A stretch of 64,000 bases of DNA. It comes from Eikenella sp. (GTDB lineage: Bacteria > Pseudomonadota > Gammaproteobacteria > Burkholderiales > Neisseriaceae). Numbering within the stretch: the first letter of the stretch is position 1; every line of letters begins with the position of its first letter. Under the pieces are notes generated by a model. The model worked only from the letters and a program-made list of their open reading frames with translations. It ran no database searches and was not told the origin of the DNA. Of this stretch, positions 1-64,000 are shown piece by piece. The position numbers were made by a program, and so were the translations under genes. The stretch covers positions 39,456 to 103,455 of the forward strand of contig JAUMZB010000002.1 in the NCBI GenBank assembly GCA_030528345.1. The letters are read 5' to 3'.

Positions 1-357
1 GACGGCGATGCCGATGTGTTGGTGACCCACATGACCGCCCCGCCCAGCCTCTACCGCAACGACAGCCAGGCCGCCGGCTGGCTGGGACTGGAGCTGGTGG
101 GCGACGGCCGCCGCTGCAACCGCGACGCGCTGGGCAGCAAGGTGCAGCTGCTGCCGCAAGCCGGTCTGGCGGCGCAATACCGCGAGGTGTACGCCAACAA
201 CGGCTTTGCCGCGCAAAACGACCGCCGCATTCTGTTCGGCCTGGGCGGCAGCACAGCCAAAGAAGTCAGCCTGGAAATCCGCTGGTGCGGCCGCGACGAC
301 CTGCGCCAAACCGTGCGCCTGCCAAGCGGACGCTATCATCGTGTGGTGCAGCAATAA
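1..357 (+). CDS. C-terminal fragment of an ASPIC/UnbV-domain (CRTAC1-family) protein; the gene starts upstream of the window
   Basis: The ORF is open from base 1 in frame 1. The C-terminal motif ...RILFGLGGSTAKEVSLEIRW..LPSGRYHRV matches the ASPIC/UnbV signature (FGLG ... V.V.WPSG). Confidence 0.5.
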   Translation, partial: DGDADVLVTHMTAPPSLYRNDSQAAGWLGLELVGDGRRCNRDALGSKVQLLPQAGLAAQYREVYANNGFAAQNDRRILFGLGGSTAKEVSLEIRWCGRDDLRQTVRLPSGRYHRVVQQ

Positions 358-407
358 AAAACAGGCCGGTTATTACGGCCTGTTTTCAAAGTACAGTTAC
401 TTTGTAT

Positions 408-881
408 TCATGCTGCCAAACTTAATCTTGGGCGCGCCTCACTGGCATACACATCATCGCTGCCTCCTCGACGGCCACAATTGGGACAACGCGCACTGCT
501 TTGCCACAGTGTTTTGTCCATACCACCAAATCGTTTCTCATATGCGGCGCAGCTCTCTTCCCAAGCCTGCTGCAGATTCTGAGCATCTTTTTCGCCCCGC
601 ATACCAAAATAAGGGAAATGATGCAGGAAGTAACCGAAAACATTCTGACAATCTTCTTGATATTTCTGTGTATCCAGAATATGCAGATGCCAAAATTTAT
701 CTACATTTTGGGAAGGCACGATTGATGCTTTCGGGTTTTCCAAGCATAGAGTAAGGTATTTTCTATATTCTTCTGATACTTCAGTTGCATATTGCAATGA
801 CCACCCCATACCTTCCTCTGTATCCATGGCTTTGACAATCAAAGGCTCCAAATCTAACTCTTTAATTATTTTAGGAATCAT
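408..881 (-). CDS. DUF1399 (glycine-rich-domain-protein-like) family protein
   Basis: ORF in an AT-rich islet. Motif VDKFWHLHILDTQKYQEDC fits the DUF1399 WHxHxL..Y..DC signature. Start chosen at the internal Met (MIPKIIKEL), which is preceded by AGGAG 8 nt upstream. The ORF could extend to 947. Confidence 0.45.
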   Translation of the reverse strand: MIPKIIKELDLEPLIVKAMDTEEGMGWSLQYATEVSEEYRKYLTLCLENPKASIVPSQNVDKFWHLHILDTQKYQEDCQNVFGYFLHHFPYFGMRGEKDAQNLQQAWEESCAAYEKRFGGMDKTLWQSSARCPNCGRRGGSDDVYASEARPRLSLAA

Positions 882-964
882 ATTTAACTCTCCTGATATT
901 GACGAATAAAAAATGAAATTCCAAGCTTGCACCTGAAACAGGTGCATTCTATCTTGAACCTATT

Positions 965-1249
965 ATGGGTGCAATGAATAAATTGCGCCTTTCCATACAT
1001 TCATCAGAGCACCGTTTCCTACGCCAATTATTTATTGAGCGGAGAAAGGAACTGGGCTTATCACAACGAGCTCTGGCCGAGCGCCTCAATATTGTTTATT
1101 CATTAATCGGGAAAATAGAAACAGGAGATAGAAGGCTTGATGTATATGAATACATTCAATACTGTCGAGCCTTGGAGCTTGATCCTGTTCTGGTCTTAAC
1201 CCAAATTTTGGCGAATGAAATCTCAGCATACATACCACCGGCTACCTGA
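965..1249 (+). CDS. XRE-family helix-turn-helix transcriptional regulator
   Basis: 94 aa. ...LGLSQRALAERLNIVYSLIGKIETGDRRL is a typical HTH_XRE (Cro/C1) motif. Divergent from the DUF1399 gene in the same AT-rich islet. Confidence 0.5.
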   Translation: MGAMNKLRLSIHSSEHRFLRQLFIERRKELGLSQRALAERLNIVYSLIGKIETGDRRLDVYEYIQYCRALELDPVLVLTQILANEISAYIPPAT

Positions 1250-1333
1250 AGCCCGCCGCTTTCAGGTAGCCGATTGATGCGCTGTGGATAAAACGGTAAA
1301 CTCCGCCCGTTTAACAACCCGTCCGCCCGCCTG

Positions 1334-2035
1334 ATGAAACCCGCTTTCGACATCAAATCCGCCCGCCCCGACGCCTTGGCGGTGCAACTGAACAGCCCCG
1401 ATCCGGCGGCCGTGCGTCAGACGCTGGAAGAGCGGGCGGCACAATACCGCGCCTTCGCCGATATGCCGCTGCTGTTGGATGTTCAGGCGCTGGACAACCC
1501 CGATACTTTCGACTTGGGCAGCATTCTGGATCTTTTCGCCCGTTACGGCCTGCGCTTGGGCATTCTGCGCCACGCCGACGAACAATGGCTGCCGCTTGCC
1601 CAAGCCTATCGCCTGGCATTTTGCGGCCCTTCGCGCAGCGAGGAAAAAAGCATTGTCCTGCCCGAAGCGCCGGCCGCAGCGCCCCCGGCGGCCGGCGCAC
1701 GCAAAACCTTGGTGGTGGAACGCCCCATCCGCACCGGCCAACAAGTGTATGCCGAAAATGCCGATTTGATTGTGCTGGGCATGGTGAGCGAAGGGGCGGA
1801 AGTGATTGCCGACGGCCACATCCACGTTTACGCCCCGCTGCGCGGCCGCGCCTTGGCCGGCGCCGACGGCGACCGGAGCGCCCGCATTTTCGTGCAGTCC
1901 ATGCAGGCCGAACTGGTGTCGGTGGCCGGCATTTACCGCACATTTGATCAAGACCTGCCTGCCCATCTGCGCCGCAAAGCCGTGCAGGTTTATCTGCAGG
2001 AAGGTCGTTTGGTGGTCGCCGCCCTCGGCGACTGA
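1334..2035 (+). CDS. minC: septum site-determining protein MinC
   Basis: 233 aa. The C-terminal beta-helical region (IADGHIHVYAPLRGRALAG) resembles MinC, and it is followed by minD and minE. Confidence 0.9.
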   Translation: MKPAFDIKSARPDALAVQLNSPDPAAVRQTLEERAAQYRAFADMPLLLDVQALDNPDTFDLGSILDLFARYGLRLGILRHADEQWLPLAQAYRLAFCGPSRSEEKSIVLPEAPAAAPPAAGARKTLVVERPIRTGQQVYAENADLIVLGMVSEGAEVIADGHIHVYAPLRGRALAGADGDRSARIFVQSMQAELVSVAGIYRTFDQDLPAHLRRKAVQVYLQEGRLVVAALGD

Positions 2036-2087
2036 CAGCCCGAAAGGCTACCTGAAAACCCATTCACCAACACAAAAGGAATTTATT

Positions 2088-2900
2088 GTGGCAAAAATCA
2101 TCGTAGTCACCTCCGGCAAAGGCGGTGTAGGCAAAACCACCACCAGCGCCAGCATTGCCAGCGGCTTGGCGCTGCGCGGCCACAAAACCGCCGTCATCGA
2201 CTTCGACGTCGGTCTGCGCAACCTCGACCTGATCATGGGCTGCGAACGCCGCGTGGTGTACGACTTGGTGAACGTGATTCAAAACGAAGCCTCGCTCAAC
2301 CAAGCACTGATCAAAGACAAACACTGCGACCGGCTCTACATCCTGCCCGCCTCGCAAACCCGCGACAAAGACGCCCTCAACCGCGAAGGCGTGGGTCGCG
2401 TGCTAGAGGAACTCACCGGAAAAATGGGCTTCGAATACGTGATTTGCGATTCGCCCGCCGGCATCGAAACCGGCGCATTGATGGCGCTCTATTTCGCCGA
2501 CGAAGCCATCGTTACCACCAATCCCGAAGTCTCCAGCGTGCGCGACTCCGACCGCATCTTGGGCATTTTGCAGAGCAAAAGCCGCAAAGCCGAACGGGGC
2601 GAAACGGTGAAAGAACACCTGCTGATTACCCGCTACAACCCCGAGCGCGTGGAAAAAGGCGAAATGCTTTCGGTAGACGACATCACCGACATTCTGCGCA
2701 TTCCGCTATTGGGTGTAATCCCCGAATCGCAAAGCGTGCTGCAGGCCTCCAATGCCGGCTCGCCCGTCATCCACCAACACGACGCCGACGCCGCCAATGC
2801 CTATGAAGACGTGGTGGCCCGCCTGCTGGGCGAAAACCGTCCGATGCGCTTTTTGGAAGCCGAGAAAAAAGGCTTTCTGAAACGCCTGTTCGGAGGATAA
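2088..2900 (+). CDS. minD: septum site-determining ATPase MinD
   Basis: GTG start. VAKIIVVTSGKGGVGKTTTSA is a deviant Walker A. Roughly 270 aa, the typical MinD length. The longer ORF track entry (1806..) is an upstream in-frame extension. Confidence 0.93.
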   Translation: MAKIIVVTSGKGGVGKTTTSASIASGLALRGHKTAVIDFDVGLRNLDLIMGCERRVVYDLVNVIQNEASLNQALIKDKHCDRLYILPASQTRDKDALNREGVGRVLEELTGKMGFEYVICDSPAGIETGALMALYFADEAIVTTNPEVSSVRDSDRILGILQSKSRKAERGETVKEHLLITRYNPERVEKGEMLSVDDITDILRIPLLGVIPESQSVLQASNAGSPVIHQHDADAANAYEDVVARLLGENRPMRFLEAEKKGFLKRLFGG

Positions 2901-2903
2901 GCC

Positions 2904-3176
2904 ATGTCTCTGATCGATATGCTGTTCGGCAAAAAGCAGAAGTCCGCCCAAGTGGCGCGCGACCGCCTGCAAATCATCATCGCCCAAGAGCGCGTGAAAG
3001 AACAGGCGCCCGACTACCTGCCCACCCTGCAGAAAGAGCTGCTGGAAGTGCTGTCCAAATACGTCAACGTATCGCTGGACGACATCCGCATTTCGCAAGA
3101 AAAACAGGACGGCGTGGACGTTTTGGAACTCAACATCATTCTGCCGGACGCCCAACGCAAAACCGAGGCCGACTGA
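2904..3176 (+). CDS. minE: cell division topological specificity factor MinE
   Basis: 90 aa, [11 protein letters not shown]...[13 protein letters not shown], immediately downstream of minD. Confidence 0.9.
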
Positions 3177-3178
3177 CC

Positions 3179-4108
3179 ATGACCCTGACCGAGTTACGCT
3201 ACATTGTGGCCGTGGCGCAGGAGCGCCATTTCGGCCGTGCCGCCCAACGCTGCTTTGTGAGCCAGCCCACCCTCTCCATCGCCATCAAAAAGCTGGAGGA
3301 GGAGCTGGCGGTTTCCCTGTTCGACCGCAGCAGCAGCGAAGTGAAAACCACCGAAGCCGGCGAGCGCATCGTGGCGCAAGCCCACCGCGTGCTGGAGGAA
3401 GCCGACCGCATCAAGCACATGGCGGCCATCGAGCAAAACGAACTGAGCGGCGCCTTCAAACTCGGTTTGATTTTCACCGTCGCCCCCTATCTGCTGCCGC
3501 GCCTGATTCTGTCGCTGCGCCAGCTGGCGCCCGGCATGCCGCTGATGCTGGAAGAACACTACACCCAAGCCTTGACCGACCGACTCAAAAAAGGCGATTT
3601 GGACGCCTTGGTGGTGGCCGCGCCCTATCACGAGCCGGGCATTGTGACCACGCCCCTGTATGACGAACCTTTTTTCGTGATCGTACCCAAAGGCCATGAA
3701 TTTGAGGAGTTGGACGCGGTATCCGCCGATGCTTTGACCAGCCAACAGGTTTTGCTGTTGAACGAAGGCAACTGCCTGCGCGACCAAATCATGGAAAGCT
3801 GCTCCGAACTCGCCGCCCGCCAGCGCATCCCCGGTTTGGCCAATACGGTGCAGGGCAGTTCCATCAACACCATCCGCCACATGGTGGCCAGCGGCTTGGG
3901 CATCAGCGTGCTGCCCTCCAGCGCTTTGACCGACAACGACCACCTGTTGTTCTCCATTGTGCCTTTCGAACCGCCGGTACCGCAACGCCGCATCGTGCTG
4001 GCCAGCCGGCGCAACTTCGTGCGCCCCAAAGCACTGGCCGCCATCAAACAGGCCGTGCTGGAGTCCCAGCTGGCCGGAGTACGCTTTATCCACGAAGAGG
4101 CAGCCTGA
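3179..4108 (+). CDS. oxyR: LysR-family hydrogen peroxide-inducible regulator OxyR
   Basis: 309 aa with a LysR HTH (MTLTELRYIVAVAQERHFGRAA). A Cys in the LNEGNCLRDQ context corresponds to the OxyR redox cysteine, and a further Cys lies nearby in ESCSEL; the pair would match the OxyR redox pair. minCDE-oxyR synteny is typical of Neisseria. Confidence 0.85.
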   Translation: MTLTELRYIVAVAQERHFGRAAQRCFVSQPTLSIAIKKLEEELAVSLFDRSSSEVKTTEAGERIVAQAHRVLEEADRIKHMAAIEQNELSGAFKLGLIFTVAPYLLPRLILSLRQLAPGMPLMLEEHYTQALTDRLKKGDLDALVVAAPYHEPGIVTTPLYDEPFFVIVPKGHEFEELDAVSADALTSQQVLLLNEGNCLRDQIMESCSELAARQRIPGLANTVQGSSINTIRHMVASGLGISVLPSSALTDNDHLLFSIVPFEPPVPQRRIVLASRRNFVRPKALAAIKQAVLESQLAGVRFIHEEAA

Positions 4109-4296
4109 GACCTTTGCAACCCCCCAGATGTGGATGCCCTTCCAGGCGTAGCAGCGCAGCGAGTGTGACCGCCGGGAATCCCTGTGGGACAGACATATCA
4201 GATACAAGGCTAAGCGAGCGGGCAGTACCCCCAGGGCATAAACGCACAACGCAGAAATGCGCCGCAGATGGGGTTTTGCAAAGGTCTCAGCCTGAT
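4101..4296. repeat. MITE-like repeat, family A (about 195 bp, terminal inverted repeats ...CAGCCTGAGACCTTTGCAAAACCCC...)
   Basis: Near-identical copies lie at 9164-9359 and 35153-35340, and shorter, more diverged copies elsewhere (23943-24088, 32753-32903, 39436-39533). The ends are inverted (gagacctttgcaa... / ...ttgcaaaggtctc). The left end overlaps and supplies the oxyR stop codon. Confidence 0.7.
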
Positions 4297-4311
4297 CAGC
4301 TGCTGTTCAGG

Positions 4312-4373
4312 CTGCCCTGAGCCGCATAAAACCCGCCCCGTTGCCGGCAGACAACGGGGCGGGTTTTATGCGG
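4312..4373. terminator. long perfect hairpin (ccgcataaaacccgccccgttg / caacggggcgggttttatgcgg) between convergent oxyR and ybaN
   Basis: 22-bp inverted repeat with a 9-nt loop (ccggcagac), seen directly in the sequence. Likely a bidirectional terminator. Confidence 0.55.
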
Positions 4374-4456
4374 TTTCGACCAGGATTGCGCAAGAGAAAG
4401 GCTGTTCGACGGCAGCCAGCCCTCAGCCCGGCGGATGGCCGCCTCATTCCGCCACC

Positions 4457-4819
4457 TCAGGCATCGGGCAGACGCCACAGCCAAACGGCCACGCAAAAAC
4501 AGATGAGCGAAGTGGCGGCCGCCGCCCACCAGCGCTCGGGAAAGGCATAAAACATCCAACTGCAGGAAATCGTCATCATCACGGCGGCCAGATATTTGCC
4601 CCGGCGCGGCACGGCACGGCGCTCTTCCCAATCCTGCACCATCGGCCCGAAATAAGGATGTTGGTGCAACCAGCGGTGGAAACGCGGCGAGGCCCGCGCC
4701 CAGCAGGCGGCGGCCAAGAGCACCAGCGGCGTGGTGGGCAAAAGCGGCAGGAAAATACCGATGATGCCGGTCAGCAAAGAAAGCGCGCCGGCCACCCACA
4801 ATAAAGCGCGGACAATCAC
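4457..4819 (-). CDS. ybaN: YbaN-family inner membrane protein (DUF454)
   Basis: ...IFLPLLPTTPLVLLAAACWARASPRFHRWL matches the YbaN LPxLPTTPF..LAA.CFARSSPRFH motif. Start assigned to the GTG that overlaps the stop of the upstream DUF1415 gene (GTGA overlap). The ORF track extends to 4870. Confidence 0.6.
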   Translation of the reverse strand: MIVRALLWVAGALSLLTGIIGIFLPLLPTTPLVLLAAACWARASPRFHRWLHQHPYFGPMVQDWEERRAVPRRGKYLAAVMMTISCSWMFYAFPERWWAAAATSLICFCVAVWLWRLPDA

Positions 4820-5397
4820 GACGGCTCCCGTTGGCGCGGGCAGGCGCGGGCCACACCCAATCTGTTCCACCCCTCATGCCCCATCTCTTCCAGCAGGGCG
4901 ATATTGCGCTCGAAAATTTGGGCGGCATCGGGAAACGCCTCCGCCGCCTTGGCGATGCTGTCTTCGCGAATCAGGTGCAGGGTGGGGTAAGGGCTGCGGT
5001 TGGTGTAGTTGCCGATGTCCTCCGCCTCCGTGTCGGCAAATTGGAAATCCGGATGAAAAGGCGCAATCTGCAACACGCCTTCCAAGCCGTTGTCGGCCAC
5101 CGCCGCATCGGCCAGCTCCAGCATGTCGTTGAACAGCAGAAAGTCGGGAAACAGGGTCGGGTGCACCAGCAGCGTGGTTTCCACCTCTTCCGCCGGCACC
5201 GCGGCCAGATATTGCAACTCGCGGTCCAAGTCTTCCAGAAACGCATCCAAATGCCCGGCCCGGCTGACCTGTATGCGCAGCCGGCCTTTTGCATACGGCG
5301 CTTTGGCAAAAGGGCACAGATTCAAACCGATTACCGCCGCTTCCAGCCAATGGCGGGTAGCGGCCAAAACGGCGGCTTCATCCGAAACAGCATTCAT
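4816..5397 (-). CDS. DUF1415-family protein
   Basis: 193-aa ORF with compositional bias consistent with coding. Family assignment is from recollection of the conserved N-terminal segment (LNLCPFA). Confidence 0.5.
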   Translation of the reverse strand: MNAVSDEAAVLAATRHWLEAAVIGLNLCPFAKAPYAKGRLRIQVSRAGHLDAFLEDLDRELQYLAAVPAEEVETTLLVHPTLFPDFLLFNDMLELADAAVADNGLEGVLQIAPFHPDFQFADTEAEDIGNYTNRSPYPTLHLIREDSIAKAAEAFPDAAQIFERNIALLEEMGHEGWNRLGVARACPRQREPS

Positions 5398-5544
5398 GGG
5401 TCGGGTTTCCTGCAGACGGAAAAAGGGGCAGGATTATAAACCCTGCCGCTTGGCAAAATCAAAATTTGCTGTCGAAATCAAAACGTTCAGGCAGCCCCGA
5501 CACCCCATCAGGCTACCTGAAAAACCAACCGGCCGGGCCGATAG

Positions 5545-6036
5545 TCAATCTGCCGCCAAATGATACAGCGGCAGCGCGGTTGAATTTTTGACTTCCTGCA
5601 AAACAAAGCTGGAACGGGCGTCCAATACGCCCGGATGCGACAGCAGGGTGTCCAGAATAAAATGGGAGAAGGCCTGCATATCGGTAAAAAAGGCGTGCAG
5701 CATGTAGTCGGTTTCGCCGGTCAGCGCGAAACAGCTCAGCACCTCCGGCCATTGTTTGGCCGCTTCGGCAAAGCCGTCGCGCGAATGGCTGCTTTTGTCC
5801 ACCGAAACGCGGATGAATACCTGCAGCCCCAAGCACACCGCCGCCGGATTCAATAAGGCGGCATAACTGCGGATCACGCCCGCTTCTTCCAGCTGCTTCA
5901 AACGCCTCAGACAGGGCGACGGCGACAGCGCCACCCGTTCGGCCAACTCCACATTGGTCAGACGGCCGTTGCCTTGCAATACCTGCAGGATTTTCAAATC
6001 GGTTTTATCTAAAGTGGTTGTGGTTGTTGTCATGTT
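5545..6036 (-). CDS. lrp: Lrp/AsnC-family transcriptional regulator
   Basis: Has an HTH (LDKTDLKILQVLQGNGRLTNVELAERVALSPSPCLRRLKQLEEAGVI) and a RAM domain. Start set at MTTTTTTLDK. Confidence 0.8.
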   Translation of the reverse strand, partial: NMTTTTTTLDKTDLKILQVLQGNGRLTNVELAERVALSPSPCLRRLKQLEEAGVIRSYAALLNPAAVCLGLQVFIRVSVDKSSHSRDGFAEAAKQWPEVLSCFALTGETDYMLHAFFTDMQAFSHFILDTLLSHPGVLDARSSFVLQEVKNSTALPLYHLAAD

Positions 6037-6865
6037 GCTTCGTTTCCCATCAATGTTTGCACTTTCCATGACGACAGCCGCCTTAACTTAAATCACTAAG
6101 ACAGCGCCCAATTCCCGTAATATTGCAATGGTTTTCGGTATTGTGTTAACCATGCCCGCGTGCGGCAGCCGGCAAAAGCGGCCGCACACGGGCGATGGAA
6201 TATCGGACGCATTATAACGAAATACCGTTGGAATAAAATTCCAAAGTTAGAATTGGCAAGGGAATTTAAGTGTTGATTTCCAATCGCACCGTCCGGCCGG
6301 GCAATACCCGGCGAAAACCCCGGTTTCATTGCCTGAAACAAGACATGGATTGTCAATTTAAGTTAATCCGGCTGCGGCCTATCGAGCCGCTTGAGCAAGC
6401 ACCATGCCAAACCGCATTTAAGCCTTGCCCCCGTTTTCGAAATCGGGCGATAATTCAGCCGGCTCGGCCGGAGGCGCATCCGGCAGAAACACCGCCCGAC
6501 CTTGCACAAACGGCAATACCCCTGTCGGCGCAACCGGAGCGGAGGGGCGTTTCCCCGGCCCGACGGTTAAATGCCGTAAAGCCGGCGCCGGCCGGAAACC
6601 GTCTGAACCGGCCGTCCTTTCCCGGCCGCCGCCCACGGCGGCCGAAGGCAGATTTCTCCGGCCAAACAAACCACTTAAGAGCGATTGCCCCTTTCCGTCA
6701 CTTTGGCAAAAATATTGCCACCAAACACTATAAACAGGGCACATTCTGCCGCTTCGCGACGAATGCACGGTTTAAGGCGTATCGTCGGTTGACCTTACGG
6801 CGGTGTTTGGGGTCAAAAATCCCCGCCTGCGGCGTCGCCCCTACGGGATAACAGAAGTGCTCGCA

Positions 6866-6895
6866 AGATGTTTAAAGAAAAGATGTTTAAAGAAA
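6866..6895. repeat. perfect 15-bp tandem duplication (agatgtttaaagaaa x2) in the gcvT leader
   Basis: Seen directly in the sequence, about 120 nt upstream of the gcvT ATG. Confidence 0.6.
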
Positions 6896-7012
6896 AACAG
6901 ATCGGGTTTTCAGGCAGATTGCACGCAAAATAACGGAACCGAACCGAAACATGAAAGACGGCGCTCCCGCCGGCCACCCGCTTATCCCCACCAACTTTCC
7001 GGAGCTCTTCCC

Positions 7013-8110
7013 ATGACTTTGAAGCTGACCCCTTTCCACCAGGCCCACCAAGATGCCGGCGGCAAACTCGTTGATTTCGCCGGCTGGGAACTGCCCGTCA
7101 ACTACGGCTCGCAAATCCAAGAACACGAAGCCGTGCGCACCGACGCCGGCATGTTCGACGTATCCCACATGCTCGTTTCCGACATCAAAGGCCGCCAAGC
7201 CAAGCAATGGCTGCAAAAACTGCTCGCCAACGACGTAGCCAAGCTTTCTTTCGTCGGCAAAGCCCTCTATTCCGCCATGCTCAACGAGCAGGGCGGCGTG
7301 ATGGACGACCTCATCGTTTACCGCGCCAACGAAGCCGAAACCGAATACCGCATCGTTTCCAACGCCGCCACCCGTGAAAAAGACTTGGCGCAATTTGCCA
7401 AAGTCGGCGAAGCCTTCGGCATCGACATCACCCCCCGCTACGACCTCGCCATGCTCGCCGTACAAGGCCCCAAAGCGATTGAAAAACTGCTCGCCGTCAA
7501 ACCCGACTGGGCGGAAACCGTAAACGCGCTCAAGCCCTTCCAAGGCGCAGATTTGGGCAACGGCTGGTTTGTCGCCCGCACCGGCTACACCGGCGAAGAC
7601 GGCGTGGAAGTGATCCTGCCCGGCACCGAAGCCACTGCCTTCTTCGCCGCCCTGCGCCAAGCCGGCGTCCAACCCTGCGGTCTCGGCGCGCGCGACACCC
7701 TGCGCATGGAAGCCGGCATGAACCTCTACGGCCACGATATGGACGACGAAACCAGCCCGCTGCAGGCCGGCATGGGCTGGACGGTGGATTTGAAAGACGA
7801 AACCCGCGACTTCATCGGCAAAACCGCCCTCCTCGCCCTGAAAGAACAAGGCGTGGACGTGAAACAGGTCGGCCTCTTGCTGGCCAAAGGCGGCGTATTG
7901 CGCGAAGGCATGGAAGTCGTTACCGAACAAGGCAAAGGCATCACCACCAGCGGCGTGTTCTCCCCCAGCCTGAAACAATCCATCGCCATCGCCCGCGTGC
8001 CCAAAGCGTTTGAAGGCGACGCGGCCAAAGTGGTGATTCGCGGCAAAGAAGTGGACGTGCGCGTATTGAAACTGCCCTTTGTGCGCAACGGGCAAAAACA
8101 ATTCGATTGA
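7013..8110 (+). CDS. gcvT: glycine cleavage system aminomethyltransferase T protein
   Basis: 365 aa. N-terminus [33 protein letters not shown]...DVSHM is typical GcvT. The upstream in-frame extension (6803..) is judged non-coding. Confidence 0.9.
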
Positions 8111-8241
8111 TGCAGTACCCCGCTTTCAGGCAGCCTTGGCAACAGGCTACCTGAAAGCGGCTTGGATTTGACCAAAGCAAAAGCAGACACCGCCCGCTTG
8201 CGCCATAATAGCGGGATCCCGTCCCCATTAGGAAAGATCGC

Positions 8242-8589
8242 ATGATGAATCCCATGTCTGCTGTCCGCGCCGCCGCGATGGCGCTTTTGCTGTTCGGTCT
8301 GACTGCCTGCGGCACACCCCGCGCCCTGAAGCCCTTTATCGGCCGGCCGGTCGGTGCTTTGGCCGCACAATGGGGTCAGCCCGACTCCTATAGCGACCGC
8401 TCAAACAGCCGTGTGTATCATTGGCGCAGATGCCGCCCGCTACAGTCTTACAACCATTATCGGGGCTACCGGTATGAAGGTTCGTCCACTGCTTATTTCT
8501 GTGCCGACTACCGGGTGCACACCGACCGCCAAACCGGCTTGATCCAGAATATCAATGCCAACGGCGCAGTGCGCAGTTATTCGCACTGA
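8242..8589 (+). CDS. small lipoprotein of unknown function, inserted between gcvT and gcvH
   Basis: Signal peptide with lipobox (LLLFGLTAC). Tyr-, Arg- and His-rich mature part. Function unknown. Confidence 0.45.
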
Positions 8590-8699
8590 ATCCTGCAAGC
8601 GGTGCCGGCTGCCGAGGGCAACCGGCCAAAGAAGCCTCTTTCCCAACAACCTGTCCGGCCGGACCGCCGGCCGCCCTTTACCCACTTGGAGAACACACC

Positions 8700-9083
8700 A
8701 TGAGCAATATCCCCGCTGATTTGAAATACGTATCCAGCCACGAATGGCTGCGTTTGGAAGCCGACGGCAGCGTAACCGTGGGCATTACCGAGCACGCGCA
8801 AGAGCTGTTGGGCGACATCGTTTTTGTCGAACTGCCCGAAGTGGGCGCCGACTTGGCCGCCGACGACCAGGCCGGCGTGGTGGAATCGGTGAAAGCCGCT
8901 TCCGACGTCTACGCCCCGATTGCCGGCGAAGTGCTGGCGGTCAACGAAGCCTTGGCAGACGCGCCCGAAACCGCCAACAGCGACCCTTACGGCGCAGGCT
9001 GGTTCTTCAAAATCCGCCCCGCCAACGCCGCCGATCTGGACGGCCTGCTGACTGCCGAACAATACGCCGCCGAAATCGGCTAA
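8700..9083 (+). CDS. gcvH: glycine cleavage system H protein
   Basis: 127 aa. The lipoyl-lysine motif (ESVKAASD) and [11 protein letters not shown] are consistent with GcvH. Confidence 0.9.
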
Positions 9084-9093
9084 TCCCGCCGCA

Positions 9094-9123
9094 GGCTACC
9101 TGAAAGCGTTTTCAGGTAGCCTG
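9094..9123. terminator. inverted pair of uptake sequences (AGGCTACCTGAAAGCGTTTTCAGGTAGCCT) at the gcvH 3' end
   Basis: Paired DUS forming a stem-loop. This is the established terminator-like arrangement in Neisseriaceae. Confidence 0.6.
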
Positions 9124-9163
9124 AATTGTCTGTGCCGGCCCAGCGTCCGGCCGTCTTTTTCAG

Positions 9164-9359
9164 GCAGCCTGAGACCTTTGCCAAACCCTCAGATGTGGAT
9201 GCAGTTCCAGGCGCAGCAGCGCAGCGCGCGTGAACGCCGGGAATCCCTGTGGGACAGACATATCAGATACCAGGCTAAGCGAGCGGGCAGCACCCCCGGG
9301 GCATAAACGCACAACGCAGAAATGCGCCGCAGATGGGGTTTTGCAAAGGCCTCAGCCTG
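9164..9359. repeat. MITE-like repeat, family A (full copy)
   Basis: About 90% identical to the 4101-4296 copy, with the same terminal inverted repeats. Confidence 0.7.
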
Positions 9360-9437
9360 CCACCCCCTCCTCCCGTGTGCCGGCTCTTTCCTTTTCCGTA
9401 AACCGATCGCGCCGTCCCCCGACTCCACACCACCGCC

Positions 9438-11315
9438 ATGTCCGAGATTCTGCTTTACGCCTTCATCTATCTGTTTGCCGCCGTTGCCGCCGTCTTGCTT
9501 TCGCAACGCTTCGGCCTCGGCTCGGTATTGGGCTATCTGATGGCCGGCATCGCCATCGGTCCCGCATTGGGCTTGGTGGGCAAGGAAGTGGAAACCATCC
9601 AGCACGTGGCCGAATTCGGCGTGGTGATGATGCTGTTTTTGGTCGGCTTGGAACTGGCGCCGCACACCTTGTGGCAACTGCGGCACAAATTATTGGGGCT
9701 GGGCGGCCTGCAGGTCGGCCTCACCGCCGCCCTGATTGCCGGCGCAGCCATGGCCTTGGGTCAAAGCTGGCAGATCGGCGTGGCGGCAGGCTGCATCTTG
9801 GCTCTGTCTTCCACCGCCATCGTGCTGCAAACCTTAGGCGAAAAAGGCTTGCTCAATACGCAAGGCGGACAGGCGGGATTTATGGTGTTGCTGTTTCAAG
9901 ACGTGGCCGCCATTCCGATGCTGGCCCTGCTGCCGCTGTTGGGGGCAGCCGGCGAAGCGGCCAAAGCGCCCGATGTTGACCACTCCATCAATCTCTTGGC
10001 CGGCGAGCCGGTGTGGCTGCAGGCCTCGGCCACACTGGTGGTGTTGCTGCTGATCGTATTCGGCGTGCGCTTCATCGTGCCCGCCGCCTTCCGCCATATC
10101 GGCCGTACCGGGTTGCGCGAAGTATTTACCATTTTCACCCTGATGCTGGTGGTGGGCATTGCCGAACTGATGTCGGTGATCGGGCTCTCGCCCGCATTGG
10201 GCACCTTTATCGCCGGTGTGGCACTGGCCGAAAGCGCCTACCGGCACGAATTGGAAAGCCATCTGGAGCCGTTTAAAGGGCTGCTGCTGGGACTGTTTTT
10301 TATCACCGTGGGCGCGGGCATCAACTTCAAACTCTTGGGCGGGGAATTCTGGCTCATCATCGGCCTCACCGGCGGCCTGATGCTGTTGAAAATGCTGGTG
10401 CTGTTCACGTTGGGCAAAGTATTCCGACTCGACTCCACCCCCAACAAGCTGTTTGTCCTCAGTCTGGCGCAAGCCGGGGAGTTCGGTTTTGTGCTGTTGT
10501 CGATCAGCAAACAAAGCCACTTGCTGCCCCCGCTGCTGGCCGACCGCATCCTGCTGGTGATCGCCCTTTCCATGGTGGCCACCCCGCTGCTGTTTATCCT
10601 CTACGAGCGCCTCAGCAAAACGGCGGACACCGCCGCCGACAAGCGGCCGCCCGACGAAATCGGTGCCGGCAAACCGATTATCCTGCTCGGCCACGGCCGC
10701 TTCGGTCTGCAAATCAACCGCATGCTGGCTGCCTGCGGCTACCACGCCACCGTAATCGACTACCATGCGGAAACGGTGGAAGGGCTGACCCGATTCGGCC
10801 TGAAAACCTATTACGGCGACGCCAACCGCCCCGAATTACTGACCTCCGCCGGCCTGCAGCGGGCCGAATTACTGATCGTGGCCATCGACGACCGCAGCCG
10901 GGCGATCGAAATCATCGAATTCGTACGCCGTCATTATCCGCAACTGCCGGTGATCGCCCGCGCCTACGATCATTGGCACAGCCACGATTTATACCGCGCC
11001 GGCGCCGACCATGTGGTGCGCGAAACCTTCGACGCTGCCGTCCACAGCGGCCGCTTGGCCTTGGAGGCTTTGGGCATTCCGGCCGGCAAAGCGCGCGAGT
11101 TGGCCGAACTCTATGCCGCCCGCGACGACCGGCGCCAGCACATCCTGGCCGAATCGCACGACCCCTCCCTGCCCCTGCACATGAATGAGCAACTGACCGA
11201 GCGCCTGCGCGCCTTGGAAGCGGAAACCGCCGAGCTGATGCAGGCGCTGATGAAAGATCCGGCCGCCAAGCCTGGCGATACCCCCGCCCAACCGTTTTCA
11301 GGTAGCCTTTCTTGA
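9438..11315 (+). CDS. kefC: glutathione-regulated K+ efflux antiporter (CPA2 family, KefB/KefC-like) with a C-terminal RCK/TrkA-N domain
   Basis: 625 aa. Na+/H+ exchanger membrane domain followed by a GHGRFG Rossmann motif (ILLGHGRFGLQI). Confidence 0.8.
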   Translation: MSEILLYAFIYLFAAVAAVLLSQRFGLGSVLGYLMAGIAIGPALGLVGKEVETIQHVAEFGVVMMLFLVGLELAPHTLWQLRHKLLGLGGLQVGLTAALIAGAAMALGQSWQIGVAAGCILALSSTAIVLQTLGEKGLLNTQGGQAGFMVLLFQDVAAIPMLALLPLLGAAGEAAKAPDVDHSINLLAGEPVWLQASATLVVLLLIVFGVRFIVPAAFRHIGRTGLREVFTIFTLMLVVGIAELMSVIGLSPALGTFIAGVALAESAYRHELESHLEPFKGLLLGLFFITVGAGINFKLLGGEFWLIIGLTGGLMLLKMLVLFTLGKVFRLDSTPNKLFVLSLAQAGEFGFVLLSISKQSHLLPPLLADRILLVIALSMVATPLLFILYERLSKTADTAADKRPPDEIGAGKPIILLGHGRFGLQINRMLAACGYHATVIDYHAETVEGLTRFGLKTYYGDANRPELLTSAGLQRAELLIVAIDDRSRAIEIIEFVRRHYPQLPVIARAYDHWHSHDLYRAGADHVVRETFDAAVHSGRLALEALGIPAGKARELAELYAARDDRRQHILAESHDPSLPLHMNEQLTERLRALEAETAELMQALMKDPAAKPGDTPAQPFSGSLS

Positions 11316-11353
11316 GCCCGGCTCACTTTATTTATCCGTTTAGGAGCGAACTC

Positions 11354-12061
11354 ATGAAAACCATCGGCCTCATCGGCGGCATGAGCCCCGAAAGCACGGT
11401 GCTGTATTACCAAACCATCAACCGCACGGTAAATACCCGCCTCGGCGGCAACCACAGCGCCGACATCGTGATGCACAGCATCGATTTCGAGCGCATTGTG
11501 GCTTTGCAAAAAGCCGGCGATTGGGCGGCGGCGGGCGCGATATTGGCCGACAGCGCCCGCCGCCTGGCCGCCTGCGGTGCCGATGCCTTGGTGTTGGCCA
11601 CCAACACCATGCACAAAGTGGCTGCAACCATTGAAGCGGCGGTACCGATACCGCTGCTGCACGTGGTGGACGCCACCGCCGCCGCCATTCAAGCGCAAGG
11701 GCTCAAGCGGGTGGCGCTGCTGGGCACCCGCTTTACCATGAGCGACGGCTTTTACCGCGAGCGCATGCAGCGCTTCGGCATCGACACCCTGGTGCCGCCG
11801 CCGGCCGGGCAAGACGACATCCACCGCATTATTTTTGAAGAACTCTGCCTCGGGCGCATCGAACCCGACTCCAAAGCCCGCTATCTCGACATCATTGCCG
11901 GCCTGCAGGCGCAAGGCGCGCAGGGCGTAATCTTGGGCTGCACGGAAATCGGCCTGCTGTTGCAGGCCGAAGACTGTGTGCTGCCGCTGTTCGACAGCGC
12001 CGAAATTCATGCTTTGTCGGCGGTGGAATTTGCCTTATCCGGCGCCTCCTCAGTCGGCTGA
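11354..12061 (+). CDS. aspartate/glutamate racemase-family protein
   Basis: MKTIGLIGGMSPESTVLYY and the ...GCTEIG motif are typical of Asp/Glu/hydantoin racemases. RBS AGGAG lies 7 nt upstream. Confidence 0.8.
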   Translation: MKTIGLIGGMSPESTVLYYQTINRTVNTRLGGNHSADIVMHSIDFERIVALQKAGDWAAAGAILADSARRLAACGADALVLATNTMHKVAATIEAAVPIPLLHVVDATAAAIQAQGLKRVALLGTRFTMSDGFYRERMQRFGIDTLVPPPAGQDDIHRIIFEELCLGRIEPDSKARYLDIIAGLQAQGAQGVILGCTEIGLLLQAEDCVLPLFDSAEIHALSAVEFALSGASSVG

Positions 12062-13575
12062 TCCTGTTCAGGTAGCCCGGGCAGGGTCTCGGCTTCCACT
12101 TCGGCCTGCTCGGCCAAGCCGCGCTCCAACTGCTTATTGGTCTTCACCCCCAACCGATACAGCTTCTGCGCCCGGTTTACCAAATTGCCGCGCCCTTCCG
12201 ACAGTTGCTTGAAGGCTTGCTGATAATAGCTTTGCGCCTGTTCCAGATTTTTGCCTACTCCTTCCAGCGTGCTGACGAAGCCGACAAATTTGTCGTACAG
12301 CCGCCCGCCTTCCTCCGCAATTTTCAGCGCGTTTTGGTTTTGGTATTCGTTGCGCCATAAATTGGCCACCGTGCGCAGCGTCGCCAGCAGGGTGCCGGGG
12401 CCGGTGAGCATGATGCGCTTGTCGAAGCACTCTTGAAACAGCTCGGGGTCGTGCTGCAAGGCCAAGAGATAAGCCGGCTCCACCGGCACAAACATAAACA
12501 CGAAATCCAGCGAAGTCAGTCCTTCGATGCCGCTGTATGACTTGGCCGACAGGGTTTTGACGTGCTGGCGCACAGAAGCCAGATGCGCCGCCAGCGCCGT
12601 TTCGGCCTCTTCCGCCGTTTGCGCCCCGGTGTAGCGTACATAGGCAGTAAGCGAAACCTTGGCATCAATAATAATCTGTTTGTTTTCCGGCAGATGCACC
12701 AAGACATCGGGTTGCAGATAGCGGCTGCGGCCGTCTTCGTCGGTGTGGCGTCCGCCGCTTTGCACGCTGTATTCGCGCCCTTTCACCAAGCCCGAACTCT
12801 CCAGCACTTTCTCCAAAATCATCTCGCCCCAATTGCCCTGGCTTTTGTTGCGGCTGCCCACCAGAGCGCGGGTGAGGGCTTGGGCGTCGTCGTGCAGCTG
12901 GTGGTTGAGCTGCTGCAGGCGCTTGAGCTCGTTTTCCAGCGTCAGCCGCTCCTTGGCCTCCTTTTCATAAGTGTTCTGCACCAACTGGCTGAAACCGCTG
13001 ATGCGCTCATTTAAGGGATTCAGCAGCAAGCCGATCTGCTCGCGGTTTTGCTCGCTGAAGCGGCGGCTTTTTTCTTCCAAAATTTCGTTGGCCAGATGTT
13101 GGAACTGGCTGCTCAGGCTTTGCCGCGCCTCACCAAGCAAAGCCAATTTTTCTTCTTGCGCCAGCCGCTCCTGCTCGATTTGGGTGCACAGCCGCTCGTG
13201 GCGCAGGCGCAGATCGGCCAACTCCTGCTGCAGCACGGCATAATCTTGCGCCTCTGCCTGCCGGCTGCCTTCGCTCTGCGCCGCCCGCTCCTGCCATTGG
13301 CGGGCGGCTTCTGCCGCCGCCGCCGCCCGGCTCTGCTCGCCGTGGCAGCGCTGCTGCCAATGCGCCAGCTTGTCTTCCGCCGCCAAACGGGCGGCCTCGC
13401 CGTCCTGCTGCCGCTGCCGCGCCGCGTTCAGGTGTTCCTGCAAGGCCGTTTGCGCCAATTGGAATTGATGCCGCTCGGCCTGAAAGCGGCCGCGCAGCCA
13501 CAGCCACACCAGCAGGCCGCCCAATACGGCCGACGAAGTACAGAGCAACAGCCAAAGTTCGGGAGACAGATTCAT
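12007..13575 (-). CDS. rmuC: DNA recombination protein RmuC
   Basis: 522 aa with an N-terminal TM segment, a long coiled coil and a C-terminal RmuC domain (GNWGEMILEKVLESSGL...VDFVFMFVPVE). Confidence 0.85.
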   Translation of the reverse strand: MNLSPELWLLLCTSSAVLGGLLVWLWLRGRFQAERHQFQLAQTALQEHLNAARQRQQDGEAARLAAEDKLAHWQQRCHGEQSRAAAAAEAARQWQERAAQSEGSRQAEAQDYAVLQQELADLRLRHERLCTQIEQERLAQEEKLALLGEARQSLSSQFQHLANEILEEKSRRFSEQNREQIGLLLNPLNERISGFSQLVQNTYEKEAKERLTLENELKRLQQLNHQLHDDAQALTRALVGSRNKSQGNWGEMILEKVLESSGLVKGREYSVQSGGRHTDEDGRSRYLQPDVLVHLPENKQIIIDAKVSLTAYVRYTGAQTAEEAETALAAHLASVRQHVKTLSAKSYSGIEGLTSLDFVFMFVPVEPAYLLALQHDPELFQECFDKRIMLTGPGTLLATLRTVANLWRNEYQNQNALKIAEEGGRLYDKFVGFVSTLEGVGKNLEQAQSYYQQAFKQLSEGRGNLVNRAQKLYRLGVKTNKQLERGLAEQAEVEAETLPGLPEQDQPTEEAPDKANSTADKA

Positions 13576-13604
13576 GACCCACCATTCAGAGCAATAGCAA
13601 CAAT

Positions 13605-13633
13605 CAGGCTACCTGAAAACCTTTCAGGTAGCC
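13605..13633. terminator. inverted DUS pair downstream of pit
   Basis: AGGCTACCTGAAAACCTTTCAGGTAGCCT. Confidence 0.55.
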
Positions 13634-13652
13634 TATTAAACACACAAGCCGT

Positions 13653-15242
13653 TCAACCGAAAATGCCGTTAAACAACAGGAAGCTCACCGCCGCCAGCAT
13701 GGCGGCGGCCGGCACGGTAATCACCCAGGCCAGCGCAATCGGCTTCATCAATTCCCAGTTGGCGTTTTTGTTCACCAAACCGATGCCGAGCACCGCGCCC
13801 ACCAGGATATGGGTGCTGGACACCGGCAAGCCCAAGGCGGAGGCCAGCATCACAATGGCGGCGGCGGCCAATTCGGCGGTAAAGCCGGAGGAGGGGTGCA
13901 TCTTCGCCAGATTTTCGCCCACCGTGGCAATCACTTCCTTACCGATAAACCACAAGCCCACAATCAAGGCCACGCCGAAGGTGAGCATGGCAATCGGCGG
14001 AATCGCCGCCTTGCTGCCCATTTCGCCGCTGCGCAACACGTCCATGATGGCGGCAAACGGGCCGATGGCATTGGCGATGTCGTTGGAGCCGTGGCTGAAG
14101 GCGAAACCGCAGGCGGTGAACACTTGCAGCCAGCTGAACATGATGAAGGTGGCGCGGTCGGTGCTGTCGCCCGATTTCAGCTGGCGCGCATAGGCAAAAG
14201 TCGCCATCCAAATCGCCGCCCCCACCATGCCCATAATCAGGACATTGTGCAGATCGGTGAGGCCGAGATTCAAATGCTTCAGGCCTTTGAACAGCAGCAT
14301 GGCCGCAATCATCATGCCGCCCGCTGCCCCCACTACCGGCACCCAAACCTGCAGGGCGCGGAAGGCCTTCACTTCGTGCTTGTGCCGCTCAATCCGGTGC
14401 AGCTCGCGGTAGTAGTCGGACTCCAAATCCTCTTCGCGGTAATTGCCTTCGTTGTAAATCTGGGCATCGCGCACCATGGCCGCGGTGTAGGCCAACTGTT
14501 GCACTTCCGTCATTTGGTCGAACAGGGTTTTGTGGTTTTTTTTGTAATCCGTTTTTTGCTGGCGCAAAGCGCGGATTTGCTGCTCGGCGGCTTCGTTGTA
14601 GCCGAGAATGTATTTTTTGATGCACTTGAAAATCAGATAGGAGGTCAGCCCGCCGAGCAGGGGCGAGAGCACCCAAGAAATGGCGATTTCGCCGATTTTG
14701 CTCCACTTCACCAGGCTCAGGCCGCCTGCCGGCCCGCCGATTTGGAAACCCAATACCAAGGAGCCGCCCACAATGCCGCCGATAATGGCGTGGGTGGTGG
14801 ACACCGGCCAGCCTTTACGGGTGGCGAACAGCAGCCAGAAAGCCGCCGCCGCCAAGGCCGCCATCATGATGTAGACAAACTGCAGCGGCCGGATGTCCAA
14901 GCCGCCCAAATCCACAATGCCGCTGCGGATGGTGGACGTGACCTCGCCGCCCGCCAACACCGCCCCGCTCACTTCAAACAGGGCGGCAATCGCCAAAGCC
15001 TGCGGAATGGTGAGCGTGCCGGCGCCCACAGAGGTGCCGAAAGAGTTCGCGACATCGTTGCCGCCGATATTGAAGGCCATGAAAATGCCGAGGAAGGCGG
15101 CCAGCACGAACAGAATCGGATGGTTGTAATGGGTGTAGCCCAATCCCCAATAAACAAAATAGGCCGAGATGGCGAGCAAAACGGCTGCCGCCACAAAATT
15201 GACGCCTTTCATACCGACTGCAGGGTTGTGGGAAGTCATCAA
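13653..15242 (-). CDS. pitA: inorganic phosphate transporter, PiT family (duplicated-domain form)
   Basis: 529 aa. Two copies of the GANDVANAF-type signature ([14 protein letters not shown] and [12 protein letters not shown]). Confidence 0.85.
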
Positions 15243-15393
15243 AATATCCTTGCGTACTGAGGGGGTCGGAAACGCTTAACTGCGCTTACATTGTACCAAA
15301 AGCCGCCCGATGATTGAGGACGATCGCCCCGCCCTCGGCATTTGTGCAACATCGGCACACCGCCACGCTTGACAAGCGCCGGCCCGGCAAAAC

Positions 15394-15426
15394 AGAGGCT
15401 ACCTGAAACGCTTTCAGGTAGCCTCT
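15394..15426. terminator. inverted DUS pair downstream of purB
   Basis: AGAGGCTACCTGAAACGCTTTCAGGTAGCCTCT. Confidence 0.55.
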
Positions 15427-15444
15427 GTCCATTTGCGGCAGGGT

Positions 15445-16893
<1,449 letters not shown>

Positions 16894-16941
16894 CTACCTG
16901 AAAGATTTCAGGTAGCCCGATGGCGGCCGTGTACGAAAGGC

Positions 16942-17925
16942 TTAGTGCGGTGCGGAACCGTTGCGGCGGCTGTACAGCAGGGAAATCAGAACCGACAAGC
17001 CCAAAGCGCCGAAAATCACACCGAGCGAAACGGGGATGGGCACGTGTATCCAGTGCACAACGAGCATTTTCACGCCAATGAAGGTGAGCACGAAAGCCAG
17101 GCCGTATTTGAGGAACACGAAGCGGTCGGCGATATCGGCCAACAGGAAATACATCGCGCGCAGGCCGAGAATGGCAAAGATATTGGAGGTCAGCACAATA
17201 AAGGGATCGGTGGTGACGGCGAAAATGGCCGGAATACTGTCCACCGCAAACACCACGTCGCTCAGCTCGATCATCACCAACACCAGCAGCAGCGGGGTGG
17301 CCATGCGCTTGCCGTTTTCCACGGTGAAGAATTTTTCCTGATCAAAATTTTTGCTCACCGGAATGTGGCCGGTCAGCCAGCGCAGGAGCGGATTGCGGCC
17401 CAAATCGGCGGCTTCTTCTTTTTCCGGCTTCAGCATTTTGAGGCCGGTGAAGATGAGGAATACGCCGAAGATATACAGCACCCAGCTGAATTCGCGCACC
17501 AGTACGGCACCGATGCCCACCATCAGCGCACGCAGCACAATGGCACCGAATACCCCGTAGAGCAGCACGCGGTGCTGGTATTCCGGCGGTACTTTGAAAT
17601 AGGCAAAAATCATCAGGAATACAAAGATGTTGTCCACCGCCAGCGATTTTTCCAATACATAGCCGGTGAAGTATTCCAACACTTTTTCGGTGGCCACGGC
17701 CTTGCCGTAGGCCGGATTGCCTGCCAGTTCGAAATACAGCCAGCCGGCAAAAGCACAGGAGACGGCCACCCAAACGGCGCTCCAAAACAGGGCTTCCTTG
17801 GCGCTGACCTTGTGGGCGCCGCTTTTTTTCAGGGTCAGCATATCAACGGCAATCATGATCAATACGGCGGCAAAAAACACGCCGTAAAACAGGGGACTGC
17901 CGACTTGCGGATGTTCGGTCATCAT
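16942..17925 (-). CDS. TerC/Alx-family integral membrane protein
   Basis: Multi-TM protein with TerC motifs (LAVDNIFVF, ELSDVVFAVDSIPAIFAVT). Start set at MMTEHPQ. Confidence 0.8.
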   Translation of the reverse strand: MMTEHPQVGSPLFYGVFFAAVLIMIAVDMLTLKKSGAHKVSAKEALFWSAVWVAVSCAFAGWLYFELAGNPAYGKAVATEKVLEYFTGYVLEKSLAVDNIFVFLMIFAYFKVPPEYQHRVLLYGVFGAIVLRALMVGIGAVLVREFSWVLYIFGVFLIFTGLKMLKPEKEEAADLGRNPLLRWLTGHIPVSKNFDQEKFFTVENGKRMATPLLLVLVMIELSDVVFAVDSIPAIFAVTTDPFIVLTSNIFAILGLRAMYFLLADIADRFVFLKYGLAFVLTFIGVKMLVVHWIHVPIPVSLGVIFGALGLSVLISLLYSRRNGSAPH

Positions 17926-18053
17926 GTTTCCTCTGGTGGCCGGCGGCTGTACGGAGCCGCCGGGTGGAGTGTGGGCCGGGCATGCCGGCAAAGCATTATT
18001 ATGGGGGCCAACCGGGCATAAGAAAAGGCTGCCGCAGCAGCCTTAACTCAGAT

Positions 18054-18269
18054 TCAGCGTTTGAACATATTGCCGAATTTTTGATTGAATTTGTCTACGC
18101 GGCCGGTACTGTCCACGATTTTTTGTTTTCCGGTGTAGAAAGGATGGCATTCTGAGCACACCTCGATGCTGAACGCTTCTTTGCTCATGGCGGATTTGGT
18201 GGTGAACTGGTTGCCGCAGGAGCAGCTTACCTGAACATCGTGGTAATCGGGATGGGTATCGGGTTTCAT
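18054..18269 (-). CDS. rpmE: 50S ribosomal protein L31 (zinc-binding type)
   Basis: 71 aa, [22 protein letters not shown]...[13 protein letters not shown], with four Cys. Confidence 0.9.
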
Positions 18270-18405
18270 TTTGTTTTCCTTAAAAAAAGCGGGTATAGGG
18301 GATGTGCCTATACTTCATCAAGACAAGCGCGGGATTATGCCGCAAAGCCGAAACCGGCGCAAGAAAAGCCGGCGGGATTTACACGGCTGCGCCGCAAATG
18401 CCACA

Positions 18406-19200
18406 TCACACCGCCACTTCGGCCTTGATGTGCGGGTGCGGGTGGTAATCGTGCAATTCAAAATCTTCAAAACGGAAGGCAAACAAATCGTCCACCGCCG
18501 GATTGAGGCGCATCTGCGGCAGGGGGCGCGGTTCGCGCGTCAGTTGCAGGCGCGCCTGCTCGAAATGGTTGCTGTATAGGTGGGCGTCGCCCAAAGTGTG
18601 GATGAATGCGCCCGGCTGCAAACCGCACACCTGCGCCACCATCAGGGTAAGCAGGGCGTAGCTGGCGATATTGAAGGGTACGCCGAGGAAAATATCGGCG
18701 CTGCGCTGGTACAGTTGGCAGGAAAGCCGGCCTTCGGCCACGTAAAACTGGAACAGGGCGTGGCAGGGCGGCAGCGCCATTTCGTCCACCAAGGCGGGGT
18801 TCCAAGCCGACACCAGCAGGCGGCGGCTGTCGGGGTTGCGGCGGATTTGCGCCAATACCTGGCTGATTTGGTCGATGCGGCGGCCGTCTGGCGCGGGCCA
18901 AGAGCGCCACTGATAGCCGTACACCGGCCCCAAATCGCCGTTTTCGTCGGCCCATTCGTCCCAAATCGACACATTATTGGCTTTCAGGTAGCCGATATTG
19001 GTGTCGCCGCGCAAAAACCACAGCAATTCGTGAATGATGGAACGCAAATGCAGTTTCTTGGTGGTGAGCAGGGGGAAGCCGGCCGCCAAATCGAAACGCA
19101 TTTGATGGCCGAACACCGAACGGGTGCCGGTGCCGGTACGGTCGGCTTTATCGGTGCCGGTATCCAGCACATGCCGCATCAGATCGAGATATTGTTTCAT
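18406..19200 (-). CDS. thyA: thymidylate synthase
   Basis: 264 aa. [31 protein letters not shown] and [12 protein letters not shown] are the ThyA active-site region. Confidence 0.95.
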
Positions 19201-19282
19201 ATTTTCCTTTCAGGTAGCCTGACCCGGCACAAAGCGGTTCCAAAAAAGACTGCCTGAGCCAAGTTCAAAGCGGCGCCGCCAA

Positions 19283-19891
19283 TCAAAGCCGCAATCTGCA
19301 CTTGCGGAAACAAACTGCATAACCCGGCCAACGCCAATGCCACCGGCACAGGGTTAAAAACCGCAACCAGGAGGGGAGCCGGGTCCGCCCCCGCAAGGTT
19401 TGCACAGCAAACAGCAACCACCCTGCAGCCAGCAAAAGCACCGCCGGCAGCCAATGCAACAACATGGCGTGCAACTGCCGCCAGTGTGCCGCCAAAACAG
19501 CGTGCGCGGCATGCGGACTGTCACGCAAGGCATGCGCGGCCACGCCAAGATAATAAAAGCCGGCATGCGCCAACGGCGAGAGGGCATAGCCGGCAAGCAG
19601 CAAGGCCAGGCTCCAACGGGCAGCGGCGTTTTGCACATCATGCAGACGATACACGCCAAAAGAAGCCGCCAGATACAGTACCGCAGTAAACGTGGCCGGC
19701 AACACGCCCCATAACAGGCTTTGGGCATCGGCAGGCAACATCAGCGTGGCCAAATCCGCCTCTTCGCCAAACAGCCTGATAAATTCGGGGTAACGCTGGG
19801 GCGCCTGTATGAACCCGACCAGCAGCATATCGGCCGCTGTCCCACACAAAGCGGCAACCAGCCCGGCCAGCAAAAAGAAATGCACACGCAC
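19283..19891 (-). CDS. hypothetical integral membrane protein
   Basis: 202-aa hydrophobic ORF between thyA and the AEC transporter on the same strand. No recognisable family. Might be frame-artefactual at its C-terminus. Confidence 0.35.
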   Translation of the reverse strand: MRVHFFLLAGLVAALCGTAADMLLVGFIQAPQRYPEFIRLFGEEADLATLMLPADAQSLLWGVLPATFTAVLYLAASFGVYRLHDVQNAAARWSLALLLAGYALSPLAHAGFYYLGVAAHALRDSPHAAHAVLAAHWRQLHAMLLHWLPAVLLLAAGWLLFAVQTLRGRTRLPSWLRFLTLCRWHWRWPGYAVCFRKCRLRL

Positions 19892-19987
19892 CTTGCTGCT
19901 CCTTATCCGGCAAGATTCCTACAAACGCCTTCCATACGGCAAGCAGGAATACCCACCCTTTCATTTACAGGCCATGAGCGGTATGCA

Positions 19988-20938
19988 CTACATCAGCCCG
20001 AGGCCGTACATTATCACAATGCCCAGCGAAGTGGTGAGCATGGAAGCGGCGGTGGTGAAACCGAGGATATTGGCCGCCGCCGTGGCATTGCCGCCCAAGG
20101 CGCGGGTCATCACATAGCTGGCCGCCGCCACCGGCGTGGCCGACATCAGAAACAGCACCCCCATGTGCAGCCCGCGCAAACCGAAGGCCAAACCCACCGC
20201 CACCGCCAGCACGGGGGCGAACAGCAAGCGGCCGGCACCGGCCCACAGGGAAATATCGCCCGCGCCGAACAGGCTTTTCATATTGAACGTGGCTCCCGCG
20301 CACAGCAAAGCCATCGGCAAAGCCAAATCGCCCAAATACTTGGCCGTGCTCAGCAAGGGCTTGGGCACACTGATCCCGCTTTGCTGCACCAGCATGGCGG
20401 CGGCAATACCCAGAATCAGCGGGTTTTTCAAGATGGTGCGCAGCATGGCGCCCCATTTGAGCCGCCGGCCCTGATGGCGGCTGAGCGTCATCACCGCCAA
20501 AATATTGTAGAGAATGGTGAGCACGCCGGTATACACCGCCGCCACCGCCAAGCCGTCCGCGCCGTAAGCATTGGCGCACAAAGACAGGCCGATGATGGCG
20601 AGATTGCCGCGGAACACGCCCTGCACGAATACGCCTTTGTCTTCCGTCTGCCTGACCCAACGCGCCGCCGCCCACTCGGCCAAGGTGAAAATCATCAGGG
20701 TGCTGCCGATGCCGGCCGCCAACAGCACGGATTGCGCGGCATAGTCGGCCTTACCGTTGAGAATGCCGAGAAACAGCAGCAGCGGCAGCGACACCAGAAA
20801 CACGGTGCGCGAGGCCTCGGCACAAAACGCTTCGTTCAGGTAGCCGATCCGTTTCAAACCCCAACCCAGCAACAGCAGCAGGATATTGGGCAGCATAATG
20901 TTGAGGGCAAACTGCAGGGAAGAGATAAACATATTCAT
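19988..20938 (-). CDS. AEC-family transporter (auxin efflux carrier / malate permease-like)
   Basis: About 316 aa from MNMFISSLQFALNIMLPN, a 10-TM AEC/Mleb-like pattern. The upstream in-frame extension covers a MITE-A remnant. Confidence 0.75.
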   Translation of the reverse strand: MNMFISSLQFALNIMLPNILLLLLGWGLKRIGYLNEAFCAEASRTVFLVSLPLLLFLGILNGKADYAAQSVLLAAGIGSTLMIFTLAEWAAARWVRQTEDKGVFVQGVFRGNLAIIGLSLCANAYGADGLAVAAVYTGVLTILYNILAVMTLSRHQGRRLKWGAMLRTILKNPLILGIAAAMLVQQSGISVPKPLLSTAKYLGDLALPMALLCAGATFNMKSLFGAGDISLWAGAGRLLFAPVLAVAVGLAFGLRGLHMGVLFLMSATPVAAASYVMTRALGGNATAAANILGFTTAASMLTTSLGIVIMYGLGLM

Positions 20939-21123
20939 AGCGGCAAACAGACGGGATAAGGATTTGCACATTGCCGGATGCGGGCGTCCTTCAAGGCAGG
21001 GCAGGCGCGGCGGGCGGCACACGATACAGAAATGCGCCGCAAACGGAAGTGTGCCAAGGTTTCAGCCTGAAAAGAGAAAAACAACCCCGCCTGATGCAGG
21101 CGGGGTTGGCAGAGGCGGCCGGA

Positions 21124-21555
21124 TTATTCGCAGCTCAGCGCTTTGGCGCTTTCGGCAAACATATCGTTGGCTTGTTTACACGCAGCGGCCTGTTGTTCGG
21201 CAGGCGATTCAGCCAAAGATTTTTTCAGCTCTTCGTTTTGGGTGGCGAAAGAAGCGGCCACACCTTGGTCTACTTTGGCCAAGCAGGCTTCTACGCGGTC
21301 GAAGTAGGCTTGGCAGGTGGCATCCAGAGCGGCCGGGGCGGCAGAAGCGGCCGCACCCTCGGCAGGAGCGGAAACCGGCTCTACCGGCGGAGTGGCTTCG
21401 GAAGCCGGAGCGGCTTCCGAAGCGGGCATCGCTTCGCTGGCGGCCGACGCAGCGACTTCGCTGGCGGCAGGCGCGGGATCAGCGGCTTTGTCGCCGCAGG
21501 CGCTCAGGGCAAAAGCCATCATCATGGCAGCCAAAACAGATTTATTCATCTTCAT
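21124..21555 (-). CDS. lipoprotein with an Ala/Ser/Glu/Pro-rich tandem-repeat linker and a Cys-containing C-terminal domain
   Basis: Lipobox (MMMAFALSAC). Repeats ASEAMP/ASEAAP/ASEATP are encoded by imperfect 18-bp nucleotide repeats. Confidence 0.5.
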   Translation of the reverse strand: MKMNKSVLAAMMMAFALSACGDKAADPAPAASEVAASAASEAMPASEAAPASEATPPVEPVSAPAEGAAASAAPAALDATCQAYFDRVEACLAKVDQGVAASFATQNEELKKSLAESPAEQQAAACKQANDMFAESAKALSCE

Positions 21556-21719
21556 TATTTAGCGTCTCCGAAAAAGTATATTCAGGTTGTTTGAGCGGTA
21601 TCAAAACCGCTCGAATCATAGCACTATTGTGATCAAATGGTGACGGCCGCCCCGCAAAAGCCTTTGGCCGGTTGCGAAATGGCAACGGTTTCGCGGCCGG
21701 CGGCACCGCTTATGCCTCT

Positions 21720-22724
21720 TTACTGCCCCGCGAAAGGAGCCACCTGCGCCCATGCCTCCAGAATCAGCTGCGGCCGGTTCGGTTTCAACAGCGCCGCGTC
21801 CGACAGCATCCGCCGCCATGCGCGCGCGTTTTTCAAGCCGTGCATCAAGCCCAAATAATGGCGGGCCATGTGGCGCACCGTGGTGCCGCGGCCGGCGGCA
21901 ATCTGCGCCGCCATATAGCGGTAGAGCTTGTCCACCAGTTCGGCATGGGTGGTTTCAGGTAGCCTGCTGCCGTAAAAACGCTGATCCCAATCGCGCATGA
22001 TCATCGGGTTGTGGTAACACTCGCGCCCCACCATCACGCCGTCCGCCTGCAGCAGGTGGGCGGCAATCTGCTCATTGTCGGTGATGCCGCCGTTGATGAT
22101 GATTTCCAACTCGGGAAACTCGCGTTTCAAGCGGTACACATATTCGTATTTGAGGGGCGGCACATCGCGGTTTTCTTTGGGCGACAGGCCGTCCAGCCAG
22201 GCATTGCGGGCATGCACGATAAAGGTGCGGCAGGCCGTTTTCCGCGCCAGGATGCCGACAAAATCGGCCACGGTTTGGTATTCGGTTTGCCGGTCCACGC
22301 CGATGCGGTGCTTCACCGTCACCTCGCACTCGGGCGCGGCCTCCTGCATGGCATTCAAACAATCGACCACCAAATCCGCCTCCTGCATCAAACAGGCGCC
22401 GAACGCGCCTTTTTGCACCCGCGGGCTGGGGCAGCCGCAGTTGAGGTTGATTTCGTCATAAGCGTAGGCCGCCGCCTTTTTGGCCGCCGCCGCCAGCAGA
22501 GCCGGATCGCTGCCGCCCAACTGCAGGGCCACCGGCTGCTCGCATTCGTCTTTCAGCAGAAAACGCGCTTCGTCGCCGTACACCACCGCACCGGCATTGA
22601 TCATCTCGGTGTAGAGCCAGGTATGGCGGCTGATTTGGCGCGCCATATAGCGGTAATGGCGGTCGGTCCAATCGAGCATGGGGGCAACGCACAAACGGCG
22701 CGGCGGCAGATTCGGTTTGGTCAT
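21720..22724 (-). CDS. dusA: tRNA-dihydrouridine(20/20a) synthase
   Basis: 334 aa. The LNCGCP FMN-site motif and CVAPMLDWTDRHYR are consistent with DusA. Confidence 0.9.
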   Translation of the reverse strand: MTKPNLPPRRLCVAPMLDWTDRHYRYMARQISRHTWLYTEMINAGAVVYGDEARFLLKDECEQPVALQLGGSDPALLAAAAKKAAAYAYDEINLNCGCPSPRVQKGAFGACLMQEADLVVDCLNAMQEAAPECEVTVKHRIGVDRQTEYQTVADFVGILARKTACRTFIVHARNAWLDGLSPKENRDVPPLKYEYVYRLKREFPELEIIINGGITDNEQIAAHLLQADGVMVGRECYHNPMIMRDWDQRFYGSRLPETTHAELVDKLYRYMAAQIAAGRGTTVRHMARHYLGLMHGLKNARAWRRMLSDAALLKPNRPQLILEAWAQVAPFAGQ

Positions 22725-22792
22725 GGGCGAAGCGTGCTTGAAAAAGCGGGCGATTGTAGCGGAGGCGGCAGACAGAGGCTACCTGAAAGCGC

Positions 22793-23344
22793 TTAACGCG
22801 CCAAACGTTTCAAACGGGCCTCCAGACGGGCGGCATCGTCGCGCAGGGTTTCCACCGCTTCGGCAAACGGCGCGAAGGTGTCGCGATGGACGGCCACGGT
22901 ATCGTCGTGGCGGCGCACATAATCGCTGACGCTGTCGAACATGCCCTGCTTCACATCCGCCCAATCGCTGCGGATTTGGCGGCCGGCGGCTTGCGCCTGT
23001 TCGGCGGCCGTTTCGCCGAACAGGCGGCGGATGTCTTGTGCGGCGTGGTAGCGCAAACCGCCGATCAAAGGCAGCAGCGCCATGCCCAGCGCATGGTCGC
23101 CCGCCACCTCGATGTCGTCCACGCCGGGCGTCTGTCCCTGAAGCACTTTCTGCACCGCGCTGTTGCGAAAGCACAGCACGGTTTCGGGAGCCCCTTGGGC
23201 AGCGGCCAGATAACCTTCCGCCGAAATCACGGCGCACAAACGCCAGCCGGCGGCGGCCAGCTCGAAGCGGCGGCCGCCGTGGGCGGTCAAGGCGCGGCGC
23301 GTTTCGGGGTGTTGGGCAATCAGGTGGTTGAGGATCGGATACAT
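22793..23344 (-). CDS. ubiJ: SCP2-domain protein, UbiJ-like ubiquinone biosynthesis accessory factor
   Basis: 183 aa. N-terminal SCP2-like region and C-terminal coiled coil (AARLEARLKRL), similar in architecture to E. coli UbiJ/YigP. Confidence 0.5.
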   Translation of the reverse strand: MYPILNHLIAQHPETRRALTAHGGRRFELAAAGWRLCAVISAEGYLAAAQGAPETVLCFRNSAVQKVLQGQTPGVDDIEVAGDHALGMALLPLIGGLRYHAAQDIRRLFGETAAEQAQAAGRQIRSDWADVKQGMFDSVSDYVRRHDDTVAVHRDTFAPFAEAVETLRDDAARLEARLKRLAR

Positions 23345-23372
23345 GATCTGCTTTCAGGTAGCCTGAACGGCT

Positions 23373-23915
23373 TTATTCGGTGCGGAAATCGGGATCGACT
23401 TGCCGCCAGGCGCGCTCGATTTGCAGGCGGGCGCGCTTGAACTCGGCTTCGGTATAACGCACCCCCAAAGACTGCACTTGGCCGGCAATCAAAGCGGTGA
23501 GCCGCCCTTGTTTGCGCAGCAGCGACTGCCCGGTCGGAGAATCATAAAAAGCCAGCAACGCATCCACTTCCTCTTGGCTATAAATCTCCCGCACCGCCTG
23601 CGCGAAGACGGCTTTCATTTCACGGTGCAGCTCGGGCGAACCGATCGCCCGCTGCACCGCCTGGTCAATCAAAGGAAACACCGTTTTGCGCCAAGCATTC
23701 TGCTGCACCTCGGAATAACCGCGACGTTGCAAATCGTTCCGGAACTGCTCCGCCATCAAGGCGGACATGGCCGGTAGCAATTCGCTCAAGCCGGCCTCCA
23801 TATTCTGCACCGCCATCAGCCGCGCCACCGACTCCTCGCTCGGCGGCCGGGCGGCGGCAGGCACAGCCAGCAGCAAACCCAAAACAGACACACCGGCAGC
23901 CAACCATTTGTTCAT
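23373..23915 (-). CDS. DUF2059-family secreted protein
   Basis: Signal peptide (MNKWLAAGVSVLGLLLAVPAAA) followed by a helical DUF2059-like domain (..FYDSPTGQSLL..). Confidence 0.55.
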   Translation of the reverse strand: MNKWLAAGVSVLGLLLAVPAAARPPSEESVARLMAVQNMEAGLSELLPAMSALMAEQFRNDLQRRGYSEVQQNAWRKTVFPLIDQAVQRAIGSPELHREMKAVFAQAVREIYSQEEVDALLAFYDSPTGQSLLRKQGRLTALIAGQVQSLGVRYTEAEFKRARLQIERAWRQVDPDFRTE

Positions 23916-23942
23916 TTCAACTCCTTATTCTCTGAATCACAA

Positions 23943-24088
23943 CCTGAGACCTTATATATTGAAATTCCCAGATGCGGAGGCATCTCGAGGCACAGCAGCG
24001 CAGCGAGTGCAGCCCCATCATGAAGATAGATACCCCCTAAAGCATAAACGCACAACGCAGGAATGCGCCGCAGACGGGCAAAGGTCTC
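23943..24088. repeat. MITE-like repeat, family A (degenerate copy)
   Basis: Ends gagacctt... / ...gcaaaggtctc, with an internal cagcagcgcagcgagtg core shared with the other copies. Confidence 0.55.
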
Positions 24089-24180
24089 CATTTCGGAAAC
24101 CGTTTGTTTCCGTACAATGGCTACAGAGAGGCGTTAGAGAAGGGCACCGATAAAATCCCCATCACCAACAGATTCTAGGG

Positions 24181-24240
24181 CGTATCGTCATCATGCTTGC
24201 GAAGCTAAAATACCGCCGCAACGCTTGGTGACGACCCGCC
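24181..24240. repeat. mini-copy of the family B repeat (termini cgtatcgtcatcatgcttg ... ataccgccgcaacgcttggtgacgac)
   Basis: Its termini match those of the 39620-39860 element. Confidence 0.4.
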
Positions 24241-24681
24241 CTAAGTACGGGGGTTTTGAAAAGGTTTTAATTCTTCGATGATGATGTCCAAAGCCTGATA
24301 TAGATTCGCTATTGGTTCTTGGCCGATTTTTCCCGCAATGCTTTGGTATTCCTGAGCAATACGTTCTTTTGCCTGGGTATAGAGCTGTCGGGCCTGATCG
24401 GTCAGATGGATGCGGATGCGGCGCTGATCCGCCATCGGAATCTTTTCAATCAAGCCCAACTCTTCCATACGCTTCAGCATGCCGGCCATGCTGGGACTGA
24501 GAATCAGGCATTGTTCGCACAACTGGCGCGGCTCCAAATCGCCTTGCTCGGCCAGAGCCCGGATAATACGCCATTGCTGCTCGGTAACGCCAAACTCATT
24601 GAGTATGGGGCGAAATTGAGTCATAAAGCTTTCCCGGGCCTTATATAGCAACATGGGTAGGTTACGGTATTCTTGGCTCAT
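24241..24681 (-). CDS. hpaR: MarR-family homoprotocatechuate-degradation operon regulator
   Basis: 147 aa from MSQEYRNL. The segment FRPILNEFGVTEQQWRIIRAL aligns with E. coli HpaR (FRPIVKRHNLTEQQWRIVRIL). The ORF track extends upstream to 24954. Confidence 0.7.
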   Translation of the reverse strand: MSQEYRNLPMLLYKARESFMTQFRPILNEFGVTEQQWRIIRALAEQGDLEPRQLCEQCLILSPSMAGMLKRMEELGLIEKIPMADQRRIRIHLTDQARQLYTQAKERIAQEYQSIAGKIGQEPIANLYQALDIIIEELKPFQNPRT

Positions 24682-25180
24682 GGCTGAGGGCTGTTGGCGG
24701 CTAACATAATGGCGGTTTTTGATGAAATGTTCCGTCTGCTGCGGCAGTCCCGCAAGGGGTGGCAATGTGCGCAGCCGTGCTTTTACCCGATTACGGATGG
24801 CTTTCCTCGATGGCATCACGGATTGACGAAGCCAAAAACCGCTCATCATACAAATGCCGGCAAAACCTGACTGCCGCCGTATGAGCCAAGCTGCGTTTTT
24901 GCGGCCTGACCTCGCCATCCCGATACAATATAGAAGCGGTGTCCATAAAGCCATATGATTGTGTATAGGGTAGGCTTGATGGACACCATGTCGGCATCTT
25001 ATACCAAACCCAACAAATAAGCCATCATTCAGGCCGGCAGGCTAAAGATGCTCTGGAGGCAGGCACACCACCCTCCCCCGTGTGTGTTTGCATAGCAAAC
25101 CCGCCCTCGGTTTTGCGGGCGGGTTTCGCGGCGAAAAAAGCGCCGCAGATGGGATTTTGCAAAAATCTCAGGTTTGGAAA

Positions 25181-25978
25181 TCAGTATGGCGCCATATTGT
25201 TTTGGGCACCGCCGCCGAATTTGGCCATCAAGGAGACGGCTGCTTGGCGCAGCAGCAGGGTGTCCACCCCCACCAGCATAAAGCTGGCGCCCAGCCGTTC
25301 GTAGGCTTGCGCCACTTGCGGATCTGCCGAAAACACGCCGGCGGCCTTGCCGGCTTGGGCGATGGTTTGAATGGCCTGAGCCACCGCTTGTTGGACATCG
25401 GGATGCGAAGGCTGGCCCAAATGCCCCATGGATGCTGCCAAATCGGAGGGACCGATAAAAACGGCGTCCACGCCGTCCACGGTGGCAATCTCAGCCAAAT
25501 TTGCCAAGCCGGACACCGATTCTATTTGTACAATCAAACACATCTGCCCATCGGCCTGGGCGAAATAATCGGCCACCGCATTCCAGCGGGCGGCACGCGC
25601 CATGGCGGTGCCCACGCCGCGTATGCCTTGGGGCGGGTAGCGTGTGGCGCGCACCAGTGCGGCGGCCTGCCCGGCGGTTTCCACCATCGGAATCATCAGG
25701 GTTTGTGCGCCCACATCCAGCACCCGTTTGATGGTGGCCGGGTTGTGGTCTGCCAGACGCACCACGGCCTGCTGCGCCGGGTAGGCGGCCAATACTTGCA
25801 ACTGGTCGCGTATGCTGCGCACATCGTTGGGGCCGTGTTCGCCATCAATCAATAGCCAGTCAAAACCGGCGGTGGCCACCACTTCGGCCGCATAGGCGTC
25901 CCCCAGCCCCAGGAACAGGCCGATTTGGCGCTGGCGCTCATGCAGTTTTTGCTTGAAGCGATTGACGGGCATATCCAT
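25181..25978 (-). CDS. hpaI: 4-hydroxy-2-oxoheptanedioate (2,4-dihydroxyhept-2-enedioate) aldolase, HpcH/HpaI family
   Basis: 265 aa. Overall similarity to HpcH/HpaI-family class II aldolases (…LFLGLGDAYAAEVVATAGFDWLLIDGEHGPND…) and position immediately downstream of hpaH in the operon. Confidence 0.85.
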   Translation of the reverse strand: MDMPVNRFKQKLHERQRQIGLFLGLGDAYAAEVVATAGFDWLLIDGEHGPNDVRSIRDQLQVLAAYPAQQAVVRLADHNPATIKRVLDVGAQTLMIPMVETAGQAAALVRATRYPPQGIRGVGTAMARAARWNAVADYFAQADGQMCLIVQIESVSGLANLAEIATVDGVDAVFIGPSDLAASMGHLGQPSHPDVQQAVAQAIQTIAQAGKAAGVFSADPQVAQAYERLGASFMLVGVDTLLLRQAAVSLMAKFGGGAQNNMAPY

Positions 25979-25987
25979 AAACGCTCC

Positions 25988-26797
25988 TTATTGGCCGGTG
26001 ACAAAGCGGCAACTGATGCTGCCCAGGGGGCCGTAATCGATATGGAAAGTGTCGTTCGGGCGGATGCGCACCGGGCGGGTAAATGATCCGGCCAGTAAGA
26101 TTTGTCCGGCTTCCAAGGCGATGCCGTAGGGGGCAAATTTTTTGGCCAGCCAGGCAATGCCCTTGGCCGGATGCCCCAGTACCCCGGCGGCAACGCCGGT
26201 TTCTTCGATCACGCCGTTGCGGTACAACAGGGCGGCCACCCAGCGCAAGTCCACTTCGGTGGGTTTGACCGGACGCCCGCCCATGATGATGCCCAAGTTG
26301 GCCGCATTGTCGGAAATGGTGTCCATTACCTTGCGCGGCCGCTTGCTCTCCGGGTCTATCCGGTGGCAGCGGGCATCAATCAGCTCCACGGCAGGCACCA
26401 CATATTCGGTAGCGGAGAGCACGTCGGTCAGGCTGACCTGATCGCCTTGCAAAGGCTGGTGCAAAATAAAGGCGAGTTCTACTTCCAGCATGGGATCGAT
26501 GAAGGAATCCATGGGAATGTCGCTGCCGTCGGCATACAGCATATCGTCCAGCAAGGTGCCGTAATCGGGCTCGTCTATCTGGGACGACTGCTGCATGGCG
26601 CGCGAAGTCAGGCCGATTTTGTGGCCGATGATGCGGCGGCCTTCGGCCAGTTTCAATTGAATCAGGGCGCGTTGGATGGCATAGGCGTCTTCAATGGTGA
26701 TTTCCGGGTGGCTTAAGGAAATCTGGCGTATTTGTACGCCGCTTTTTTCGGCATGATACAGGCGCTCGGCTGCTGCTTTAATCTCTGCTTCTTGCAT
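25988..26797 (-). CDS. hpaH: 2-oxo-hept-4-ene-1,7-dioate hydratase
   Basis: [27 protein letters not shown]... is typical HpaH/MhpD-family hydratase. Start set at the internal Met. Confidence 0.85.
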
Positions 26798-26819
26798 AAG
26801 GCATCCTTTGGTGGCCGGT

Positions 26820-27212
26820 TTAACGGTAGCGGTCGTGCAGATTGTTTTGTTTCCAGGTGCCGTTGCCAAATTCGGAGTATTCCAGCGACAAGGCCAGCCC
26901 CCGCTGCTTGAACGCTTCGGCAAAGTGCGCGCTCATCAGGGCAAACAGATCATCACACACTTTTTGCAGTTGCTCCGGCGTGCGGCCGCGGCCAATTTTC
27001 AAATGCGCATGCACAAAGGCATCGCTGGGCTCTAGCTTTCGGCCGGCGCCGTCGGCAATGGTGTATTCGCGCACGCAATGGGCGCGCACGCGGATGCCGC
27101 CGGTGGGAAACACGCCGCCTTGGGCGATAATCACCTGGGCGGATTTGTCCACCAAACCTTGAATGTCTTGGTCGGACAGATTGTCGCTGTATTCGTAAAT
27201 CAGATGTGGCAT
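26820..27212 (-). CDS. hpaF: 5-carboxymethyl-2-hydroxymuconate isomerase
   Basis: 130 aa, [12 protein letters not shown]..., CHMI family. Confidence 0.85.
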
Positions 27213-27221
27213 GGCTTTCTT

Positions 27222-28106
27222 TCAAATCCGAATGTCGATTTCGGCGCGATTGACGGGCAATACCGGGAAAATGGCATTGATTTGGCCGGTACCGGAGGAA
27301 GGGAAATAAGGCGTGACCACCTCCACCTTGCCGCGGTAGCTGTCCCAACCCATGGCGCCCAGCAACATGGCCGTATCGTGCATCATGCCTTCGCCGTAGC
27401 ATTTTTCCGCATACATAGGCAGCATATTGCAAAAGGTCGGCCAGTCGCCGCTTTCCCACAGCTTGACCACATACTCGTCGACGGAACCCAAAAACGGATC
27501 CCAAATCTTGTGGAAAAACGCGTCGCCGCTGCCGTTTTGGGCAAAACGGTGCGACAAAGACCCGCTGGCAAAAATGGCCACATTGCCGGCGTATTTTTCT
27601 TCCACCGCCTGACGCACGGCCAGCCCCAGCTTGGCGCTGTCTGCCAGGCTGTGCACCTGGCACATGGCGGAAATCGAGATCACGCGGTAATGCTTGTCGC
27701 CGTTCATATAGCGCATCGGCACCAGCGTGCCGTATTCCGGCCCCAAGCTGGTATCGGCATGCGCGCGCGTGTGCACGCCCATGTGGTTGGCGCATTCGGC
27801 AATCATTGCCCCCAATTCTGGATTGCCGGGGTAGTCGTAGGGCATGTTTTTAATAAAGTGCGGCAACTCGTTGCTGGTATAAATGCCCTCAAAATGGGGC
27901 GCACAATTGATGTGGTAGCCGCTGTTCACCAGCCAATGGGTGTCGAACACCACAATGGTGTCCACCCCCAAGGCACGGCAACGGCGGTCGATTTCATGAT
28001 GGCCGTCGATCGCCTTTTGGCGGCAGCCTTTGTGCGGCCCGTCCAACTCAGATAAATACATGGAGGGCACATGGGTGATTTTGGCGGCCAAAGAGAGGGT
28101 ACCCAT
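27222..28106 (-). CDS. hpaD: 3,4-dihydroxyphenylacetate 2,3-dioxygenase (LigB-type extradiol dioxygenase)
   Basis: 294 aa from MGTLSLAAKITHVPSMY, with HpaD/LigB class III extradiol dioxygenase similarity. Confidence 0.85.
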   Translation of the reverse strand: MGTLSLAAKITHVPSMYLSELDGPHKGCRQKAIDGHHEIDRRCRALGVDTIVVFDTHWLVNSGYHINCAPHFEGIYTSNELPHFIKNMPYDYPGNPELGAMIAECANHMGVHTRAHADTSLGPEYGTLVPMRYMNGDKHYRVISISAMCQVHSLADSAKLGLAVRQAVEEKYAGNVAIFASGSLSHRFAQNGSGDAFFHKIWDPFLGSVDEYVVKLWESGDWPTFCNMLPMYAEKCYGEGMMHDTAMLLGAMGWDSYRGKVEVVTPYFPSSGTGQINAIFPVLPVNRAEIDIRI

Positions 28107-28107
28107 T

Positions 28108-29562
28108 TCACACCCCCCAGCGCGGAATCGGGTGGCTGCCGTAAGAGACGGCCACGTTTTTGGCTTCGCAGAAGGCTTCGTAGCTGTAATGATTGCCTTC
28201 GCGGCCGGTGCCGGAGGCTTTGGTGCCGCCGAAGGGCTGGCGCAAGTCGCGCACATTCTGGCTGTTGACAAAAGTCATGCCCGCATCGATGGCTTTGGCC
28301 AGGCGCAACATGCGGCCGGTGTTTTCCGTCCATAAATAAGACGACAGGCCATAAGGGGTATCGTTGGCAATCTGTAGCGCCTCTTCTTCGGTTTTAAAAG
28401 GAATAATGCACGGCACCGGTCCGAAAATTTCGTCCTGGGCGATGCTCATTTTGTTGTCGACATCGGCAAACACCGTGGGCGCCACCCAGAAGCCGTCTTT
28501 AAATTCGGGCGCCACTTCGGGCGTGTGGCCGCCCAACACCATGCGCGCCCCTTCGCGCTGGCCGGCTTCGATATAGCCGGTCACTTTCTGCCAGTGCGCC
28601 TGGCTGATCATGGGGCCGATAATGGTTTGCGGGTCTTGCGGATCGCCCAGCGTCAATTTGGCGGCGCGCGCAACAAAATCGGCCACGAATTTGTCGTAAA
28701 TGCTGCGTTCCACCAAAATGCGGGAGCCGGCGGTGCAGCGTTGGCCGTTATTGGAGAAAATCATGAATAAGGCGGCATCCAGCGCCCGTTCGTAATCGGC
28801 ATCCGCAAAAATGATGAACGGTGATTTGCCGCCCAATTCCATGGAGAATTTTTTCAGGCCGGCCGCACGGATGATGCGCTCGCCGGTAACCGTGGAGCCG
28901 GTAAAGGAGATGGCGCGCACATCGGGGTGCGACACCAGAGGCTCGCCGGCCTCCGTGCCGTAACCGTGCACCAGATTGAAGACCCCGTCGGGCACGCCTG
29001 CTTCTTGGATCAATTCCCCCAAGCGGGTGACGGTCATGGGCGAGAGCTCCGACATTTTCATGACTGCGGTATTGCCCAAAGCCAAGCAGGGCGCCGTTTT
29101 CCAGGTAGCCGTCATAAACGGCACATTCCACGGCGAAATCAGGGCGCAAACGCCCACCGGCCGCCATAGGGTGTAGTTGAGGTGGCCGGTATCCGAATCA
29201 TAGGTTTCGCCGTGCTGGTGTTGCATCAGCTCGGCAAAATAGTAGAAATTGTCGGCCGCGCGCGGAATCAGGGCTTTTTGGGTTTGGCCGATGACCTGGC
29301 CGCAGTCCTCGGTTTCCATGGCCGCCAGCTCGGGGACGTTTTTCACAATCAAATCGCCCACATTGCGCATCAGACGCGCGCGCTCTTTGGCCGGGGTGGC
29401 CGCCCAAGCCGGGAAGGCCGCCTTGGCTGCGGCAACGGCCGCATTCACTTCTTTGCGCCCGCCACGGGCGGCATGGGCAATCACTTTGCCGGTGGCCGGG
29501 TTGATAACTGCAAATGTTTCCGGGCTCTCTACCTGCCGGCCATTGATTAAATGCTTGATCAT
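28108..29562 (-). CDS. hpaE: 5-carboxymethyl-2-hydroxymuconate semialdehyde dehydrogenase
   Basis: 484 aa from MIKHLINGRQVESPETFAVINPATG. ALDH superfamily, positioned between hpaG and hpaD as in hpa operons. Confidence 0.85.
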   Translation of the reverse strand: MIKHLINGRQVESPETFAVINPATGKVIAHAARGGRKEVNAAVAAAKAAFPAWAATPAKERARLMRNVGDLIVKNVPELAAMETEDCGQVIGQTQKALIPRAADNFYYFAELMQHQHGETYDSDTGHLNYTLWRPVGVCALISPWNVPFMTATWKTAPCLALGNTAVMKMSELSPMTVTRLGELIQEAGVPDGVFNLVHGYGTEAGEPLVSHPDVRAISFTGSTVTGERIIRAAGLKKFSMELGGKSPFIIFADADYERALDAALFMIFSNNGQRCTAGSRILVERSIYDKFVADFVARAAKLTLGDPQDPQTIIGPMISQAHWQKVTGYIEAGQREGARMVLGGHTPEVAPEFKDGFWVAPTVFADVDNKMSIAQDEIFGPVPCIIPFKTEEEALQIANDTPYGLSSYLWTENTGRMLRLAKAIDAGMTFVNSQNVRDLRQPFGGTKASGTGREGNHYSYEAFCEAKNVAVSYGSHPIPRWGV

Positions 29563-29590
29563 AGGGTTACCCTTGTTGTGAATAGATGTA

Positions 29591-31045
29591 TTATGCGTGC
29601 TGGCTGAAATAGTGCGCATCATCGGCAATGGTGTTGCGCAAAACGCCCAAACCTTCGATTTCGGTTTCCACCACATCGCCGGGCCGCACATCGGCCAGCC
29701 CCTCCGGCGTACCGGTCAGAATGATGTCGCCCGGCTGCAGGGTCATGATGGAAGACAGATACGCCACCAGGTCATAAACACTGAAAATCATGTCGCGGGT
29801 GCTGCCCTGCTGGGTGGTTTTGCCATTGACGCGGGTGGTCAGGGCCAGCGCCATCGGGTCGTCAATCTGGTCGGCGCGGGTCAGCCAGGGGCCGATGGGG
29901 GTGGCGTGATCGCGGTTTTTCACCCGCAAATTGGGGCGGTAATAGTTTTCCAGATAATCACGAATGGCATAGTCGTTGACCACGGTATAGCCCAAAATGT
30001 AGTCTTTGGCGGTTTCACGGCTGACATTGCGCGCGGTTTTGCCGATGACCACCGCCAATTCGCATTCATAATGCATGTATTCAACGCCGTCCGGGCGGCG
30101 GGTCAGCGCCTGATGCCCCGTCAGTGTATTGGCGCCTTTTAAAAACACCAGCGGTGTTTCCGGCGCTTTAAAAGCCAGCTCTTTGGCGTGGTCGGCATAA
30201 TTGAGCCCCAAGGCGAATACCGTCCCGGCAGCCAGCGGCGGCAACCATTCCACCGCCGTTGCGGCAAACAGCCGTCCGTCGGCCGTGGCCACTTGGCCGT
30301 CTGCTGCCGGGGTTACCGTGTGGATTTGGCCGTTGATGCGCACACGACCCATGCGGGGCGCGTGCATGCTCAAGCGGTGTTCATGTGTGCATACGGGCGG
30401 GGCAGGCGGGCTGAGGGTGAAATCCAGCGCCCCCAAGCCTTTGGCGGTGATGCGCACCTCATCGGCCGCAGCCGCTTGGCAGGCCTGATACGGCACGCCC
30501 ATCAACAAGACATCGCCTGCATGCAGCGTCATAAACTCGGTCACATCGGCCAACAGCTGTGCCGCATCACGCGACAAATCCGCCAAGCTGCGCGCGCTGA
30601 GCGCCTGACCGTTTACCGCCGTATGAATGCACACATCTTGCAAATCGCCCACCGCCGCCAAGGTTTGTACCTCGCCCAGCAGCAAAGAGCCGTCGAAACA
30701 TTTTTCACGCACCGCCGGCCGGTAATAGCTGTCATGCGGCACGCTTAAATCCACGGCCAAAGCCACGCCCGCCAGCGCTTCCAGCGCCTGTTCCCGACTC
30801 AGGCGGCGGGCGGTTTTGCCCAGCACCAGCGCCACGGTGGCACCCACTTCCAGCGCCTCCGCGCCCGCAGGCAAAACCACCACGCCCGAGGTATTGACGG
30901 TGTTGGCGGGCTTGATATACAGCACCGGCGCTTGGGGCGGCGCCTGATAGGGCGCGGCTGTCAATTGCCCGCCCAAATCGGCCAGGCTTTGCCGGTCATT
31001 TAAAATAAGGCCATAAATGGTGCGCTGAACGCCATTGTGTTGCAT
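29591..31045 (-). CDS. hpaG: bifunctional 2-hydroxyhepta-2,4-diene-1,7-dioate isomerase / 5-oxopent-3-ene-1,2,5-tricarboxylate decarboxylase (two FAH domains)
   Basis: 484 aa. N-terminus RTIYGLILNDRQSL...APPQAPVLYIKPANTV aligns with E. coli HpaG, and the duplicated FAH fold is present. Confidence 0.85.
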   Translation of the reverse strand: MQHNGVQRTIYGLILNDRQSLADLGGQLTAAPYQAPPQAPVLYIKPANTVNTSGVVVLPAGAEALEVGATVALVLGKTARRLSREQALEALAGVALAVDLSVPHDSYYRPAVREKCFDGSLLLGEVQTLAAVGDLQDVCIHTAVNGQALSARSLADLSRDAAQLLADVTEFMTLHAGDVLLMGVPYQACQAAAADEVRITAKGLGALDFTLSPPAPPVCTHEHRLSMHAPRMGRVRINGQIHTVTPAADGQVATADGRLFAATAVEWLPPLAAGTVFALGLNYADHAKELAFKAPETPLVFLKGANTLTGHQALTRRPDGVEYMHYECELAVVIGKTARNVSRETAKDYILGYTVVNDYAIRDYLENYYRPNLRVKNRDHATPIGPWLTRADQIDDPMALALTTRVNGKTTQQGSTRDMIFSVYDLVAYLSSIMTLQPGDIILTGTPEGLADVRPGDVVETEIEGLGVLRNTIADDAHYFSQHA

Positions 31046-31210
31046 AGGTTTTCCATTTCTGTTGGCACGGCGATGCGCCGTTCAATCTGCCCGCGCCCTA
31101 CCCGAGCCAAACGCCTGCTACCGTGTTTTCAGGTAGCCTGCGCGATGGCCGGGCGTGGTGCCAGGGCATACCGTTTAGGGGTGTGTTGAGCGGTTTGCAC
31201 GTCTGCCGGT

Positions 31211-32635
31211 TTAGGCAGACTTATGAATGTGCACGGTTTGGATAGAAGTGAATTCTTCCAGGCCGACGGCGCCAAATTCGGCGCCGAAACCGGATTGTTT
31301 CACGCCGCCAAAAGGCGCGTTGGGCTGAATGGCGCCGTGGTGGTTGACCCAGGCGCTGCCGCATTCCAGCCGTTGCGCCAACGCTTGGGCGGCCTCGATA
31401 TTGCTCGACCAAACAGAGCCGCCCAAACCGTAAGCGCTGCGGTTGGCGCGCTGCAATACTTCCTCAACATCACTAAATTGGATAATGGGCAAAATCGGGC
31501 CGAACTGTTCTTCATCTACCAAGCGCGCGCCGTCGCTGATGTTGCCCACCAAGGTGATGGGGTAAAAATAGCCGCTGTCATCCACTATCTCGCCGCCGCA
31601 CAGGAAATGGGCGCCGCCAGCGCGGGCGTCTTCGGCCAGCGCTTGCACAATGTCAAGCTGTTTGGCGTTTTGCAGGGGGCCAAAATCGCTGTCTTCCTCC
31701 AGGCCGTTACCCGTTTTGACGGATTGGGCAATGCCAACCAAGGCGGCACACAAACGCTCATACACCGATTCGTGCACATACAGCCGTTTCAAAGCAGCAC
31801 AGGTTTGGCCGTTATTGATAAAAGCGGTGGCAAAAATCTTGGGCGCAATGGCTTCGATATCGGCGTCGGCCAGCACAATGCCGGCATCGTTGCCGCCCAA
31901 TTCCAGCGTGAGGCGTTTCAAATTGGCGCTGGCATTTTGCATCACCGACCGCCCGGTGGGGCTGGAGCCGGTAAACACCACTTTGTCGATGTCCGGATGC
32001 GCCGCAATGGCCGCACCGATGTCGCCTTTGCCGGACACGATGTTCAGCACGCCGGGCGGCAAAATGTCTTTGGCCAGACGGGCCAGCTTCAGCACCGTCA
32101 AAGGCGTCAGCTCGGAAGGCTTGAGCACCACGGTATTGCCCGTGAGCAGAGCCGGAACGGCGTGCCAAATGCTGATCATCAGCGGGTAGTTCCACGGCGT
32201 AATCGAGCCGACCACACCCAAGGGCTTGCGGTGAACCTCTATCCGCAACGCTGCGTCGTCCTGAATCACGGCGGGCTGCAATTCATAATCACAGGTGCCG
32301 CGTATCCAAGCCAAAGTGCCGCCCAGCTCAAAACCGGCGCCCATGCCGAAAAAGCCTTTCAGCGGCTTGCCTTGCTCCTGGGTGAGCGTGGCGGCCAAAT
32401 CGTCCGCCGCCGCTTCCAAAGCGTCGGCCAAAGCCAGCAAACGGCTTTTACGCTCGGCATAAGCCAGCGCCGACCAAGCCGGGAATGCGGCGCGCGCGGC
32501 GGCCACCGCCTCATCCAGCTGCGCCAGGCTCGCCTGGGGCGCTTGCGCAATCACGGCCTTGGTAGCCGGGTTGATCACGTCAAAAGTATGGGCGCCGTCC
32601 AGCAGTTGCCCGTTGATCAGCATTTGGTAATTCAT
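31211..32635 (-). CDS. NAD(P)-dependent aldehyde dehydrogenase (candidate aryl-acetaldehyde dehydrogenase, FeaB-like role)
   Basis: 474 aa in the ALDH superfamily (MNYQMLINGQLL...). Heads the hpaG-E-D-F-H-I gene string on the same strand. Confidence 0.8.
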   Translation of the reverse strand: MNYQMLINGQLLDGAHTFDVINPATKAVIAQAPQASLAQLDEAVAAARAAFPAWSALAYAERKSRLLALADALEAAADDLAATLTQEQGKPLKGFFGMGAGFELGGTLAWIRGTCDYELQPAVIQDDAALRIEVHRKPLGVVGSITPWNYPLMISIWHAVPALLTGNTVVLKPSELTPLTVLKLARLAKDILPPGVLNIVSGKGDIGAAIAAHPDIDKVVFTGSSPTGRSVMQNASANLKRLTLELGGNDAGIVLADADIEAIAPKIFATAFINNGQTCAALKRLYVHESVYERLCAALVGIAQSVKTGNGLEEDSDFGPLQNAKQLDIVQALAEDARAGGAHFLCGGEIVDDSGYFYPITLVGNISDGARLVDEEQFGPILPIIQFSDVEEVLQRANRSAYGLGGSVWSSNIEAAQALAQRLECGSAWVNHHGAIQPNAPFGGVKQSGFGAEFGAVGLEEFTSIQTVHIHKSA

Positions 32636-32752
32636 CGTCTCTATCTCCTTCTTGATTGGAATGGCCGATTGCCTGCCCGCGTCACAGCCTTGCCGGCCGA
32701 AGCCTCCCCTTCGCCACAGAAAAATTCGCAGATGTGGGACAGGGGCAATTCA

Positions 32753-32903
32753 GACTGAGACCTTTGCAAAACCCCCATCTGCGGCGCATTTCTGCGTTGC
32801 GTGCTGCTCGCTCGCTTGCCTATCGTGTGATATGTCTGCGCTCGCTGCGCTGCTACGCCTTGAACTGCATCCACATCTGAGGGTTTTGCAAAGGTCTCAG
32901 ACT
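32753..32903. repeat. MITE-like repeat, family A (about 150 bp, opposite orientation)
   Basis: ctgagacctttgcaaaaccccc...gggttttgcaaaggtctcag terminal inverted repeats. Confidence 0.65.
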
Positions 32904-32943
32904 GGATATGGGTTGCAATCCTTCTATTTTTTACGATTTTCTT

Positions 32944-33107
32944 AGAACCTGTTCAAAGTCTTCTTGCGCAGCGGTTTTTCGAGGCAAAAACCGCAGATGC
33001 AAGGCGAAAATGCGCGCAAGATTGAACATCTTGCAAGTATTTTCAACGCAGCAGATGCGGGATTTTGACCGGAAATACCGCCGCAACGAAGACTTTGAAC
33101 AGGTTCT
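32944..33107. repeat. MITE-like repeat, family B (about 165 bp, TIR agaacctgttcaaagtcttc / gaagactttgaacaggttct)
   Basis: A near-identical copy lies at 50018-50201, and partial or diverged copies at 38905-38972, 39620-39860 and 24181-24240. Confidence 0.65.
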
Positions 33108-33372
33108 TATTGAAAAGATGGCGCAATGCAATGCGCTTGGTAGGCAGGCGACGGCATAGCCGCATCGCTTAGCAAGCATCCATACAACACTAATATATTA
33201 GCATTTGAAGTGTGCGTCAATGGCTTTGTCGGTTTGGCCGGCTTGTGGCCTGCCGTTTCATCATTGACACCAGGCATGTTGCGGATTGGTTTTCAGGTAG
33301 CCTGAATTCGATGGCCAACAAACCGCCTGCTGACGAAGGTGCGTTGTTAGGCGGTTTGCTGGCCGGGGCGGC

Positions 33373-34770
33373 TTACGGTTTGTTCTCTGTTTGGGCGGAG
33401 GGGAGGGGCTCGCGCTCAAACAAACCTTTTTTCATCACCAATTTCACCCACAAGGCCGACAATACCACCACCACCAACAACAGGCTGCCGGTCATGGTGT
33501 AAACCGTTTGCGTCATTTCCGGGGTGGGCGAATTATTGATAAAGAGATAGATCATGCTGGCAATGCCCAAGATTTGCAGCACGGGATACATCGGGGTTTT
33601 ATAGGGGCGGGCATGATGGGGGGCAATTTTGCGCAGAATCATCAAATCCAGGTGGGAGATGGCATAGGCCAGTACCCAGGTTGCCGCGGCGGCAATCAGT
33701 AAAGTGATGATGGTTTCTACGTTGCTGCCCAAAATCAAGGTCGGCAATAGGGTGATGCCGCCCATAAACAAGATGGCCACCCAAGGCGTTTTGAATTTGG
33801 GATGGATTTTTTTAAACACGCCCAATGCCTGGCCGTTTTCCGCCATGCCGTAGAGCATGCGCGATACGCTGGCCAATACGGTATTGACCGTGCTGCCGCT
33901 GGCGGTTAAGCACACCACGGCCAACACCCATTTCGAAGACTCGCCGAATACGGCGATAAAGTAGTCGAAATGCGGTACCGGCGAATTGGTCAGGGTTTCG
34001 CGGCTGATATAGGTGCCGGCGCCCAAGGCCAGTAAGGCATAAATGCCGAAGATCACGAAAGCGCCGATAAACATGGAGCGCGGAATGTCGCGGGCAGGGC
34101 TTTTCGACTCCTCAATCAGCGGGCACACAAATTCCAAGCCGAAATAAGCCCACATGCCCAAACCCAACAGCGCCAGCATGCTGCCGTCTATCGCGCCCCA
34201 ATCGGCAAACGGAGTGTGCGGCGGCGGCACCGGCGCCCCCGTCTGGCTGATGGCCACCACGCTGATTACGGCCAAAAACACCAACATCACATAAGTCAGA
34301 AAACTTTGCACATTGGCGAAAATATCCGTACCCAAAATATTCAGCAAGGTAAACAGGCCAACCACGGCAATCACCACCACAGTGGGCGAAAAGACACCGG
34401 GGAATAAGACATTGAGCACTTCGCCCACCAGCATCACTTCGGCCGACAAGCCGAACATGGTCAGCATGATATAGCCGGTCATGGTGGCCAAAATGGCCGG
34501 GAAATGCCCCATGGCCATTTCTGTGTAAGTACTCAGGCTGCCGGCTTTGGGGAACATCAGCGACAGTTCCGCAAAGGTGGAGGCATTGCACAGAGCGATA
34601 ATCAGGCCGATCACCAGCACCAGTATGAAGTCGGTGCCGCCGTAGCCCACGCCCTGCAACACAGACACAATAGGGCCTTGCCCCACCACCAGCCCCACTG
34701 CGATGGCAAGCAGACTGCCAAATTTTAATAGTCGCTTGAATTTGCTGTTTTCAGCATTTGCATTGCTCAT
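33373..34770 (-). CDS. APC-superfamily amino acid / aromatic amine permease
   Basis: 465 aa with 12 TM helices. Amino acid permease motifs (GSLLAIAVGLVVGQG..., FAELSLMFPKAGS). Confidence 0.8.
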   Translation of the reverse strand: MSNANAENSKFKRLLKFGSLLAIAVGLVVGQGPIVSVLQGVGYGGTDFILVLVIGLIIALCNASTFAELSLMFPKAGSLSTYTEMAMGHFPAILATMTGYIMLTMFGLSAEVMLVGEVLNVLFPGVFSPTVVVIAVVGLFTLLNILGTDIFANVQSFLTYVMLVFLAVISVVAISQTGAPVPPPHTPFADWGAIDGSMLALLGLGMWAYFGLEFVCPLIEESKSPARDIPRSMFIGAFVIFGIYALLALGAGTYISRETLTNSPVPHFDYFIAVFGESSKWVLAVVCLTASGSTVNTVLASVSRMLYGMAENGQALGVFKKIHPKFKTPWVAILFMGGITLLPTLILGSNVETIITLLIAAAATWVLAYAISHLDLMILRKIAPHHARPYKTPMYPVLQILGIASMIYLFINNSPTPEMTQTVYTMTGSLLLVVVVLSALWVKLVMKKGLFEREPLPSAQTENKP

Positions 34771-35152
34771 GGTTCATTCCTCTGTAGGTTGCGGATGATT
34801 GTTATTGGGATAAAGGGGTTGTTTCGATACCGAAGCACGGGGCAGATTCCGGAATGTGTGTCTGCCGATATATGTCTTCGGTGTTTCCGGCCAGCATCCC
34901 GGGACTGCTGCGTTGTGCTCAAAACGGCAGGGGAATGCCGTCAAGGTGCTCAATTTTGCGTGCGCACCCCGCAGCGACAGATTTGCACAAAACCGTCTTT
35001 TAAACAGACAGTTGGACAAATGCCGAGAAGCTGCTTGTGAAAATAATACTAATATATTCCTAAAAAGGCAAACATTAATTTACATGTGCCGTCGAGACCA
35101 TGCGGATGTGTGCTTGGAGCGGGGAGCGTGCTTATCCTGCAAATTGGCAAAC

Positions 35153-35340
35153 CTGAGATCTTGACCCTCCGTCTGCGGCGTATTTTTGCGTTGTGTGTTG
35201 ATGCCGGTGTGGGTATGGCATGCCTGCTTGCCCATCTGATGGACGGAGCGGTCGCGCAGGAGTGTTCGATGATCATGCTTGCTGTGCTGCTGCGCCTTGA
35301 ACTGCATCCTCATCCGGAAGTTGGGCAAAGGTCTCAAGAT
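35153..35340. repeat. MITE-like repeat, family A (full-length copy)
   Basis: Termini acctgagatcttgac... / ...gcaaaggtctcaagat. Confidence 0.6.
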
Positions 35341-35624
35341 CTCAAACGGCATCAACGCTGTTCTGGCCGTCTTGCCTGCCGGCGATCCGGTGGGCTGTCC
35401 GGTCTGCGGTTTGGGTACAGCGGGGCATTATCGACAGCCCTCGATGCAAGCGGCTGATGGGCATTTTGCCGGTTTGCTTGAGCGGACAAGGCGTCGCTTG
35501 CTAATTTGCAAATATATTAGTAATATGGAGGCAGAAAAATATGGGGATAAGTATTTATCTTTGATTTTAAAGGAAAACATTATCCTTTCTTCTTGCTGCA
35601 ATTGAGTGTAAAGGAAAAAGAATC

Positions 35625-37502
35625 ATGCAATTTCATCATCACGGTTATGTTTCAACCAATCCGAGAGTGCAGGCGGCGCAAGGGACAGGCGTTAACCGCC
35701 CCGACGATTTGCCGGATGTGATGGATGTGTTGATTGTCGGCTCCGGGCCGGCCGGCATGCTGTTGGCCGCCCAGCTGTCCCAATACCCGAGCATTGTGAC
35801 CCGCATCATTGAAAAACGGAACGGGCGTTTGGAAATCGGGCAGGCAGACGGCATTCAGGCGCGCAGCGTGGAAACTTTCCAAGCGTTCGGTTTTGCCGAG
35901 GCCATTACCCAAGAGGCTTATCGAATTTGCGAGATGAATTTTTGGGCGCCTTCCAAGACCGATCCCGGCCACATTGTCCGCACCCACCGTACTCTGGATG
36001 ATGAGCATGGCGTCAGCGAGTTTCCCCACTTGATTGTCAATCAAGCCCGGGTTTTGGATTATTTCGCCGATGTCGCCAAAAATTCGCCTGCCCGCATTGA
36101 ACCGGACTATGGGGTGGAATTTGTGGGTTTGCAGGTGGGCGAAGGGGAATATCCGGTGTCGGTGACCATCCGCTACACCGCCGGAAGTAGGGAAGGGGAA
36201 AAACGCACTGTTCGGGCCAAATACGTTGTGGGCTGTGACGGCGCCCGCAGCGCTGTCCGCCAAGCCATTGGCCGCCATCATATCGGTGGCGTTTCTCTGC
36301 ATGCTTGGGGGGTGATGGATATTTTGGCGGTGACGGATTTTCCCGACATCCGTAAAAAATGTGCCATTCAGTCGCATGAAAACGGCAGTATTTTGCTGAT
36401 TCCCCGCGAAGGCGGACATCTGTTCCGCATGTATGTGGATTTGGGCGATGTGGCGGAAAACGACAACCATGCCGTCCGCCAGACGCCGCTGGCCGACATC
36501 ATCGCCAAAGCCAATGCCATCATCCATCCCTACCAATTGGAAGTCAAAGATGTGGCGTGGTGGTCGGTCTATGAGGTGGGTCACCGGGTCACCGATAAAT
36601 TTGACGACGTGGATGCAGGTAAAGAGGGGGAACGGTTGCCGCATGTGTTTATTTGCGGCGACGCCTGCCATACGCACAGCGCCAAAGCCGGGCAGGGCAT
36701 GAATGTATCCATGCAGGACGGTTTTAATTTGGGCTGGAAGTTGGGATCGGTGCTGACCGGACGCAGCCCGGAATCATTGCTGGCCACTTATTCGGCCGAA
36801 CGGCAGATTGTGGCGCAAGACCTGATTAACTTTGATAAAGAGTGGTCCAGTTTGATGGCCAAAAAGCCGGAAGAGTTTGACAGCCCGGACGAACTCAGCG
36901 AGTACTATGTGAGAACGGCCGAGTTTCCGGCAGGCTTTATGACCGAATACGCGCCTTCCATGATTATCGGCAGTACCGATCATCAGGCGCTGGCCAAAGG
37001 TTTTCCGGTGGGCAAGCGCTTTAAGTCGGCGCCGGTGGTGCGGATCGCCGATGCGGTGCCGGCGCATTTGGGTCATCATGCCAAAGCGGATGGCCGGTGG
37101 CGTATTTATGCTTTTGCCGATATCGATAAAACCCGTTTGCACGCATTGGCGCAATGGCTGGGGCACGATAAGGCTTCCCCGTTGCTGACATACACGCCGA
37201 AAGATGCTGATCTGGACAGTGTATTCGATGTCAAGGCGATTTACCGGCAGCCGCATTACGAGATTGACATAAGGGATATTCCGGACGTTTTCCTACCACG
37301 GGTAGGCCCCTTCCAATTGGTTGATTACGAAAAAATCTATGCCGCCGAGGAAGGACATTCCATTTTCGAGCTGCGCGAAATCGATTCGCAAGGCGCTTTG
37401 GTGGTGGTGCGTCCGGATCAATACGTTGCACACGTACTGCCGCTTACCGCCACCGACGAGTTGGCTGCTTTCTTTAAGCAAAATATGCTGGCTTGCCGTT
37501 AA
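35625..37502 (+). CDS. FAD-dependent aromatic-ring monooxygenase, phenol 2-monooxygenase (PheA/TfdB/MobA) family, with a C-terminal thioredoxin-like dimerisation domain
   Basis: 625 aa. GXGXXG (LIVGSGPAGM), DG motif and GDACHTHSAKAGQGMN FAD motif. RBS aggaaa upstream. Confidence 0.8.
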   Translation: MQFHHHGYVSTNPRVQAAQGTGVNRPDDLPDVMDVLIVGSGPAGMLLAAQLSQYPSIVTRIIEKRNGRLEIGQADGIQARSVETFQAFGFAEAITQEAYRICEMNFWAPSKTDPGHIVRTHRTLDDEHGVSEFPHLIVNQARVLDYFADVAKNSPARIEPDYGVEFVGLQVGEGEYPVSVTIRYTAGSREGEKRTVRAKYVVGCDGARSAVRQAIGRHHIGGVSLHAWGVMDILAVTDFPDIRKKCAIQSHENGSILLIPREGGHLFRMYVDLGDVAENDNHAVRQTPLADIIAKANAIIHPYQLEVKDVAWWSVYEVGHRVTDKFDDVDAGKEGERLPHVFICGDACHTHSAKAGQGMNVSMQDGFNLGWKLGSVLTGRSPESLLATYSAERQIVAQDLINFDKEWSSLMAKKPEEFDSPDELSEYYVRTAEFPAGFMTEYAPSMIIGSTDHQALAKGFPVGKRFKSAPVVRIADAVPAHLGHHAKADGRWRIYAFADIDKTRLHALAQWLGHDKASPLLTYTPKDADLDSVFDVKAIYRQPHYEIDIRDIPDVFLPRVGPFQLVDYEKIYAAEEGHSIFELREIDSQGALVVVRPDQYVAHVLPLTATDELAAFFKQNMLACR

Positions 37503-37574
37503 GCAGATGACTTTGCCTTGAGTTCGGGTTTCACGACAAACCCACCCATGCAGATACGCCGGAGAAACAGACCC

Positions 37575-38876
37575 ATGCACATTGATGAAGCACCCACTTA
37601 TTATACGGCCACGCGGCGCTACCACCTGTCCTTTCCTTCCCTGGAAACCGATATCCAAACAGAAGTGGTGATTATCGGCGGCGGCTTTTCAGGTATCCAC
37701 ACGGCTTTGGAGCTGGCCGAGCAGGGCGTAACGGACACGGTTGTGTTGGAAGCCCGTTACTTGGGTTACGGCGGTACCAGCCGCAATGGCGGACAAGTCA
37801 TGGCCGGCATCGGGCATGATATCGACGCCATTAAGGCCGACGTGGGCGAAGACGGATTGAAGGCCATTTTCTCGTTAAGCGACATGGGGCCCGAAATTAT
37901 GCGTGAGCGCATCAAGCGCTACGATATCGATGCCGATTTTCACAGCGGCTACGGTTACATGGCCTACAACGAGCGGCAGGCGAAAACATTAAGAGCGTGG
38001 GAGAAGGAGTTTAAATCACTGAACTCTCCCCATGAAATCCGCTACCTGGAAGGCAAGGAAGTGGGCGAGATTATCGGCTCGGAAGTTTATCGCGCCGCCT
38101 TGCTGCACCGCGGCGGCGGCCATGTGCACTCGCTCAATCTCTTATTGGGCGAAGCCAAAGCACTCACGGAAATCTACGGTGCCCGCATTTTTGAGTACAG
38201 CCCGGCATTGCAGGTTACCTATGGCGACCGAATTGAAGTCAGAACCGCCAAAGGCATTATCCGTGCCAAAAAACTGGTTTGGGCGGTAGACGGCTTCAAC
38301 AACCGTATCGAACCGGAAATTCACGGCCGTACCATCAATGTTTATGCTTTCAACTCGGTCACTGAGCCGTTAAGCGAAGCGCTGATTCAGCGCATCAGCC
38401 CGATTCGCGGCGCCTACAGCGACATCCGCCCGGTTATCAATTATTACCGCGTAACCCCGGACAACCGTCTGATGTTCGGCTCATCCACCGGCTACATCGA
38501 ATATATGCCCTCGGATTTGAAAGCGTGGAATAAAAAATTGATGGTAGAAGTATTCCCCTATCTGAAAGACGTGAATATCGATTTGGCATGGGGCGGCCCC
38601 ATGGCGGCCTCGCGTAATCTTTTCCCCCAAATCGGCACCTTGCAAAGCCGGCCCAATGTTTTTTATGTGCAAGGTTATTCGGGCTTCGGCGTCACCCCCA
38701 GCCAAATCATCTGCAAAATTTTGGCCGAAGGCATTCTGGGCGGCTCCGAACGCTATCGCTTGCTCAGCAGCATCCGCCATGCCGAGATTGCCCATAAAGA
38801 CCGTTACCGTGCCCTGCTGGTGAGTTTGGGCAAAATCATGCACCAGACTTCAGGTTATTGGCACGGCCGCAGTTAA
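37575..38876 (+). CDS. FAD-dependent oxidoreductase, DAO family (gamma-glutamylputrescine oxidase PuuB/OrdL-like amine oxidase)
   Basis: 433 aa from MHIDEAP. VVIIGGGFSGIHTALELAEQG is a dinucleotide-binding motif. Confidence 0.75.
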   Translation: MHIDEAPTYYTATRRYHLSFPSLETDIQTEVVIIGGGFSGIHTALELAEQGVTDTVVLEARYLGYGGTSRNGGQVMAGIGHDIDAIKADVGEDGLKAIFSLSDMGPEIMRERIKRYDIDADFHSGYGYMAYNERQAKTLRAWEKEFKSLNSPHEIRYLEGKEVGEIIGSEVYRAALLHRGGGHVHSLNLLLGEAKALTEIYGARIFEYSPALQVTYGDRIEVRTAKGIIRAKKLVWAVDGFNNRIEPEIHGRTINVYAFNSVTEPLSEALIQRISPIRGAYSDIRPVINYYRVTPDNRLMFGSSTGYIEYMPSDLKAWNKKLMVEVFPYLKDVNIDLAWGGPMAASRNLFPQIGTLQSRPNVFYVQGYSGFGVTPSQIICKILAEGILGGSERYRLLSSIRHAEIAHKDRYRALLVSLGKIMHQTSGYWHGRS

Positions 38877-39061
38877 AACCGGCTTGAAAGTCTGAAAGCC
38901 TGCTCATTATTTTCTGACGCAGCAGACGCGGGATTTCGACCAACCGCCGCAACGGAAACTTTGAACCGGTTCTTCCCATCCGGAAACAGTTCGTGGGCGC
39001 AAACTGTTTCGAGATACGGCAAGCGCGCCTACCCATCATTTAGCAAAAAAGGATATGTGCA

Positions 39062-39433
39062 ATGAGTCTGACACCGCTGAAAAAAGGCATGACCCTGCAA
39101 GAACTGGATTTGATTGGCCCGTTAACCGTTTTGGGCGGTGAAATCTTGGAAGGCGGAGAAGTGAAAGCCTATGCCAAAGGCACCTATGGCGATCCAGGGG
39201 CGCCGATCAGCGCCGGCTATTTCGGTACTAATAAGGGTCGCTACCGCCTGGTTTACCCGTTTAGCGAACAAGCAACCATTATGCAGGGGGAAGTACGCAT
39301 TACGGATGAAAGCACCGGCGAAACCCACCATTTCAAAGCCGGAGATTCCTGGTTTATCACCAAAGGCACCTCCACCGTATGGGAAGTATTGACCGACCAC
39401 TACACCAAGCACTATCTGTCGTTCAACGAATAG
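39062..39433 (+). CDS. cupin-domain protein (cupin_3/DUF861-like)
   Basis: 123 aa. The two-His cupin motif region (GEVRITDESTGETHHFKAGDSWFI) is present. Confidence 0.55.
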   Translation: MSLTPLKKGMTLQELDLIGPLTVLGGEILEGGEVKAYAKGTYGDPGAPISAGYFGTNKGRYRLVYPFSEQATIMQGEVRITDESTGETHHFKAGDSWFITKGTSTVWEVLTDHYTKHYLSFNE

Positions 39434-39435
39434 CC

Positions 39436-39533
39436 CGAGACCGTTGCAAACCCTCCAGATGCGGATGCAGTTCAAGGCGTAGCAGCGCACAACGCAGAAA
39501 TGCGCCGAAGATGGGGGTTTTGCAAAGGTCTCG
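39436..39533. repeat. MITE-like repeat, family A (short form, about 98 bp, internal deletion)
   Basis: gagaccgttgcaaaccctccagatgcgg...gggggttttgcaaaggtctc. Starts immediately after the cupin stop codon. Confidence 0.6.
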
Positions 39534-39619
39534 CCCCTCTGCAAATCTGAAAACAAACCCGTGTACCGGCCCGCCCGGCCGTGCGGCTAGCATTGACTGC
39601 AAGCCGTTACCGTCTTAGG

Positions 39620-39860
39620 GCGTGTCGTCATAATGCTTGAGAAGCGGTTTTTTTAGCTTCGCAAGTCCGCTGCGCTACCGAGGCAAAACCCGCAGCTGCA
39701 AGGCTCACTCGAAGAGGGCGGTTTTACACGCTACGCCAGTCAAACCAGCCAGCGCAGCAAGATGGGACATCTTGCGGGCATTTTCTGCGTCCCCTTGGGG
39801 GATAACGCTCCAACTACGGGTTTTGACCAAAAATACCGCCGCAACGCTTTGTGAGGACAC
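39620..39860. repeat. family B-related repeat (long, diverged variant)
   Basis: Shares the ggtttttcgaggcaaaacccgcag...gggattttgaccaaaaataccgccgcaacg core with the 32944-33107 and 50018-50201 copies. Confidence 0.5.
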
Positions 39861-40659
39861 ACTCTAGAGTCTCATCCCAAAGCGAATAAACCTTTTTGCC
39901 GCCGCTGTGGTCGCCCATATCAAATTCCGGCGCCGCCACGCCCAGCTTGGCGGCTTCGCGGCGGTAAAAGTCAAGGCGGGACGGCTGCGGGGTTTCCACC
40001 ACATTGCGGACTACCCTGCCGGGCGTGTCTTCGGTGGCGGCAAGCAGGGCGGCCACGGCGCGGTCGCGGTGCAGCATATTGGCCGGCGCATGGGGCGCAC
40101 GGGCGGGCTGGCGGCGCAACAGGCTGTACAGCGGATGGCGTTCGGCGGCATACAGGCCGCCCAAACGCAGCAGGCTCACATTCGGCACCGCGCTCGCCCA
40201 CATCAGCTGCTCGGCGGCCAACACTTTGCGCGCCGACTCGGTATCGGGCTGCGGCGGTGTGTCTTCATCGCAATCGCGCACCGCGCCGCCGTATACGCTG
40301 ATGCTGCTGCCGTACACGATATGGGCTACCTGAAAACGCTCGGCCAAGGCCAGCCAGCGGCCGATCACATCTGCATAATCCGCCACCGCCGAAGGCGGCA
40401 GCAGGCAGAACCAGGTGGCTTTGCCGGCCCAATGTTCTGCCCAAAACGGCTGCGTCCATACTTCGGGCGCGTTGAGGTCGGCGACCGCCAAAGCAATCGG
40501 CAGACAGACATCGTCGGAAGTCAGCCTACGTTTCAGCGCCGCCACCGCGCGGCCTTGCTGATAGAGCGCTTCGGCCAGCGGGCGGCCCAAATGGCCGAAA
40601 CCGAGTATTGCCGCGCCGTTCAGGCCGTTGCTTCGCGCGTCCATGCCGGCTGAATCCAT
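39814..40659 (-). CDS. NAD(P)-binding Rossmann-fold protein (NAD-dependent epimerase/dehydratase-like)
   Basis: AAILGFGHLGRPLAEALYQQG N-terminal dinucleotide motif. The last ~15 codons and the stop lie inside the family B repeat. Start is uncertain (40659 or 40644) and the gene overlaps LOG by about 40 bp. Confidence 0.55.
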   Translation of the reverse strand: MDSAGMDARSNGLNGAAILGFGHLGRPLAEALYQQGRAVAALKRRLTSDDVCLPIALAVADLNAPEVWTQPFWAEHWAGKATWFCLLPPSAVADYADVIGRWLALAERFQVAHIVYGSSISVYGGAVRDCDEDTPPQPDTESARKVLAAEQLMWASAVPNVSLLRLGGLYAAERHPLYSLLRRQPARAPHAPANMLHRDRAVAALLAATEDTPGRVVRNVVETPQPSRLDFYRREAAKLGVAAPEFDMGDHSGGKKVYSLWDETLECVLTKRCGGIFGQNP

Positions 40660-41225
40660 TTGCCCGCCTCCTGATAACGGTAAGCCGCCATTTCGGCCAA
40701 TAAACCCTCTGCGGTATCGGCCACACACAACAGCCCCACATTGGCCGGCGGCATAAAGCCCTGCTCGGCGGTGTGGCGCAGCAACGCCAGCAGCGGATCA
40801 AAAAAACCGCCGCTGTTGAGCACGCCGACAGGCTTGTTGTGCAGGCGCAGTTGGGCGGAAGACAGCACTTCAAACAATTCCTCATAAGTGCCCAGGCCGC
40901 CGGGCAGGGCCACAAAGGCATCGGCCAGCGCAATCATTTTCAGACGGCGGCTGGTCATGTCTTCGGTTTCGATCAGCTCGGTCAGCCCGCCGTGCGCCAT
41001 TTCTTTTTCGCGCAGAAACACCGGAATCACGCCGGTCACTTCGCCGCCGGCGGCCAGCGCCGCATCGGCCACCGCGCCCATCAGACCGATACGGCCGCCG
41101 CCATACACCAAACGGCTGCCACGGCGGGCAATCGCTTGGCCCATGGCCTGCGCCGCTTCGTAATAGGCGCGGTTTTCGCCCAAATTGGAGCCGCAATACA
41201 CGGCAATGTGCCTCATTTCGTTCAT
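40620..41225 (-). CDS. LOG-family cytokinin riboside 5'-monophosphate phosphoribohydrolase (TIGR00730)
   Basis: 201 aa. RHIAVYCGSN..., LVYGGGRIGLMG and the PGGLGTYEELFE (PGGxGTxxE) motif are LOG signatures. Confidence 0.8.
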   Translation of the reverse strand: MNEMRHIAVYCGSNLGENRAYYEAAQAMGQAIARRGSRLVYGGGRIGLMGAVADAALAAGGEVTGVIPVFLREKEMAHGGLTELIETEDMTSRRLKMIALADAFVALPGGLGTYEELFEVLSSAQLRLHNKPVGVLNSGGFFDPLLALLRHTAEQGFMPPANVGLLCVADTAEGLLAEMAAYRYQEAGKWIQPAWTREATA

Positions 41226-41297
41226 GTGTGTGCTTTCAGGTAGCCTCGGCGTGCGCGCCGGATCGGAAAGGCTGCATTATATCGCCAAAGCCGCGCC

Positions 41298-41765
41298 CTA
41301 GCCGAACCGGCCGTAATCGAAACCGCGCCGCACCAGCCGCCGCCAGCGGTATTGGCGGTAGCGGTAAAACACATGGGCAAACAGCACCACCGGCCAAGTC
41401 AGGAGGCCGGCGGCAACCTCCACCCGGTCGCGGTAACGGCAACCGCCCGCGCCGTCCGGCTCGATGGTAATCAGGTGCGACCAGCGCTGAATCAGGCGGC
41501 CGTGACCGTCGTCCAGCAGGGCAAAGCCCGAAAACTGCGGATAGGAAATCACAATCGCCTGCCCGCCCAAAGGCAGCACCCCGCCCAGATACAGGCCCAC
41601 CCGATAAGTGCCGGCCGCCCACCGCTCCGGCCACGCCGCCGGCTCGCGCGGGCGGAACACCACCAGCGGCCAAGCCACATAGCGCAACAGCCGCGGCCGG
41701 CACACTTCGTCCGCCGCTTTTTCCGCCGGACACGGCAAATCAGTGCTGATGTCGATGTCTACCAT
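41298..41765 (-). CDS. hypothetical protein (possible START/Bet v1-like small-molecule-binding fold; family not confidently assigned)
   Basis: About 155-aa ORF between LOG and the divergently transcribed GH3 gene. Coding-like composition. Confidence 0.35.
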   Translation of the reverse strand: MVDIDISTDLPCPAEKAADEVCRPRLLRYVAWPLVVFRPREPAAWPERWAAGTYRVGLYLGGVLPLGGQAIVISYPQFSGFALLDDGHGRLIQRWSHLITIEPDGAGGCRYRDRVEVAAGLLTWPVVLFAHVFYRYRQYRWRRLVRRGFDYGRFG

Positions 41766-41895
41766 CTTTTTCCTCCTGTCTCTGTTGAACCTACCCATTC
41801 AGTCGGCAGCACATTAGCCGGGTTTCCACTCGACCCTTTGCCAAAACGGCCGTCCATGCCGACAATAGCGTTTTTCTTTCTGCCGCGAAGCCGTC

Positions 41896-43410
41896 ATGCC
41901 CTTACCCGCCGCCCTGCTTGCCGCCGCGCTCAAGCGCTTTCAGGTAGCCGCCCGCTGCCCCGAAGCCGCCCAACAACAGATTCTGCAACAGAATGCCGCC
42001 AGCCGTTTCGGCCGCCGGCACGGCTTTGCCGATACGGCCGACTACGCCGCCTTCGCCCGCCAAGTACCGGTTCGCCGCTACGAAGACTGCCGCGCCGACA
42101 TCGACGCCCTGGCCGCCGGCGGCAGCGGCCTGCTCACCGCCGAGCCGGTGATCCAGTTTGAAGAAACCGGCGGCTCCTCCGGCGGCGCCAAGCTGATTCC
42201 CTATACCGATAGCCTCTTGGCCGCTTTCCGTCGCGGCGTGCTGCCTTGGCTGGCCGATTTGGCGCAGCACCGCCCGCAAGCTTTTGCCGGCCGCCTGTTT
42301 TTCATCATCAGCCCGGCCGGCCGCCGCCGCCATCATACCGCAGGCGGCACGCCCATCGGCAGCGGCAGCGATTTGGCCTACTTCGGCGAAGAAACCGGCG
42401 CGGCACTGGCCGCGCACACCCTGTTCCAGCCCGAGCTCGCCCAAGCCCGCAGTGCCGCCGAATGGCAGTGGCACAGCGCCCGCCTGTTGCTCTCCGCCGC
42501 CGATTTGAGCCTGATTTCGGTGTGGAGCCCCACCCTGCTGCTGGCCATTTTCCGCACCCTGGTCGCCGAACAGGACAGCCTGATCGCCAGCCTGAGCGAC
42601 TCCCGCCGCCGCCAAGCCGCCCAACACGCCTTGCACGGCGGCAGCTTGAATGCGCGTCTGTTGTGGCCGCAGCTGGACACCGTGAGCTGCTGGAACAGCC
42701 ACACCGCCGCCGCGCCCGCCGCCGAACTGCAAACCCTGCTGCCCGATGTGCACCTACAAGGCAAAGGCCTGCTCGCCACCGAAGCGGTCAGCAGCCTGCC
42801 CTTTTCAGGTAGCCCGCACCCCTTATTGGCGGTGGACAGCCACTTCTACGAATTTGCCGCCGCCGACGGCAGCGTCCGCCTCGCCCACCAACTGCACAGC
42901 GGGCAAGACTACCGCCTGATCGTGACCACCCAAGGCGGCCTCTACCGCTACGACACCGGCGACCGCGTGGCCGTACACGGTTTTTCCGGCACCCTGCCCC
43001 GGCTCGAATTCATCGGCCGCGACCATCTCACCAGCGATTTATGCGGCGAAAAACTCACCGAAGCCTTTGTACGCCGCGCCATGCTGGCGGTGGATAAGCG
43101 GCTGCCCGAACAGGCACTGCTGCAAGGCGTGGCCGCCAATCCGCCGCATTACCGCCTGCTGCTGCCCGAGCACGCGCCCCGCCCGCCGCAACTGGCCGCC
43201 CGCCTCGACGAGGCGCTGGCCGCCAACCCGCAATACGCCTATGCCCGCCGCATCGGCCAGCTCGCCCCCTTGGCAGCCGTCCCCCTGCCCGACCCGCACG
43301 CCTACGCCGCCACCCTCCACCGCGCCGGCCAACGCTTGGGTACGCGCAAAATCCCCTTGTTATTGCCGCCGTTTACCCCCGAAGCCGCCTCCCGCCCCCA
43401 GGCTACCTGA
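41896..43410 (+). CDS. GH3-family protein (auxin-responsive GH3-like acyl acid amido synthetase, ANL superfamily)
   Basis: 504 aa with the GH3 N-terminal pattern (...FEETGGSSGGAKLIPYT...) and length. Family call is by motif recollection. Confidence 0.7.
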   Translation: MPLPAALLAAALKRFQVAARCPEAAQQQILQQNAASRFGRRHGFADTADYAAFARQVPVRRYEDCRADIDALAAGGSGLLTAEPVIQFEETGGSSGGAKLIPYTDSLLAAFRRGVLPWLADLAQHRPQAFAGRLFFIISPAGRRRHHTAGGTPIGSGSDLAYFGEETGAALAAHTLFQPELAQARSAAEWQWHSARLLLSAADLSLISVWSPTLLLAIFRTLVAEQDSLIASLSDSRRRQAAQHALHGGSLNARLLWPQLDTVSCWNSHTAAAPAAELQTLLPDVHLQGKGLLATEAVSSLPFSGSPHPLLAVDSHFYEFAAADGSVRLAHQLHSGQDYRLIVTTQGGLYRYDTGDRVAVHGFSGTLPRLEFIGRDHLTSDLCGEKLTEAFVRRAMLAVDKRLPEQALLQGVAANPPHYRLLLPEHAPRPPQLAARLDEALAANPQYAYARRIGQLAPLAAVPLPDPHAYAATLHRAGQRLGTRKIPLLLPPFTPEAASRPQAT

Positions 43411-43439
43411 AAGCCTGTCGGCGGGGCTTCAGGTAGCCT
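43400..43439. terminator. inverted DUS pair overlapping the GH3 stop codon
   Basis: GGCTACCTGAAAGCCTGTCGGCGGGGCTTCAGGTAGCC. Confidence 0.5.
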
Positions 43440-43565
43440 GTGGCGTGTCGTCGCCACCAAACCGCCGCAGATAAATTTGCGCCGCGTCATATAAGCGCAG
43501 CCGGAAAAAGCGTAAGATAAGCCCGTGCTCCGGCACACCCTCAATCACGATAAAAGGAGAACGAT

Positions 43566-44144
43566 ATGAGCAAAAAAATCCTGCTGCTGGCCGGCGACTA
43601 TGCCGAAGACTACGAAACCATGGTGCCCTTCCAATTTCTGTTGGGCTTGGGCTACGAAGTGCATGCCGTCTGCCCCGGCAAAAAAGCCGGCGAAACGGTG
43701 GCCACCGCCGTGCACGACTTCGAAGGCGAGCAGACCTACAGCGAAAAACGCGGCCACAACTTCAGCCTCAACCACGATTTCGACGCCGTCAACAGCGCCG
43801 ACTACGCCGGTCTGGTGATTCCCGGCGGCCGCGCCCCCGAATACCTGCGCCTCAACCCGCGCGTGATCGAAATCGTGCGCGAATTCGACGCTGCCGCCAA
43901 ACCGATTGCCGCCGTCTGCCACGGCGCCCAACTGTTGGCCGCCGCCGATGTATTGCGCGGCCGCCGCTGCTCGGCCTATCCCGCCTGTGCGCCCGACGTG
44001 CGCGCCGCCGGCGGCGACTATGCCGACATCGCCGTCACCGACGCCGTGACCAGCGGCCACTTGGTCACCGCGCCGGCCTGGCCCGCCCATCCCGCCTGGC
44101 TGCGCCAGTTCGTCGAGCTGCTCGGCGCCCGCATCACCCTGTAA
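43566..44144 (+). CDS. DJ-1/PfpI-family protein (class I glutamine amidotransferase-like; intracellular protease/glyoxalase III-like)
   Basis: 192 aa. Nucleophile-elbow Cys in [10 protein letters not shown]. Confidence 0.8.
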
Positions 44145-44213
44145 GCTTCCCGGGCTGCCTGAACGTTTCAGGCAGCCTGCTTGCCCTTTTACCGTCTGAA
44201 CAAGGATACCTTC

Positions 44214-44828
44214 ATGAAACTGTATTACCTGCCCGGTGCCTGCTCGATGACGCCGCACACCGCCCTCGAATGGATCGGCCAGCCCTACGAAGCCCAGGCC
44301 ATGAGCGGCGACGACACCAAACAACCCGACTACCTGGCGCTCAACCCGCTGGGCACCGTGCCCTTACTGGTGGACGGCGATTTCACCCTCACCCAAAACG
44401 TGGCCATCGTGCTCTACCTCGACTCGCTGCATCCGCAGGCGCGCCTGTTCGGCAGCGACACCCCGCAAGGCCGCGCCCGCGCCTTCCGCTGGCTGGTGTT
44501 CCTCAACAGCGATGTGCACAAATCCTTCTCGCCGCTGTTCCACACCCCCGACTACATCCGAGACGAAGCCGTGAAACAGGCGATGGAAGCATCCGCCCAC
44601 CGCCAGATTCTGCGCCAGCTCGCCCTGGCCGACCAACAACTGGCCGCGCAAGACTATTTGGCCGACGACATTTCGGTGGCCGACGTGTATCTGTATGTGC
44701 TGCTGCGCTGGTGCCGCCGCATCGGCCTGGACTACGGCAGCCTGCCGCAACTGGCTCCGTTCTACCGCCGCATGAGCCAAAACCCCGGCATCCAAGCCGT
44801 GCTGGCGCAAGAAGGTTTGGAAGCCTAA
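44214..44828 (+). CDS. glutathione S-transferase
   Basis: MKLYYLPGACSMTPHTALEWIG... has a GST N-terminal thioredoxin-like domain, plus a C-terminal helical domain. Confidence 0.8.
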   Translation: MKLYYLPGACSMTPHTALEWIGQPYEAQAMSGDDTKQPDYLALNPLGTVPLLVDGDFTLTQNVAIVLYLDSLHPQARLFGSDTPQGRARAFRWLVFLNSDVHKSFSPLFHTPDYIRDEAVKQAMEASAHRQILRQLALADQQLAAQDYLADDISVADVYLYVLLRWCRRIGLDYGSLPQLAPFYRRMSQNPGIQAVLAQEGLEA

Positions 44829-45150
44829 AGCGCCGCCCGGGTCGGCAGCAGACGCTTTCGCTGCCGCCGCCGCCGAATGATTTGAGGCTACCTGAAAACA
44901 GACGGTGCGTTTTTGTGACGCATCGGGTTTTCAGGTAGCCTCAAACTGGTCAGCCAAACCACATCGCACCTTTCAAGATGCCCGCCTTTACGAAAGGGCG
45001 GCCACTCTTGTTTGTCACGGCTTGCGCCATGATCCGGGCTACCTGAAAACAGACACCACAGTCTGCGCGGCCAAGGGTTCAGGTTTTCAGGTAGCCCGCA
45101 ACGTGTTTCACCAGGCGGATAACAGGCTCAATGTCCGCCATGCGGGCACG

Positions 45151-45180
45151 AAAAAGGCAGACCCTCGGTCTGCCTTTTTG
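45151..45180 (-). terminator. rho-independent terminator downstream of the TonB-dependent receptor gene
   Basis: aaaaaggcagaccctcggtctgcctttttg. A GC-rich stem is followed by a T-run on the minus strand. Confidence 0.6.
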
Positions 45181-45201
45181 CTGCTGCTCAAACGGTTAGG
45201 C

Positions 45202-47208
45202 TTAGAAGCGGTAGTTCACGCCCAAGCGCACCTCGCGGCCGCGGGAGGGCGGTGCCACGCGGGATACGCGCTGACTGTGGCTGTAATACAGCTTGTTGCC
45301 GATGTTGTTGACGGCGAAATTCACATTCATGTCGGCCAAAGGTTTCCAGTTCAGATACACATCGTGTACGCCGTAGCCGGCACGGCGCTGCACCTCGGTG
45401 CCGCCGCCCCGCCTGGTGGTCGTATAGCTCACGTTTTCGGCAAAGCGGCCGCGCCAGCCGATTTCCAAATTGGCCTGCGGAAAGGTGTAAGAGAGGCCGC
45501 TTACCCATTTGCGCCCCTGCGGCACGATATCCAAAGGATCGTTGGCAATCACGAAGTCGGCTTCGGGCTTGGCATAGGCCATGGCCAGGCGGGCGGTCAA
45601 ATTGTTCCAGCGGTAAGCGGCATCCAATTCGTATCCGCGGGTTTTCACCCGCCCCCGGTTGGTCAAATCGTTTTGGGAATTGTTGACAGAATAATAATTG
45701 CGTACGGCCTGCTCAAACACACTGCCGCCCAGCGACCAGCCGCCTTGCTGCCATTTCAGGCCGATTTCCGCCAAGCGGGCACGCTCCAGCGCCAAGCCGG
45801 GATCCACATTGCGCAAGCCGCGCGCCTGATCTGCCCGGGCTTGGGTGTCGGTAAGGGTGTTGGCCGAAGCCAGCTGCGGGCTGCGCGCGGCGTAATTCAA
45901 TTTGGCCAGCAGCGACAGGCTGGGGTTGATGTCCCAGGTCAGGCCGAGGCTGGGGCTGAGCCGGCCGTCGGCCGCCTCGCGGTTGCCCGGACGCCGCGGA
46001 TTGCCGGCGGTGGTCAGCTTGAAGCGGTCATAACGCAGACCGGTGGTGAGCGTCACCGGCGACAAGGACCAAATGCCTTCCGCATACAGGCCGTATTCGC
46101 GCTTGCGTTCGCCGTCCACATAACCGCTGCGGTTGTCTTGGCTGTTGGTTTTCTCGTTGCGCAGATTGACGCCGTATTTCAACAGATGGCTGCCCGGCAG
46201 TTCGCTGGTGAAGTTGACATTGCCGCCGGTGGTCAGCGCTTCCGAATGGCGGCCGCCGCCCAAATCGCGGCTGCCCGCCCAAGCATTGCGGTTGTCTTCG
46301 ATTTTCAAATGATAGAGGTTGGCGTCCACATCGCGGATAAAGCCGAGATTACGGCCTTCGTAGCTCAGGTTGGTGGTTTTTTGCAGCGATTCGGTGGGGC
46401 CGACACGGTCGTCCATCACAAATTCCAGCCGGTCGGCGCCCACGCCGTAATAGCGCTCGTAGCGGTAGCTGAGGCCGATTTTGTGATCGTCGTTAAAGCG
46501 GTAGCCCACTTTGGCCAAGTAATTGCCTTGGTCGCGTGCGGTATTGTTCGCGCGGTCGGAGTGGGTGGTGCCGTCCCGATAGCCGCTGCCGGCGCGGTAA
46601 TTGCGGTCGTCCAGCCAACTGCCCATCAGGAGGCCGTCGAAACCGCGGCTGCTGCCGTACACCGCCAAGCTGCCGTTGCCGCCTTTATTGCTGTTGATTT
46701 CGGCGCCCACCCGCACACCGAAGTTTTGGCCTTCTTTCAAAAAGTCGGCCGCCTCCACCGTGCGGGCACGCACGGCACCGCCGGTGGCGCCGATGCCGGC
46801 GCTGGCCGAACCCGCGCCTTTTTCCACCCCGATTACCTTAATCATGGCCGGATCCAGCTGGAAACGGCCTTGGTGGTACCAAGCCTGGGTGGCCGTAGCC
46901 GTGCCGTCCACCACCAGGTCGATTTTGTTTTGGCCGGCGGCACGGATGCTCAGGTATTGGGCGGAGAGGCTGCCGCCGCCCACATTGATGTCGGCGCGGT
47001 CGGCCAAGACGTCGCGGATGCTGGCCACATTGCGCTCGGCAATGTTTTTGTAATTGCCGGTGGTCAGGCTTTTGGCTCCGGTCACTTCAATCGCCGGCAA
47101 TTCGGTGCTATCGGCGGGCACGGTTTCGGCTTGGGCAAAACCGCACAGCAAAGACAAACTCAACAGGCTCAAACGCAAATGTGTGTGTGAGGGCTTATGG
47201 ATCATCAT
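45202..47208 (-). CDS. TonB-dependent outer membrane receptor
   Basis: 668 aa. Signal peptide, plug domain (…ELPAIEVTGAK…), 22-strand barrel, and a C-terminal aromatic residue (…VNYRF). Substrate unknown. Confidence 0.85.
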   Translation of the reverse strand: MMIHKPSHTHLRLSLLSLSLLCGFAQAETVPADSTELPAIEVTGAKSLTTGNYKNIAERNVASIRDVLADRADINVGGGSLSAQYLSIRAAGQNKIDLVVDGTATATQAWYHQGRFQLDPAMIKVIGVEKGAGSASAGIGATGGAVRARTVEAADFLKEGQNFGVRVGAEINSNKGGNGSLAVYGSSRGFDGLLMGSWLDDRNYRAGSGYRDGTTHSDRANNTARDQGNYLAKVGYRFNDDHKIGLSYRYERYYGVGADRLEFVMDDRVGPTESLQKTTNLSYEGRNLGFIRDVDANLYHLKIEDNRNAWAGSRDLGGGRHSEALTTGGNVNFTSELPGSHLLKYGVNLRNEKTNSQDNRSGYVDGERKREYGLYAEGIWSLSPVTLTTGLRYDRFKLTTAGNPRRPGNREAADGRLSPSLGLTWDINPSLSLLAKLNYAARSPQLASANTLTDTQARADQARGLRNVDPGLALERARLAEIGLKWQQGGWSLGGSVFEQAVRNYYSVNNSQNDLTNRGRVKTRGYELDAAYRWNNLTARLAMAYAKPEADFVIANDPLDIVPQGRKWVSGLSYTFPQANLEIGWRGRFAENVSYTTTRRGGGTEVQRRAGYGVHDVYLNWKPLADMNVNFAVNNIGNKLYYSHSQRVSRVAPPSRGREVRLGVNYRF

Positions 47209-47251
47209 AAATAACCTTTTTATTCATTTAATTGAAAAAATAAATAAAATT

Positions 47252-47270
47252 AATAATAAGAATTATTATT
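47252..47270. promoter_or_regulatory. AT-rich imperfect palindrome AATAATAAGAATTATTATT in the TonB-dependent receptor promoter (Fur/Zur-type operator candidate)
   Basis: Seen directly, about 45 bp upstream of the ATG. Resembles the nATwAT hexamer arrays of Fur boxes. Confidence 0.35.
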
Positions 47271-47417
47271 AATTGTTTGCAAATGTAATCGATTCTCCGT
47301 TTTTGTGCCACCCTTTCCCTGTATGCCGCGTTTTTTGTCTGTTTCCCGCCACAACGGCCGCCAAGCCAAACGGCGGCAGAGAGGGCGTATAAAGCCCAAA
47401 GGCTGCCCGAAACCGTT

Positions 47418-48098
47418 TCAGGCAGCCTCAATCAAGCGGCGCACCAGCTCGGGCACGCCGTCTTTGGCCTTGGCCGCCAACACTTCCACGCCCCGCAAGC
47501 CGGCCGGCGGGTGCGGATCCACCAGAAAACATTCGGCGCCACCGCGCGCATATTCGAGCAGGCCGGCGGCGGGATACACCTTCATCGAGGTGCCCACCAC
47601 CAGCACTTTGTCGGCCTGCGCCACCCACTCTGCCGCAGTCTCAATCAGCGGCACCGGCTCGCCGAACCAAACGATGTGCGGGCGCAGCGGATGCCCCTGC
47701 GGGTCGTCATCGGCCAGGGTTTGGTCGCCCGTCCAATCGATCACATAACTGTCATCCGCGCTGCTGCGCAACTTGGTGAGTTCGCCGTGCAGGTGCAGCA
47801 CCCGACGGCTGCCGGCGCGCTCGTGCAGGTTGTCCACGTTTTGGGTGACGATGCGCACATCGTAATGCGCCTGCAACTCGGCCAGTGCCAGATGGGCGGC
47901 GTTGGGGCGGGCCTGCGCCAGCTGGCGGCGGCGCGCATTATAAAAATCCAACACCAGCTGCGGATCGCGGGCAAAGGCCTCGGGCGTGGCCACTTCCTCC
48001 ACCCGATGCCCCTCCCACAGGCCGCCGCTGTCGCGAAAGGTTTTCAAACCGCTGTCGGCGCTGATGCCGGCGCCGCTGAGCACCACAATGCTTTGCAT
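47418..48098 (-). CDS. cobB: NAD-dependent protein deacylase (sirtuin, CobB)
   Basis: 226 aa. Sirtuin motifs (VLSGAGISADSG, TQNVDNLHERAG) and the zinc-ribbon region. Confidence 0.85.
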   Translation of the reverse strand: MQSIVVLSGAGISADSGLKTFRDSGGLWEGHRVEEVATPEAFARDPQLVLDFYNARRRQLAQARPNAAHLALAELQAHYDVRIVTQNVDNLHERAGSRRVLHLHGELTKLRSSADDSYVIDWTGDQTLADDDPQGHPLRPHIVWFGEPVPLIETAAEWVAQADKVLVVGTSMKVYPAAGLLEYARGGAECFLVDPHPPAGLRGVEVLAAKAKDGVPELVRRLIEAA

Positions 48099-48138
48099 GG
48101 TTGTTCCCTACTAGATGCCGTTGCACACGGCCGCCATC

Positions 48139-48468
48139 TTAAGCGATTTCGCCGGCCGCCGAAATCTTAGGCTGCACGGTGTTGCGGTGTTTCAGGCAGC
48201 CTCTCGGCGGATCCGAGCCCGGGTCGTCACGCTTCACCTCGAAGCCCAAGCGCGCGGAGAAGACACTGCCGGCACCGGCGGTGCTGTCGATTTCCTGCCG
48301 GATATCGTGTTCGACCCAAGCGTGTTTGGCGGCGGCCGGCCGGCGGCGCAGCCTTTGCAGATGCAGCAGATGCCGCCACAGCCACACGCCCAATACCGGC
48401 ACGAGGACGGCAAACGGCCGCTCGTACAGGCACCGCTGCCTGAGTCTGTCGGATGGCAGGGCGTCCAT
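48139..48468 (-). CDS. hypothetical small protein (weak call)
   Basis: About 110-aa ORF from MDALPSD in an otherwise empty 590-bp gap. No recognisable family. Confidence 0.2.
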   Translation of the reverse strand: MDALPSDRLRQRCLYERPFAVLVPVLGVWLWRHLLHLQRLRRRPAAAKHAWVEHDIRQEIDSTAGAGSVFSARLGFEVKRDDPGSDPPRGCLKHRNTVQPKISAAGEIA

Positions 48469-48600
48469 CGGGAAGCCGCCTTTCGTGCAACGGTTGCGCA
48501 GCGGGGGCTGCGGGGAAACGGCGGCAGCGTAGGCAACGATTGTTGCTGCGGCATGACAAAGCGGGAAAACATATTCCCGCCGCCGCTGCCAAGCCAAACA

Positions 48601-48672
48601 AACAGGCTGCCTGAAAACTTTGGCTTCGCAGCAAGCCGCGCAGCTTGTTTTCAGGCAGCCTGTTGCCGGTTT
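48601..48672. terminator. inverted pair of AGGCTGCCTGAA-type uptake sequences
   Basis: aacaggctgcctgaaaac...gttttcaggcagcctgtt. Confidence 0.5.
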
Positions 48673-48689
48673 GGGCCTTGGCGGCCGGT

Positions 48690-49994
48690 TTATCGGGGCG
48701 CGCCGACGGTTACGGTATTCAGTTTTTCCGCCTGCAGACGGCGCTGCCAAGCCCGTCTGATGTCTTCGGTGCCGACGGCGGTCACGGCGGCAGGATAGCG
48801 GGTGAGGAAATCGTCGGGCAGATTGCCGAAACCGATTTCAATCAAATAGGCGGTGAGCTCGGCATTGGTGTCGAAACGCAGGGGGAAGCTGCCCGCCAGA
48901 TTGGCTTTGGCCTGCGCCAGCTCGGCCTCGGTGGGGCCTTGGGCGATGAAGTCGGCCAATACCTGGCGGGTGGCGGCCAAGGCGGCTTGGGCATTGGCTT
49001 TTTCGGTGGCGAAGCCGATGCTGAAGGGGCCGGGCTGGCGCATCGGCACGAGGTCGGAAGACACGCCGTAGGTGTAACCGTGGCGGTCGCGCAGGGTCTG
49101 CATCAGGCGGCTGTCGAAACCGCCGCCGCCGAGGATGTAGTTGCCCACCAGCAGCGGGTAGTAGTCGGGGTCGTTGTGGCGGATCAGCGGCAGGGTGAGG
49201 CGGATGTGGGTTTGGCTTTCGGGATGGGGCAGATGGCGCTGGCCGCCGCTGCGCGCGGGCGGCACCGGCAGCGCAGGCAGCGCCGTACCGGCCGGCAGAT
49301 CGCGGGTGAGCTGCGTCACGATTTCTTCGGCGCGGAGGCGGTCGAGATCGCCGACCATCGCGATGACTGCGTTGCGGCGGGTGAAGTGGCGGCGGTGGAA
49401 GGCGCGCATATCGGCCACGCTGACGGCGCGGATGCTGCGCTCGCTGCTGCGGGCGGCGAAGCCGTAGGGATGGGTGCCGTAGTTCAGCTCGGCCGCGGCG
49501 CGGCGGCTCAGATACTCGGGGCGGGTGAGGTTTTGTTTCAGCGAGGCCACGGCACGGTCTTGCTCGCGGCGCAACACGGCCGGGTCGAAGCGCGGCTCCA
49601 CCAGAATATCGCGCATCAGGGCCACGGCGGGCTCCAGCACTTCGGGCTTGGACAGGCTGCGCAGCGCCACGCCGGCGCGTTCGGTGCCGCCGTAACTGGC
49701 GAGGCTGACGGCCAAATCGCTGCCGCGCTCGTGCAGGGCTTCTTCGTCGAGACGGCGGGTGCCGGCATCCATCAGGGCGGCGGTAAAGCCGGCCACGCCG
49801 ATTTTGTCGGCACGGTCGCGCACGCTGCCCGCATCGAAGGCGATGTTGATGTCCACAATCGGGTTGTCGCGCCGCTCGACAAACAGCACGCGGGTGCCGT
49901 CGGCGGTCTGCCAGCGCTGGATGGGAACGGGTTCCGCCGCCGCGGCCAGCGGCAACAGGGCGGCAAACACAAGGGAAAACAGTTTCTGCATCAT
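48690..49994 (-). CDS. M16-family (pitrilysin/insulinase-like) zinc peptidase, secreted
   Basis: About 434 aa. Signal peptide MMQKLFSLVFAALLPLAAAA and a peptidase_M16 N-terminal domain. No partner M16 gene is adjacent. Confidence 0.7.
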   Translation of the reverse strand: MMQKLFSLVFAALLPLAAAAEPVPIQRWQTADGTRVLFVERRDNPIVDINIAFDAGSVRDRADKIGVAGFTAALMDAGTRRLDEEALHERGSDLAVSLASYGGTERAGVALRSLSKPEVLEPAVALMRDILVEPRFDPAVLRREQDRAVASLKQNLTRPEYLSRRAAAELNYGTHPYGFAARSSERSIRAVSVADMRAFHRRHFTRRNAVIAMVGDLDRLRAEEIVTQLTRDLPAGTALPALPVPPARSGGQRHLPHPESQTHIRLTLPLIRHNDPDYYPLLVGNYILGGGGFDSRLMQTLRDRHGYTYGVSSDLVPMRQPGPFSIGFATEKANAQAALAATRQVLADFIAQGPTEAELAQAKANLAGSFPLRFDTNAELTAYLIEIGFGNLPDDFLTRYPAAVTAVGTEDIRRAWQRRLQAEKLNTVTVGAPR

Positions 49995-50017
49995 GATTCC
50001 TGGTAACAAAGGCTTTC

Positions 50018-50201
50018 AGAACCTGTTCATAGTCTTCTTGCGCAGCGGTTTTTCGAGGAAAAAACCGCAGATGCCAGGCGAAAATGCGCGCAAGATTGAA
50101 CATCTTGCAAGTATTTTTGTTATCCCTAATTAGGGGCAACGTGGCAGATGCGGAATTTTGACCGGAAATACCGCCGCAACGGAGACTATGAACAGGTTCT
50201 C
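50018..50201. repeat. MITE-like repeat, family B (copy with a 30-bp internal insertion containing the palindrome CCCTAATTAGGG)
   Basis: TIR agaacctgttcatagtcttc / gagactatgaacaggttct. Confidence 0.65.
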
Positions 50202-50298
50202 AGGTAGCCCGGACGCGTGCACTATAGCGGGGAACACGGCATTCGGACAAGACGCGGGCACTGCCGCGCGGCAGTGCCCGCTTCGACCCGACCGGGCA

Positions 50299-52125
50299 TC
50301 AGCCTTCGGGCGGCGGGGCGGCAGATTGGCCGCTTTGTTCCTGCTGCTCCTGCTGTTCGCGGATTTCGGCGTATTCGGCCCGCCGGGCCAACACCGAACC
50401 TTCGGGCGCCTGCGAAGTGTCGCCTTTCTCCCACGGCGCATTGTCGGGCACTTCTTCGATGTGGATGGTGTGCAGAGAGTAGTCGGGCTGGTAATGCAGA
50501 TCGTATTGGGCGGCCTTAATCAGCGAGAGCATCAAGAGCACCATGATCACCAAGAGCGGCGCGCCGGCAAAAATGGAGGCGGTCTGCAGGGTGGGGAGGC
50601 CGCCGAGAAACATCAGCACCGCCGGCAGCAGACAGAGGGCGAAGGCCCAGAACAGGCGGTTCCAGCGGTGCGGCTCGCCGTCCACTTCGCGCTGCACCAC
50701 CGAGGCGAGAATATAGGAAATGCTGTCGAAAGTGGTGGCGGTGAAAATAACGGCCAGCACCACAAATACCGCAATCGCCCATTTGGCCATCGGCAGGGTA
50801 TGCAGCACGGCATAAATGGCGGCGGTGGCGCCCTGTTCGTTCAATACCGCCACCACGTCATGGCTACCTGAAAGCTGCAGCCACAGGCCGTAGTTGCCCA
50901 AAATAATGAAGAACACGGCACAGCCGAGCGAACCGAAAAAGAGGGCGCCGAACACCATCTGCTTGATGGTGCGCCCTTTGGAAATCTTGGCGATAAACAA
51001 ACCCATGGTGGGCGCAAACACCAGCCACCACGCCCAGTAAAACACCGTCCAATCGCGCGGGAAATTGGTTTTGCGGAAACCGTGCCCGTCAAAATCGCCG
51101 AAAGGCTCCAGCCAGGTCATCATGTCCGGCAGGTGGCTGAGCGAGCGGCCCAGCGACTCCAAGCCCACATTCAGAATAAATACGGTCGGCCCGGCCAGCA
51201 GAACAAAACCCAAAAAAGCCAGCGCCAGATAGAAATTGACATTCGACAGCCGTTGGATGCCGCCGCGCATGCCCTGATAAGCGCTGTAGGCAAAAATCAG
51301 CGTGGTCACCAGCAGCACCGCCAGCTGCATCCCAATATTATTGGGCGTGCCGACGAGGGCGGAGAGGCCGTCGGTAATCAGCGGCGAGGCCAAGCCCAGC
51401 GTGGTGGCGCCGCCGCCGATCATGCCGAATACGAAAAAGATGTCCACCAGCTTGCCCCAGTTGCTTTTCGCCCATTTCTCGCCGATTAAGGGCATCAGGC
51501 TCTGGCTCACTTTCAACACCGGCGAGTTGCGCACGTGGGCGAAATAGGCAATCGGAATCGCCGGCACCAGATAAATCGACCACGCCACCGGCCCCCAGTG
51601 GAACAGGCCGTAGGTGGCAGCCCAGCGCACGGCCTGCGGCGATCCGGCCGCCAAGCCAAACGGCGGCGACTGGTAGTAATACATCCACTCCACCATGCCC
51701 CAATACAGAATACTGGCGCCGATGCCGCCGCAAAACATCATCGCCGCCCACGAGCCGGTTTTGAATTCGATGTCGTCGGCCGGCTTGCCCAGCTTGATGT
51801 TGCCGATGTCGGAAAACGCGATGTAGAGCACAAACAGCACCGCCAGCACGCCGAAAGCGAGGTAGGCGACGCCGAAATTGTCGGTCACAAAACCTTTGGC
51901 CGCCGCCACCCAAGCCGCGCCCTGCTCCGGGAACAGCAGCAGCGGCAGGGTGACGCCGAGCAGAATCAGCAACACGCCGGAAAAAGTGAAGGTGTCGATG
52001 CGGGTGTCGGCCTGTGCGGACTGGCCGCGCGGATAGAAATTGCCGTCGGTATTGAAGGTGCCCAAATGGGCGGCTTGCGGGCGCTTGGCACCCTGAATCG
52101 GGGAATCGGAAGGATGATGAGGCAT
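50299..52125 (-). CDS. BCCT-family transporter (betaine/carnitine/choline)
   Basis: 608 aa, 12 TM helices. The BCCT signature tryptophan-rich helix (WTVFYWAWWLVFAPTMGLFIAKIS) is present. Confidence 0.85.
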   Translation of the reverse strand: MPHHPSDSPIQGAKRPQAAHLGTFNTDGNFYPRGQSAQADTRIDTFTFSGVLLILLGVTLPLLLFPEQGAAWVAAAKGFVTDNFGVAYLAFGVLAVLFVLYIAFSDIGNIKLGKPADDIEFKTGSWAAMMFCGGIGASILYWGMVEWMYYYQSPPFGLAAGSPQAVRWAATYGLFHWGPVAWSIYLVPAIPIAYFAHVRNSPVLKVSQSLMPLIGEKWAKSNWGKLVDIFFVFGMIGGGATTLGLASPLITDGLSALVGTPNNIGMQLAVLLVTTLIFAYSAYQGMRGGIQRLSNVNFYLALAFLGFVLLAGPTVFILNVGLESLGRSLSHLPDMMTWLEPFGDFDGHGFRKTNFPRDWTVFYWAWWLVFAPTMGLFIAKISKGRTIKQMVFGALFFGSLGCAVFFIILGNYGLWLQLSGSHDVVAVLNEQGATAAIYAVLHTLPMAKWAIAVFVVLAVIFTATTFDSISYILASVVQREVDGEPHRWNRLFWAFALCLLPAVLMFLGGLPTLQTASIFAGAPLLVIMVLLMLSLIKAAQYDLHYQPDYSLHTIHIEEVPDNAPWEKGDTSQAPEGSVLARRAEYAEIREQQEQQEQSGQSAAPPPEG

Positions 52126-52395
52126 ACCGGTTTGGTGTTTCCTTTCTTGGCGGGAATCGGGCAGACGCCGGGGCGCCTGAGTAAAAAAGAGGCAAATTAT
52201 AGCATAATTTAATTATTTAAAAAATTTGATAAAAATAAGCTATTAAAATAAGCCTCGTCCGCCGTTTAAAATGGCGCGCCCCACCACCCGGCCGCACCTT
52301 GTTCCGGCCATCCCCAACAGGCTAGCTGAAACTTGTGAAACCGGCCCGCCGCCCTTATCTGCCGTTTTGATTTTTATTCCCACGAAAGACACGCC

Positions 52396-54435
52396 ATGAA
52401 TACCCTGCTCCATCTTGCCGACGAACCCCGTTTCGATGCCGTGACCGTGGCCGACATCCGCCCCGCCATGCAAAGCGCCATGACCGAAGCGCGCACCGCC
52501 ATTGCCGACATCAAGGCCCAAAGCGAGGTCACTTGGACCAACACCGTGGAAGCGCTCACCGACATCACCGAGCGCGTGGGCCGCATCTGGGGCGTGGTGG
52601 CCCACCTCAACTCGGTGGTGGACACCCCCGAGCTGCGTGCGGTGTATAACGAATTGATGCCCGAAGTGACCGCGTTCTTCACCGAAATCGGCCAAGACAT
52701 CGAACTGTACGAACGCTTCAAAGCCATCCGCGCCTCCGCCGCCTACGATCGCTTGGATGCCGCCCAACAAACCAAGCTGGCGCACGATTTGCGCGATTTC
52801 GTGCTCAGCGGCGCCGAGCTGCCGCCCGCGCAACAGGCCGAATTCGCCGCCCTGCAAACCGAAGGCGCGCAACTGGGCGCCCGGTTCAGCCAAAACGTGC
52901 TGGATGCCACCGATGCCTTCGCCCTGTATTTCGACGATGCACAAGGCCTGCAAGGGCTACCTGAAGACGCGCTGGCCATGTTTGCCGCCGCCGCCCAAGC
53001 CGAAGGCAAAAGCGGCTACAAAATCGGCCTGCAGATGCCGCATTATCTGGCGGTGATGCAGTATGCCGACGACCGCGACCTGCGCGCCGAGGTGTACCGC
53101 GCCTACGTGACCCGCGCCAGCGAATTCGGCAAGCCCGAATGGGACAACACCGCCAACATCGGCCGCCGATTGCACATCGCCCGCGCCGAGGCCGAACTCT
53201 TGGGCTATGCCGACTACGCCGAATTGTCGCTGGTCACCAAAATGGCCGATTCGCCCGATGAGGTGCTGGCCTTTCTGCGCGATCTGGCGCGCCGCGCCAA
53301 GCCCTTTGCCGAGCGCGACCTGGCCGAAGTGCGCGCCTTCGCCGCCGACGAATTGGCCATCGCCGATTTGCAGCCCTGGGATTTGGCCTATGCCGGCGAA
53401 AAACTGCGCCAGGCCAAATACGCTTTTAGCGAAACCGAAGTGAAAAAATACTTCCCCGCCGACAAAGTGCTGGCCGGCCTGTTTGCGCAAATCCACCGCC
53501 TCTACGGCGTGAACCTGATGGAAAAAACCGTGCCGGTGTGGCACCCCGACGTGCGCTATTTCGAGCTGGAAAAAGGCGGCGCCATCATCGGCGGCGTGTA
53601 TCTCGACCTCTACGCCCGCGAAGGCAAACGCGGCGGCGCGTGGATGAACGACTACCGCGGCCGGCGCCGTTTTGTTTCCGGCAGCCGCAGCGGCCAAATC
53701 CAAACCCCGGTGGCCTATTTGGTGTGCAATTTCACCCCGCCGGTAGGCGGCAAGCCCGCCCGCTTGAGCCACGACGAAATCCTCACCCTGTTCCACGAAA
53801 TGGGCCACGGCCTGCACCATTTGCTCACCCGCGTGGACGAACTCGGCGTCTCCGGCATCAACGGCGTGGAATGGGACGCAGTGGAGCTGCCCAGCCAGTT
53901 TATGGAAAACTTCGTGTGGGAATACGAAGTGCTGGCCGGCATGTCGGCGCACGAAGACGACGGCCGCCCCCTGCCGCGCGAATTGTTCGACAAAATGGTG
54001 GCGGCGAAAAACTTCCAACGCGGCCTGTTTATGGTGCGCCAGATGGAGTTCGCCCTGTTTGATATGCGCATCTACCGCGAAGCCGATGCCGCTCAAAACG
54101 GCCGCTGGGCAGAAATTTTGAACGAAGTGCGCGCCGAAGTGGCGGTGGTGCAGCCGCCCGCCTTCAACCGCTTTGCCAACAGTTTCGGCCACATCTTCGC
54201 CGGCGGCTACGCGGCGGGCTATTACAGCTACGCCTGGGCCGAAGTATTGAGCGCCGACGCCTACGCCGCCTTTGAAGAAAGCGACGACGTGCGCGCCACC
54301 GGCGCCCGCTTCTGGAACGAAATCCTGGCCATGGGCGGCAGCCGCCCTGCCGCCGAATCGTTCAAAGCCTTCCGCGGCCGCGAACCGCGAATCGACGCCC
54401 TCTTGCGCCACAGCGGTTTTGACGAAGCGGCATAA
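52396..54435 (+). CDS. prlC: oligopeptidase A (M3 family)
   Basis: 679 aa. HEMGH zinc motif (LFHEMGHGLHH). Confidence 0.9.
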   Translation: MNTLLHLADEPRFDAVTVADIRPAMQSAMTEARTAIADIKAQSEVTWTNTVEALTDITERVGRIWGVVAHLNSVVDTPELRAVYNELMPEVTAFFTEIGQDIELYERFKAIRASAAYDRLDAAQQTKLAHDLRDFVLSGAELPPAQQAEFAALQTEGAQLGARFSQNVLDATDAFALYFDDAQGLQGLPEDALAMFAAAAQAEGKSGYKIGLQMPHYLAVMQYADDRDLRAEVYRAYVTRASEFGKPEWDNTANIGRRLHIARAEAELLGYADYAELSLVTKMADSPDEVLAFLRDLARRAKPFAERDLAEVRAFAADELAIADLQPWDLAYAGEKLRQAKYAFSETEVKKYFPADKVLAGLFAQIHRLYGVNLMEKTVPVWHPDVRYFELEKGGAIIGGVYLDLYAREGKRGGAWMNDYRGRRRFVSGSRSGQIQTPVAYLVCNFTPPVGGKPARLSHDEILTLFHEMGHGLHHLLTRVDELGVSGINGVEWDAVELPSQFMENFVWEYEVLAGMSAHEDDGRPLPRELFDKMVAAKNFQRGLFMVRQMEFALFDMRIYREADAAQNGRWAEILNEVRAEVAVVQPPAFNRFANSFGHIFAGGYAAGYYSYAWAEVLSADAYAAFEESDDVRATGARFWNEILAMGGSRPAAESFKAFRGREPRIDALLRHSGFDEAA

Positions 54436-54460
54436 GTATTCCCCCGCTGCCGAACAAACC

Positions 54461-54500
54461 GAACAGGCTACCTGAAAGCGTTTCAGGTAGCCTGTTCGGC
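54461..54500. terminator. inverted DUS pair between convergent prlC and mntH
   Basis: gaacaggctacctgaaagcgtttcaggtagcctgttc. Confidence 0.55.
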
Positions 54501-54513
54501 ATCCAACACGGCT

Positions 54514-55770
54514 TTATTTCAGCCAGCCGGTTTGGTTGACCAAAAACAGCAAAGTAAAGGCGCTCAAATAGAGCAGACCCACCCAGGCCAGCACCATCAG
54601 CCAGGGCTGTCGGCCGCGCCGGCTGCGGCGCGCCAGGCTCAGATTCAGCCAGGCAAAAACCGGCGTGCTGACAAACGAAGCAATCATGGCGAATTTCAGC
54701 ATCGGCAGCACCGCGCCTTTGAAAAACAGAATCACGCACAAGCCGGCCAAGGCGGCAAACACAATCCACACGCCCAAAGCACGGTTGCCGCTCAGATGGC
54801 CGGTGCGGGTAATCAGGCGCAGCGATTCCATATTGGTGCGCGAATAGCCGTCGATCACCGTGAGCGTGGTGCCGTACATGCAGGCAAAAGCGATGAAGGT
54901 GACCAGCCAGCGCGACCATTCGCCGATGGTGGCGGCATACATATTGATCAGCTGGCCGATGTAGGCCGCACCCGCCATCTGCACCTCGGTGCCGGAGCCG
55001 TACTGCACCAATGCGCCCAGAGCCAGAAACACCAGCGCCAGCAGGGCGGTGCCGATGTAGCCGACGTTGAAGTCGAACAGGCCGTCTTCGTAGCGCATCG
55101 GGCTGAGGCGGTTTTTGGCCGCCACCCACATTGAATTGATGGCGGAAATTTCAATCGGCGCCGGCATCCAGCCCATCAGCATCACAATAAACGCCAGCGC
55201 ACCCAGATTCCACGGGCTGGGCTCGATAAAATCGGGCTGCGCGGCCGCGCCTCGGGAGGCGGCAATCGCCACCGCCGCCACGGTGGTCACCGTGAGGCTG
55301 ATCATGATGATTTTGGAGAGGCCGTCCACCGTGCGGTAGGGGCCGGCCAGCAGCAACAGCACCGCCGAAGCCAACACCGCCGCCGCCAAAAAGTTTACCG
55401 GCCAACCGCCGGGCAGCACAAAACTCAGAATGGCCGCACACAAAAGGCTTACCGCCGCCGTGTTGATGACGGTGGCAAACAGATTGAGCAGGAAAAACAC
55501 CCACAGATACACACGGCCTTTTTCGGCATAGCCTTCCAGCAGGCTTTTGCCGGTTTCCAGCGTGTATTGCGGGCCGAAACGGAAAAACGGATATTTGAAC
55601 AGATTGGCCAGCACGATAATCAGCGCCAGCTGCCAGCCGTACAGCGCGCCGGCCTGGGTGGAAGCGATGATGTGCGAACCGCCCACCGCCGCCGAAGCCA
55701 TCATGATGCCCGGGCCCATGGCGCGCAGGCGGGTTTGCCAAGTGGAAACCGGAGGAACTGCCGAATGCAT
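54514..55770 (-). CDS. mntH: NRAMP-family divalent metal (Mn2+/Fe2+) transporter
   Basis: About 418 aa from MHSAVPP. NRAMP consensus region (GPGIMMASAAVGGSHI, MGWMPAPIEIS). Confidence 0.8.
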   Translation of the reverse strand: MHSAVPPVSTWQTRLRAMGPGIMMASAAVGGSHIIASTQAGALYGWQLALIIVLANLFKYPFFRFGPQYTLETGKSLLEGYAEKGRVYLWVFFLLNLFATVINTAAVSLLCAAILSFVLPGGWPVNFLAAAVLASAVLLLLAGPYRTVDGLSKIIMISLTVTTVAAVAIAASRGAAAQPDFIEPSPWNLGALAFIVMLMGWMPAPIEISAINSMWVAAKNRLSPMRYEDGLFDFNVGYIGTALLALVFLALGALVQYGSGTEVQMAGAAYIGQLINMYAATIGEWSRWLVTFIAFACMYGTTLTVIDGYSRTNMESLRLITRTGHLSGNRALGVWIVFAALAGLCVILFFKGAVLPMLKFAMIASFVSTPVFAWLNLSLARRSRRGRQPWLMVLAWVGLLYLSAFTLLFLVNQTGWLK

Positions 55771-56103
55771 GATAAACCTGCTTTCTTTCAGGTAGCCTTG
55801 AAGGGCGGGCATCTTAGCGCAAGCGGAGCCCGACTCCAAGTTTGCACGGCGGAACGGTTTGGCAAACTGCGCAATACCGAACAATATCGGCATATCAATC
55901 TGATAATTTTCACAAACCGCCAATAAACATCAAAAAATATGCATAAAAAAGCAATTTAACGCCCGTCGCATCAATCAGGCTACCTGAAAGCCCCCAGCCC
56001 GCCGCCCGACACACAAACGGCACCGGCTGCCGCTTGCGGCACGGGCCGCCATGCCGGATAATCGCGCCGCACCAAAAACAAAGCAAAACAGAAACAAATC
56101 ATT

Positions 56104-58302
56104 ATGCCCGCACCCACTCCCCCCCACCTGCTCGCCGGCCTGAATGCCGAACAGCTGGCCGCCGTCACCTGGCCGCCGCAATCCGTTTTGGTGCTGGCCG
56201 GCGCCGGCAGCGGCAAAACCCGCGTGCTCACCACCCGCATCGCCTGGCTGCTGCAAACCGGCCAGGCCGGCGTGCATTCCATCATGGCGGTGACGTTCAC
56301 CAATAAGGCCGCCAAAGAGATGCAAACCCGCCTCGGCGCCATGCTGCCGGTAAACGTGCGCGCCATGTGGCTGGGCACTTTCCACGGCCTGTGCCACCGC
56401 TTTTTGCGCCTGCATTACCGCGAAGCCGGCCTGCCCGCTTCCTTCCAGATTCTCGACACGTCCGACCAGCTCTCCCTGATTAAACGCCTGCTCAAAAACC
56501 TGAACATCGCCGAAGAAATCATCGCCCCGCGCACCCTGCAGGGCTTCATCAACGCGCAAAAAGACGCCGGCCTGCGCGCAGAGCGGCTGGAGGCGGCCAC
56601 CCCGCACGAAAAACGGCTCATCGAATGCTATGCCGCCTACGACCGCCTCTGCCGGCAGGAAGGCGTGGCCGATTTTGCCGAGCTGATGCTGAAAAGCTAC
56701 GAAATCCTCAGCGAAAACGAGGTGCTGCGCCGCCACTACCAAAGCCGCTTCAACCATATTCTGGTGGACGAATTCCAAGACACCAACAAGCTGCAATACG
56801 CCTGGCTGAAGCTGATGGCCGGCGATCAGGCCGCCGTGTTTGCCGTGGGCGACGACGACCAAAGCATCTACCGCTTCCGCGGCGCCCATGTGGGCAATAT
56901 GCAGGCCTTTATGCAGGCTTTTCAGGTAGCCGAACCGCTCAAGCTGGAGCAAAACTACCGCTCGGCGGGCAATATTCTCGCCGCCGCCAACGCCGTCATT
57001 GAAAACAACGCCGAGCGTTTGGGCAAAGACCTGCGCACCGATGCCGAAAGCGGTGAAAAAATCCGCTTTCTCTCCGCCTTCAGCGATCAAGACGAGGCCC
57101 GCTTCGTGGTGGCGGAAACCCAAGCGCTGGCCAAAGAAGGACTGCCGCTCGACCACATCGCCGTACTCTACCGCAGCAACGCCCAGTCGCGCGTGTTGGA
57201 GCAGGCGTTTTTTCAGGCCGGCATCGCCTACAAAATCTACGGCGGCCTGCGCTTTTACGAACGGCAGGAAATCAAACACGCGCTGGCCTACCTGCGTTTG
57301 GCGGTCAATCCCCACGACGACAATGCCCTGCTGCGCGTGATCAATATGCCCGCCCGCGGCATCGGCAGCCGCACCGTGGAAACCATCCAACACCTCGCCG
57401 CCGCCGAAGGCGGCCCGCTGTGGCAGGCCGCCTGCACCGTGGGTGCCAAAAACGGCAAAGTGGCGGCTTTCGTGCGCCTCATCGACGCCCTGCAACAGCA
57501 GGCCGCCTGCCTCAGCCTGCCCGAAATGATGGCCGCCGCCGTGAAAGACAGCGGCCTGTTCGCCCACTACCAAACCCAAAAAGGCGACCAGCAAGACCGC
57601 CTCGACAACTTGGAAGAGCTGATCCACGCCGCCATCGCCTTCCGCCCGGAAGACAGCCCGTTCGAAACCCTGCCCGCCGATGCGGCCGCACAGCCCACCT
57701 GGCCGATTCTGGCCTTTCTGAGCAATGCCGCGCTCGAATCGGGCGAAAACCAAGCCGCTTCCGGCGAAGCCGCGGTGCAGCTGATGACCGTGCACGCCGC
57801 CAAAGGCTTGGAATTCGACGCCGTCTTCCTCACCGGCATGGAAGAAGGCCGTTTCCCCAGCGAACTGAGCCTGGCCGAACGCGGCGGGCTGGAAGAAGAG
57901 CGGCGGCTGATGTATGTGGCCATCACCCGCGCCCGCCGGCGGCTGTATCTGAGCATGGCGCAGCAGCGCCTGCTGCACGGCCAAACCCATTTCGGCATTC
58001 CTTCGCGCTTTGTGGACGAAATCCCCGCCGAGCTGCTGCATTACCTGTCGGCCGCGCCCGCCCGCCAACACGCGGCCGCGCCGGCCGTTTCCAGCCGTCG
58101 CCAGGAAGCGCCCGCTCCGGCTGCGGCCGAATTCGACGGTTTCCGCATCGGCCAAAACGTGCGCCACGCCAAATTCGGCACCGGCGTCATCATCGACGGC
58201 GTGCAGAAAAGCGGCAGCGCCCGCCTCACCATCAACTTCGGCAAACAGGGCATCAAAGAGCTGGACACCCGGTTTGCCAAATTGGCAGCGCTGTCGGCTT
58301 AA
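56104..58302 (+). CDS. uvrD: DNA helicase II
   Basis: 732 aa. SF1 helicase motifs (AGAGSGKTRVLT, TFTNKAAKEM, VDEFQDTN) and the UvrD C-terminal region. Confidence 0.9.
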   Translation: MPAPTPPHLLAGLNAEQLAAVTWPPQSVLVLAGAGSGKTRVLTTRIAWLLQTGQAGVHSIMAVTFTNKAAKEMQTRLGAMLPVNVRAMWLGTFHGLCHRFLRLHYREAGLPASFQILDTSDQLSLIKRLLKNLNIAEEIIAPRTLQGFINAQKDAGLRAERLEAATPHEKRLIECYAAYDRLCRQEGVADFAELMLKSYEILSENEVLRRHYQSRFNHILVDEFQDTNKLQYAWLKLMAGDQAAVFAVGDDDQSIYRFRGAHVGNMQAFMQAFQVAEPLKLEQNYRSAGNILAAANAVIENNAERLGKDLRTDAESGEKIRFLSAFSDQDEARFVVAETQALAKEGLPLDHIAVLYRSNAQSRVLEQAFFQAGIAYKIYGGLRFYERQEIKHALAYLRLAVNPHDDNALLRVINMPARGIGSRTVETIQHLAAAEGGPLWQAACTVGAKNGKVAAFVRLIDALQQQAACLSLPEMMAAAVKDSGLFAHYQTQKGDQQDRLDNLEELIHAAIAFRPEDSPFETLPADAAAQPTWPILAFLSNAALESGENQAASGEAAVQLMTVHAAKGLEFDAVFLTGMEEGRFPSELSLAERGGLEEERRLMYVAITRARRRLYLSMAQQRLLHGQTHFGIPSRFVDEIPAELLHYLSAAPARQHAAAPAVSSRRQEAPAPAAAEFDGFRIGQNVRHAKFGTGVIIDGVQKSGSARLTINFGKQGIKELDTRFAKLAALSA

Positions 58303-58331
58303 ACAGCTACCCATTCCCCAAAGCAAGATTA

Positions 58332-58363
58332 AAGGCTACCTGAAAGCATTTCAGGCAGCCTTT
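58332..58363. terminator. inverted DUS pair downstream of uvrD
   Basis: aaggctacctgaaagcatttcaggcagcctt. Confidence 0.5.
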
Positions 58364-58410
58364 GCCGTTACGGCATGAAAATGCGGGCATGGCTGCTGAT
58401 GAAGCGGCTT

Positions 58411-59262
58411 TCAGGTAGCCTGAGGCCTTTCATTCGGCAAACGCCCCAAGGTCACGCGGTCCAAGCCGGCCAAATCAGGCAGGGTGGCCACGTCTTGAAA
58501 CCGCTTGTCCGTCAAAATGCCGCGCACGGCCGGGCCCTGGTTCCAGCCGTGCTCCAGCATCAGCCAGCCGCCGGGCTTGAGATGGGCGGCGGCACCGGCG
58601 GCCAGGGTGCGGATGTGGGCGAGGCCGTCGCCGAAATCGGTGAGTGCGGCGGCCGGTTCGAAGCGCAGGTCGCCCTGCTGCAAATGCGGGTCGTCCCGCT
58701 CGATATAGGGCGGGTTGGACAGCAAAATATCGAAGCGGCCAGCAGCGGCCGGCTGCGCCTCAAACCAGGAGCCGCAGGCAAATTCGATACGGGCGCCGAG
58801 CCGCCCGGCATTCTCCTGCGCCACCGCCAGGGCTTCGCGGCTGAGATCGGAGGCGCGCACGGCGGCATCGGGGCGTGCCAGCGCCACGCTCACCGCCAGC
58901 ACGCCGCTGCCGGTGCCCAAATCCCACACACGGCCGCCGGCAGGCAGGCGCTCAAGCACGGCTTCCAGCAGGTGTTCGGTTTCGGGGCGCGGAATCAGCA
59001 CCGCCGGCGACACGCGGAAACGGCGGCCGTAGAATTCGCGCCAACCGAGCAGATAGGCCAGCGGTTCGCCGTTTTGCCGCCGCTGCGCCAGCGCGTTCAA
59101 AGCGGCCAACTGCGCCGCCGGCACCGCTTCGCCGCCGCGACTGATGAGCCGGGTATGGCTGAGGCCGCAGCAGGCCTGCAGCAAGAGGCGGCCTTCCAAG
59201 CGCGGCAGGCCGCTTTGGCGCAGCCATTGTTCGTAAGAGAGGGGGGAAGTTTGGCACATCAT
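58411..59262 (-). CDS. prmC: release factor glutamine N5-methyltransferase
   Basis: NPPY motif (LLSNPPYIE), SAM-binding DLGTGSG, HemK/PrmC family. Start set at MMCQTSPL. Confidence 0.85.
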   Translation of the reverse strand: MMCQTSPLSYEQWLRQSGLPRLEGRLLLQACCGLSHTRLISRGGEAVPAAQLAALNALAQRRQNGEPLAYLLGWREFYGRRFRVSPAVLIPRPETEHLLEAVLERLPAGGRVWDLGTGSGVLAVSVALARPDAAVRASDLSREALAVAQENAGRLGARIEFACGSWFEAQPAAAGRFDILLSNPPYIERDDPHLQQGDLRFEPAAALTDFGDGLAHIRTLAAGAAAHLKPGGWLMLEHGWNQGPAVRGILTDKRFQDVATLPDLAGLDRVTLGRLPNERPQAT

Positions 59263-59348
59263 GTTTCGGTGGGTTTCAGGCAGCCGGCCGCAGCCGCACG
59301 AAAGCGTTATGCTATAATCGCAGCCCATTTGATAGATTAGGTAAATGA

Positions 59349-60494
59349 ATGACCGATAAAATCATCCACTTTTTCCGTTCCGAGCCGGCCGCCGGCATTG
59401 TGTTGATGCTGGCCGCACTGGCCGGCATTATAACGGCCAACTCCGCCTATGCGCCGCAATATTTCGGCACGCTGTCGGCCTATGTGGCCGGACTGAGCGT
59501 GTCGCACTGGATCAACGACGGCCTGATGGCGGTGTTTTTCCTGTTTGTCGGCTTAGAGGTCAAACGCGAATTGCTCGAGGGCGAGCTCGACAACCATGCC
59601 AAACGCTTTCTGCCGGCCGTAGCGGCGGCCGGCGGCCTGCTGGTGCCGGCTTTGATATACCTGCTGTTTAATGCTTCGGGCGAAGCGGCCGAAGGCTGGG
59701 CGGCGCCGGCGGCCACCGATATTGCGTTTGCTTTGGGCGTGCTGGCGATTCTCGGCAGCCGCGTGCCGGCTTCGCTGAAAATCTTCCTCACGGCTTTGGC
59801 GATTATGGACGACCTGGCGGTGATTGTGATCATCGCCCTGTTTTACACCGATCAAATCGCCCTGCTGTATTTGGGTCTGGCGGCGCTGGTGCTGGCGGCG
59901 CTGTTTGCGCTCAACCGCAAAGGCGTGTTGCGCAGCGCACCGTATTTGGTATTGGGCGGCCTGCTGTGGTTTTTCTTCCTCAAATCGGGCATCCACGCCA
60001 CGTTGGCCGGCGTGCTGCTGGCCTTCACCATTCCGCTGCGCGTGCTGGATACGGTGGAGGAGGCGCCGCTGCTGAAATGGGAGCACGCTTTGGACAACTG
60101 GGTGTCGTTTCTGGTGGTGCCCGTATTCGGCTTTGCCAATGCGGGGGTGTCGTTCGCCGGCTTCGAGTGGTCGGTGCTGCTCTCGCCCGTGGTCTTGGGC
60201 ATTGCCGCCGGATTGTTTGCGGGCAAGCAGTTGGGCGTGTTCGGCGCGGTGTGGCTGGCGGTGAAGCTGGGTTGGGCCAAACTGCCGGAAGGCGCTTCCT
60301 GGCTGCAGCTTTACGGTGTGGCGCTGTTGTGCGGCATCGGCTTTACCATGAGTTTGTTCATCAGCCTGCTGGCATTTGACACGCCCCTCATGCAGGATCA
60401 AGCCAAAATCGGCGTTTTCGTCGGTTCCGGCTTGGCCGCGGTATTGGGTTTCGCCGTGCTCTTGGCGGCCGGCCGCAAAACCGCTGCAAGCTGA
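59349..60494 (+). CDS. nhaA: Na+/H+ antiporter NhaA
   Basis: 381 aa with the NhaA fold signature (ATDIAFALGVLA, FLTALAIMDDLAVIVIIALFYT). Confidence 0.9.
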   Translation: MTDKIIHFFRSEPAAGIVLMLAALAGIITANSAYAPQYFGTLSAYVAGLSVSHWINDGLMAVFFLFVGLEVKRELLEGELDNHAKRFLPAVAAAGGLLVPALIYLLFNASGEAAEGWAAPAATDIAFALGVLAILGSRVPASLKIFLTALAIMDDLAVIVIIALFYTDQIALLYLGLAALVLAALFALNRKGVLRSAPYLVLGGLLWFFFLKSGIHATLAGVLLAFTIPLRVLDTVEEAPLLKWEHALDNWVSFLVVPVFGFANAGVSFAGFEWSVLLSPVVLGIAAGLFAGKQLGVFGAVWLAVKLGWAKLPEGASWLQLYGVALLCGIGFTMSLFISLLAFDTPLMQDQAKIGVFVGSGLAAVLGFAVLLAAGRKTAAS

Positions 60495-60513
60495 TTGCGG
60501 CAGAATCGGATAC

Positions 60514-60542
60514 AGGCTACCTGAAAGCGTTTCAGGTAGCCT
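60514..60542. terminator. inverted DUS pair downstream of nhaA
   Basis: caggctacctgaaagcgtttcaggtagcct. Confidence 0.55.
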
Positions 60543-60598
60543 TTCTGCTAAAATGCGGGCCGCAACAACACATCCAACACACACACAAGGAAATCCCC

Positions 60599-61678
60599 AT
60601 GAATCCGGAAACTTTGCGCGCCGCCTTAGAAGCGGTGCCGCTGCCCGACAGCCGCTTGAGCATCGGCAGCGAAAAGGCGCTGAAACAACTGGCTGCCGAC
60701 CAGGGCGTGCTGCAAGTGGGTCTGCAATTCGGCCTGCCGGTGGCGCACCTTGCGCCGGTTTTGGAGCGGGCAGTGGCCGAGGCCGCAGCGGCGGCCGGTT
60801 GGAACGGCCCGCTAAACATCCAAGTCGGCAGCCGGATCGAAGCCCACCAGGTACAGCCCGGCATGCGCACCCTGGCCGGCGTGAAAAATATAGTGGCCGT
60901 GGCTTCGGGCAAAGGCGGCGTGGGCAAATCCACCACTTCGGCCAATCTGGCGGCGGCCATGCAGCGCATGGGCGCGCGCGTGGGCGTGCTGGATGCCGAC
61001 CTCTACGGCCCCAGCCAGCCCACCATGCTCGGCGTGGCCGGGCAAACCCCGGCCCAGCAAAACGGCCGTTTCCTGCCCGTACGCTCGCCGGAAGGCATCC
61101 AAGTGATGTCGATCGGCTTTCTGGTGGACACCGACCAGGCCGTGGTTTGGCGCGGGCCGATGGTGAGTCAGGCGCTGCAACAACTGCTGTTTCAAAGCGA
61201 GTGGGACGAAGTGGACTATCTGTTTGTCGACCTGCCGCCCGGCACCGGCGACATCCAACTCACCCTGTCGCAAAAAATCCCGGTTACCGGCGCGGTGGTG
61301 GTGACCACCCCGCAAGACATCGCCCTGATTGACGCCCGCAAGGCGGTGGATATGTTCCGCAAGGTCAATATTCCGATTTTCGGCGTGCTGGAAAATATGT
61401 CGGTGCACATCTGCAGCCGCTGCGGCCATCAGGAAGCCTTGTTCGGACAGGACGGCGGCAAGGCGCTGGCCGAACGGCTGAACGTGCCGCTGCTCGGCCA
61501 GCTGCCGCTGAGCCTGCCGGTGCGCGAAGCCATGGACCAAGGCCGAGCCGCCGCGTTGCAGGCCGCCCACCCCGCCATTGCCGACGTTTACACCGCCGCG
61601 GCCTGGCAGGTGGCGCAGGCGGTGGCCGCCAAAGGACGCGATTTCAGCAGCCGCTTCCCGAAAATCGTGGTGGAATAA
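60599..61678 (+). CDS. apbC: Fe-S cluster carrier ATPase ApbC/Mrp
   Basis: 359 aa. Deviant Walker A (VASGKGGVGKSTTSANLA), the CxxC motif (ICSRCGHQ), and an N-terminal DUF59-like domain. Confidence 0.9.
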   Translation: MNPETLRAALEAVPLPDSRLSIGSEKALKQLAADQGVLQVGLQFGLPVAHLAPVLERAVAEAAAAAGWNGPLNIQVGSRIEAHQVQPGMRTLAGVKNIVAVASGKGGVGKSTTSANLAAAMQRMGARVGVLDADLYGPSQPTMLGVAGQTPAQQNGRFLPVRSPEGIQVMSIGFLVDTDQAVVWRGPMVSQALQQLLFQSEWDEVDYLFVDLPPGTGDIQLTLSQKIPVTGAVVVTTPQDIALIDARKAVDMFRKVNIPIFGVLENMSVHICSRCGHQEALFGQDGGKALAERLNVPLLGQLPLSLPVREAMDQGRAAALQAAHPAIADVYTAAAWQVAQAVAAKGRDFSSRFPKIVVE

Positions 61679-61750
61679 GCCGCCCCGCCGACAGCAAACT
61701 TTGTTATACAATAGCGCTCCCGTTTTCCCGTCCAACTGCGGAGCGCTTTT

Positions 61751-62167
61751 ATGTCTGCCTACGATCCGAACAATATCTTCGCCAAAATCCTGCGCGGCGA
61801 AATCCCCAACCACACCGTTTACGAAGACGAACACACGCTGGCCTTTATGGACGTGATGCCGCAGGCGCGCGGCCATGTGCTGGTGATTCCGAAAACCGCC
61901 GCCGTCGAGCTTGCCGACCTGCCGCTGGACGCTGCCCGCGCCGTGATGGCCACCGCCCAGAAAGTGATGGCGGCTCAGCGTAAAGTGCTGCAGCGGCAGG
62001 GCATCGTGCAGATGCAGCTCAACCACGCCCAAGCCGGCCAAAGCGTGTTCCACTACCACCTGCACCTGATTCCCGCCAATGTACACGAACTGGGCCGCCA
62101 CGAAGGCGGCATGGCCGATCACGCCGAATTGGCCGCGCTGGCGGCCGAGCTGCGCGCCGCGCTGTAA
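61751..62167 (+). CDS. HIT-family (histidine triad) nucleotide hydrolase
   Basis: 138 aa. HxHxHxx motif (VFHYHLHLIPA). Confidence 0.8.
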   Translation: MSAYDPNNIFAKILRGEIPNHTVYEDEHTLAFMDVMPQARGHVLVIPKTAAVELADLPLDAARAVMATAQKVMAAQRKVLQRQGIVQMQLNHAQAGQSVFHYHLHLIPANVHELGRHEGGMADHAELAALAAELRAAL

Positions 62168-62344
62168 CGCGCCACCGCCAGACGAAAAGATTAAATTCAA
62201 AATTTAATCAAATGATTAAACCCGAACCCTCCCGTCTGCCGTCAGAAAAACGGCAGGGGCGCGTCCAAGCTGGCGAACCGGTATGGCACAGCGCGCCGGC
62301 TTGGTTTTCTCACTCCCGCCATGATCTACGAAAGGAATTTCACC

Positions 62345-62620
62345 ATGAAAAAAAACTCCGTTTTGGCCCTGGCCACCGCCCTGTCTGCCCTGACCGTGGG
62401 CGCCTACTCCGTGAGCCATGCACACGGCCACCATCACCACCACCATCCGGCAACTGAAAAAGCACAAGAAGCCGCTTGCGGCGCGGCCAAATCCGGCGAG
62501 GCCGCCTGCGGCGCCCACAAAGCCGGGGAAGCGGCCTGCGGCGCTCAAAACAAAGCCGGGGACGCAGCCTGCGGCGCACACGGCAAATCCGGCGAAGCCG
62601 CCTGCGGCGCTGCCCACTAA
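62345..62620 (+). CDS. secreted Cys/His-rich repeat precursor peptide (HvfA/bufferin-like, DUF2282-type) for the adjacent MNIO enzyme
   Basis: Sec signal peptide (MKKNSVLALATALSALTVGAYSVSHA), an HGHHHHHH tract, then five tandem repeats (AQEAACGAAKS / GEAACGAHKA / GEAACGAQNKA / GDAACGAHGKS / GEAACGAAH), each with one Cys. Strong RBS (aaaggaa). An inverted DUS-pair hairpin separates it from the next gene. Confidence 0.6.
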   Translation: MKKNSVLALATALSALTVGAYSVSHAHGHHHHHHPATEKAQEAACGAAKSGEAACGAHKAGEAACGAQNKAGDAACGAHGKSGEAACGAAH

Positions 62621-62628
62621 ACGGTTTT

Positions 62629-62659
62629 CAGGCTACCTGAAAGCGTTTCAGGTAGCCTG
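62629..62659. terminator. inverted DUS pair between the precursor gene and the DUF692 gene (candidate attenuator)
   Basis: caggctacctgaaagcgtttcaggtagcctg. Confidence 0.5.
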
Positions 62660-62793
62660 ATGCCCCGCCCGAGTTTTTGGCAAAACCCTTCCTCCGGCCC
62701 ACGCCTCAAACAGGGATGTTTTTGTCAAAACCTCGTTCCGCCCGGCTCCGGCCGCCCTGTTTCCTGCCAACGCCCTGCCTTCGGATACCCTTG

Positions 62794-63666
62794 ATGATGC
62801 CTGCCCCGACTCCCCGTCCCCTGCCCGCCGCCCGCGCCGGCCTGGGCTACCGCCGCCCCTTTGCGGCAGAACTGCTCAGCCTCGAGCCGCAGCAATGTCC
62901 CATTGCTTTTCTCGAAATCGCGCCCGAAAACTGGGCCCGCATGGGCGGCGCCGCTCTGCGCCAATTCGATCAGGCCGCCGAACGCTTCCCCGTGGCCTGC
63001 CACGGCCTCTCTCTCTCCTTGGGCGGCCGCGACCCGCTCGACACCGCCCTCTTGGCCGACATCAAACGGCTGATGCACCGCTACGGCATGAGCTTCTTCT
63101 CCGAGCACCTGAGCTACTGCGGTCACGCAGGCCAGTTATACGACCTGCTGCCGCTGCCGTTTACCGGCGAAATGGTGCGGCATACCGCCGCGCGCATCCG
63201 CCAGGTGCAGGACTTCCTCGGCATGCAGATTGCGGTGGAAAACACCTCTTACTATGTGCACAGCGATTTGGCCGAAATGGACGAAGTGGCCTTTCTGAAT
63301 GCGGTGGCGGCGGAAGCCGACTGCGCCATCCATCTGGACATCAACAACATTTTCGTCAACCAAACCAACCACGGCCTGTTGGACGCCCGCGACTTTCTGG
63401 ATCGGGTGGACGGCAGACGGGTGCGCTATCTGCACATCGCCGGCCATGAAGCGGAAGCGGAGGATTTGCTGATCGACACCCACGGCGAAACCGTGCGTGA
63501 CAGCGTATGGGATTTGCTCGACTACGCCTACCGCGTGCTGCCCCAAGTGCCGCCCACCCTGCTTGAGCGCGACTTCAACTTCCCCCCGTTTGCCGAGCTG
63601 CTGGCCGAAGTCGCGCACATCGACGCTTTGCAGCAACCCTACCGGAGCCAATATGCCGCAGCCTGA
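62794..63666 (+). CDS. DUF692-family multinuclear non-heme iron oxidative enzyme (MNIO; MbnB/HvfB/BufB-like)
   Basis: About 290 aa from [11 protein letters not shown]...[11 protein letters not shown]-barrel DUF692 motifs ([31 protein letters not shown]). The ORF track extends 5' to 62677. Confidence 0.8.
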
Positions 63667-64000
63667 TGCGGCCGCCTACCAGGCGGCATTGGCCGAATTT
63701 GTCCGCAACCCCGAACAGGCTGCGCCGCCCGGCATCTGCCCCGAGCGCGCCGCCGTCTATACCCGCCTGACCCGCAACAATGTGCGCAGCTTCGTGCGCC
63801 GCTGCTTCACGGCCGCCCGACCCTTGGCCGCCGCCGAAGTGTGGGCCGATTTGGAAAACCGCTTTTTGGCCGAAGCCGCCCCCGCCAGCCCTTATTTCAG
63901 CGACATCCCCGCCCTGTTTGTCGAATACGCCCGCACCGACGGCCGGCTGCCCGCACCGCTGCTGGCGCTGATGGATTTCGAAACCGTACAGCTGGCCGCC
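63653..64000 (+). CDS. DUF2063-family partner protein (MbnC/HvfC/BufC-like), truncated at the window end
   Basis: The ATG overlaps the DUF692 stop by 14 bp. N-terminus [22 protein letters not shown]...[16 protein letters not shown] matches the DUF2063 N-terminal signature. It runs off the window and so is not in the ORF track. Confidence 0.7.

Follow-up and report, generated by a model that had tools for sequence, protein, structure and literature searches.

A catabolic gene island with a homoprotocatechuate meta-cleavage operon at a site that is empty in related Neisseria

The analyzed window, a stretch of 64,000 nucleotides, comes from a dog/human oral Neisseria lineage that shares about 90% identity with Neisseria shayeganii. 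It contains a 16-kb island (Table 1), for which NCBIfam and Pfam confirm the gene content proposed in the first-pass annotation: hpaR, hpaI-H-F-D-E-G, an extra aldehyde dehydrogenase (ALDH), an APC permease, a flavin monooxygenase (FMO), a DAO-family enzyme, and a cupin. Every island gene is full length relative to its own profile; HpaR, H, D, E, and G reach equivalog level, scoring higher than the curated cut-offs, and HpaI and HpaF come close. The homoprotocatechuate meta-cleavage set is complete (HpaD, E, F, G, H, and I), and the FMO, DAO, and cupin genes form one plus-strand operon. With every ORF accounted for, no gene for HpaB or HpaC of the two-component HpaBC is seen among the island ORFs; succinate-semialdehyde dehydrogenase and protocatechuate genes are likewise absent from the island. 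Among the names given earlier to the flanking genes, DUF2059 is supported by PF09832, while for both "ubiJ" and "epimerase" Pfam and NCBIfam gave no match.

Table 1. Features of the island and its borders (positions in the window; the strand is left empty where none applies).
Feature	Position	Strand	Evidence and remarks
Inserted island (about 15.9 kb)	23939-39872		blastn vs. L047rc and L051rc; junctions by eye
DUF2059 protein gene, left flank	23373-23915	-	Pfam PF09832; strain 871 recombination breakpoint in 5' end (about 23826)
Epimerase-like gene, right flank	39814-40640	-	No family match; 3' end rewritten by island, then again by C2
hpaR, MarR-family regulator	24241-24816	-	TIGR02337, 139.7 bits (cut-off 121.2); gene call also in L040
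hpaI, 4-hydroxy-2-oxoheptanedioate aldolase	25181-25978	-	TIGR02311, E = 1e-109, 365.5 bits (cut-off 368.8)
hpaH, 2-oxo-hept-4-ene-1,7-dioate hydratase	25988-26797	-	TIGR02312, 445 bits
hpaF, 5-carboxymethyl-2-hydroxymuconate isomerase	26820-27212	-	NF011605, E = 2e-25; PF02962 (CHMI) on L040
hpaD, LigB-type 3,4-dihydroxyphenylacetate 2,3-dioxygenase	27222-28106	-	TIGR02298, 456 bits
hpaE, CHMS dehydrogenase	28108-29562	-	TIGR02299, 716 bits
hpaG, bifunctional isomerase/decarboxylase	29591-31045	-	TIGR02303 and TIGR02305
Extra ALDH, heads ALDH-hpa operon	31211-32635	-	Aminobutyraldehyde/phenylacetaldehyde dehydrogenase models best, all below cut-off
APC-family permease	33373-34770	-	TIGR00909 and others, all below cut-off
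MobA-like single-component FMO, 625 aa	35625-37502	+	NF006144, 1015 bits; PDB 2DKH
DAO-family FAD oxidoreductase, 433 aa	37575-38876	+	PF01266
Cupin_3 protein	39062-39433	+	PF05899
AT-rich palindrome CTAATATATTAG, copy 1	33190-33201		Upstream of ALDH-hpa operon; candidate operator/promoter box
AT-rich box, copy 2	35049-35060		Upstream of permease gene; conserved in 871, L059
AT-rich box, copy 3	35509-35520		Upstream of FMO gene; invariant in window, L057, L059
MITE A1, degenerate, left border	23946-24090		Shared with 871; fold z = -1.7
C1, internally deleted C-family element (67 bp)	24177-24243		Full length (243 bp) in 871
MITE A2	32757-32898		Whole-length hairpin, fold z = -10.3
MITE B1	32944-33107		Perfect 20-nt terminal inverted repeats; whole-length hairpin, fold z = -8.3
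MITE A3	35153-35336		Repeat comparison
B2, partial B-family copy	38905-38974		Repeat comparison
MITE A4	39437-39533		Whole-length hairpin, fold z = -6.8; absent in 871
C2, C-family element (251 bp)	39616-39866		TA target duplication; absent in 871
Segment deleted in 871 (7.3 kb)	26225-33547		Junction GGTA/GATCATG, 2-bp microhomology

Comparison of the dusA–LOG synteny with that of relatives, a check advised in the first-pass annotation, reveals empty-site alleles, in which LOG and the epimerase-like gene abut DUF2059, the 183-aa ORF, and dusA. In the N. shayeganii metagenome contigs L047–L051, the gene order is GST, DJ-1, GH3, DUF8410, LOG, a 274-aa gene, a 44-bp gap, DUF2059, a 183-aa gene, and Dus, the epimerase-like gene lying 44 bp from the DUF2059 gene. 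According to blastn, the window is collinear with L047rc/L051rc up to 23881/23903 and again from 39873, with 89.5–90.3% identity on either side of 23882–39872. The spacer found in place of the island is about 60–125 bp long and bears an eikDUS; the epimerase-like gene of the empty-site alleles is complete, with a 3' end different from that in the window. Both the DUF2059 and the epimerase-like genes are conserved in the window, N. shayeganii 871, L047, and L051; in the flank, the empty-site contigs are 97.5% identical to 871, and all of these sequences share about 90% identity with the window. An assembly artefact at the left junction is ruled out by the Logan contig L040, an independent assembly that reproduces positions 23674–32784 at 100%.

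The same island sits at exactly this site in strain 871, where it is 94.8–99.8% identical to the window, vs. about 90% in the flanks. In a three-way comparison, 871 matches L047 at 255 informative sites vs. 28 in the left flank up to about 23825, and matches the window at 34 sites vs. 2 at positions 23826–23945; the recombination breakpoint of 871 therefore falls within the DUF2059 gene, and a tract of window type extends past the island into the flank. Informative sites of the right flank, which cover only 350 bp, are mixed (18 vs. 18). The 871 island has lost most of hpaH, hpaF-D-E-G, the ALDH gene, A2, B1, and the 3' end of the permease gene by a deletion whose endpoints lie inside genes, at the microhomology and not at repeats.

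Horizontal acquisition, suggested in the first-pass annotation, is borne out by the empty site, a scarcity of DNA-uptake sequences, low GC and GC3, and closest homologues from outside Neisseriaceae. Only 2 of the 57 uptake-sequence cores of the window fall in the island, compared to 14.2 expected (P = 1.6e-5); strain 871 has 14 in the flank but none in its island. GC is 0.52–0.60 in the island vs. 0.60–0.68 in the flanks, and GC3 is 0.56–0.72 vs. 0.73–0.83. The nearest homologues of HpaD (82–85% identical) belong to Psychrobacter and to contigs of GC 0.38–0.48 without uptake sequences; those of the DAO enzyme (80–82%) belong to Burkholderiales. The hpa genes are indeed unusual for the family, as had been noted: among the best 120 of 6731 HpaD homologues, none named by its source comes from Neisseria, Kingella, or Eikenella, this MAG excepted. 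The island is of an ordinary kind, with content unusual for Neisseriaceae.

Repeats occupy the two borders of the island and its large gaps, where they had been located initially; there are, however, three terminus types (families A, B, and C) rather than two, and not every gap is occupied, since 24817–25180 and 31046–31210 have no copy. The terminal inverted repeat of family A is GAGACCTTTGCAAAACCC. The repeats show MITE traits, being short, non-coding, multicopy, flanked by terminal inverted repeats, and polymorphic in insertion; no parent IS with such termini is present in the 64-kb window. The terminal CTA of C1 overlaps the hpaR stop codon, and the epimerase-like ORF ends in 17 codons contributed by C2, whose target duplication is visible as CCGTCT-TA-(element)-TA-GAGTCT in the window vs. 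CCGTCT-TA-AGGGCT in 871. The island, with 35% of the intergenic DNA of the window, has 8 of the 11 copies (binomial P = 0.011). The others, two of family A (about 4107–4288 and 9170–9349) and one of family B (50018–50200), rule out repeats specific to the island. The MITE-like repeats are genome-wide elements that colonised the large spacers of the island after its insertion; those at the right border arrived later, since A4 and C2 are absent in 871. In both genomes that bear the island, A1 lies directly at the left junction and may have had a role in the original insertion there.

Correia repeat-enclosed elements of pathogenic Neisseria are 100–155 bp long and have 26-bp inverted repeats and a TA duplication (PMC3898611). 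Family C is similar in its TA duplication, terminal inverted repeats of about 15–26 nt, lack of coding capacity, and insertions that rewrite gene 3' ends and stop codons, and families A and B in being hairpin-forming intergenic elements; however, full-length C elements are 243–251 bp, and A, B, and C are distinct families. The Correia terminus follows the pattern TATAGTGGATTAA, which has no match in the window at two or fewer mismatches.

We consider it probable that the island, about 15.9 kb in length, is a catabolic cassette gained by horizontal transfer, which lies between the DUF2059 and epimerase-like genes without mobility genes of its own, spread among sister lineages like a minimal mobile element, by DNA uptake and homologous recombination in the flanks, and received its repeats later; the function proposed for it leads from arylethylamines to pyruvate and succinate semialdehyde. 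The transfer route would be transformation, and recombination would have carried the cassette between sister species after insertion, the hairpin repeats being added only afterwards. Canonical marks of a genomic island are lacking: neither an integrase nor a transposase nor a tRNA occurs in the island (there is no tRNA in the whole 64-kb window), no near-identical plasmid copy was found, and the repeats at its borders are not conserved in 871. An island ancestral to the N. shayeganii group, with the empty alleles resulting from secondary deletions, is highly improbable: deletions do happen here, e.g., in 871, and synteny is lost in other genera, which could otherwise have served as a rooted outgroup for polarity, but the empty spacer has an uptake sequence of native type, the epimerase-like gene there has a complete 3' end unlike that of the window, the island itself is poor in uptake sequences and lower in GC3, its closest homologues lie outside the family, and the similarity between the window and 871 is far higher in the island than in the flanks, with the window-type tract entering the 871 flank. 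The first-pass annotation also allowed for a repeat-mobilised unit, i.e., a composite MITE-bounded segment mobilised in trans by a transposase via its A or C end copies. This is very unlikely, as the island of 871 occupies the identical site but lacks A4 and C2, the left import junction of 871 lies in flank DNA and not at a repeat, its deletion is not repeat-mediated, A and B copies also occur outside the island, and there is no transposase in the window region; it would be in line with the presence of an A and a C copy at both island borders in the window, the restriction of C-family termini to these two borders in direct orientation, and the TA duplication of C2, which implies that family C is or was transpositionally active.

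The preferred cassette model agrees with Neisseria minimal mobile elements (defined in PMC3898611, citing Saunders & Snyder 2002) in the location between two conserved genes, the absence of mobility genes, the signature of homologous recombination in the flank, and the content varying by strain: full (window), deleted (871), or empty (L047–L051). It differs in that the island is large for the class (16 kb, 12 genes), only filled and empty states are seen in the window, 871, and L047–L051, with no alternative cassette, and the host belongs to a Neisseria group that is not restricted to humans and has the Eikenella-type uptake sequence. The locus offers a clean case of a naturally transformable commensal gaining, sharing, and losing a complete catabolic pathway without mobility genes, with the empty site, the donor-type recombination tract, and the decayed allele all documented; it demonstrates that border repeats, here later colonists and not vehicles, can mislead, and extends the homoprotocatechuate pathway to Neisseriaceae.

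In the upper-pathway part, the FMO is 51% identical over its full length (E = 7e-201) to MobA of Comamonas testosteroni (PDB 2DKH), a 3-hydroxybenzoate 4-hydroxylase (3HB4H), which is as close as characterised 3HB4Hs are to one another (49–52%; PMC13653839). The FMO and 84 relatives (80 metagenome loci, L001, L041, L057, and L059) branch far from MobA. Genes of the hpa type lie beside FMO relatives in L041–46, L061, L083, L076, and others, and are found in 21 of the 32 loci whose flanks extend over 12 kb or more, including actinobacterial-type clusters; an ALDH orthologue (77%) adjoins an FMO orthologue in L062. The DAO–cupin pair is kept in L054–L059, is fused into a single protein in P0232, and adjoins hpaI-F-D-E in Paraburkholderia ferrariae; the Cupin_3 protein is an obligate partner of the DAO enzyme. 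Sources name this DAO family gamma-glutamylputrescine oxidase; glutamylation genes are absent from the island. The ALDH and permease of the window are not orthologous to those beside the Burkholderiales DAO–cupin pairs (30–40% identity). The palindrome CTAATATATTAG occurs three times in the window vs. 0.3 expected, always in promoter gaps of the island, and copies 2 and 3 are conserved between lineages within a divergent spacer. The three transcription units may be under joint control of HpaR, possibly with this AT-rich box, which all three promoter regions share.

Family assignments and recurrent gene neighbourhoods suggest that the island probably serves to break down hydroxyphenylacetate-type aromatics, from amines such as tyramine; the earlier metabolic reading (tyramine- and phenylethylamine-derived aromatics) is plausible and becomes more specific here. 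The APC permease would take up an arylethylamine (tyramine, m-tyramine, or dopamine); the DAO-family flavoenzyme with its cupin partner, a proposed amine oxidase or dehydrogenase, would convert it to an arylacetaldehyde; the extra ALDH, a proposed arylacetaldehyde dehydrogenase, would yield hydroxyphenylacetate; the FMO, a proposed hydroxyphenylacetate hydroxylase, would produce homoprotocatechuate in place of the two-component HpaBC; and HpaD-E-F-G-H-I would lead to pyruvate and succinate semialdehyde. More tentatively, the FMO and its many metagenomic relatives might form an uncharacterised family of single-component hydroxyphenylacetate hydroxylases, replacing HpaBC in pathways with LigB- or glyoxalase-type dioxygenases, and the DAO and cupin a new flavin-dependent arylethylamine-oxidising system, so that an oral Neisseria could use host or microbial trace amines and catecholamines via a transformation-borne cassette. 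It is unlikely that two unrelated modules merely lie side by side, the hpa meta-cleavage operon and an FMO–DAO–cupin–permease set for, e.g., 3-hydroxybenzoate hydroxylation or polyamine/gamma-glutamyl amine oxidation. The full-length similarity to MobA, the name given to the DAO family, the FMO–DAO–cupin trio with other neighbours in L057 and L059 (both short contigs), and the differing identity to 871 (94.8% in the left part of the island vs. 97–99.8% in the right part) point in that direction; opposed to it are the linkage of FMO relatives to homoprotocatechuate-pathway genes across many unrelated lineages, the linkage of DAO–cupin to hpa genes in Paraburkholderia, the AT-rich box common to the ALDH-hpa, permease, and FMO promoters, and the lack of protocatechuate and glutamylation genes. 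The two candidate enzyme assignments of the single-pathway reading, a single-component hydroxyphenylacetate hydroxylase and a DAO–cupin amine oxidase, would both be relevant to how tyramine, dopamine, and polyphenol-derived phenylacetates are used in oral and gut niches.

The hpa cluster of Escherichia coli W/C consists of the hpaGEDFHI meta operon, hpaR, hpaBC, hpaX, and hpaA (pathway: PMC3053370). The island has the same six meta-cleavage enzymes in the order G-E-D-F-H-I, a MarR-type HpaR, and a LigB-type HpaD, but lacks HpaBC, HpaX, and HpaA, with the MobA-like single-component monooxygenase instead; its hpaR is downstream of hpaI in the same orientation, whereas that of E. coli is divergent; the operon is headed by the extra ALDH, and the permease, DAO, and cupin genes add an upper module of the amine type. 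Arcos et al. in 2010 reportedly described a 3,4-dihydroxyphenylacetate "catabolon" for tyramine and dopamine (tyn and hpa genes) in Pseudomonas putida U. The island resembles it in the linked modules leading from amine through aldehyde and hydroxyphenylacetate to homoprotocatechuate and meta-cleavage, while its proposed amine oxidation would rely on the DAO-family flavoenzyme and cupin and not on a TynA-type enzyme, and its predicted hydroxylase is from another family. That FMO shares with MobA the FAD_binding_3 and Phe_hydrox_dim architecture, but its gene neighbourhood is that of homoprotocatechuate rather than protocatechuate catabolism.

The gene string that the first-pass annotation had read along the island (window 23939–39872), namely hpaR and hpaI-H-F-D-E-G with an extra aldehyde dehydrogenase (ALDH), then an APC permease, a flavin monooxygenase (FMO), a DAO-family protein and a cupin, is borne out by ORF listing and family searches. 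HpaR, HpaH, HpaD, HpaE, and HpaG pass the NCBIfam curated equivalog cut-offs, and HpaI is 3 bits under its cut-off; all pathway proteins give end-to-end profile alignments, hence the pathway appears to be encoded by intact genes. The enzyme genes run G-E-D-F-H-I, as in the E. coli hpa operon, and by gene content the lower pathway is the standard homoprotocatechuate meta-cleavage (canonical pathway summarised in PMC3053370). An independent Logan assembly (contig L040) equals window 23674–32784 at 100%.

Genes and repeat copies of the island (window coordinates)
Feature	Position	Strand	Basis
hpaR	24241-24816	-	ORF listing + family search
hpaI	25181-25978	-	ORF listing + family search
hpaH	25988-26797	-	ORF listing + family search
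hpaF	26820-27212	-	ORF listing + family search
hpaD, LigB-type	27222-28106	-	ORF listing + family search
hpaE	28108-29562	-	ORF listing + family search
hpaG	29591-31045	-	ORF listing + family search
additional aldehyde dehydrogenase (ALDH)	31211-32635	-	ORF listing + family search
APC permease	33373-34770	-	ORF listing + family search
class-A flavin monooxygenase (FMO), 625 aa	35625-37502	+	ORF listing + family search
DAO-family flavoprotein, 433 aa	37575-38876	+	ORF listing + family search
Cupin_3 protein	39062-39433	+	ORF listing + family search
family A, ends GAGACCTTTGCAAAACCC...GGGTTTTGCAAAGGTCTC, copy A1	23946-24090		
family A, copy A2	32757-32898		
family A, copy A3	35153-35336		
family A, copy A4	39437-39533		
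family B, copy B1	32944-33107		
family B, partial copy B2	38905-38974		
family C, termini TAGGGCGTGYCGTCA, copy C1	24177-24243		
family C, copy C2	39616-39866		

Homology search places DUF2059 homologues, 73% identical, on the Logan contigs L047–L051, in the order GST, DJ-1, GH3, DUF8410, LOG, 274-aa gene, 44-bp gap, DUF2059, 183-aa gene, Dus. These contigs are collinear with window 21066–23881 and 39873–44941 (89.5–90.3% identity), and window 23882–39872 is replaced there by ~124 bp; the empty-site spacer holds a native uptake sequence. The synteny test set beforehand thus yields empty-site alleles and upholds the proposed horizontal acquisition. The epimerase-like ORF ends in ...YSLWAAADECSSWP* in the empty-site contigs, ...YSLWDEPLRR* in Neisseria shayeganii strain 871, and ...YSLWDETLECVLTKRCGGIFGQNP* in the window. 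Over the shared flank, identity to 871 is 97.5% for the empty-site contigs, and identity of the window to each of these sequences is 89.6–90.0%; since 871 bears the island, its presence or absence is polymorphic within N. shayeganii itself.

In the DusA scan (one genome per species) the sole close relative is N. shayeganii 871 (96% aa); the species has been recorded in dog plaque and in human wounds. The HpaD and DUF2059 proteins match, at 100% identity, entries that NCBI gives for a MAG labelled Eikenella sp. The flank DNA is ~90% identical to that of 871, which makes the window's genome a sister species of N. shayeganii. Among the species genomes, dusA synteny of 871 alone matches the window; at 38 other dusA loci (Neisseria, Kingella, Eikenella, Snodgrassella, and others) no 183-aa ORF, DUF2059, hpa, or LOG gene lies beside dusA, which makes them unusable as an outgroup. 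The whole window contains 31 AG-eikDUS (Eikenella-type, AGGCTACCTGAA) and 8 AG-simDUS (Simonsiella-type, AGGCTGCCTGAA) uptake sequences, the two dialects lying side by side within 64 kb, e.g., at 8125, 9159, 44167, and 48604.

Uptake-sequence cores are depleted in the island, which holds 2 of the window's 57 (expected 14.2; P = 1.6e-5); at the 871 locus all 14 are in the flank and 0 in the island. Its GC and GC3 are below those of the flanks. Outside the N. shayeganii group, the closest HpaD proteins among the matches listed are 82–85% identical and occur in a Psychrobacter and on contigs of GC 0.38–0.48, where uptake sequences were not found; the closest DAO proteins (80–82%) belong to Comamonas, Paraburkholderia, and Burkholderia. 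As the nearest HpaD and DAO relatives are in differing foreign sources, the cassette is a mosaic of foreign origin.

The 871 island occupies the identical site, and its identity to the window is 94.8% on the left and 97–99.8% on the right, against ~90% in the flanks. In a three-way comparison of informative sites (871, window, empty contig L047), 871 is shayeganii-type at 255 vs 28 sites up to ~23825 and window-type at 34 vs 2 sites in 23826–23945; the switch marks a crossover within the DUF2059 gene, at its 5′ end. Over the 350 bp available on the right, the flank is mosaic (18 vs 18 sites). A minimal mobile element of Neisseria is a cassette between conserved genes that is exchanged solely by homologous recombination (PMC3898611). 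The island fits this definition and is a catabolic cassette of that type; natural transformation is the presumed entry route of its DNA.

Integration specific to dusA is ruled out, as the island is set apart from dusA by two genes and no integrase is present; the ORF listing shows neither integrase nor transposase in the island region, and the whole 64-kb window lacks tRNA genes. Megablast against plasmids returns only weak hpaD/E similarity (72–75%) and no near-identical plasmid copy. The suggestion that the repeats had mobilised the island started from copies at both borders and in every intergenic gap; the coordinates hold, while two island gaps are without a copy. Repeats are indeed enriched in the island, where 8 of 11 copies lie in 35% of the intergenic DNA of the window (P = 0.011); the copies outside are A at ~4107–4288 and 9170–9349, and B at 50018–50200. 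At the left border A1 is common to the window and 871, but at the right border of 871 both A4 and C2 are missing, the sequence running ...GAATAACCCCTCTCC... and ...CCGTCTTAAGGGCTCATCCCAAAGCG... at the element sites, so that repeat mobilisation is not borne out. The island exists and transfers without the repeats, which are not its vehicle, and transfer by homologous recombination in the flanks is the preferred reading.

The repeat families themselves are, or recently were, mobile, judging from the alleles compared. In the window a TA duplication borders C2, and the C1 site holds a full 243-bp C element in 871 vs an internally deleted one of 67 bp in the window. Families B and C have internal blocks in common and different termini; whole-length hairpin folds are seen for A2 (z = −10.3), A4 (z = −6.8), and B1 (z = −8.3). 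The repeats insert into the long spacers of the island and alter gene ends: the terminal CTA of C1 overlaps the stop codon of hpaR, and C2 contributes the final 17 codons of the epimerase-like ORF. The C family resembles Correia elements in TA duplication and terminal inverted repeats (PMC3898611), but differs in length and sequence; the Correia terminus has no match in the window. The Rfam search of 20–44 kb gave no matches, hence no family for these repeats. Outside the island, A-family insertion is also polymorphic: 871 (locus L001, reverse complement, 9195–9343) has a full family-A MITE beside an uptake sequence, near a membrane-transport gene, and the window only a short remnant (20957–21052). 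An unusually long 697-bp gap adjoining dusA (21023–21719) holds the family-A remnant; an ORF at 20971–21594 (+) has no family match.

Strain 871 lacks window 26225–33547, i.e., most of hpaH, hpaF-D-E-G, ALDH, A2, B1, and the permease 3′ end. Given the loss of these pathway genes, 871 should be unable to run the pathway. The junction, GGTA|GATCATG, joins the interior of hpaH to that of the permease gene at a 2-bp microhomology, which rules out a repeat-mediated deletion; a scaffold gap is also ruled out, the sole run of Ns being at the locus end.

The upper pathway of the island is probably non-canonical. The literature searched ascribes hydroxylation to homoprotocatechuate to the two-component HpaBC, and no HpaBC is found in the island. 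The best solved relative of the FMO is the 3-hydroxybenzoate 4-hydroxylase MobA (PDB 2DKH, E = 7e-201, 51% identity); characterised 3HB4Hs are only 49–52% identical to each other (PMC13653839), hence the FMO substrate is not fixed by sequence alone. In a neighbour-joining tree the whole FMO family is far from MobA, and the window's clade comprises L041, L060–63, L057, L059, and 871. We also scanned the neighbourhoods of 80 metagenome relatives (L060–L139, 64–80% identity): where the flank reaches 12 kb or more, hpa-type genes occur within 10 kb at 21 of 32 loci. Of the five clade members that lie outside the shayeganii group and have usable flanks, four show hpa linkage; L060, a 5-kb contig, has no hpa neighbour. 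Low-GC contigs L041–L046 show the order hpaG-E-D-F-H-I, ALDH, MFS transporter, FMO; high-GC loci among the linked ones carry a glyoxalase-type extradiol dioxygenase, an FAA-hydrolase fusion, ALDH, and HpaH/HpaI-like genes. L069 and L104 exemplify this wide link of the MobA-like family to homoprotocatechuate-type meta-cleavage clusters, with an FAA-hydrolase/RraA fusion and the glyoxalase-type dioxygenase in the high-GC ones. From its context among hpa genes, the substrate that we propose for the FMO is 3- and/or 4-hydroxyphenylacetate, or the matching amine, which it would hydroxylate to the 3,4-dihydroxy compound.

The DAO gene is always followed by the Cupin_3 gene, and a fused DAO–Cupin_3 protein (P0232, 565 aa) supports a functional partnership of the two. 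PDB searches give remote matches only, sarcosine oxidase for DAO (6e-11) and an uncharacterised cupin for the Cupin_3 protein. The pair adjoins hpaI-F-D-E in Paraburkholderia ferrariae and an amino-acid permease in a Comamonas MAG. Taken together with the extra ALDH and the permease, the simplest route would run from arylethylamine through arylacetaldehyde and hydroxyphenylacetate to homoprotocatechuate; a 77% ALDH orthologue adjoins an FMO orthologue on contig L062. The FMO-DAO-cupin trio recurs among other neighbours on L057, L058, and L059 (90–96% aa identity), L059 being clearly of another Neisseriaceae lineage (five Simonsiella-type uptake sequences, simDUS cores, in 6 kb), and could move as a sub-module in its own right. 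A conserved AT-rich promoter box accompanies the trio in L059 (1–6133) and L057 (1–5369). Upstream of the trio, L057 has an RpiR regulator; downstream of it, L059 has a YidX_N protein.

An AT-rich palindrome, CTAATATATTAG, has three copies in the window, each in a promoter gap (ALDH-hpa operon, permease gene, FMO operon), vs 0.3 expected by chance; none of 100 shuffles gave three. Across lineages, two of these sites stay unchanged and the intervening spacer diverges. This suggests that the ALDH-hpa, permease, and FMO units form one regulon with CTAATATATTAG as its candidate box.

Elsewhere in the window, two ORFs at 408–1249 have GC3 0.38 vs ~0.75 for their neighbours; they encode a 179-aa unknown protein (−) and a 94-aa HTH_3 (Xre-type) regulator (+), and look like a small foreign module, possibly a toxin–antitoxin pair. 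The block at 40620–44828, encoding LOG (cytokinin-riboside-phosphate hydrolase family), DUF8410-like, GH3 (acyl-acid amido synthetase family), DJ-1, and GST proteins, is conserved in N. shayeganii contigs L047 and L051; GH3 and LOG are plant-hormone-type enzymes, odd in an animal commensal.

Follow-up and report, generated by a model that had tools for sequence, protein, structure and literature searches.

A complete hpaG-E-D-F-H-I-R operon adjoins genes for a monooxygenase, an oxidase, an aldehyde dehydrogenase (ALDH) and a permease in a 64,000-nt stretch of DNA from Eikenella sp. (GCA_030528345.1, JAUMZB010000002.1:39,456-103,455), which was treated in the analysis as Neisseria shayeganii and is referred to here, at its full length, as the window. 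An initial annotation had drawn attention to the last four genes, and all four are indeed present as ORFs with Pfam matches; the same inventory had overlooked hpaF and a Cupin_3 gene. The features are as follows, with percentages giving the identity to the E. coli protein by alignment.

24241..24669, minus strand: hpaR, MarR-family repressor of the homoprotocatechuate operon (TIGR02337, 139.7 bits, cut-off 121; 37%)
25181..25978, minus strand: hpaI, 4-hydroxy-2-oxoheptanedioate aldolase (TIGR02311, 365.5 bits, cut-off 368.8; PF03328; 56%)
25988..26923, minus strand: hpaH, 2-oxo-hept-4-ene-1,7-dioate hydratase (TIGR02312, 445 bits, cut-off 351; 72%)
26820..27212, minus strand: hpaF, 5-carboxymethyl-2-hydroxymuconate isomerase (PF02962 CHMI, E 2.6e-42; 42%)
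27222..28106, minus strand: hpaD, LigB-type 3,4-dihydroxyphenylacetate 2,3-dioxygenase (TIGR02298, 461.6 bits, cut-off 316; 65%)
28108..29559, minus strand: hpaE, 5-carboxymethyl-2-hydroxymuconate semialdehyde dehydrogenase (TIGR02299, 715.6 bits, cut-off 638; 64%)
29591..31045, minus strand: hpaG, bifunctional isomerase/decarboxylase (TIGR02303 and TIGR02305, both above cut-off; 46%)
31211..32635, minus strand: NAD(P)-dependent ALDH, 474 aa (PF00171)
32748..32907, no strand: MITE-like repeat (terminal inverted repeat of 37 nt) in the permease-ALDH spacer
33373..34770, minus strand: APC-superfamily permease, 465 aa (PF13520/PF00324)
34771..35624, no strand: divergent intergenic region of 854 bp between permease and monooxygenase genes, presumed promoter region
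35625..37502, plus strand: MobA-lineage single-component group A FAD monooxygenase, 625 aa (PF01494 and PF07976; PRK08294)
37575..38876, plus strand: PuuB-like DAO-family FAD oxidoreductase, 433 aa (PF01266)
39062..39433, plus strand: Cupin_3 (EutQ-like) small protein (PF05899, E 7e-20)

The lower pathway and its surroundings

Orthologues of HpaD, E, F, G, H and I, which constitute the homoprotocatechuate pathway, lie in this single cluster. The NCBIfam equivalog models are matched above cut-off by HpaD, E, G, H and R, HpaI falls 3 bits short, and HpaF was matched through the Pfam CHMI family. Some of the mechanical ORFs run further than the coordinates listed: that of hpaR reaches 24954, with homology beginning near 24669 (aligned 24247-24669), that of hpaD reaches 28271 (aligned 27261-28106), and that of hpaE reaches 29691; the real start of hpaH is probably near 26800. 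The meta-cleavage transcription unit begins with the ALDH gene. The genes for monooxygenase, oxidase and cupin are contiguous, with gaps of 72 bp and then 186 bp, and are likewise contiguous in a relative at 92% identity. The oxidase ATG at 37575 gives a protein of 433 aa, a length common to all close homologues. About 30 of the larger remaining ORFs in the window were scanned against Pfam, and these were housekeeping genes or gave no match.

The region from 24.2 to 39.4 kb is judged, with moderate confidence, to be one catabolic unit that acts on a tyramine-type aromatic amine. Strain 871, which has been sequenced, has lost hpaH through hpaG, the ALDH gene and the terminal part of the permease gene through a 7.3-kb deletion, and the unit is therefore dispensable. 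The terminal repeat of the MITE-like element has 7 matches in the window where 0 are expected, and strain 871 carries more copies. A diverged copy (about 35166-35336) lies inside the divergent intergenic region, together with direct repeats D1/D2; this region contains only short ORFs (<=123 aa), and its promoter-like matches are not above chance.

The classical upper genes are absent from the window. E. coli HpaB, HpaC, HpaX, HpaA, TynA, PuuA and PuuD gave no tblastn match in the 64 kb (E <= 1e-3 / 1e-5; E <= 1e-3 for the two-component hydroxylase HpaB and HpaC), which bears out the earlier statement that HpaBC is missing. FeaR likewise has no tblastn match in the window, and FeaB is only 38% identical to the window ALDH, about equal to its tblastn identity with HpaE.

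The monooxygenase

The monooxygenase has the FAD motifs and phenol-hydroxylase C-terminal domain of three-domain group A flavoprotein monooxygenases. It had been described as a PheA/TfdB-type enzyme, a label that proved imprecise: it matches PRK08294 with 1015 bits against an NCBIfam cut-off of 560, aligns over residues 1-621 with MobA of Comamonas testosteroni (2DKH; E 7e-201, 51% identity), and is 69% identical to Asphe3_36590 of Pseudarthrobacter phenanthrenivorans Sphe3. The latter is a 3-hydroxybenzoate 4-hydroxylase with about 2000-fold induction by 3-HBA; its substrate panel comprised 3-HBA, 4-HBA, 2-HBA, gentisate, phthalate, PCA and phenol, with hydroxyphenylacetates outside the panel. 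Both MobA and the Sphe3 enzyme are 3-hydroxybenzoate 4-hydroxylases, and thus the only characterised relatives act on 3-hydroxybenzoate.

The relevant clade was defined as proteins at least 65% identical to the window enzyme (range 65-92%; about 51% to MobA). The substrate contacts in MobA are Asp75 and Tyr271 (to the hydroxyl), His135 and Lys247 (to the carboxylate), and Leu258 and Ile260 (reviewed in PMC3546652). The MobA ligand residues D75, H135, K247, L258, I260, Y271 and Y317 are invariant in all 88 clade sequences (the window protein and 87 others), and there is therefore no sequence mark of changed specificity. Clade-specific changes near the pocket are C248, A356 (in place of the re-strand proline) and G369. 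Judged from the sequence, the carboxylate clamp of H135 and K247 (also numbered K245) argues for an acid rather than an amine as substrate. This bears on a model in which hydroxylation comes first, with the monooxygenase converting tyramine to dopamine before the oxidase and ALDH produce 3,4-dihydroxyphenylacetate. The identical gene set would suffice, dopamine-derived DOPAC being homoprotocatechuate, and the monooxygenase and oxidase genes are adjacent. However, the two residues that form the salt bridges with the substrate carboxylate in MobA do not vary in the clade, and many genomes link the monooxygenase to hpa genes and an MFS/HpaA-like acid-sensing set with no amine genes, so that this order of steps appears very improbable.

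The genomic company of the clade differs from that of the MobA group. With hpa linkage taken as two or more hpa genes no further than 10 kb away, 43 of the 87 clade loci are linked; about half are without hpa genes inside 10 kb, 13 of the 44 unlinked loci are truncated, and many of the actinobacterial loci are non-independent. The arrangements vary from lineage to lineage, which suggests repeated association of the monooxygenase with hpa. In Marinobacter, genes for an HpaA-like AraC protein, HpaR, an MFS protein and HpaD are followed by the monooxygenase in the position of hpaBC, with no HpaB/C. Psychrobacter has the order hpa operon, hpaR, APC, monooxygenase; L081 has permease, monooxygenase, ALDH and DctPQM adjoining hpa; and R. 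fascians has monooxygenase, ALDH, permease, aminotransferase. The monooxygenase is accompanied by a TPP enzyme, opposite hpa, in Microbacterium and Rathayibacter, and Paenarthrobacter pTC2 carries hpa, SSADH, feaB, monooxygenase, permease and copper amine oxidase genes as a tyramine island. Five sampled MobA-group enzymes (57-63% identical to MobA) served as the control: all five have an adjacent MarR gene, one has pca neighbours, one lies near phthalate-pathway genes, and none of the five has hpa neighbours. Because the company differs in this way (hpa and tyramine genes versus MarR, with pca in one sampled case), the physiological substrate is predicted to be hydroxyphenylacetate, and the enzyme is a predicted 3-/4-hydroxyphenylacetate hydroxylase yielding homoprotocatechuate. 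Gene neighbourhood evidence is correlative.

One might instead suppose that the enzyme is an ordinary 3-hydroxybenzoate 4-hydroxylase, supplying protocatechuate to a pathway elsewhere, and that its proximity to hpa reflects the clustering of aromatic genes in an island. The activities of both characterised relatives and the invariant contact residues favour this explanation, as does the isolated position of the Sphe3 gene, which has no hpa genes close to it; Asphe3_36590 is 85-86% identical to hpa-linked orthologues and nests among them in a neighbour-joining tree without bootstrap support. The GC3 of the monooxygenase, oxidase and cupin genes (0.60-0.65) is also below that of the hpa genes (0.69-0.72), a difference suggesting that they were acquired separately. 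Against this, neither the window (searched for pca and lig) nor any hpa-linked locus showed a protocatechuate-cleavage gene, no MarR gene adjoins the window monooxygenase, and the MobA-group controls keep the different company described above. The hpa linkage recurs in varied arrangements across Actinomycetota, Gamma- and Betaproteobacteria, including an operonic position after hpaD with an HpaA-like activator, and the Sphe3 panel did not extend to hydroxyphenylacetates. An ordinary 3-hydroxybenzoate 4-hydroxylase is accordingly regarded as an unlikely alternative to the predicted hydroxyphenylacetate hydroxylase.

The oxidase, cupin, ALDH and permease

The oxidase had been called PuuB/OrdL-like, and this holds: it is a DAO-family FAD enzyme (PF01266), and over 400 residues it shares 35% identity with E. 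coli PuuB (E 4e-82). No characterised family member is closer than PuuB, and no solved structure is close. Homologues carry the annotation gamma-glutamylputrescine oxidase. The substrate of PuuB is a gamma-glutamylated aliphatic amine. Orthologues of the window oxidase (58-82% identity) are found in modules with a cupin, FeaB-like ALDH, APC permease, AraC/LuxR regulators and hpa genes; they adjoin hpa genes in Paraburkholderia, Erwinia and Sphingobium, and the Klebsiella aerogenes orthologue is beside a gene annotated as the monoamine-regulon regulator. The oxidase gene of the window is followed by a Cupin_3 gene, as it is in Comamonas, Paraburkholderia, P. aeruginosa, Burkholderia, Klebsiella, Salmonella, Sphingobium and a Neisseria relative, with cupin identities of 42-74% where measured. 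The two genes are a conserved pair in most of the orthologous loci examined; the Erwinia persicina oxidase locus is without Cupin_3. The oxidase is a predicted aromatic monoamine oxidase/dehydrogenase.

The best NCBIfam matches of the ALDH are to aminobutyraldehyde dehydrogenase (452 bits) and StyD (420 bits), with no equivalog cut-off reached; its scores on succinic semialdehyde dehydrogenase (SSADH) models (341, 355 and 300 bits) are each below cut-off and lower than those on the aminoaldehyde and StyD models. It is 48.6% identical to the pTC2 "maoB/feaB" ALDH and 35.7% to the pTC2 "SSADH". A 70% orthologue directly follows the monooxygenase in L081, and a 60% orthologue in Sphingobium is beside AraC and oxidase-cupin genes, where separate ALDHs are gabD (as annotated) and HpaE (by position). 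This ALDH type has an AA_permease as its pair in Arthrobacter and an AraC protein in Nocardia. Where a cluster contains all three types, the window enzyme matches the FeaB-labelled rather than the SSADH-labelled or HpaE type, and it is predicted to be a (hydroxy)phenylacetaldehyde dehydrogenase.

In NCBIfam, the permease scores best, though below cut-off, on generic models for amino-acid and ethanolamine permeases, with no specific pointer to a substrate. A 78% orthologue occupies the same divergent position beside the monooxygenase in the Psychrobacter hpa cluster, and the APC permeases found in enteric oxidase-cupin modules share about 30% identity with the window protein. The permease is predicted to import the amine substrate.

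These four genes could also have split functions, with only the hydroxylase feeding hpa, from imported hydroxyphenylacetate, the oxidase-cupin pair and permease serving an unrelated aliphatic amine or amino acid, and the ALDH being the succinic semialdehyde dehydrogenase that completes the lower pathway. PuuB is the only characterised relative of the oxidase, whose homologues are annotated as gamma-glutamylputrescine oxidase; the P. aeruginosa oxidase-cupin pair has no aromatic neighbours within its 11.9-kb contig fragment; the usual cargo of APC permeases is amino acids or polyamines; the ALDH gene stands first in the meta operon; and A. baumannii TH provides a precedent for an ssadh gene within an hpa operon. 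On the other hand, PuuA and PuuD partners are missing from the window and from the 10 orthologous oxidase loci inspected, and in six or more genera oxidase-cupin genes occur with FeaB-type ALDH, AraC, aromatic-type porins and hpa clusters. The identities to the Sphingobium and pTC2 enzymes place the ALDH with neither the SSADH nor the HpaE type, and its scores on GabD/Sad models are lower than those on aryl- and amino-aldehyde dehydrogenase models. In addition, the window cluster contains no HpaX or MFS aromatic-acid transporter. A split of functions thus seems improbable, and the tyramine-type amine pathway is preferred.

The proposed pathway and known systems

In the preferred pathway, an amine would be imported by the APC permease and converted to an imine by the PuuB-like FAD oxidase, accompanied by the Cupin_3 protein, the flavin being reoxidised by O2 or another acceptor; hydrolysis of the imine would give (4-)hydroxyphenylacetaldehyde and ammonia. 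Hydroxyphenylacetate would then be formed by the ALDH whose gene leads the hpa operon, and the MobA-like NAD(P)H/FAD monooxygenase would hydroxylate 4-HPA at C3 and/or 3-HPA at C4 to 3,4-dihydroxyphenylacetate (homoprotocatechuate). HpaD-E-F-G-H-I would convert this to pyruvate and succinic semialdehyde, with HpaR as regulator. This route from a tyramine-like amine through aldehyde and hydroxyphenylacetate to homoprotocatechuate is the best reading of the locus and a reasonably probable one, predicted from gene neighbourhoods. On the same grounds, the upper-pathway enzymes most likely replace the HpaBC hydroxylase and the copper amine oxidase for tyramine-type amines.

A funnel of this kind, built from flavoenzymes, had been proposed in the initial annotation. 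Each type of upper-pathway gene is recurrently co-located with hpa or amine genes elsewhere, and these neighbourhoods, in many unrelated genomes, strengthen the proposal; the 3-hydroxybenzoate 4-hydroxylase activity of the closest characterised monooxygenase homologues weighs against a simple hydroxyphenylacetate reading. The annotation had itself named two findings that would together count against the funnel, namely 3-hydroxybenzoate hydroxylases as closest characterised homologues and an ALDH unrelated to aryl-acetaldehydes. The first is what was found; the second was not, because the ALDH groups with the FeaB-labelled and not the SSADH-labelled type.

The hpa system of E. coli W/C (hpaR, hpaGEDFHI, hpaX, hpaA, hpaBC) has the same lower pathway gene for gene (37-72% identity), and with tynA-feaB-feaR, which handle tyramine and phenylethylamine, it shares the logic in which an amine is turned into an aldehyde, then an aryl-acetate and then homoprotocatechuate, which enters meta cleavage. 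The window differs in its lack of HpaB/HpaC, HpaX/HpaA, TynA and FeaR and in the low identity of its ALDH to FeaB, and its upper steps would be given to unrelated flavoenzymes. MobA (MHBH, 2DKH) and Asphe3_36590 share the three-domain group A architecture and contact residues of the window monooxygenase, whose clade is hpa- and tyramine-linked whereas MobA-group enzymes go with MarR, and one of those sampled lies beside pca. PuuB (OrdL) of the E. coli Puu pathway is the same kind of DAO-family FAD enzyme, with the presumed chemistry of primary amine to aldehyde; in contrast, the window oxidase has no PuuA/PuuD, is partnered by Cupin_3 at most of the loci examined, and has aromatic rather than polyamine neighbours. 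The pTC2 island of Paenarthrobacter aurescens TC1 carries an orthologous monooxygenase (67.5%), ALDH and an amino-acid permease beside a homoprotocatechuate operon; it differs from the window in that the deamination would fall to an annotated copper-containing amine oxidase, and in having a VOC-type HpaD and a separate putative SSADH.

Gene content and strain variation of the cluster

The genes of the cluster and the spacers between them are laid out as follows.

Gene map of the cluster (coordinates, strand, feature)
21720-22724, minus: dusA
between dusA and hpaR: two small ORFs
24241-24669, minus: hpaR
25181-25978, minus: hpaI
25988-26923, minus: hpaH
26820-27212, minus: hpaF
27222-28106, minus: hpaD
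28108-29559, minus: hpaE
29591-31045, minus: hpaG
31211-32635, minus: aldehyde dehydrogenase (ALDH)
between ALDH and permease: 737-bp spacer with a MITE-like repeat inside
33373-34770, minus: APC permease
between permease and monooxygenase: 854-bp divergent spacer
35625-37502, plus: monooxygenase
37575-38876, plus: PuuB-like DAO-family oxidase
39062-39433, plus: Cupin_3 protein

The lower hpa pathway is complete, with HpaG, HpaE, HpaD, HpaF, HpaH, HpaI and HpaR being 46, 64, 65, 42, 72, 56 and 37% identical, respectively, to their E. coli counterparts. The initial annotation had placed the ALDH, APC permease, FAD monooxygenase and PuuB-like oxidase ORFs and assigned their families correctly, and overlooked hpaF and the Cupin_3 gene. 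Its statement that neither HpaB nor HpaC is present is true for these 64 kb, since tblastn with the E. coli queries gave no match; HpaX, HpaA, TynA, PuuA and PuuD likewise had no match in the 64-kb window. Of the remaining ORFs, about 30 of the larger ones were scanned and proved to be housekeeping genes or had no family match, and promoter and terminator scans yielded no more sites than shuffled sequence.

Some genes to the right of the cluster deserve mention. Two minus-strand ORFs, at 39814-40728 (304 aa) and 54514-55923 (469 aa), have the GC3 typical of genes and no Pfam match; the former also lacks an NCBIfam match and is 94% conserved in strain 871 of N. shayeganii. Close to a LOG/'lysine decarboxylase'-family gene (40620-41225, minus) is a gene of the bacterial GH3 family (acyl-acid amido synthetase-like; 41896-43410, plus), which is followed by a TonB-dependent receptor gene (45202-47208).

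The monooxygenase is 99% identical at the protein level to the copy on N. shayeganii 871 scaffold NZ_JH164926.1, and the window flanks match that strain at 85-97% nucleotide identity, which places the window in N. shayeganii or very near to it. A relative with a 92% identical monooxygenase has the same order of monooxygenase, oxidase and cupin. GC3 is 0.60-0.65 in the monooxygenase, oxidase and cupin genes, 0.69-0.72 in the hpa genes and 0.77-0.83 in the housekeeping flanks, and these differences suggest stepwise acquisition of the cluster. The dusA gene, which has been described as an integration hotspot for genomic islands, is 1.5 kb from the cluster start; no integrase gene was seen.

Strain 871 is missing 7.3 kb (window 26225-33547 versus 7928/7929 of its locus, L001), and the junction contains no stretch of N. 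The deletion has one end within hpaH, most of which is lost, takes out all of hpaF, hpaD, hpaE, hpaG and the ALDH gene, and has its other end within the permease gene, which loses its 3' part; the pathway therefore appears to be broken in this strain.

A MITE-like dispersed element about 150-190 nt long, whose terminal inverted repeat is CTGAGACCTTTGCAAAACCC, occurs in the window at 4104-4291, 9168-9356 and 32754-32901, with a half copy at 39515-39535 and a diverged copy at about 35166-35336, and in strain 871 at L001 2449-2593, 18919-19071 and 19231-19376. The terminal repeat has 7 matches in the window versus 0 expected. Copies lie in both spacers flanking the permease gene, and copy positions differ between the two strains. 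A segment of about 250 bp at the right cluster edge (39616-39870) is absent from that edge in strain 871, which has an 82% copy at the left edge beside hpaR (L001 5702-5947); it could be a further repeat, mobile or recombinogenic, that marks the cluster boundary.

The MobA-like monooxygenase and its neighbourhoods

The monooxygenase combines PF01494 and PF07976 and scores 1015 bits against NCBIfam PRK08294. It had been described as PheA/TfdB-type; the FAD monooxygenase family is right, but the likeness to phenol or dichlorophenol hydroxylases is not, the best solved relative being MobA (MHBH), the 3-hydroxybenzoate 4-hydroxylase (3HB4H) of Comamonas testosteroni (2DKH, E 7e-201, 51% identity). 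In MHBH, Asp75 and Tyr271 contact the substrate hydroxyl, His135 and Lys247 form salt bridges with the substrate carboxylate, and Leu258 and Ile260 stack against the ring (class A flavoprotein monooxygenase review, PMC3546652). All of these residues, together with Tyr317, are invariant in the window monooxygenase and 87 other sequences of its clade. This argues that the substrate would be an aromatic acid rather than an amine, with benzoate and phenylacetate indistinguishable on this basis. A scheme in which hydroxylation comes first, turning tyramine into dopamine, is opposed by the same carboxylate clamp and is highly improbable.

A second characterised relative is Asphe3_36590 of Pseudarthrobacter phenanthrenivorans Sphe3, a 3HB4H with a Km of 73 uM that is induced about 2000-fold on 3-hydroxybenzoate (3-HBA); in a panel of 3-HBA, 4-HBA, 2-HBA, gentisate, phthalate, PCA and phenol, its activity was minor with 4-HBA and gentisate and nil with phenol (2026 Sphe3 paper). 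Its qPCR primers match hpa-linked Arthrobacter and Pseudarthrobacter loci with 0-2 mismatches and the exact 167-bp spacing. The protein P0289 (634 aa), encoded on the 4,250,414-bp Sphe3 chromosome, is 69% identical to the window monooxygenase and 85-86% identical to the hpa-linked orthologues, among which the Sphe3 enzyme nests in a neighbour-joining tree computed without bootstrap support. The primer matches, identity and nesting led to rejection of the idea that the Sphe3 enzyme is a paralogue distinct from the hpa-linked Arthrobacter genes. The Sphe3 gene stands alone, with no hpa or pca genes within 10 kb.

The initial annotation had reasoned that closest characterised homologues of the 3-hydroxybenzoate hydroxylase type would count against its proposal, and for the hydroxylase this is what was found, because MobA and Asphe3_36590 are both 3HB4Hs. 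No sequence marker of a pocket specific for hydroxyphenylacetate (HPA) was seen in comparison with MobA, the known contacts being identical and only second-shell positions differing (C248, A356 and G369 in MobA numbering). Conservation of these residues, C246, A353 and G366 of the window protein, is 97% or higher across the hpa-linked clade; MobA has V, P and S there. One of the changes replaces a 're-strand' proline beside the substrate-stacking Ala-Gly, and position 356 is Pro in 4 of 5 other MobA-group enzymes sampled; the 3-HBA-active Sphe3 enzyme has all three clade residues.

Gene neighbourhoods were surveyed in 87 loci carrying a clade member at least 60% identical to the window monooxygenase. 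At least two hpa genes lie within 10 kb in 43 of them, and 13 of the other 44 are truncated contigs. The hpa-linked arrangements differ and are not one inherited synteny block.

Neighbourhoods of clade members
Marinobacter: hpaH-I-G1-G2-E, AraC regulator, HpaR, MFS transporter, hpaD, monooxygenase, on a single strand
Psychrobacter: hpaG-E-D-F-H-I-hpaR, APC permease, monooxygenase divergent from the permease; same layout as in Neisseria
L081 (a gammaproteobacterium): permease, monooxygenase, ALDH, DctPQM, adjoining hpaR-I-H-F-D-E
Microbacterium and Rathayibacter plasmid: monooxygenase beside a thiamine-diphosphate enzyme, opposite a full hpa operon with VOC-type HpaD
Rhodococcus fascians: monooxygenase, ALDH, amino-acid permease, class-III aminotransferase
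Paenarthrobacter aurescens plasmid pTC2: hpa genes, putative succinic semialdehyde dehydrogenase (SSADH), 'maoB/feaB' ALDH, monooxygenase, amino-acid permease, copper amine oxidase

The order of the Marinobacter locus, which has no HpaB or HpaC and whose AraC regulator is 39% identical to E. coli HpaA, thus puts the monooxygenase in the position of hpaBC in E. coli. The Psychrobacter permease is 78% identical to that of the window and the L081 ALDH is 70% identical to the window ALDH.

The control sample comprised five plasmid-borne enzymes, 57-63% identical to MobA and 48-57% to the window monooxygenase. A MarR gene is adjacent in all five (the mobA regulator in Comamonas is likewise MarR-type) and hpa genes are near none; the Paracoccus versutus copy adjoins pcaQ-pobA-pcaDCHG, and that of Novosphingobium KA1 is near phthalate-to-protocatechuate genes. 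Given these controls and the varied hpa-linked loci, two branches of the family can be told apart: a MobA group whose neighbours are of protocatechuate type, and a second clade whose neighbours are of homoprotocatechuate and tyramine type. The characterised relatives would be compatible with the window enzyme being a plain 3HB4H within a mosaic island, but the neighbourhoods strongly oppose this reading of the clade, and it is unlikely. Instead, the second clade is predicted to make homoprotocatechuate from 3- and/or 4-HPA, and 3-HBA would then be an alternative substrate that is also used well and that serves as the physiological substrate in Sphe3.

The oxidase-cupin pair, the aldehyde dehydrogenase and the permease

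The oxidase shares 35% identity with E. coli PuuB, and no close solved structure was found for it. Orthologues (58-82% identity) occur commonly in Paraburkholderia, Burkholderia, Comamonas, Acinetobacter and P. aeruginosa, and also in Klebsiella, Salmonella, Pantoea, Erwinia and Sphingobium. In the window and at 9 of 10 orthologous loci inspected (the exception is Erwinia persicina), the oxidase gene is followed by one of roughly 120 codons, and the product of this second gene, where checked, belongs to the Cupin_3 family or is 42-74% identical to the window Cupin_3 protein.

Neighbourhoods of oxidase orthologues
Paraburkholderia ferrariae: ALDH (499 aa), AraC, porin, oxidase, cupin, adjoining hpaI-F-D-E
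Comamonas: AraC, DUF3156, permease, then Phenol_MetA_deg porin, oxidase, cupin
Burkholderia FXe9: oxidase, cupin, ALDH, then LuxR and APC permease
Klebsiella aerogenes: feaB_2, then oxidase, cupin, APC, a few kb from an annotated monoamine-regulon regulator and atsBA
Salmonella Senftenberg: 'phenylacetaldehyde dehydrogenase', then oxidase, cupin, APC, DUF3156, LuxR
Erwinia persicina: oxidase, ALDH, regulator, APC, DUF3156, hpaR-hpaG-hpaE-hpaD
Sphingobium: hpa genes, gabD, two ALDHs, AraC, then oxidase, cupin, AraC, PobA-like monooxygenase

PuuA and PuuD are absent from all of the oxidase loci inspected, from Paraburkholderia to Sphingobium. This consistent company fits an oxidase that would convert a free aromatic primary amine to an aryl-acetaldehyde, in place of a copper amine oxidase, and the chemistry is plausible because other DAO-family enzymes likewise turn primary amines into aldehydes. 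A gamma-glutamylation (Puu/Pau) route was rejected because the window contains neither PuuA nor PuuD.

A second, unrelated DAO-family gene adjoins hpa genes in two gammaproteobacteria (L081 3521-8003 and L083 1-91), in L081 as part of a set with RidA, an OCD/mu-crystallin protein and a 506-aa ALDH. A DAO-family gene heading the Psychrobacter hpa operon resembles this set and was rejected as an oxidase orthologue, its C-terminus being unrelated. In the enteric and Comamonas oxidase modules (L094, L096, L097, L087) a DUF3156 gene always neighbours the APC permease gene; none was found among the window ORFs scanned. On the plasmid of Sphingobium sp. TomTYG74 (L095, AP027342.1 1189-20469), a PobA-like '4-hydroxybenzoate 3-monooxygenase' adjoins the hpa cluster, gabD, two further ALDHs, AraC and the oxidase-cupin pair, and could represent a third type of single-component HPA hydroxylase, of independent origin.

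The ALDH reached no NCBIfam equivalog. Its best scores were with aminobutyraldehyde dehydrogenase (452 bits) and StyD (420 bits), versus 300-355 bits with SSADH models; it is 38% identical to FeaB, and its best structural match is PDB 8YEN, for which no substrate information was found. One might suppose that the hydroxylase alone belongs to the pathway, the oxidase, permease and ALDH having unrelated or SSADH roles, as the ALDH heads the meta operon and an SSADH gene lies within an hpa operon in A. baumannii TH. However, its Sphingobium and pTC2 orthologues are not the genes labelled as SSADH there. The Sphingobium orthologue (60%) adjoins AraC and the oxidase-cupin pair in a cluster that additionally has an annotated gabD and a further ALDH, HpaE-like by position, and of the pTC2 proteins the 'maoB/feaB' product is closer to the window ALDH (48.6% identity) than are the putative SSADH (35.7%) and HpaE (33%). 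Arthrobacter orthologues (50%) pair divergently with an amino-acid permease, and those of Nocardia with an AraC regulator. These comparisons and the NCBIfam scores disfavour an SSADH role, so that a putative (hydroxy)phenylacetaldehyde dehydrogenase is favoured and the hydroxylase-only alternative is quite unlikely.

The permease is a generic member of the APC superfamily, whose transport substrates are amino acids, polyamines and organocations, not aromatic acids. Since the window cluster also lacks an HpaX/MFS acid transporter, an amine would fit as the entry substrate of the pathway.

A candidate route from amine to homoprotocatechuate

In the proposed route, the permease would take up an amine, the oxidase (with the cupin) would deaminate it oxidatively, the ALDH would oxidise the aldehyde, the MobA-like monooxygenase would hydroxylate the ring to give homoprotocatechuate, and HpaD-I would process this product. 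The whole scheme, drawn entirely from comparative genomics, is moderately probable. A flavoenzyme funnel from amine through aryl-acetaldehyde and aryl-acetate to 3,4-dihydroxyphenylacetate, replacing TynA, FeaB and HpaBC, had been proposed in the initial annotation; gene content and neighbourhoods support it, but the characterised relatives of the monooxygenase do not. The joint claim that the MobA-like clade is a single-component 3-/4-HPA hydroxylase and the oxidase-cupin pair a flavin-dependent tyramine/dopamine oxidase or dehydrogenase, both non-orthologous replacements, is plausible but tentative. Should the prediction fail, the monooxygenase would be another 3HB4H and the cluster a mosaic.

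Databases name the MobA-like clade 'phenol 2-monooxygenase' or '3-hydroxybenzoate 4-monooxygenase', and the PuuB-like oxidase 'gamma-glutamylputrescine oxidase' or 'FAD-binding oxidoreductase'; if the claim is true, the automatic names of thousands of proteins related to the monooxygenase would be corrected (8000 relatives were scored). There would also be a new family of flavin-dependent aromatic monoamine oxidases or dehydrogenases with an obligate-looking cupin partner, present in host-associated Neisseria, Salmonella, Klebsiella, Acinetobacter and P. aeruginosa, which could meet tyramine or dopamine at mucosal surfaces.

Neither a MobA-family HPA hydroxylase nor a PuuB-like/cupin aromatic amine (tyramine) oxidase was found described in the searchable literature, which excludes most subscription papers, and for the conversion of HPA to homoprotocatechuate only the HpaBC genes were found described in the literature searched. 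The genome paper on Arthrobacter arilaitensis did not locate a 4-HPA 3-monooxygenase gene, despite growth on tyrosine and the presence of homoprotocatechuate-pathway genes. If the proposal is correct, the MobA-like clade would include the hydroxylase missing from that account, a single-component route from HPA to homoprotocatechuate would acquire its gene, and biocatalysis would gain a compact NAD(P)H-dependent, catechol-forming hydroxylase (for hydroxytyrosol- or DOPAC-type products) that works without a separate flavin reductase.

Follow-up and report, generated by a model that had tools for sequence, protein, structure and literature searches.

The three co-oriented genes that close a stretch of 64,000 nt of Eikenella sp. 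DNA (hereinafter the window, i.e., the whole stretch analysed) combine a short peptide rich in His and Cys with an MNIO (DUF692) enzyme and a DUF2063 protein, and raise the question whether they represent a metal-binding RiPP subclass of their own or a variant of a known system. We favor the second answer. Judging by sequence comparison, the locus at 62345-64000 (Table 1) is, with a probability of roughly 80%, a stress-inducible captophorin operon, that is, an MNIO-PME1 RiPP system of the HvfA/NgoA type and the orthologue, in the Eikenella/Neisseria shayeganii lineage, of the gonococcal ngoXABC-rpoE-mseR operon. The captophorin class comprises oxazolin, gonophorin, fontiphorin and the bufferins, 5-thiooxazole copper binders that were characterised in 2024-2026 (PMC13097082). 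Its characteristic arrangement, a Cys-rich precursor gene that adjoins an MNIO-PME1 pair, is found in the window and, with the same layout, in 78 related loci.

Table 1. Features of the captophorin-type locus and its upstream region (window coordinates)
Feature	Position	Strand	Remarks
AT-rich stretch, possible UP element, upstream of promoter-like motif	62186-62222	+	read from the sequence; putative assignment
Candidate ECF sigma-E-type promoter, GTCAGAAAA-N12-CGTCCAAG	62241-62268	+	77 nt upstream of precursor ATG
Precursor peptide gene, 91 aa + stop	62345-62620	+	NgoA/HvfA-type captophorin precursor, Lys-free variant; directly upstream of MNIO gene, as in 78 related loci
Predicted Sec signal peptide, residues 1-26	62345-62422	+	by eye and by similarity to NgoA/HvfA signal peptides
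His-dense tract H-A-H-G-H-H-H-H-H-H, 8 His in 10 residues	62417-62446	+	His6 at 62429-62446, residues 29-34
Five (E/D)AACGA repeats, period 10-11 aa	62468-62611	+	one Cys each: Cys 45, 55, 65, 76, 87
Inverted AG-eikDUS pair, 15-bp stem, 3-nt loop	62628-62660	+	arms 62628-62642 and 62646-62660
MNIO (DUF692) maturase, HvfB family, 290 aa, complete	62794-63666	+	PF05114 and NF003818
HvfC/DUF2063 partner (PME1), N-terminal 115 residues, cut by window end	63653-64000	+	PF09836 and NF050145

The identities of the two downstream genes are established by profile searches, which returned significant matches to DUF692 and DUF2063, respectively. The MNIO matches PF05114 with an E-value of 3e-97 (325.4 bits against a cut-off of 25) and, over profile positions 2-264 of 264, the NCBIfam HvfB model NF003818 (371.5 bits, cut-off 360), whereas it scores under the cut-off of the BufB model (261 bits against 310) and reaches only 41 bits with the MbnB model. 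An Eikenella sp. MAG encodes exactly this protein (MDO4693236.1), the closest solved structure is PDB 3BWW (E 1e-103), and the ratio of codon differences (48 synonymous versus 10 non-synonymous) indicates purifying selection. The partner gene overlaps the MNIO gene by 14 nt, and the encoded residues 1-115 match PF09836 (E 4e-15; 56.2 bits, cut-off 27.2) as well as the HvfC model NF050145 (E 2e-30, profile positions 2-110 of 237), in the latter case with a score of 106 bits that falls under the cut-off of 142 because the gene is truncated at the window end. Over its 115 residues, this fragment shows 97% identity to the N-terminal part of a 238-aa N. shayeganii protein that carries the HvfC_N and HvfC_C domains and matches PDB 3DEE (NgoC; E 1e-37). 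Thus, the precursor-MNIO-DUF2063 architecture and the kinship to HvfABC and the bufferins, both proposed in the sequence-only reading, are borne out.

The MNIO contains all the metal-binding and catalytic motifs (HGLS, EHLS, VEN, LDxNN, HxAGH, DTHG and ERDF), and the residues H70, H105, E149, D182, N184/N185, H214, H218, D228, H230, E258 and D260 are invariant in the 79 aligned sequences that include FonB. For the assignment of iron ligands among the residues of these motifs, we assume correspondence with the MbnB structures. The equivalents of FonB R15/R16 and D249/F250 are likewise invariant in the window MNIO and its 78 homologues. Given that its substrate-contact residues are those of the MNIOs of the Lys-Cys group, the proposal of a distinct metal-binding RiPP subclass is an over-reading. 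Although the Lys-free repeat and the His-rich start of the precursor are unusual, the system itself is an unexceptional representative of a very large family.

The genes past the window end are known by proxy only, from the orthologous N. shayeganii loci (L082-L087). In N. shayeganii 871, the nearest genome, the remainder of hvfC is followed by genes for an ECF sigma factor and a zf-HC2 ZAS anti-sigma factor and by recBC on the opposite strand; in L082-L087, the Sigma70_r2/r4_2 protein and the zf-HC2 protein with its HxxxCxxC motif are encoded co-oriented, right after the partner gene. The resulting order, A-B-C-ECF sigma-ZAS anti-sigma, is that of the gonophorin system (ngoXABC with rpoE/mseR), and the N. 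shayeganii proteins are 65% (MNIO), 36% (partner), 48% (sigma) and 45% (anti-sigma) identical to the gonococcal ones. Further features in common are the single-Cys E-x-x-C-G-A repeats of a precursor whose Sec signal peptide is, in the window, a predicted one, a stem-loop 3' of the precursor gene and, at the operon start, a GTCAG...CGTC(T/C)AA motif that in the window is a candidate promoter. The annotation trail has to be corrected accordingly: NMB1436-38, previously named as the Neisseria homologue, is the lutACB lactate dehydrogenase operon (bioRxiv 10.1101/2025.11.17.688940), and the relevant homologue is the sigma-E operon NMB2140-2145/NGO1948-1943, which in the meningococcus is autoregulated by sigma-E (PMC2893595). 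Unlike the gonophorin operon, the one in the window has no doxX at its head; the precursor has no EGKCGEGKCG pairs, carries Ala rather than Ser or Lys before Cys and has a His-dense N-terminus; and the stem-loop is an AG-eikDUS pair that lacks a U-tract.

The absence of DoxX from the DNA examined is well established. Neither tblastn nor a profile of 67 DoxX sequences produced a match in the 64-kb window, L082 or L083, the profile detected nothing within 10 kb on either side of the MNIO gene in two N. shayeganii genomes, and doxX as the first gene, as in operons of the NMB2140-2145 type, was not encountered in the window or in L082/L083; the positive control, L048, was recovered with an E-value of 1e-74. 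In all but a few of the other Neisseriaceae and Pasteurellaceae loci fetched, DoxX adjoins the precursor. A DoxX-like fourth gene had been predicted beyond the window, but the N. shayeganii operon proceeds from hvfC to the ECF sigma factor and zf-HC2.

A candidate ECF sigma-E-type promoter precedes the precursor gene. The pattern GTCAG-N15-18-CGTCYAA, which was relaxed at one position after inspection, has a single match in the 64 kb, where 0.01 are expected, namely, the candidate itself (GTCAG-N16-CGTCCAA), and both N. shayeganii genomes retain the motif 5' of the precursor gene. The strict Neisseria sigma-E consensus, GTMAGBWTT-N12-13-CGTCTAAH (PMC2893595), was matched neither in the window nor in N. 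shayeganii; it is present upstream of doxX in L016, L038 and L048. In meningococcal promoters of the sigma-E type, an AT-rich, UP-like element is situated some 30 nt 5' of the -35 region (PMC2893595). A sigma-70 promoter scan found none, and an Rfam scan of 62100-62850 yielded no match.

The precursor, MKKNSVLALATALSALTVGAYSVSHAHGHHHHHHPATEKAQEAACGAAKSGEAACGAHKAGEAACGAQNKAGDAACGAHGKSGEAACGAAH, is encoded by an ORF that is preceded by a ribosome-binding site, AAAGGAA, at 62331-62337. A comparison of 13 repeat cores (five from the window and eight from N. shayeganii 871) gave 218 synonymous versus 12 non-synonymous pairwise nucleotide differences, which implies that the peptide motif is under purifying selection and the precursor is a real gene. 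Two other ORFs, an antisense one of 133 aa (62216-62617) and one of 81 aa that starts at 62212, were rejected as shadow ORFs of the GC-rich repeat region. At the DNA level, TRF identifies the repeats as an array of 30-33-nt units at 62468-62610; their number varies within the lineage (five in the window, at least six, and eight in N. shayeganii 871). The predicted signal peptide has the n-region MKK, a hydrophobic core and S-H-A at positions -3 to -1; VGA|Y and SVS|H are other plausible cleavage sites, all recognized by eye.

The precursor models searched do not recognise this peptide above their cut-offs. The Pfam search yielded no match, so that the precursor is not a DUF2282/PF10048-type protein as had been anticipated, and the scores with the two NCBIfam HvfA models are below the respective cut-offs (19.4 versus 95 bits for NF050188 and 11.8 versus 19.5 for NF050137, KCGExKCG_twice). 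The window precursor contains neither paired EGKCGEGKCG units nor a K-C-G motif, and thus lacks the Lys-Cys signature by which the best-studied group is defined: the Lys before Cys is replaced by Ala in all repeats. Given that the Cys residues are evenly spaced singletons rather than members of EGKCGEGKCG pairs, the geometry of the copper site may differ from that in the paired peptides. The His tract is retained in both lineages (7-8 His per 10 residues) although its exact sequence differs, HAHGHHGHHH in N. shayeganii 871; the Logan contig L001 has a His6 identical to that of the window. No comparable tract was found in the 77 other precursors encoded beside related MNIOs, and, as the sequence-only reading had sensed, the combination of repeat and tract is unusual: the absence of K-C-G together with a His-dense tract is confined to the window and N. 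shayeganii among the 79 precursors. Under the published scheme, the window precursor would be classified with the "other repeat" type, which accounts for 508 of approximately 24,000 clusters (PMC13097082, Table S2), not with the Lys-Cys group.

Searches initiated with the precursor itself retrieved little. A word-indexed protein search gave 26 candidates, none of them at E <= 1e-3, and an exhaustive HMMER search of 1.84 billion representatives gave six matches, of which none combines a strong His tract with repeats of the AACGA type alone and the best, P0007, is a stand-alone lipoprotein-like gene product. Exact look-ups of the window precursor (three start variants) and of the 121-aa N. shayeganii form showed that they are absent from the protein collection, which indicates that protein databases are a poor guide to the frequency of such short, low-complexity precursors. 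At the DNA level, AACGA-x5-AACGA corresponds in frame to GCNGCNTGYGGNGCN(N15)GCNGCNTGYGGNGC; the 39 metagenome loci (L088-L126) from an out-of-frame scan for the AACGA pattern are chance matches in GC-rich DNA and have no bearing on rarity.

Comparison with the characterised systems suggests how the repeats could be modified. In gonococci, NgoABC converts all seven Cys of NgoA to 5-thiooxazole, including those of three single-Cys (Q/E)GSCGA motifs, and the product binds one or two Cu (PMC13097082). In the fontiphorin system of Fontimonas thermophila (FonABC), FonBC accepts an EAACG variant, with Ala before Cys, and favors a small residue after Cys (PMC13097082); the window repeats have the same features and the window MNIO conserves the R-R and D-F substrate-contact residues. 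Hence, to call the chemistry of such repeats undescribed is now correct only in the narrow sense, the (Q/E)GSCGA and EAACG substrates both being processed. The oxazolin system (hvfXABC of Haemophilus influenzae) resembles the window locus in its MNIO (61% identity, same NCBIfam equivalog), its HvfC-type partner, its precursor with Cys-Gly repeats and a Sec signal peptide (predicted in the window) and the terminator-like hairpin that follows hvfA. It differs by the presence of a DoxX gene, by the make-up of HvfA, which has three AEGKCGEGKCG units plus an N-region with CxxxC, and by some 20 residues inserted in HvfB that the window MNIO lacks. The bufferins (BufABC of Caulobacter, with DUF2282 or Buf2 precursors) likewise combine an MNIO with a DUF2063 partner, a Sec signal peptide (predicted in the window), thiooxazole chemistry and copper sequestration (both presumed for the window peptide); they differ in that the window MNIO falls below the BufB cut-off and the window precursor is repeat-based rather than a folded domain.

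Conversion of the Cys to oxazolone-thioamide pairs, as in methanobactin and in the first report on HvfA (PMC11252979), appears very improbable, even though both modifications produce the same mass change of -4 Da per Cys. Alkylation-assisted HMBC demonstrates 5-thiooxazole in oxazolin, gonophorin and fontiphorin (PMC13097082), and the title of a preprint from 2026 that deals with the same H. influenzae factor reads "Thiooxazole formation..." (bioRxiv 10.64898/2026.07.17.739211), so that the oxazolone-thioamide assignment for HvfA, adopted in the sequence-only reading, has been revised. Furthermore, the window MNIO scores 371 bits with the HvfB model and 261 with the BufB model against 41 with that of MbnB.

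By analogy with these systems, we propose that the ECF sigma factor encoded just past the window, held by the zinc-binding (ZAS) anti-sigma factor, would transcribe the operon from 62241-62268. While still in the cytoplasm, the 91-aa precursor would associate with the HvfC-like partner, which would present it to the multi-iron oxidase; the latter would turn the Cys of each of the five (E/D)AACGA repeats into 5-thiooxazole, with a loss of 4 Da per Cys. The modified peptide would then leave by the Sec pathway, with removal of the signal peptide, and could sequester copper in the periplasm, mainly as Cu(I), via thiooxazole N,S donors. The His-dense N-terminus exposed by cleavage (HGH... or HAH...) would have His as its third residue, in an ATCUN-like arrangement, and may add a site for Cu(II), Ni or Zn.

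The regulatory context also accommodates a main role in defence against oxidants (HOCl/H2O2) rather than copper, in which the thiooxazole thiolates would serve as a sacrificial or signalling periplasmic redox buffer, controlled by a redox-sensing ZAS anti-sigma factor and belonging to one regulon with methionine sulfoxide reductase. The operon is physically coupled to the ECF sigma and ZAS anti-sigma genes, as seen in N. shayeganii, the Neisseria sigma-E controls only its own operon and msrAB (PMC2893595), and captophorin clusters have been tied to oxidative stress besides metals (PMC13097082). Nevertheless, all characterised members of the class bind copper (PMC13097082), and we consider oxidant defence rather unlikely as the main role, the two functions being, at the same time, not mutually exclusive and not separated by the window sequence.

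With respect to the His tract, the system could be the same but functionally altered, such that the ATCUN/His site takes Cu(II) or Zn/Ni, by analogy with the His-rich N-terminus of ZinT, and the repeats hold Cu(I), which might compensate for the missing DoxX. The conservation of the tract in both lineages despite sequence divergence, its absence from the 77 other precursors, the His at position 3 after two of the three plausible cleavage sites, the loss of the DoxX gene in the same lineage and a weak similarity of the signal peptide plus His region to the ZinT model (E 0.023) all point in this direction. However, the ZinT match is far below the cut-off and probably compositional, the cleavage site is predicted by eye, and the function of the tract could instead lie in its recognition by the partner protein. 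Moreover, scattered His occur beside the repeats in other members of the family (e.g., CGAHDHKK in Pasteurella), so the tract may be merely a quantitative variant. On balance, such a functional shift seems unlikely. Still more speculative, and in our view improbable, is the extended version in which the Eikenella/N. shayeganii captophorin has been remodelled as a two-module periplasmic metallophore, with an ATCUN/poly-His site for Cu(II) (or Zn/Ni) and evenly spaced, Lys-free thiooxazole units for Cu(I), and dispenses with DoxX; if true, this would be a metal-handling route unlike those of oxazolin and gonophorin.

Between the precursor and MNIO genes, the inverted DUS-pair hairpin noted previously is readily confirmed: each of its 15-nt arms, which are 100% complementary, includes an exact copy of the 12-mer AGGCTACCTGAA, so that the two copies lie on both strands without overlap, and the perfect stem has a folding energy of -28.7 kcal/mol (z = -7). 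This DUS belongs to the AG-eikDUS dialect, which has been assigned to E. corrodens and N. shayeganii (PMC3630211). The hairpin does not qualify as an intrinsic terminator, the stem being followed by AUGCCCCGCC with no U-tract and the terminator scan being empty on the plus strand; minus-strand terminator calls inside the repeats were discarded as chance-level. We suggest that the hairpin probably stabilises the precursor message or attenuates read-through, and would thus yield more precursor than enzyme. It is also conceivable, although we lean against it, that the structure is a mere DUS pair deposited in a permissive intergenic spot, with no role in operon expression. The lack of terminator features would fit, as would the abundance of DUS (31 copies and at least seven inverted pairs in the 64-kb window) and the fact that inverted DUS pairs are common at gene ends in every DUS-bearing genome (PMC3630211), and the position of the hairpin may simply reflect where DUS are tolerated. 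On the other side, all ten related loci that were folded have a stable stem-loop at this junction, among them canonical terminators devoid of DUS (H. influenzae and Cardiobacteriaceae) and terminators not built from DUS (N. gonorrhoeae and N. lactamica), which argues for selection on structure at that position.

Since this class of systems is well documented, by more than 20,000 clusters and a number of characterised products, the locus opens no new question, and its value is comparative. Three traits are specific to this lineage, namely, repeats that are Lys-free throughout, a His-dense N-terminus with a possible ATCUN site, and the loss of the adjacent DoxX gene. The locus thus amounts to a natural experiment in which every repeat has exchanged the Lys that precedes the modified Cys, no paired-Cys units remain and DoxX is missing, while the substrate-contact residues of the MNIO are all kept despite the changes in the precursor. 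Accordingly, it could help to define the true substrate requirements of MNIOs and to decide whether DoxX is dispensable and whether the extra His residues alter metal selectivity.

The gene order proposed by the sequence-only reading, in which a precursor is followed by an MNIO (DUF692) maturase and an HvfC/DUF2063 partner, is borne out by profile searches (see the table). The complete MNIO gene product matches PF05114 with an E-value of 3e-97, scores 371.5 bits against the NCBIfam HvfB equivalog (cut-off 360 bits), has 3BWW as its closest solved structure (E 1e-103) and has the same sequence as MDO4693236.1, an Eikenella sp. MAG protein; the partner gene, of which the first 115 residues are encoded in the window, overlaps it by 14 nt. 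The gene block corresponds to gonococcal NGO1948-1943 and meningococcal NMB2140-2145, with identities to the gonococcal proteins of 65% for B (the MNIO), 36% for C (the partner), 48% for the sigma factor and 45% for the anti-sigma factor, in which HxxxCxxC is retained. NMB2140-2145 is the sigma-E operon, a polycistronic and autoregulated unit under the control of the ZAS anti-sigma factor MseR (PMC2893595); NMB1436-38, named earlier as the Neisseria homologue, is another operon, lutACB.

The continuation of the operon is seen in the nearest genome, Neisseria shayeganii 871 (~91% DNA identity, 97% for the MNIO), and in a second genome of this species, where an ECF sigma factor and a zf-HC2 anti-sigma factor follow HvfC and recBC lies downstream on the opposite strand. 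The DoxX-like gene that had been suggested as a possible fourth gene does not follow there. Neither tblastn with the gonococcal NgoX nor a profile of 67 homologues detected DoxX anywhere in the 64 kb of the window or in the 10-kb flanks of the MNIO gene in both N. shayeganii genomes; the positive control, the gonococcal locus, scored E 1e-74. With few exceptions, the other Neisseriaceae and Pasteurellaceae loci that were retrieved carry DoxX immediately upstream of the precursor. The Mrp/ParA-type ATPase and HIT-family genes, syntenic with N. shayeganii, occupy this position here.

Features of the Eikenella locus and of the corresponding N. shayeganii operon
Feature	Position	Strand	Remarks
Other inverted DUS pairs	9093/9111, 13606/13623, 15396/15413, 43400/43428, 54465/54482, 60514/60531		
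Mrp/ParA-type ATPase gene	60599-61678		upstream neighbour
HIT-family hydrolase gene	61751-62167		upstream neighbour
Overlapping ORF	62212-62457	+	81 aa, other frame
Overlapping ORF	62216-62617	-	133 aa
Precursor ORF	62345-62620	+	91 aa; AAAGGAA ribosome-binding site upstream
Perfect 15-bp inverted repeat	62628-62660	+	after precursor; DUS pair 62630/62647; -28.7 kcal/mol, z = -7
Near-palindromic 15-mers GTTTTTGGCAAAACC, GTTTTTGTCAAAACC	62673-62687, 62718-62732		between DUS hairpin and MNIO start
MNIO gene	62794-63666	+	complete
HvfC/DUF2063 partner gene	63653-64000	+	truncated by window end
N. shayeganii gene 1			precursor, 121 aa, eight AACGA repeats, HAHGHHGHHH (both genomes)
N. shayeganii gene 2			MNIO, 290 aa (both genomes)
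N. shayeganii gene 3			HvfC, 238 aa, HvfC_N + HvfC_C domains (both genomes)
N. shayeganii gene 4			ECF sigma factor, 193 aa (both genomes)
N. shayeganii gene 5			zf-HC2 anti-sigma factor, 59 aa (both genomes)

The precursor consists of a predicted signal peptide, an H-A-H-G-H6 tract and five (E/D)AACGA units spaced by 10-11 residues. It is a real gene, given that the 13 repeat cores (those of the window plus those of N. shayeganii 871) vary synonymously at every codon while the peptide motif is constant (218 synonymous versus 12 non-synonymous pairwise differences). The two overlapping ORFs are artefacts of the GC-rich repeat that could mislead gene callers. Repeat number is polymorphic, with five units in the window, at least six in a Logan contig carrying the identical His6 (L001, 949-1191) and eight in N. 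shayeganii (L002, 5460-5825). Short-read contigs break in or just past the array: L001 ends inside it, and four N. shayeganii-type contigs (L084-L087), on which the precursor is not called, begin ~150 bp upstream of the MNIO gene.

The peptide is as unusual as had been suspected. Among 79 precursors extracted beside related MNIOs, Cys-Gly is preceded by Lys 367 times, Ser 70 times, Ala 15 times and Thr twice; K-C-G is missing entirely from three of them (the window, N. shayeganii and a Pseudomonadales MAG with EGSCG pairs), and a His-dense tract occurs in the first two only of all 79 (8 and 7 His per 10 residues, respectively). The window precursor falls below the cut-off of both NCBIfam HvfA models. 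HMMER, run exhaustively over 1.84 billion representatives, a kind of collection in which short low-complexity ORFs are under-represented, returned six weak relatives and no AACGA-only peptide with a His tract, and exact look-up in a collection of 15 billion proteins found neither this precursor nor the 121-aa one of N. shayeganii, yet the latter is called in GenBank assemblies. P0007, a match from the HMMER search, is a stand-alone 79-aa gene (Logan SRR33696108, L127, 4317-4556) with a lipobox-like signal, a His-rich N-terminal part and EASCGA/EAACGA/EAGCGA repeats; on this simDUS-type Neisseriaceae contig, znuA and luxS are nearby and no MNIO was found within ~4 kb.

The description of the repeat chemistry as undescribed in the literature is out of date. 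Since 2024, oxazolin (HvfA), bufferins, bulbicupramide, fontiphorin and gonophorin have been characterised, and the group, now named captophorins, comprises more than 20,000 clusters in RefSeq (PMC11252979, PMC11626156, PMC12452194, PMC13097082). The modification is a 5-thiooxazole; for HvfA this supersedes the oxazolone-thioamide first assigned (PMC13097082; preprint 10.64898/2026.07.17.739211). Gonococcal NgoA carries three (Q/E)GSCGA single-Cys repeats along with EGKCGEGKCG pairs, all 7 of its 7 Cys being modified, and FonBC of Fontimonas thermophila can process a substrate in which Ala precedes Cys (EAACG) and favours a small residue following Cys (PMC13097082). The substrate contacts identified in FonB, R15/R16 and D249/F250, are retained in the window MNIO as R20, R21, D260 and F261, which, like the conserved His/Glu/Asp motifs, are invariant in 79 aligned homologues. 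By analogy with these thiooxazole precedents and given the retained contacts, the product is most likely a Sec-exported copper-binding peptide with five 5-thiooxazoles. Of the three plausible signal-peptidase sites, two would, we infer, place a His at mature position 3 in an ATCUN-type arrangement.

Upstream of the precursor ATG by 77 nt lies a promoter-like motif, GTCAGAAAA-N12-CGTCCAAG, which is kept in N. shayeganii, is the sole such match in the window (0.01 expected) and resembles the neisserial sigma-E consensus that precedes doxX in three Neisseria loci. Because the strict consensus has no match in the window and the pattern was relaxed at one position after inspection, we treat this candidate sigma-E-type promoter as a lead rather than a result.

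The hairpin following the precursor is one of at least seven close inverted pairs of the AG-eikDUS 12-mer AGGCTACCTGAA, of which the window holds 31 exact copies (0 expected); this dialect has been assigned to E. corrodens and N. shayeganii (Frye et al., PMC3630211), and its presence puts the window in the Eikenella/N. shayeganii group. That it sets the precursor:enzyme ratio, as suggested from sequence, is plausible, and a stable stem-loop between precursor and MNIO gene in 10 of 10 diverse loci folded supports such a role, the stem-loops of N. gonorrhoeae, N. lactamica, H. influenzae and a Cardiobacteriaceae MAG being canonical terminators. However, DUS pairs are frequent genome-wide, and the window hairpin lacks a U-tract and is not called by a terminator scan. 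The nearly identical GTTTTTGGCAAAACC, present once in the window, and GTTTTTGTCAAAACC are both conserved in N. shayeganii (L002). A pairing between them is predicted, and they could represent either a further RNA structure or a site bound by a regulator.

An ENA contig (ERZ22665968, L130, 831-5216) encodes an MNIO 76% identical to that of the window in an A-B-C-ECF-ZAS operon, followed by thioredoxin and DsbD genes; its precursor, preceded by a GTCAG...CGTCT promoter-like motif, combines a lipobox with EGxC(G/A)A motifs, including the Cys-Ala forms EGSCAA and EGKCAA. This lineage has yet another precursor and no DoxX; precursor remodelling is therefore common in this branch.

We estimate a probability of about 0.8 that the locus works as a captophorin operon; it is unlikely that the His tract confers a distinct function. 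The locus, for which a distinct metal-binding subclass was initially suggested, is a variant, specific to its lineage, of an RiPP class that is known and by now well populated.
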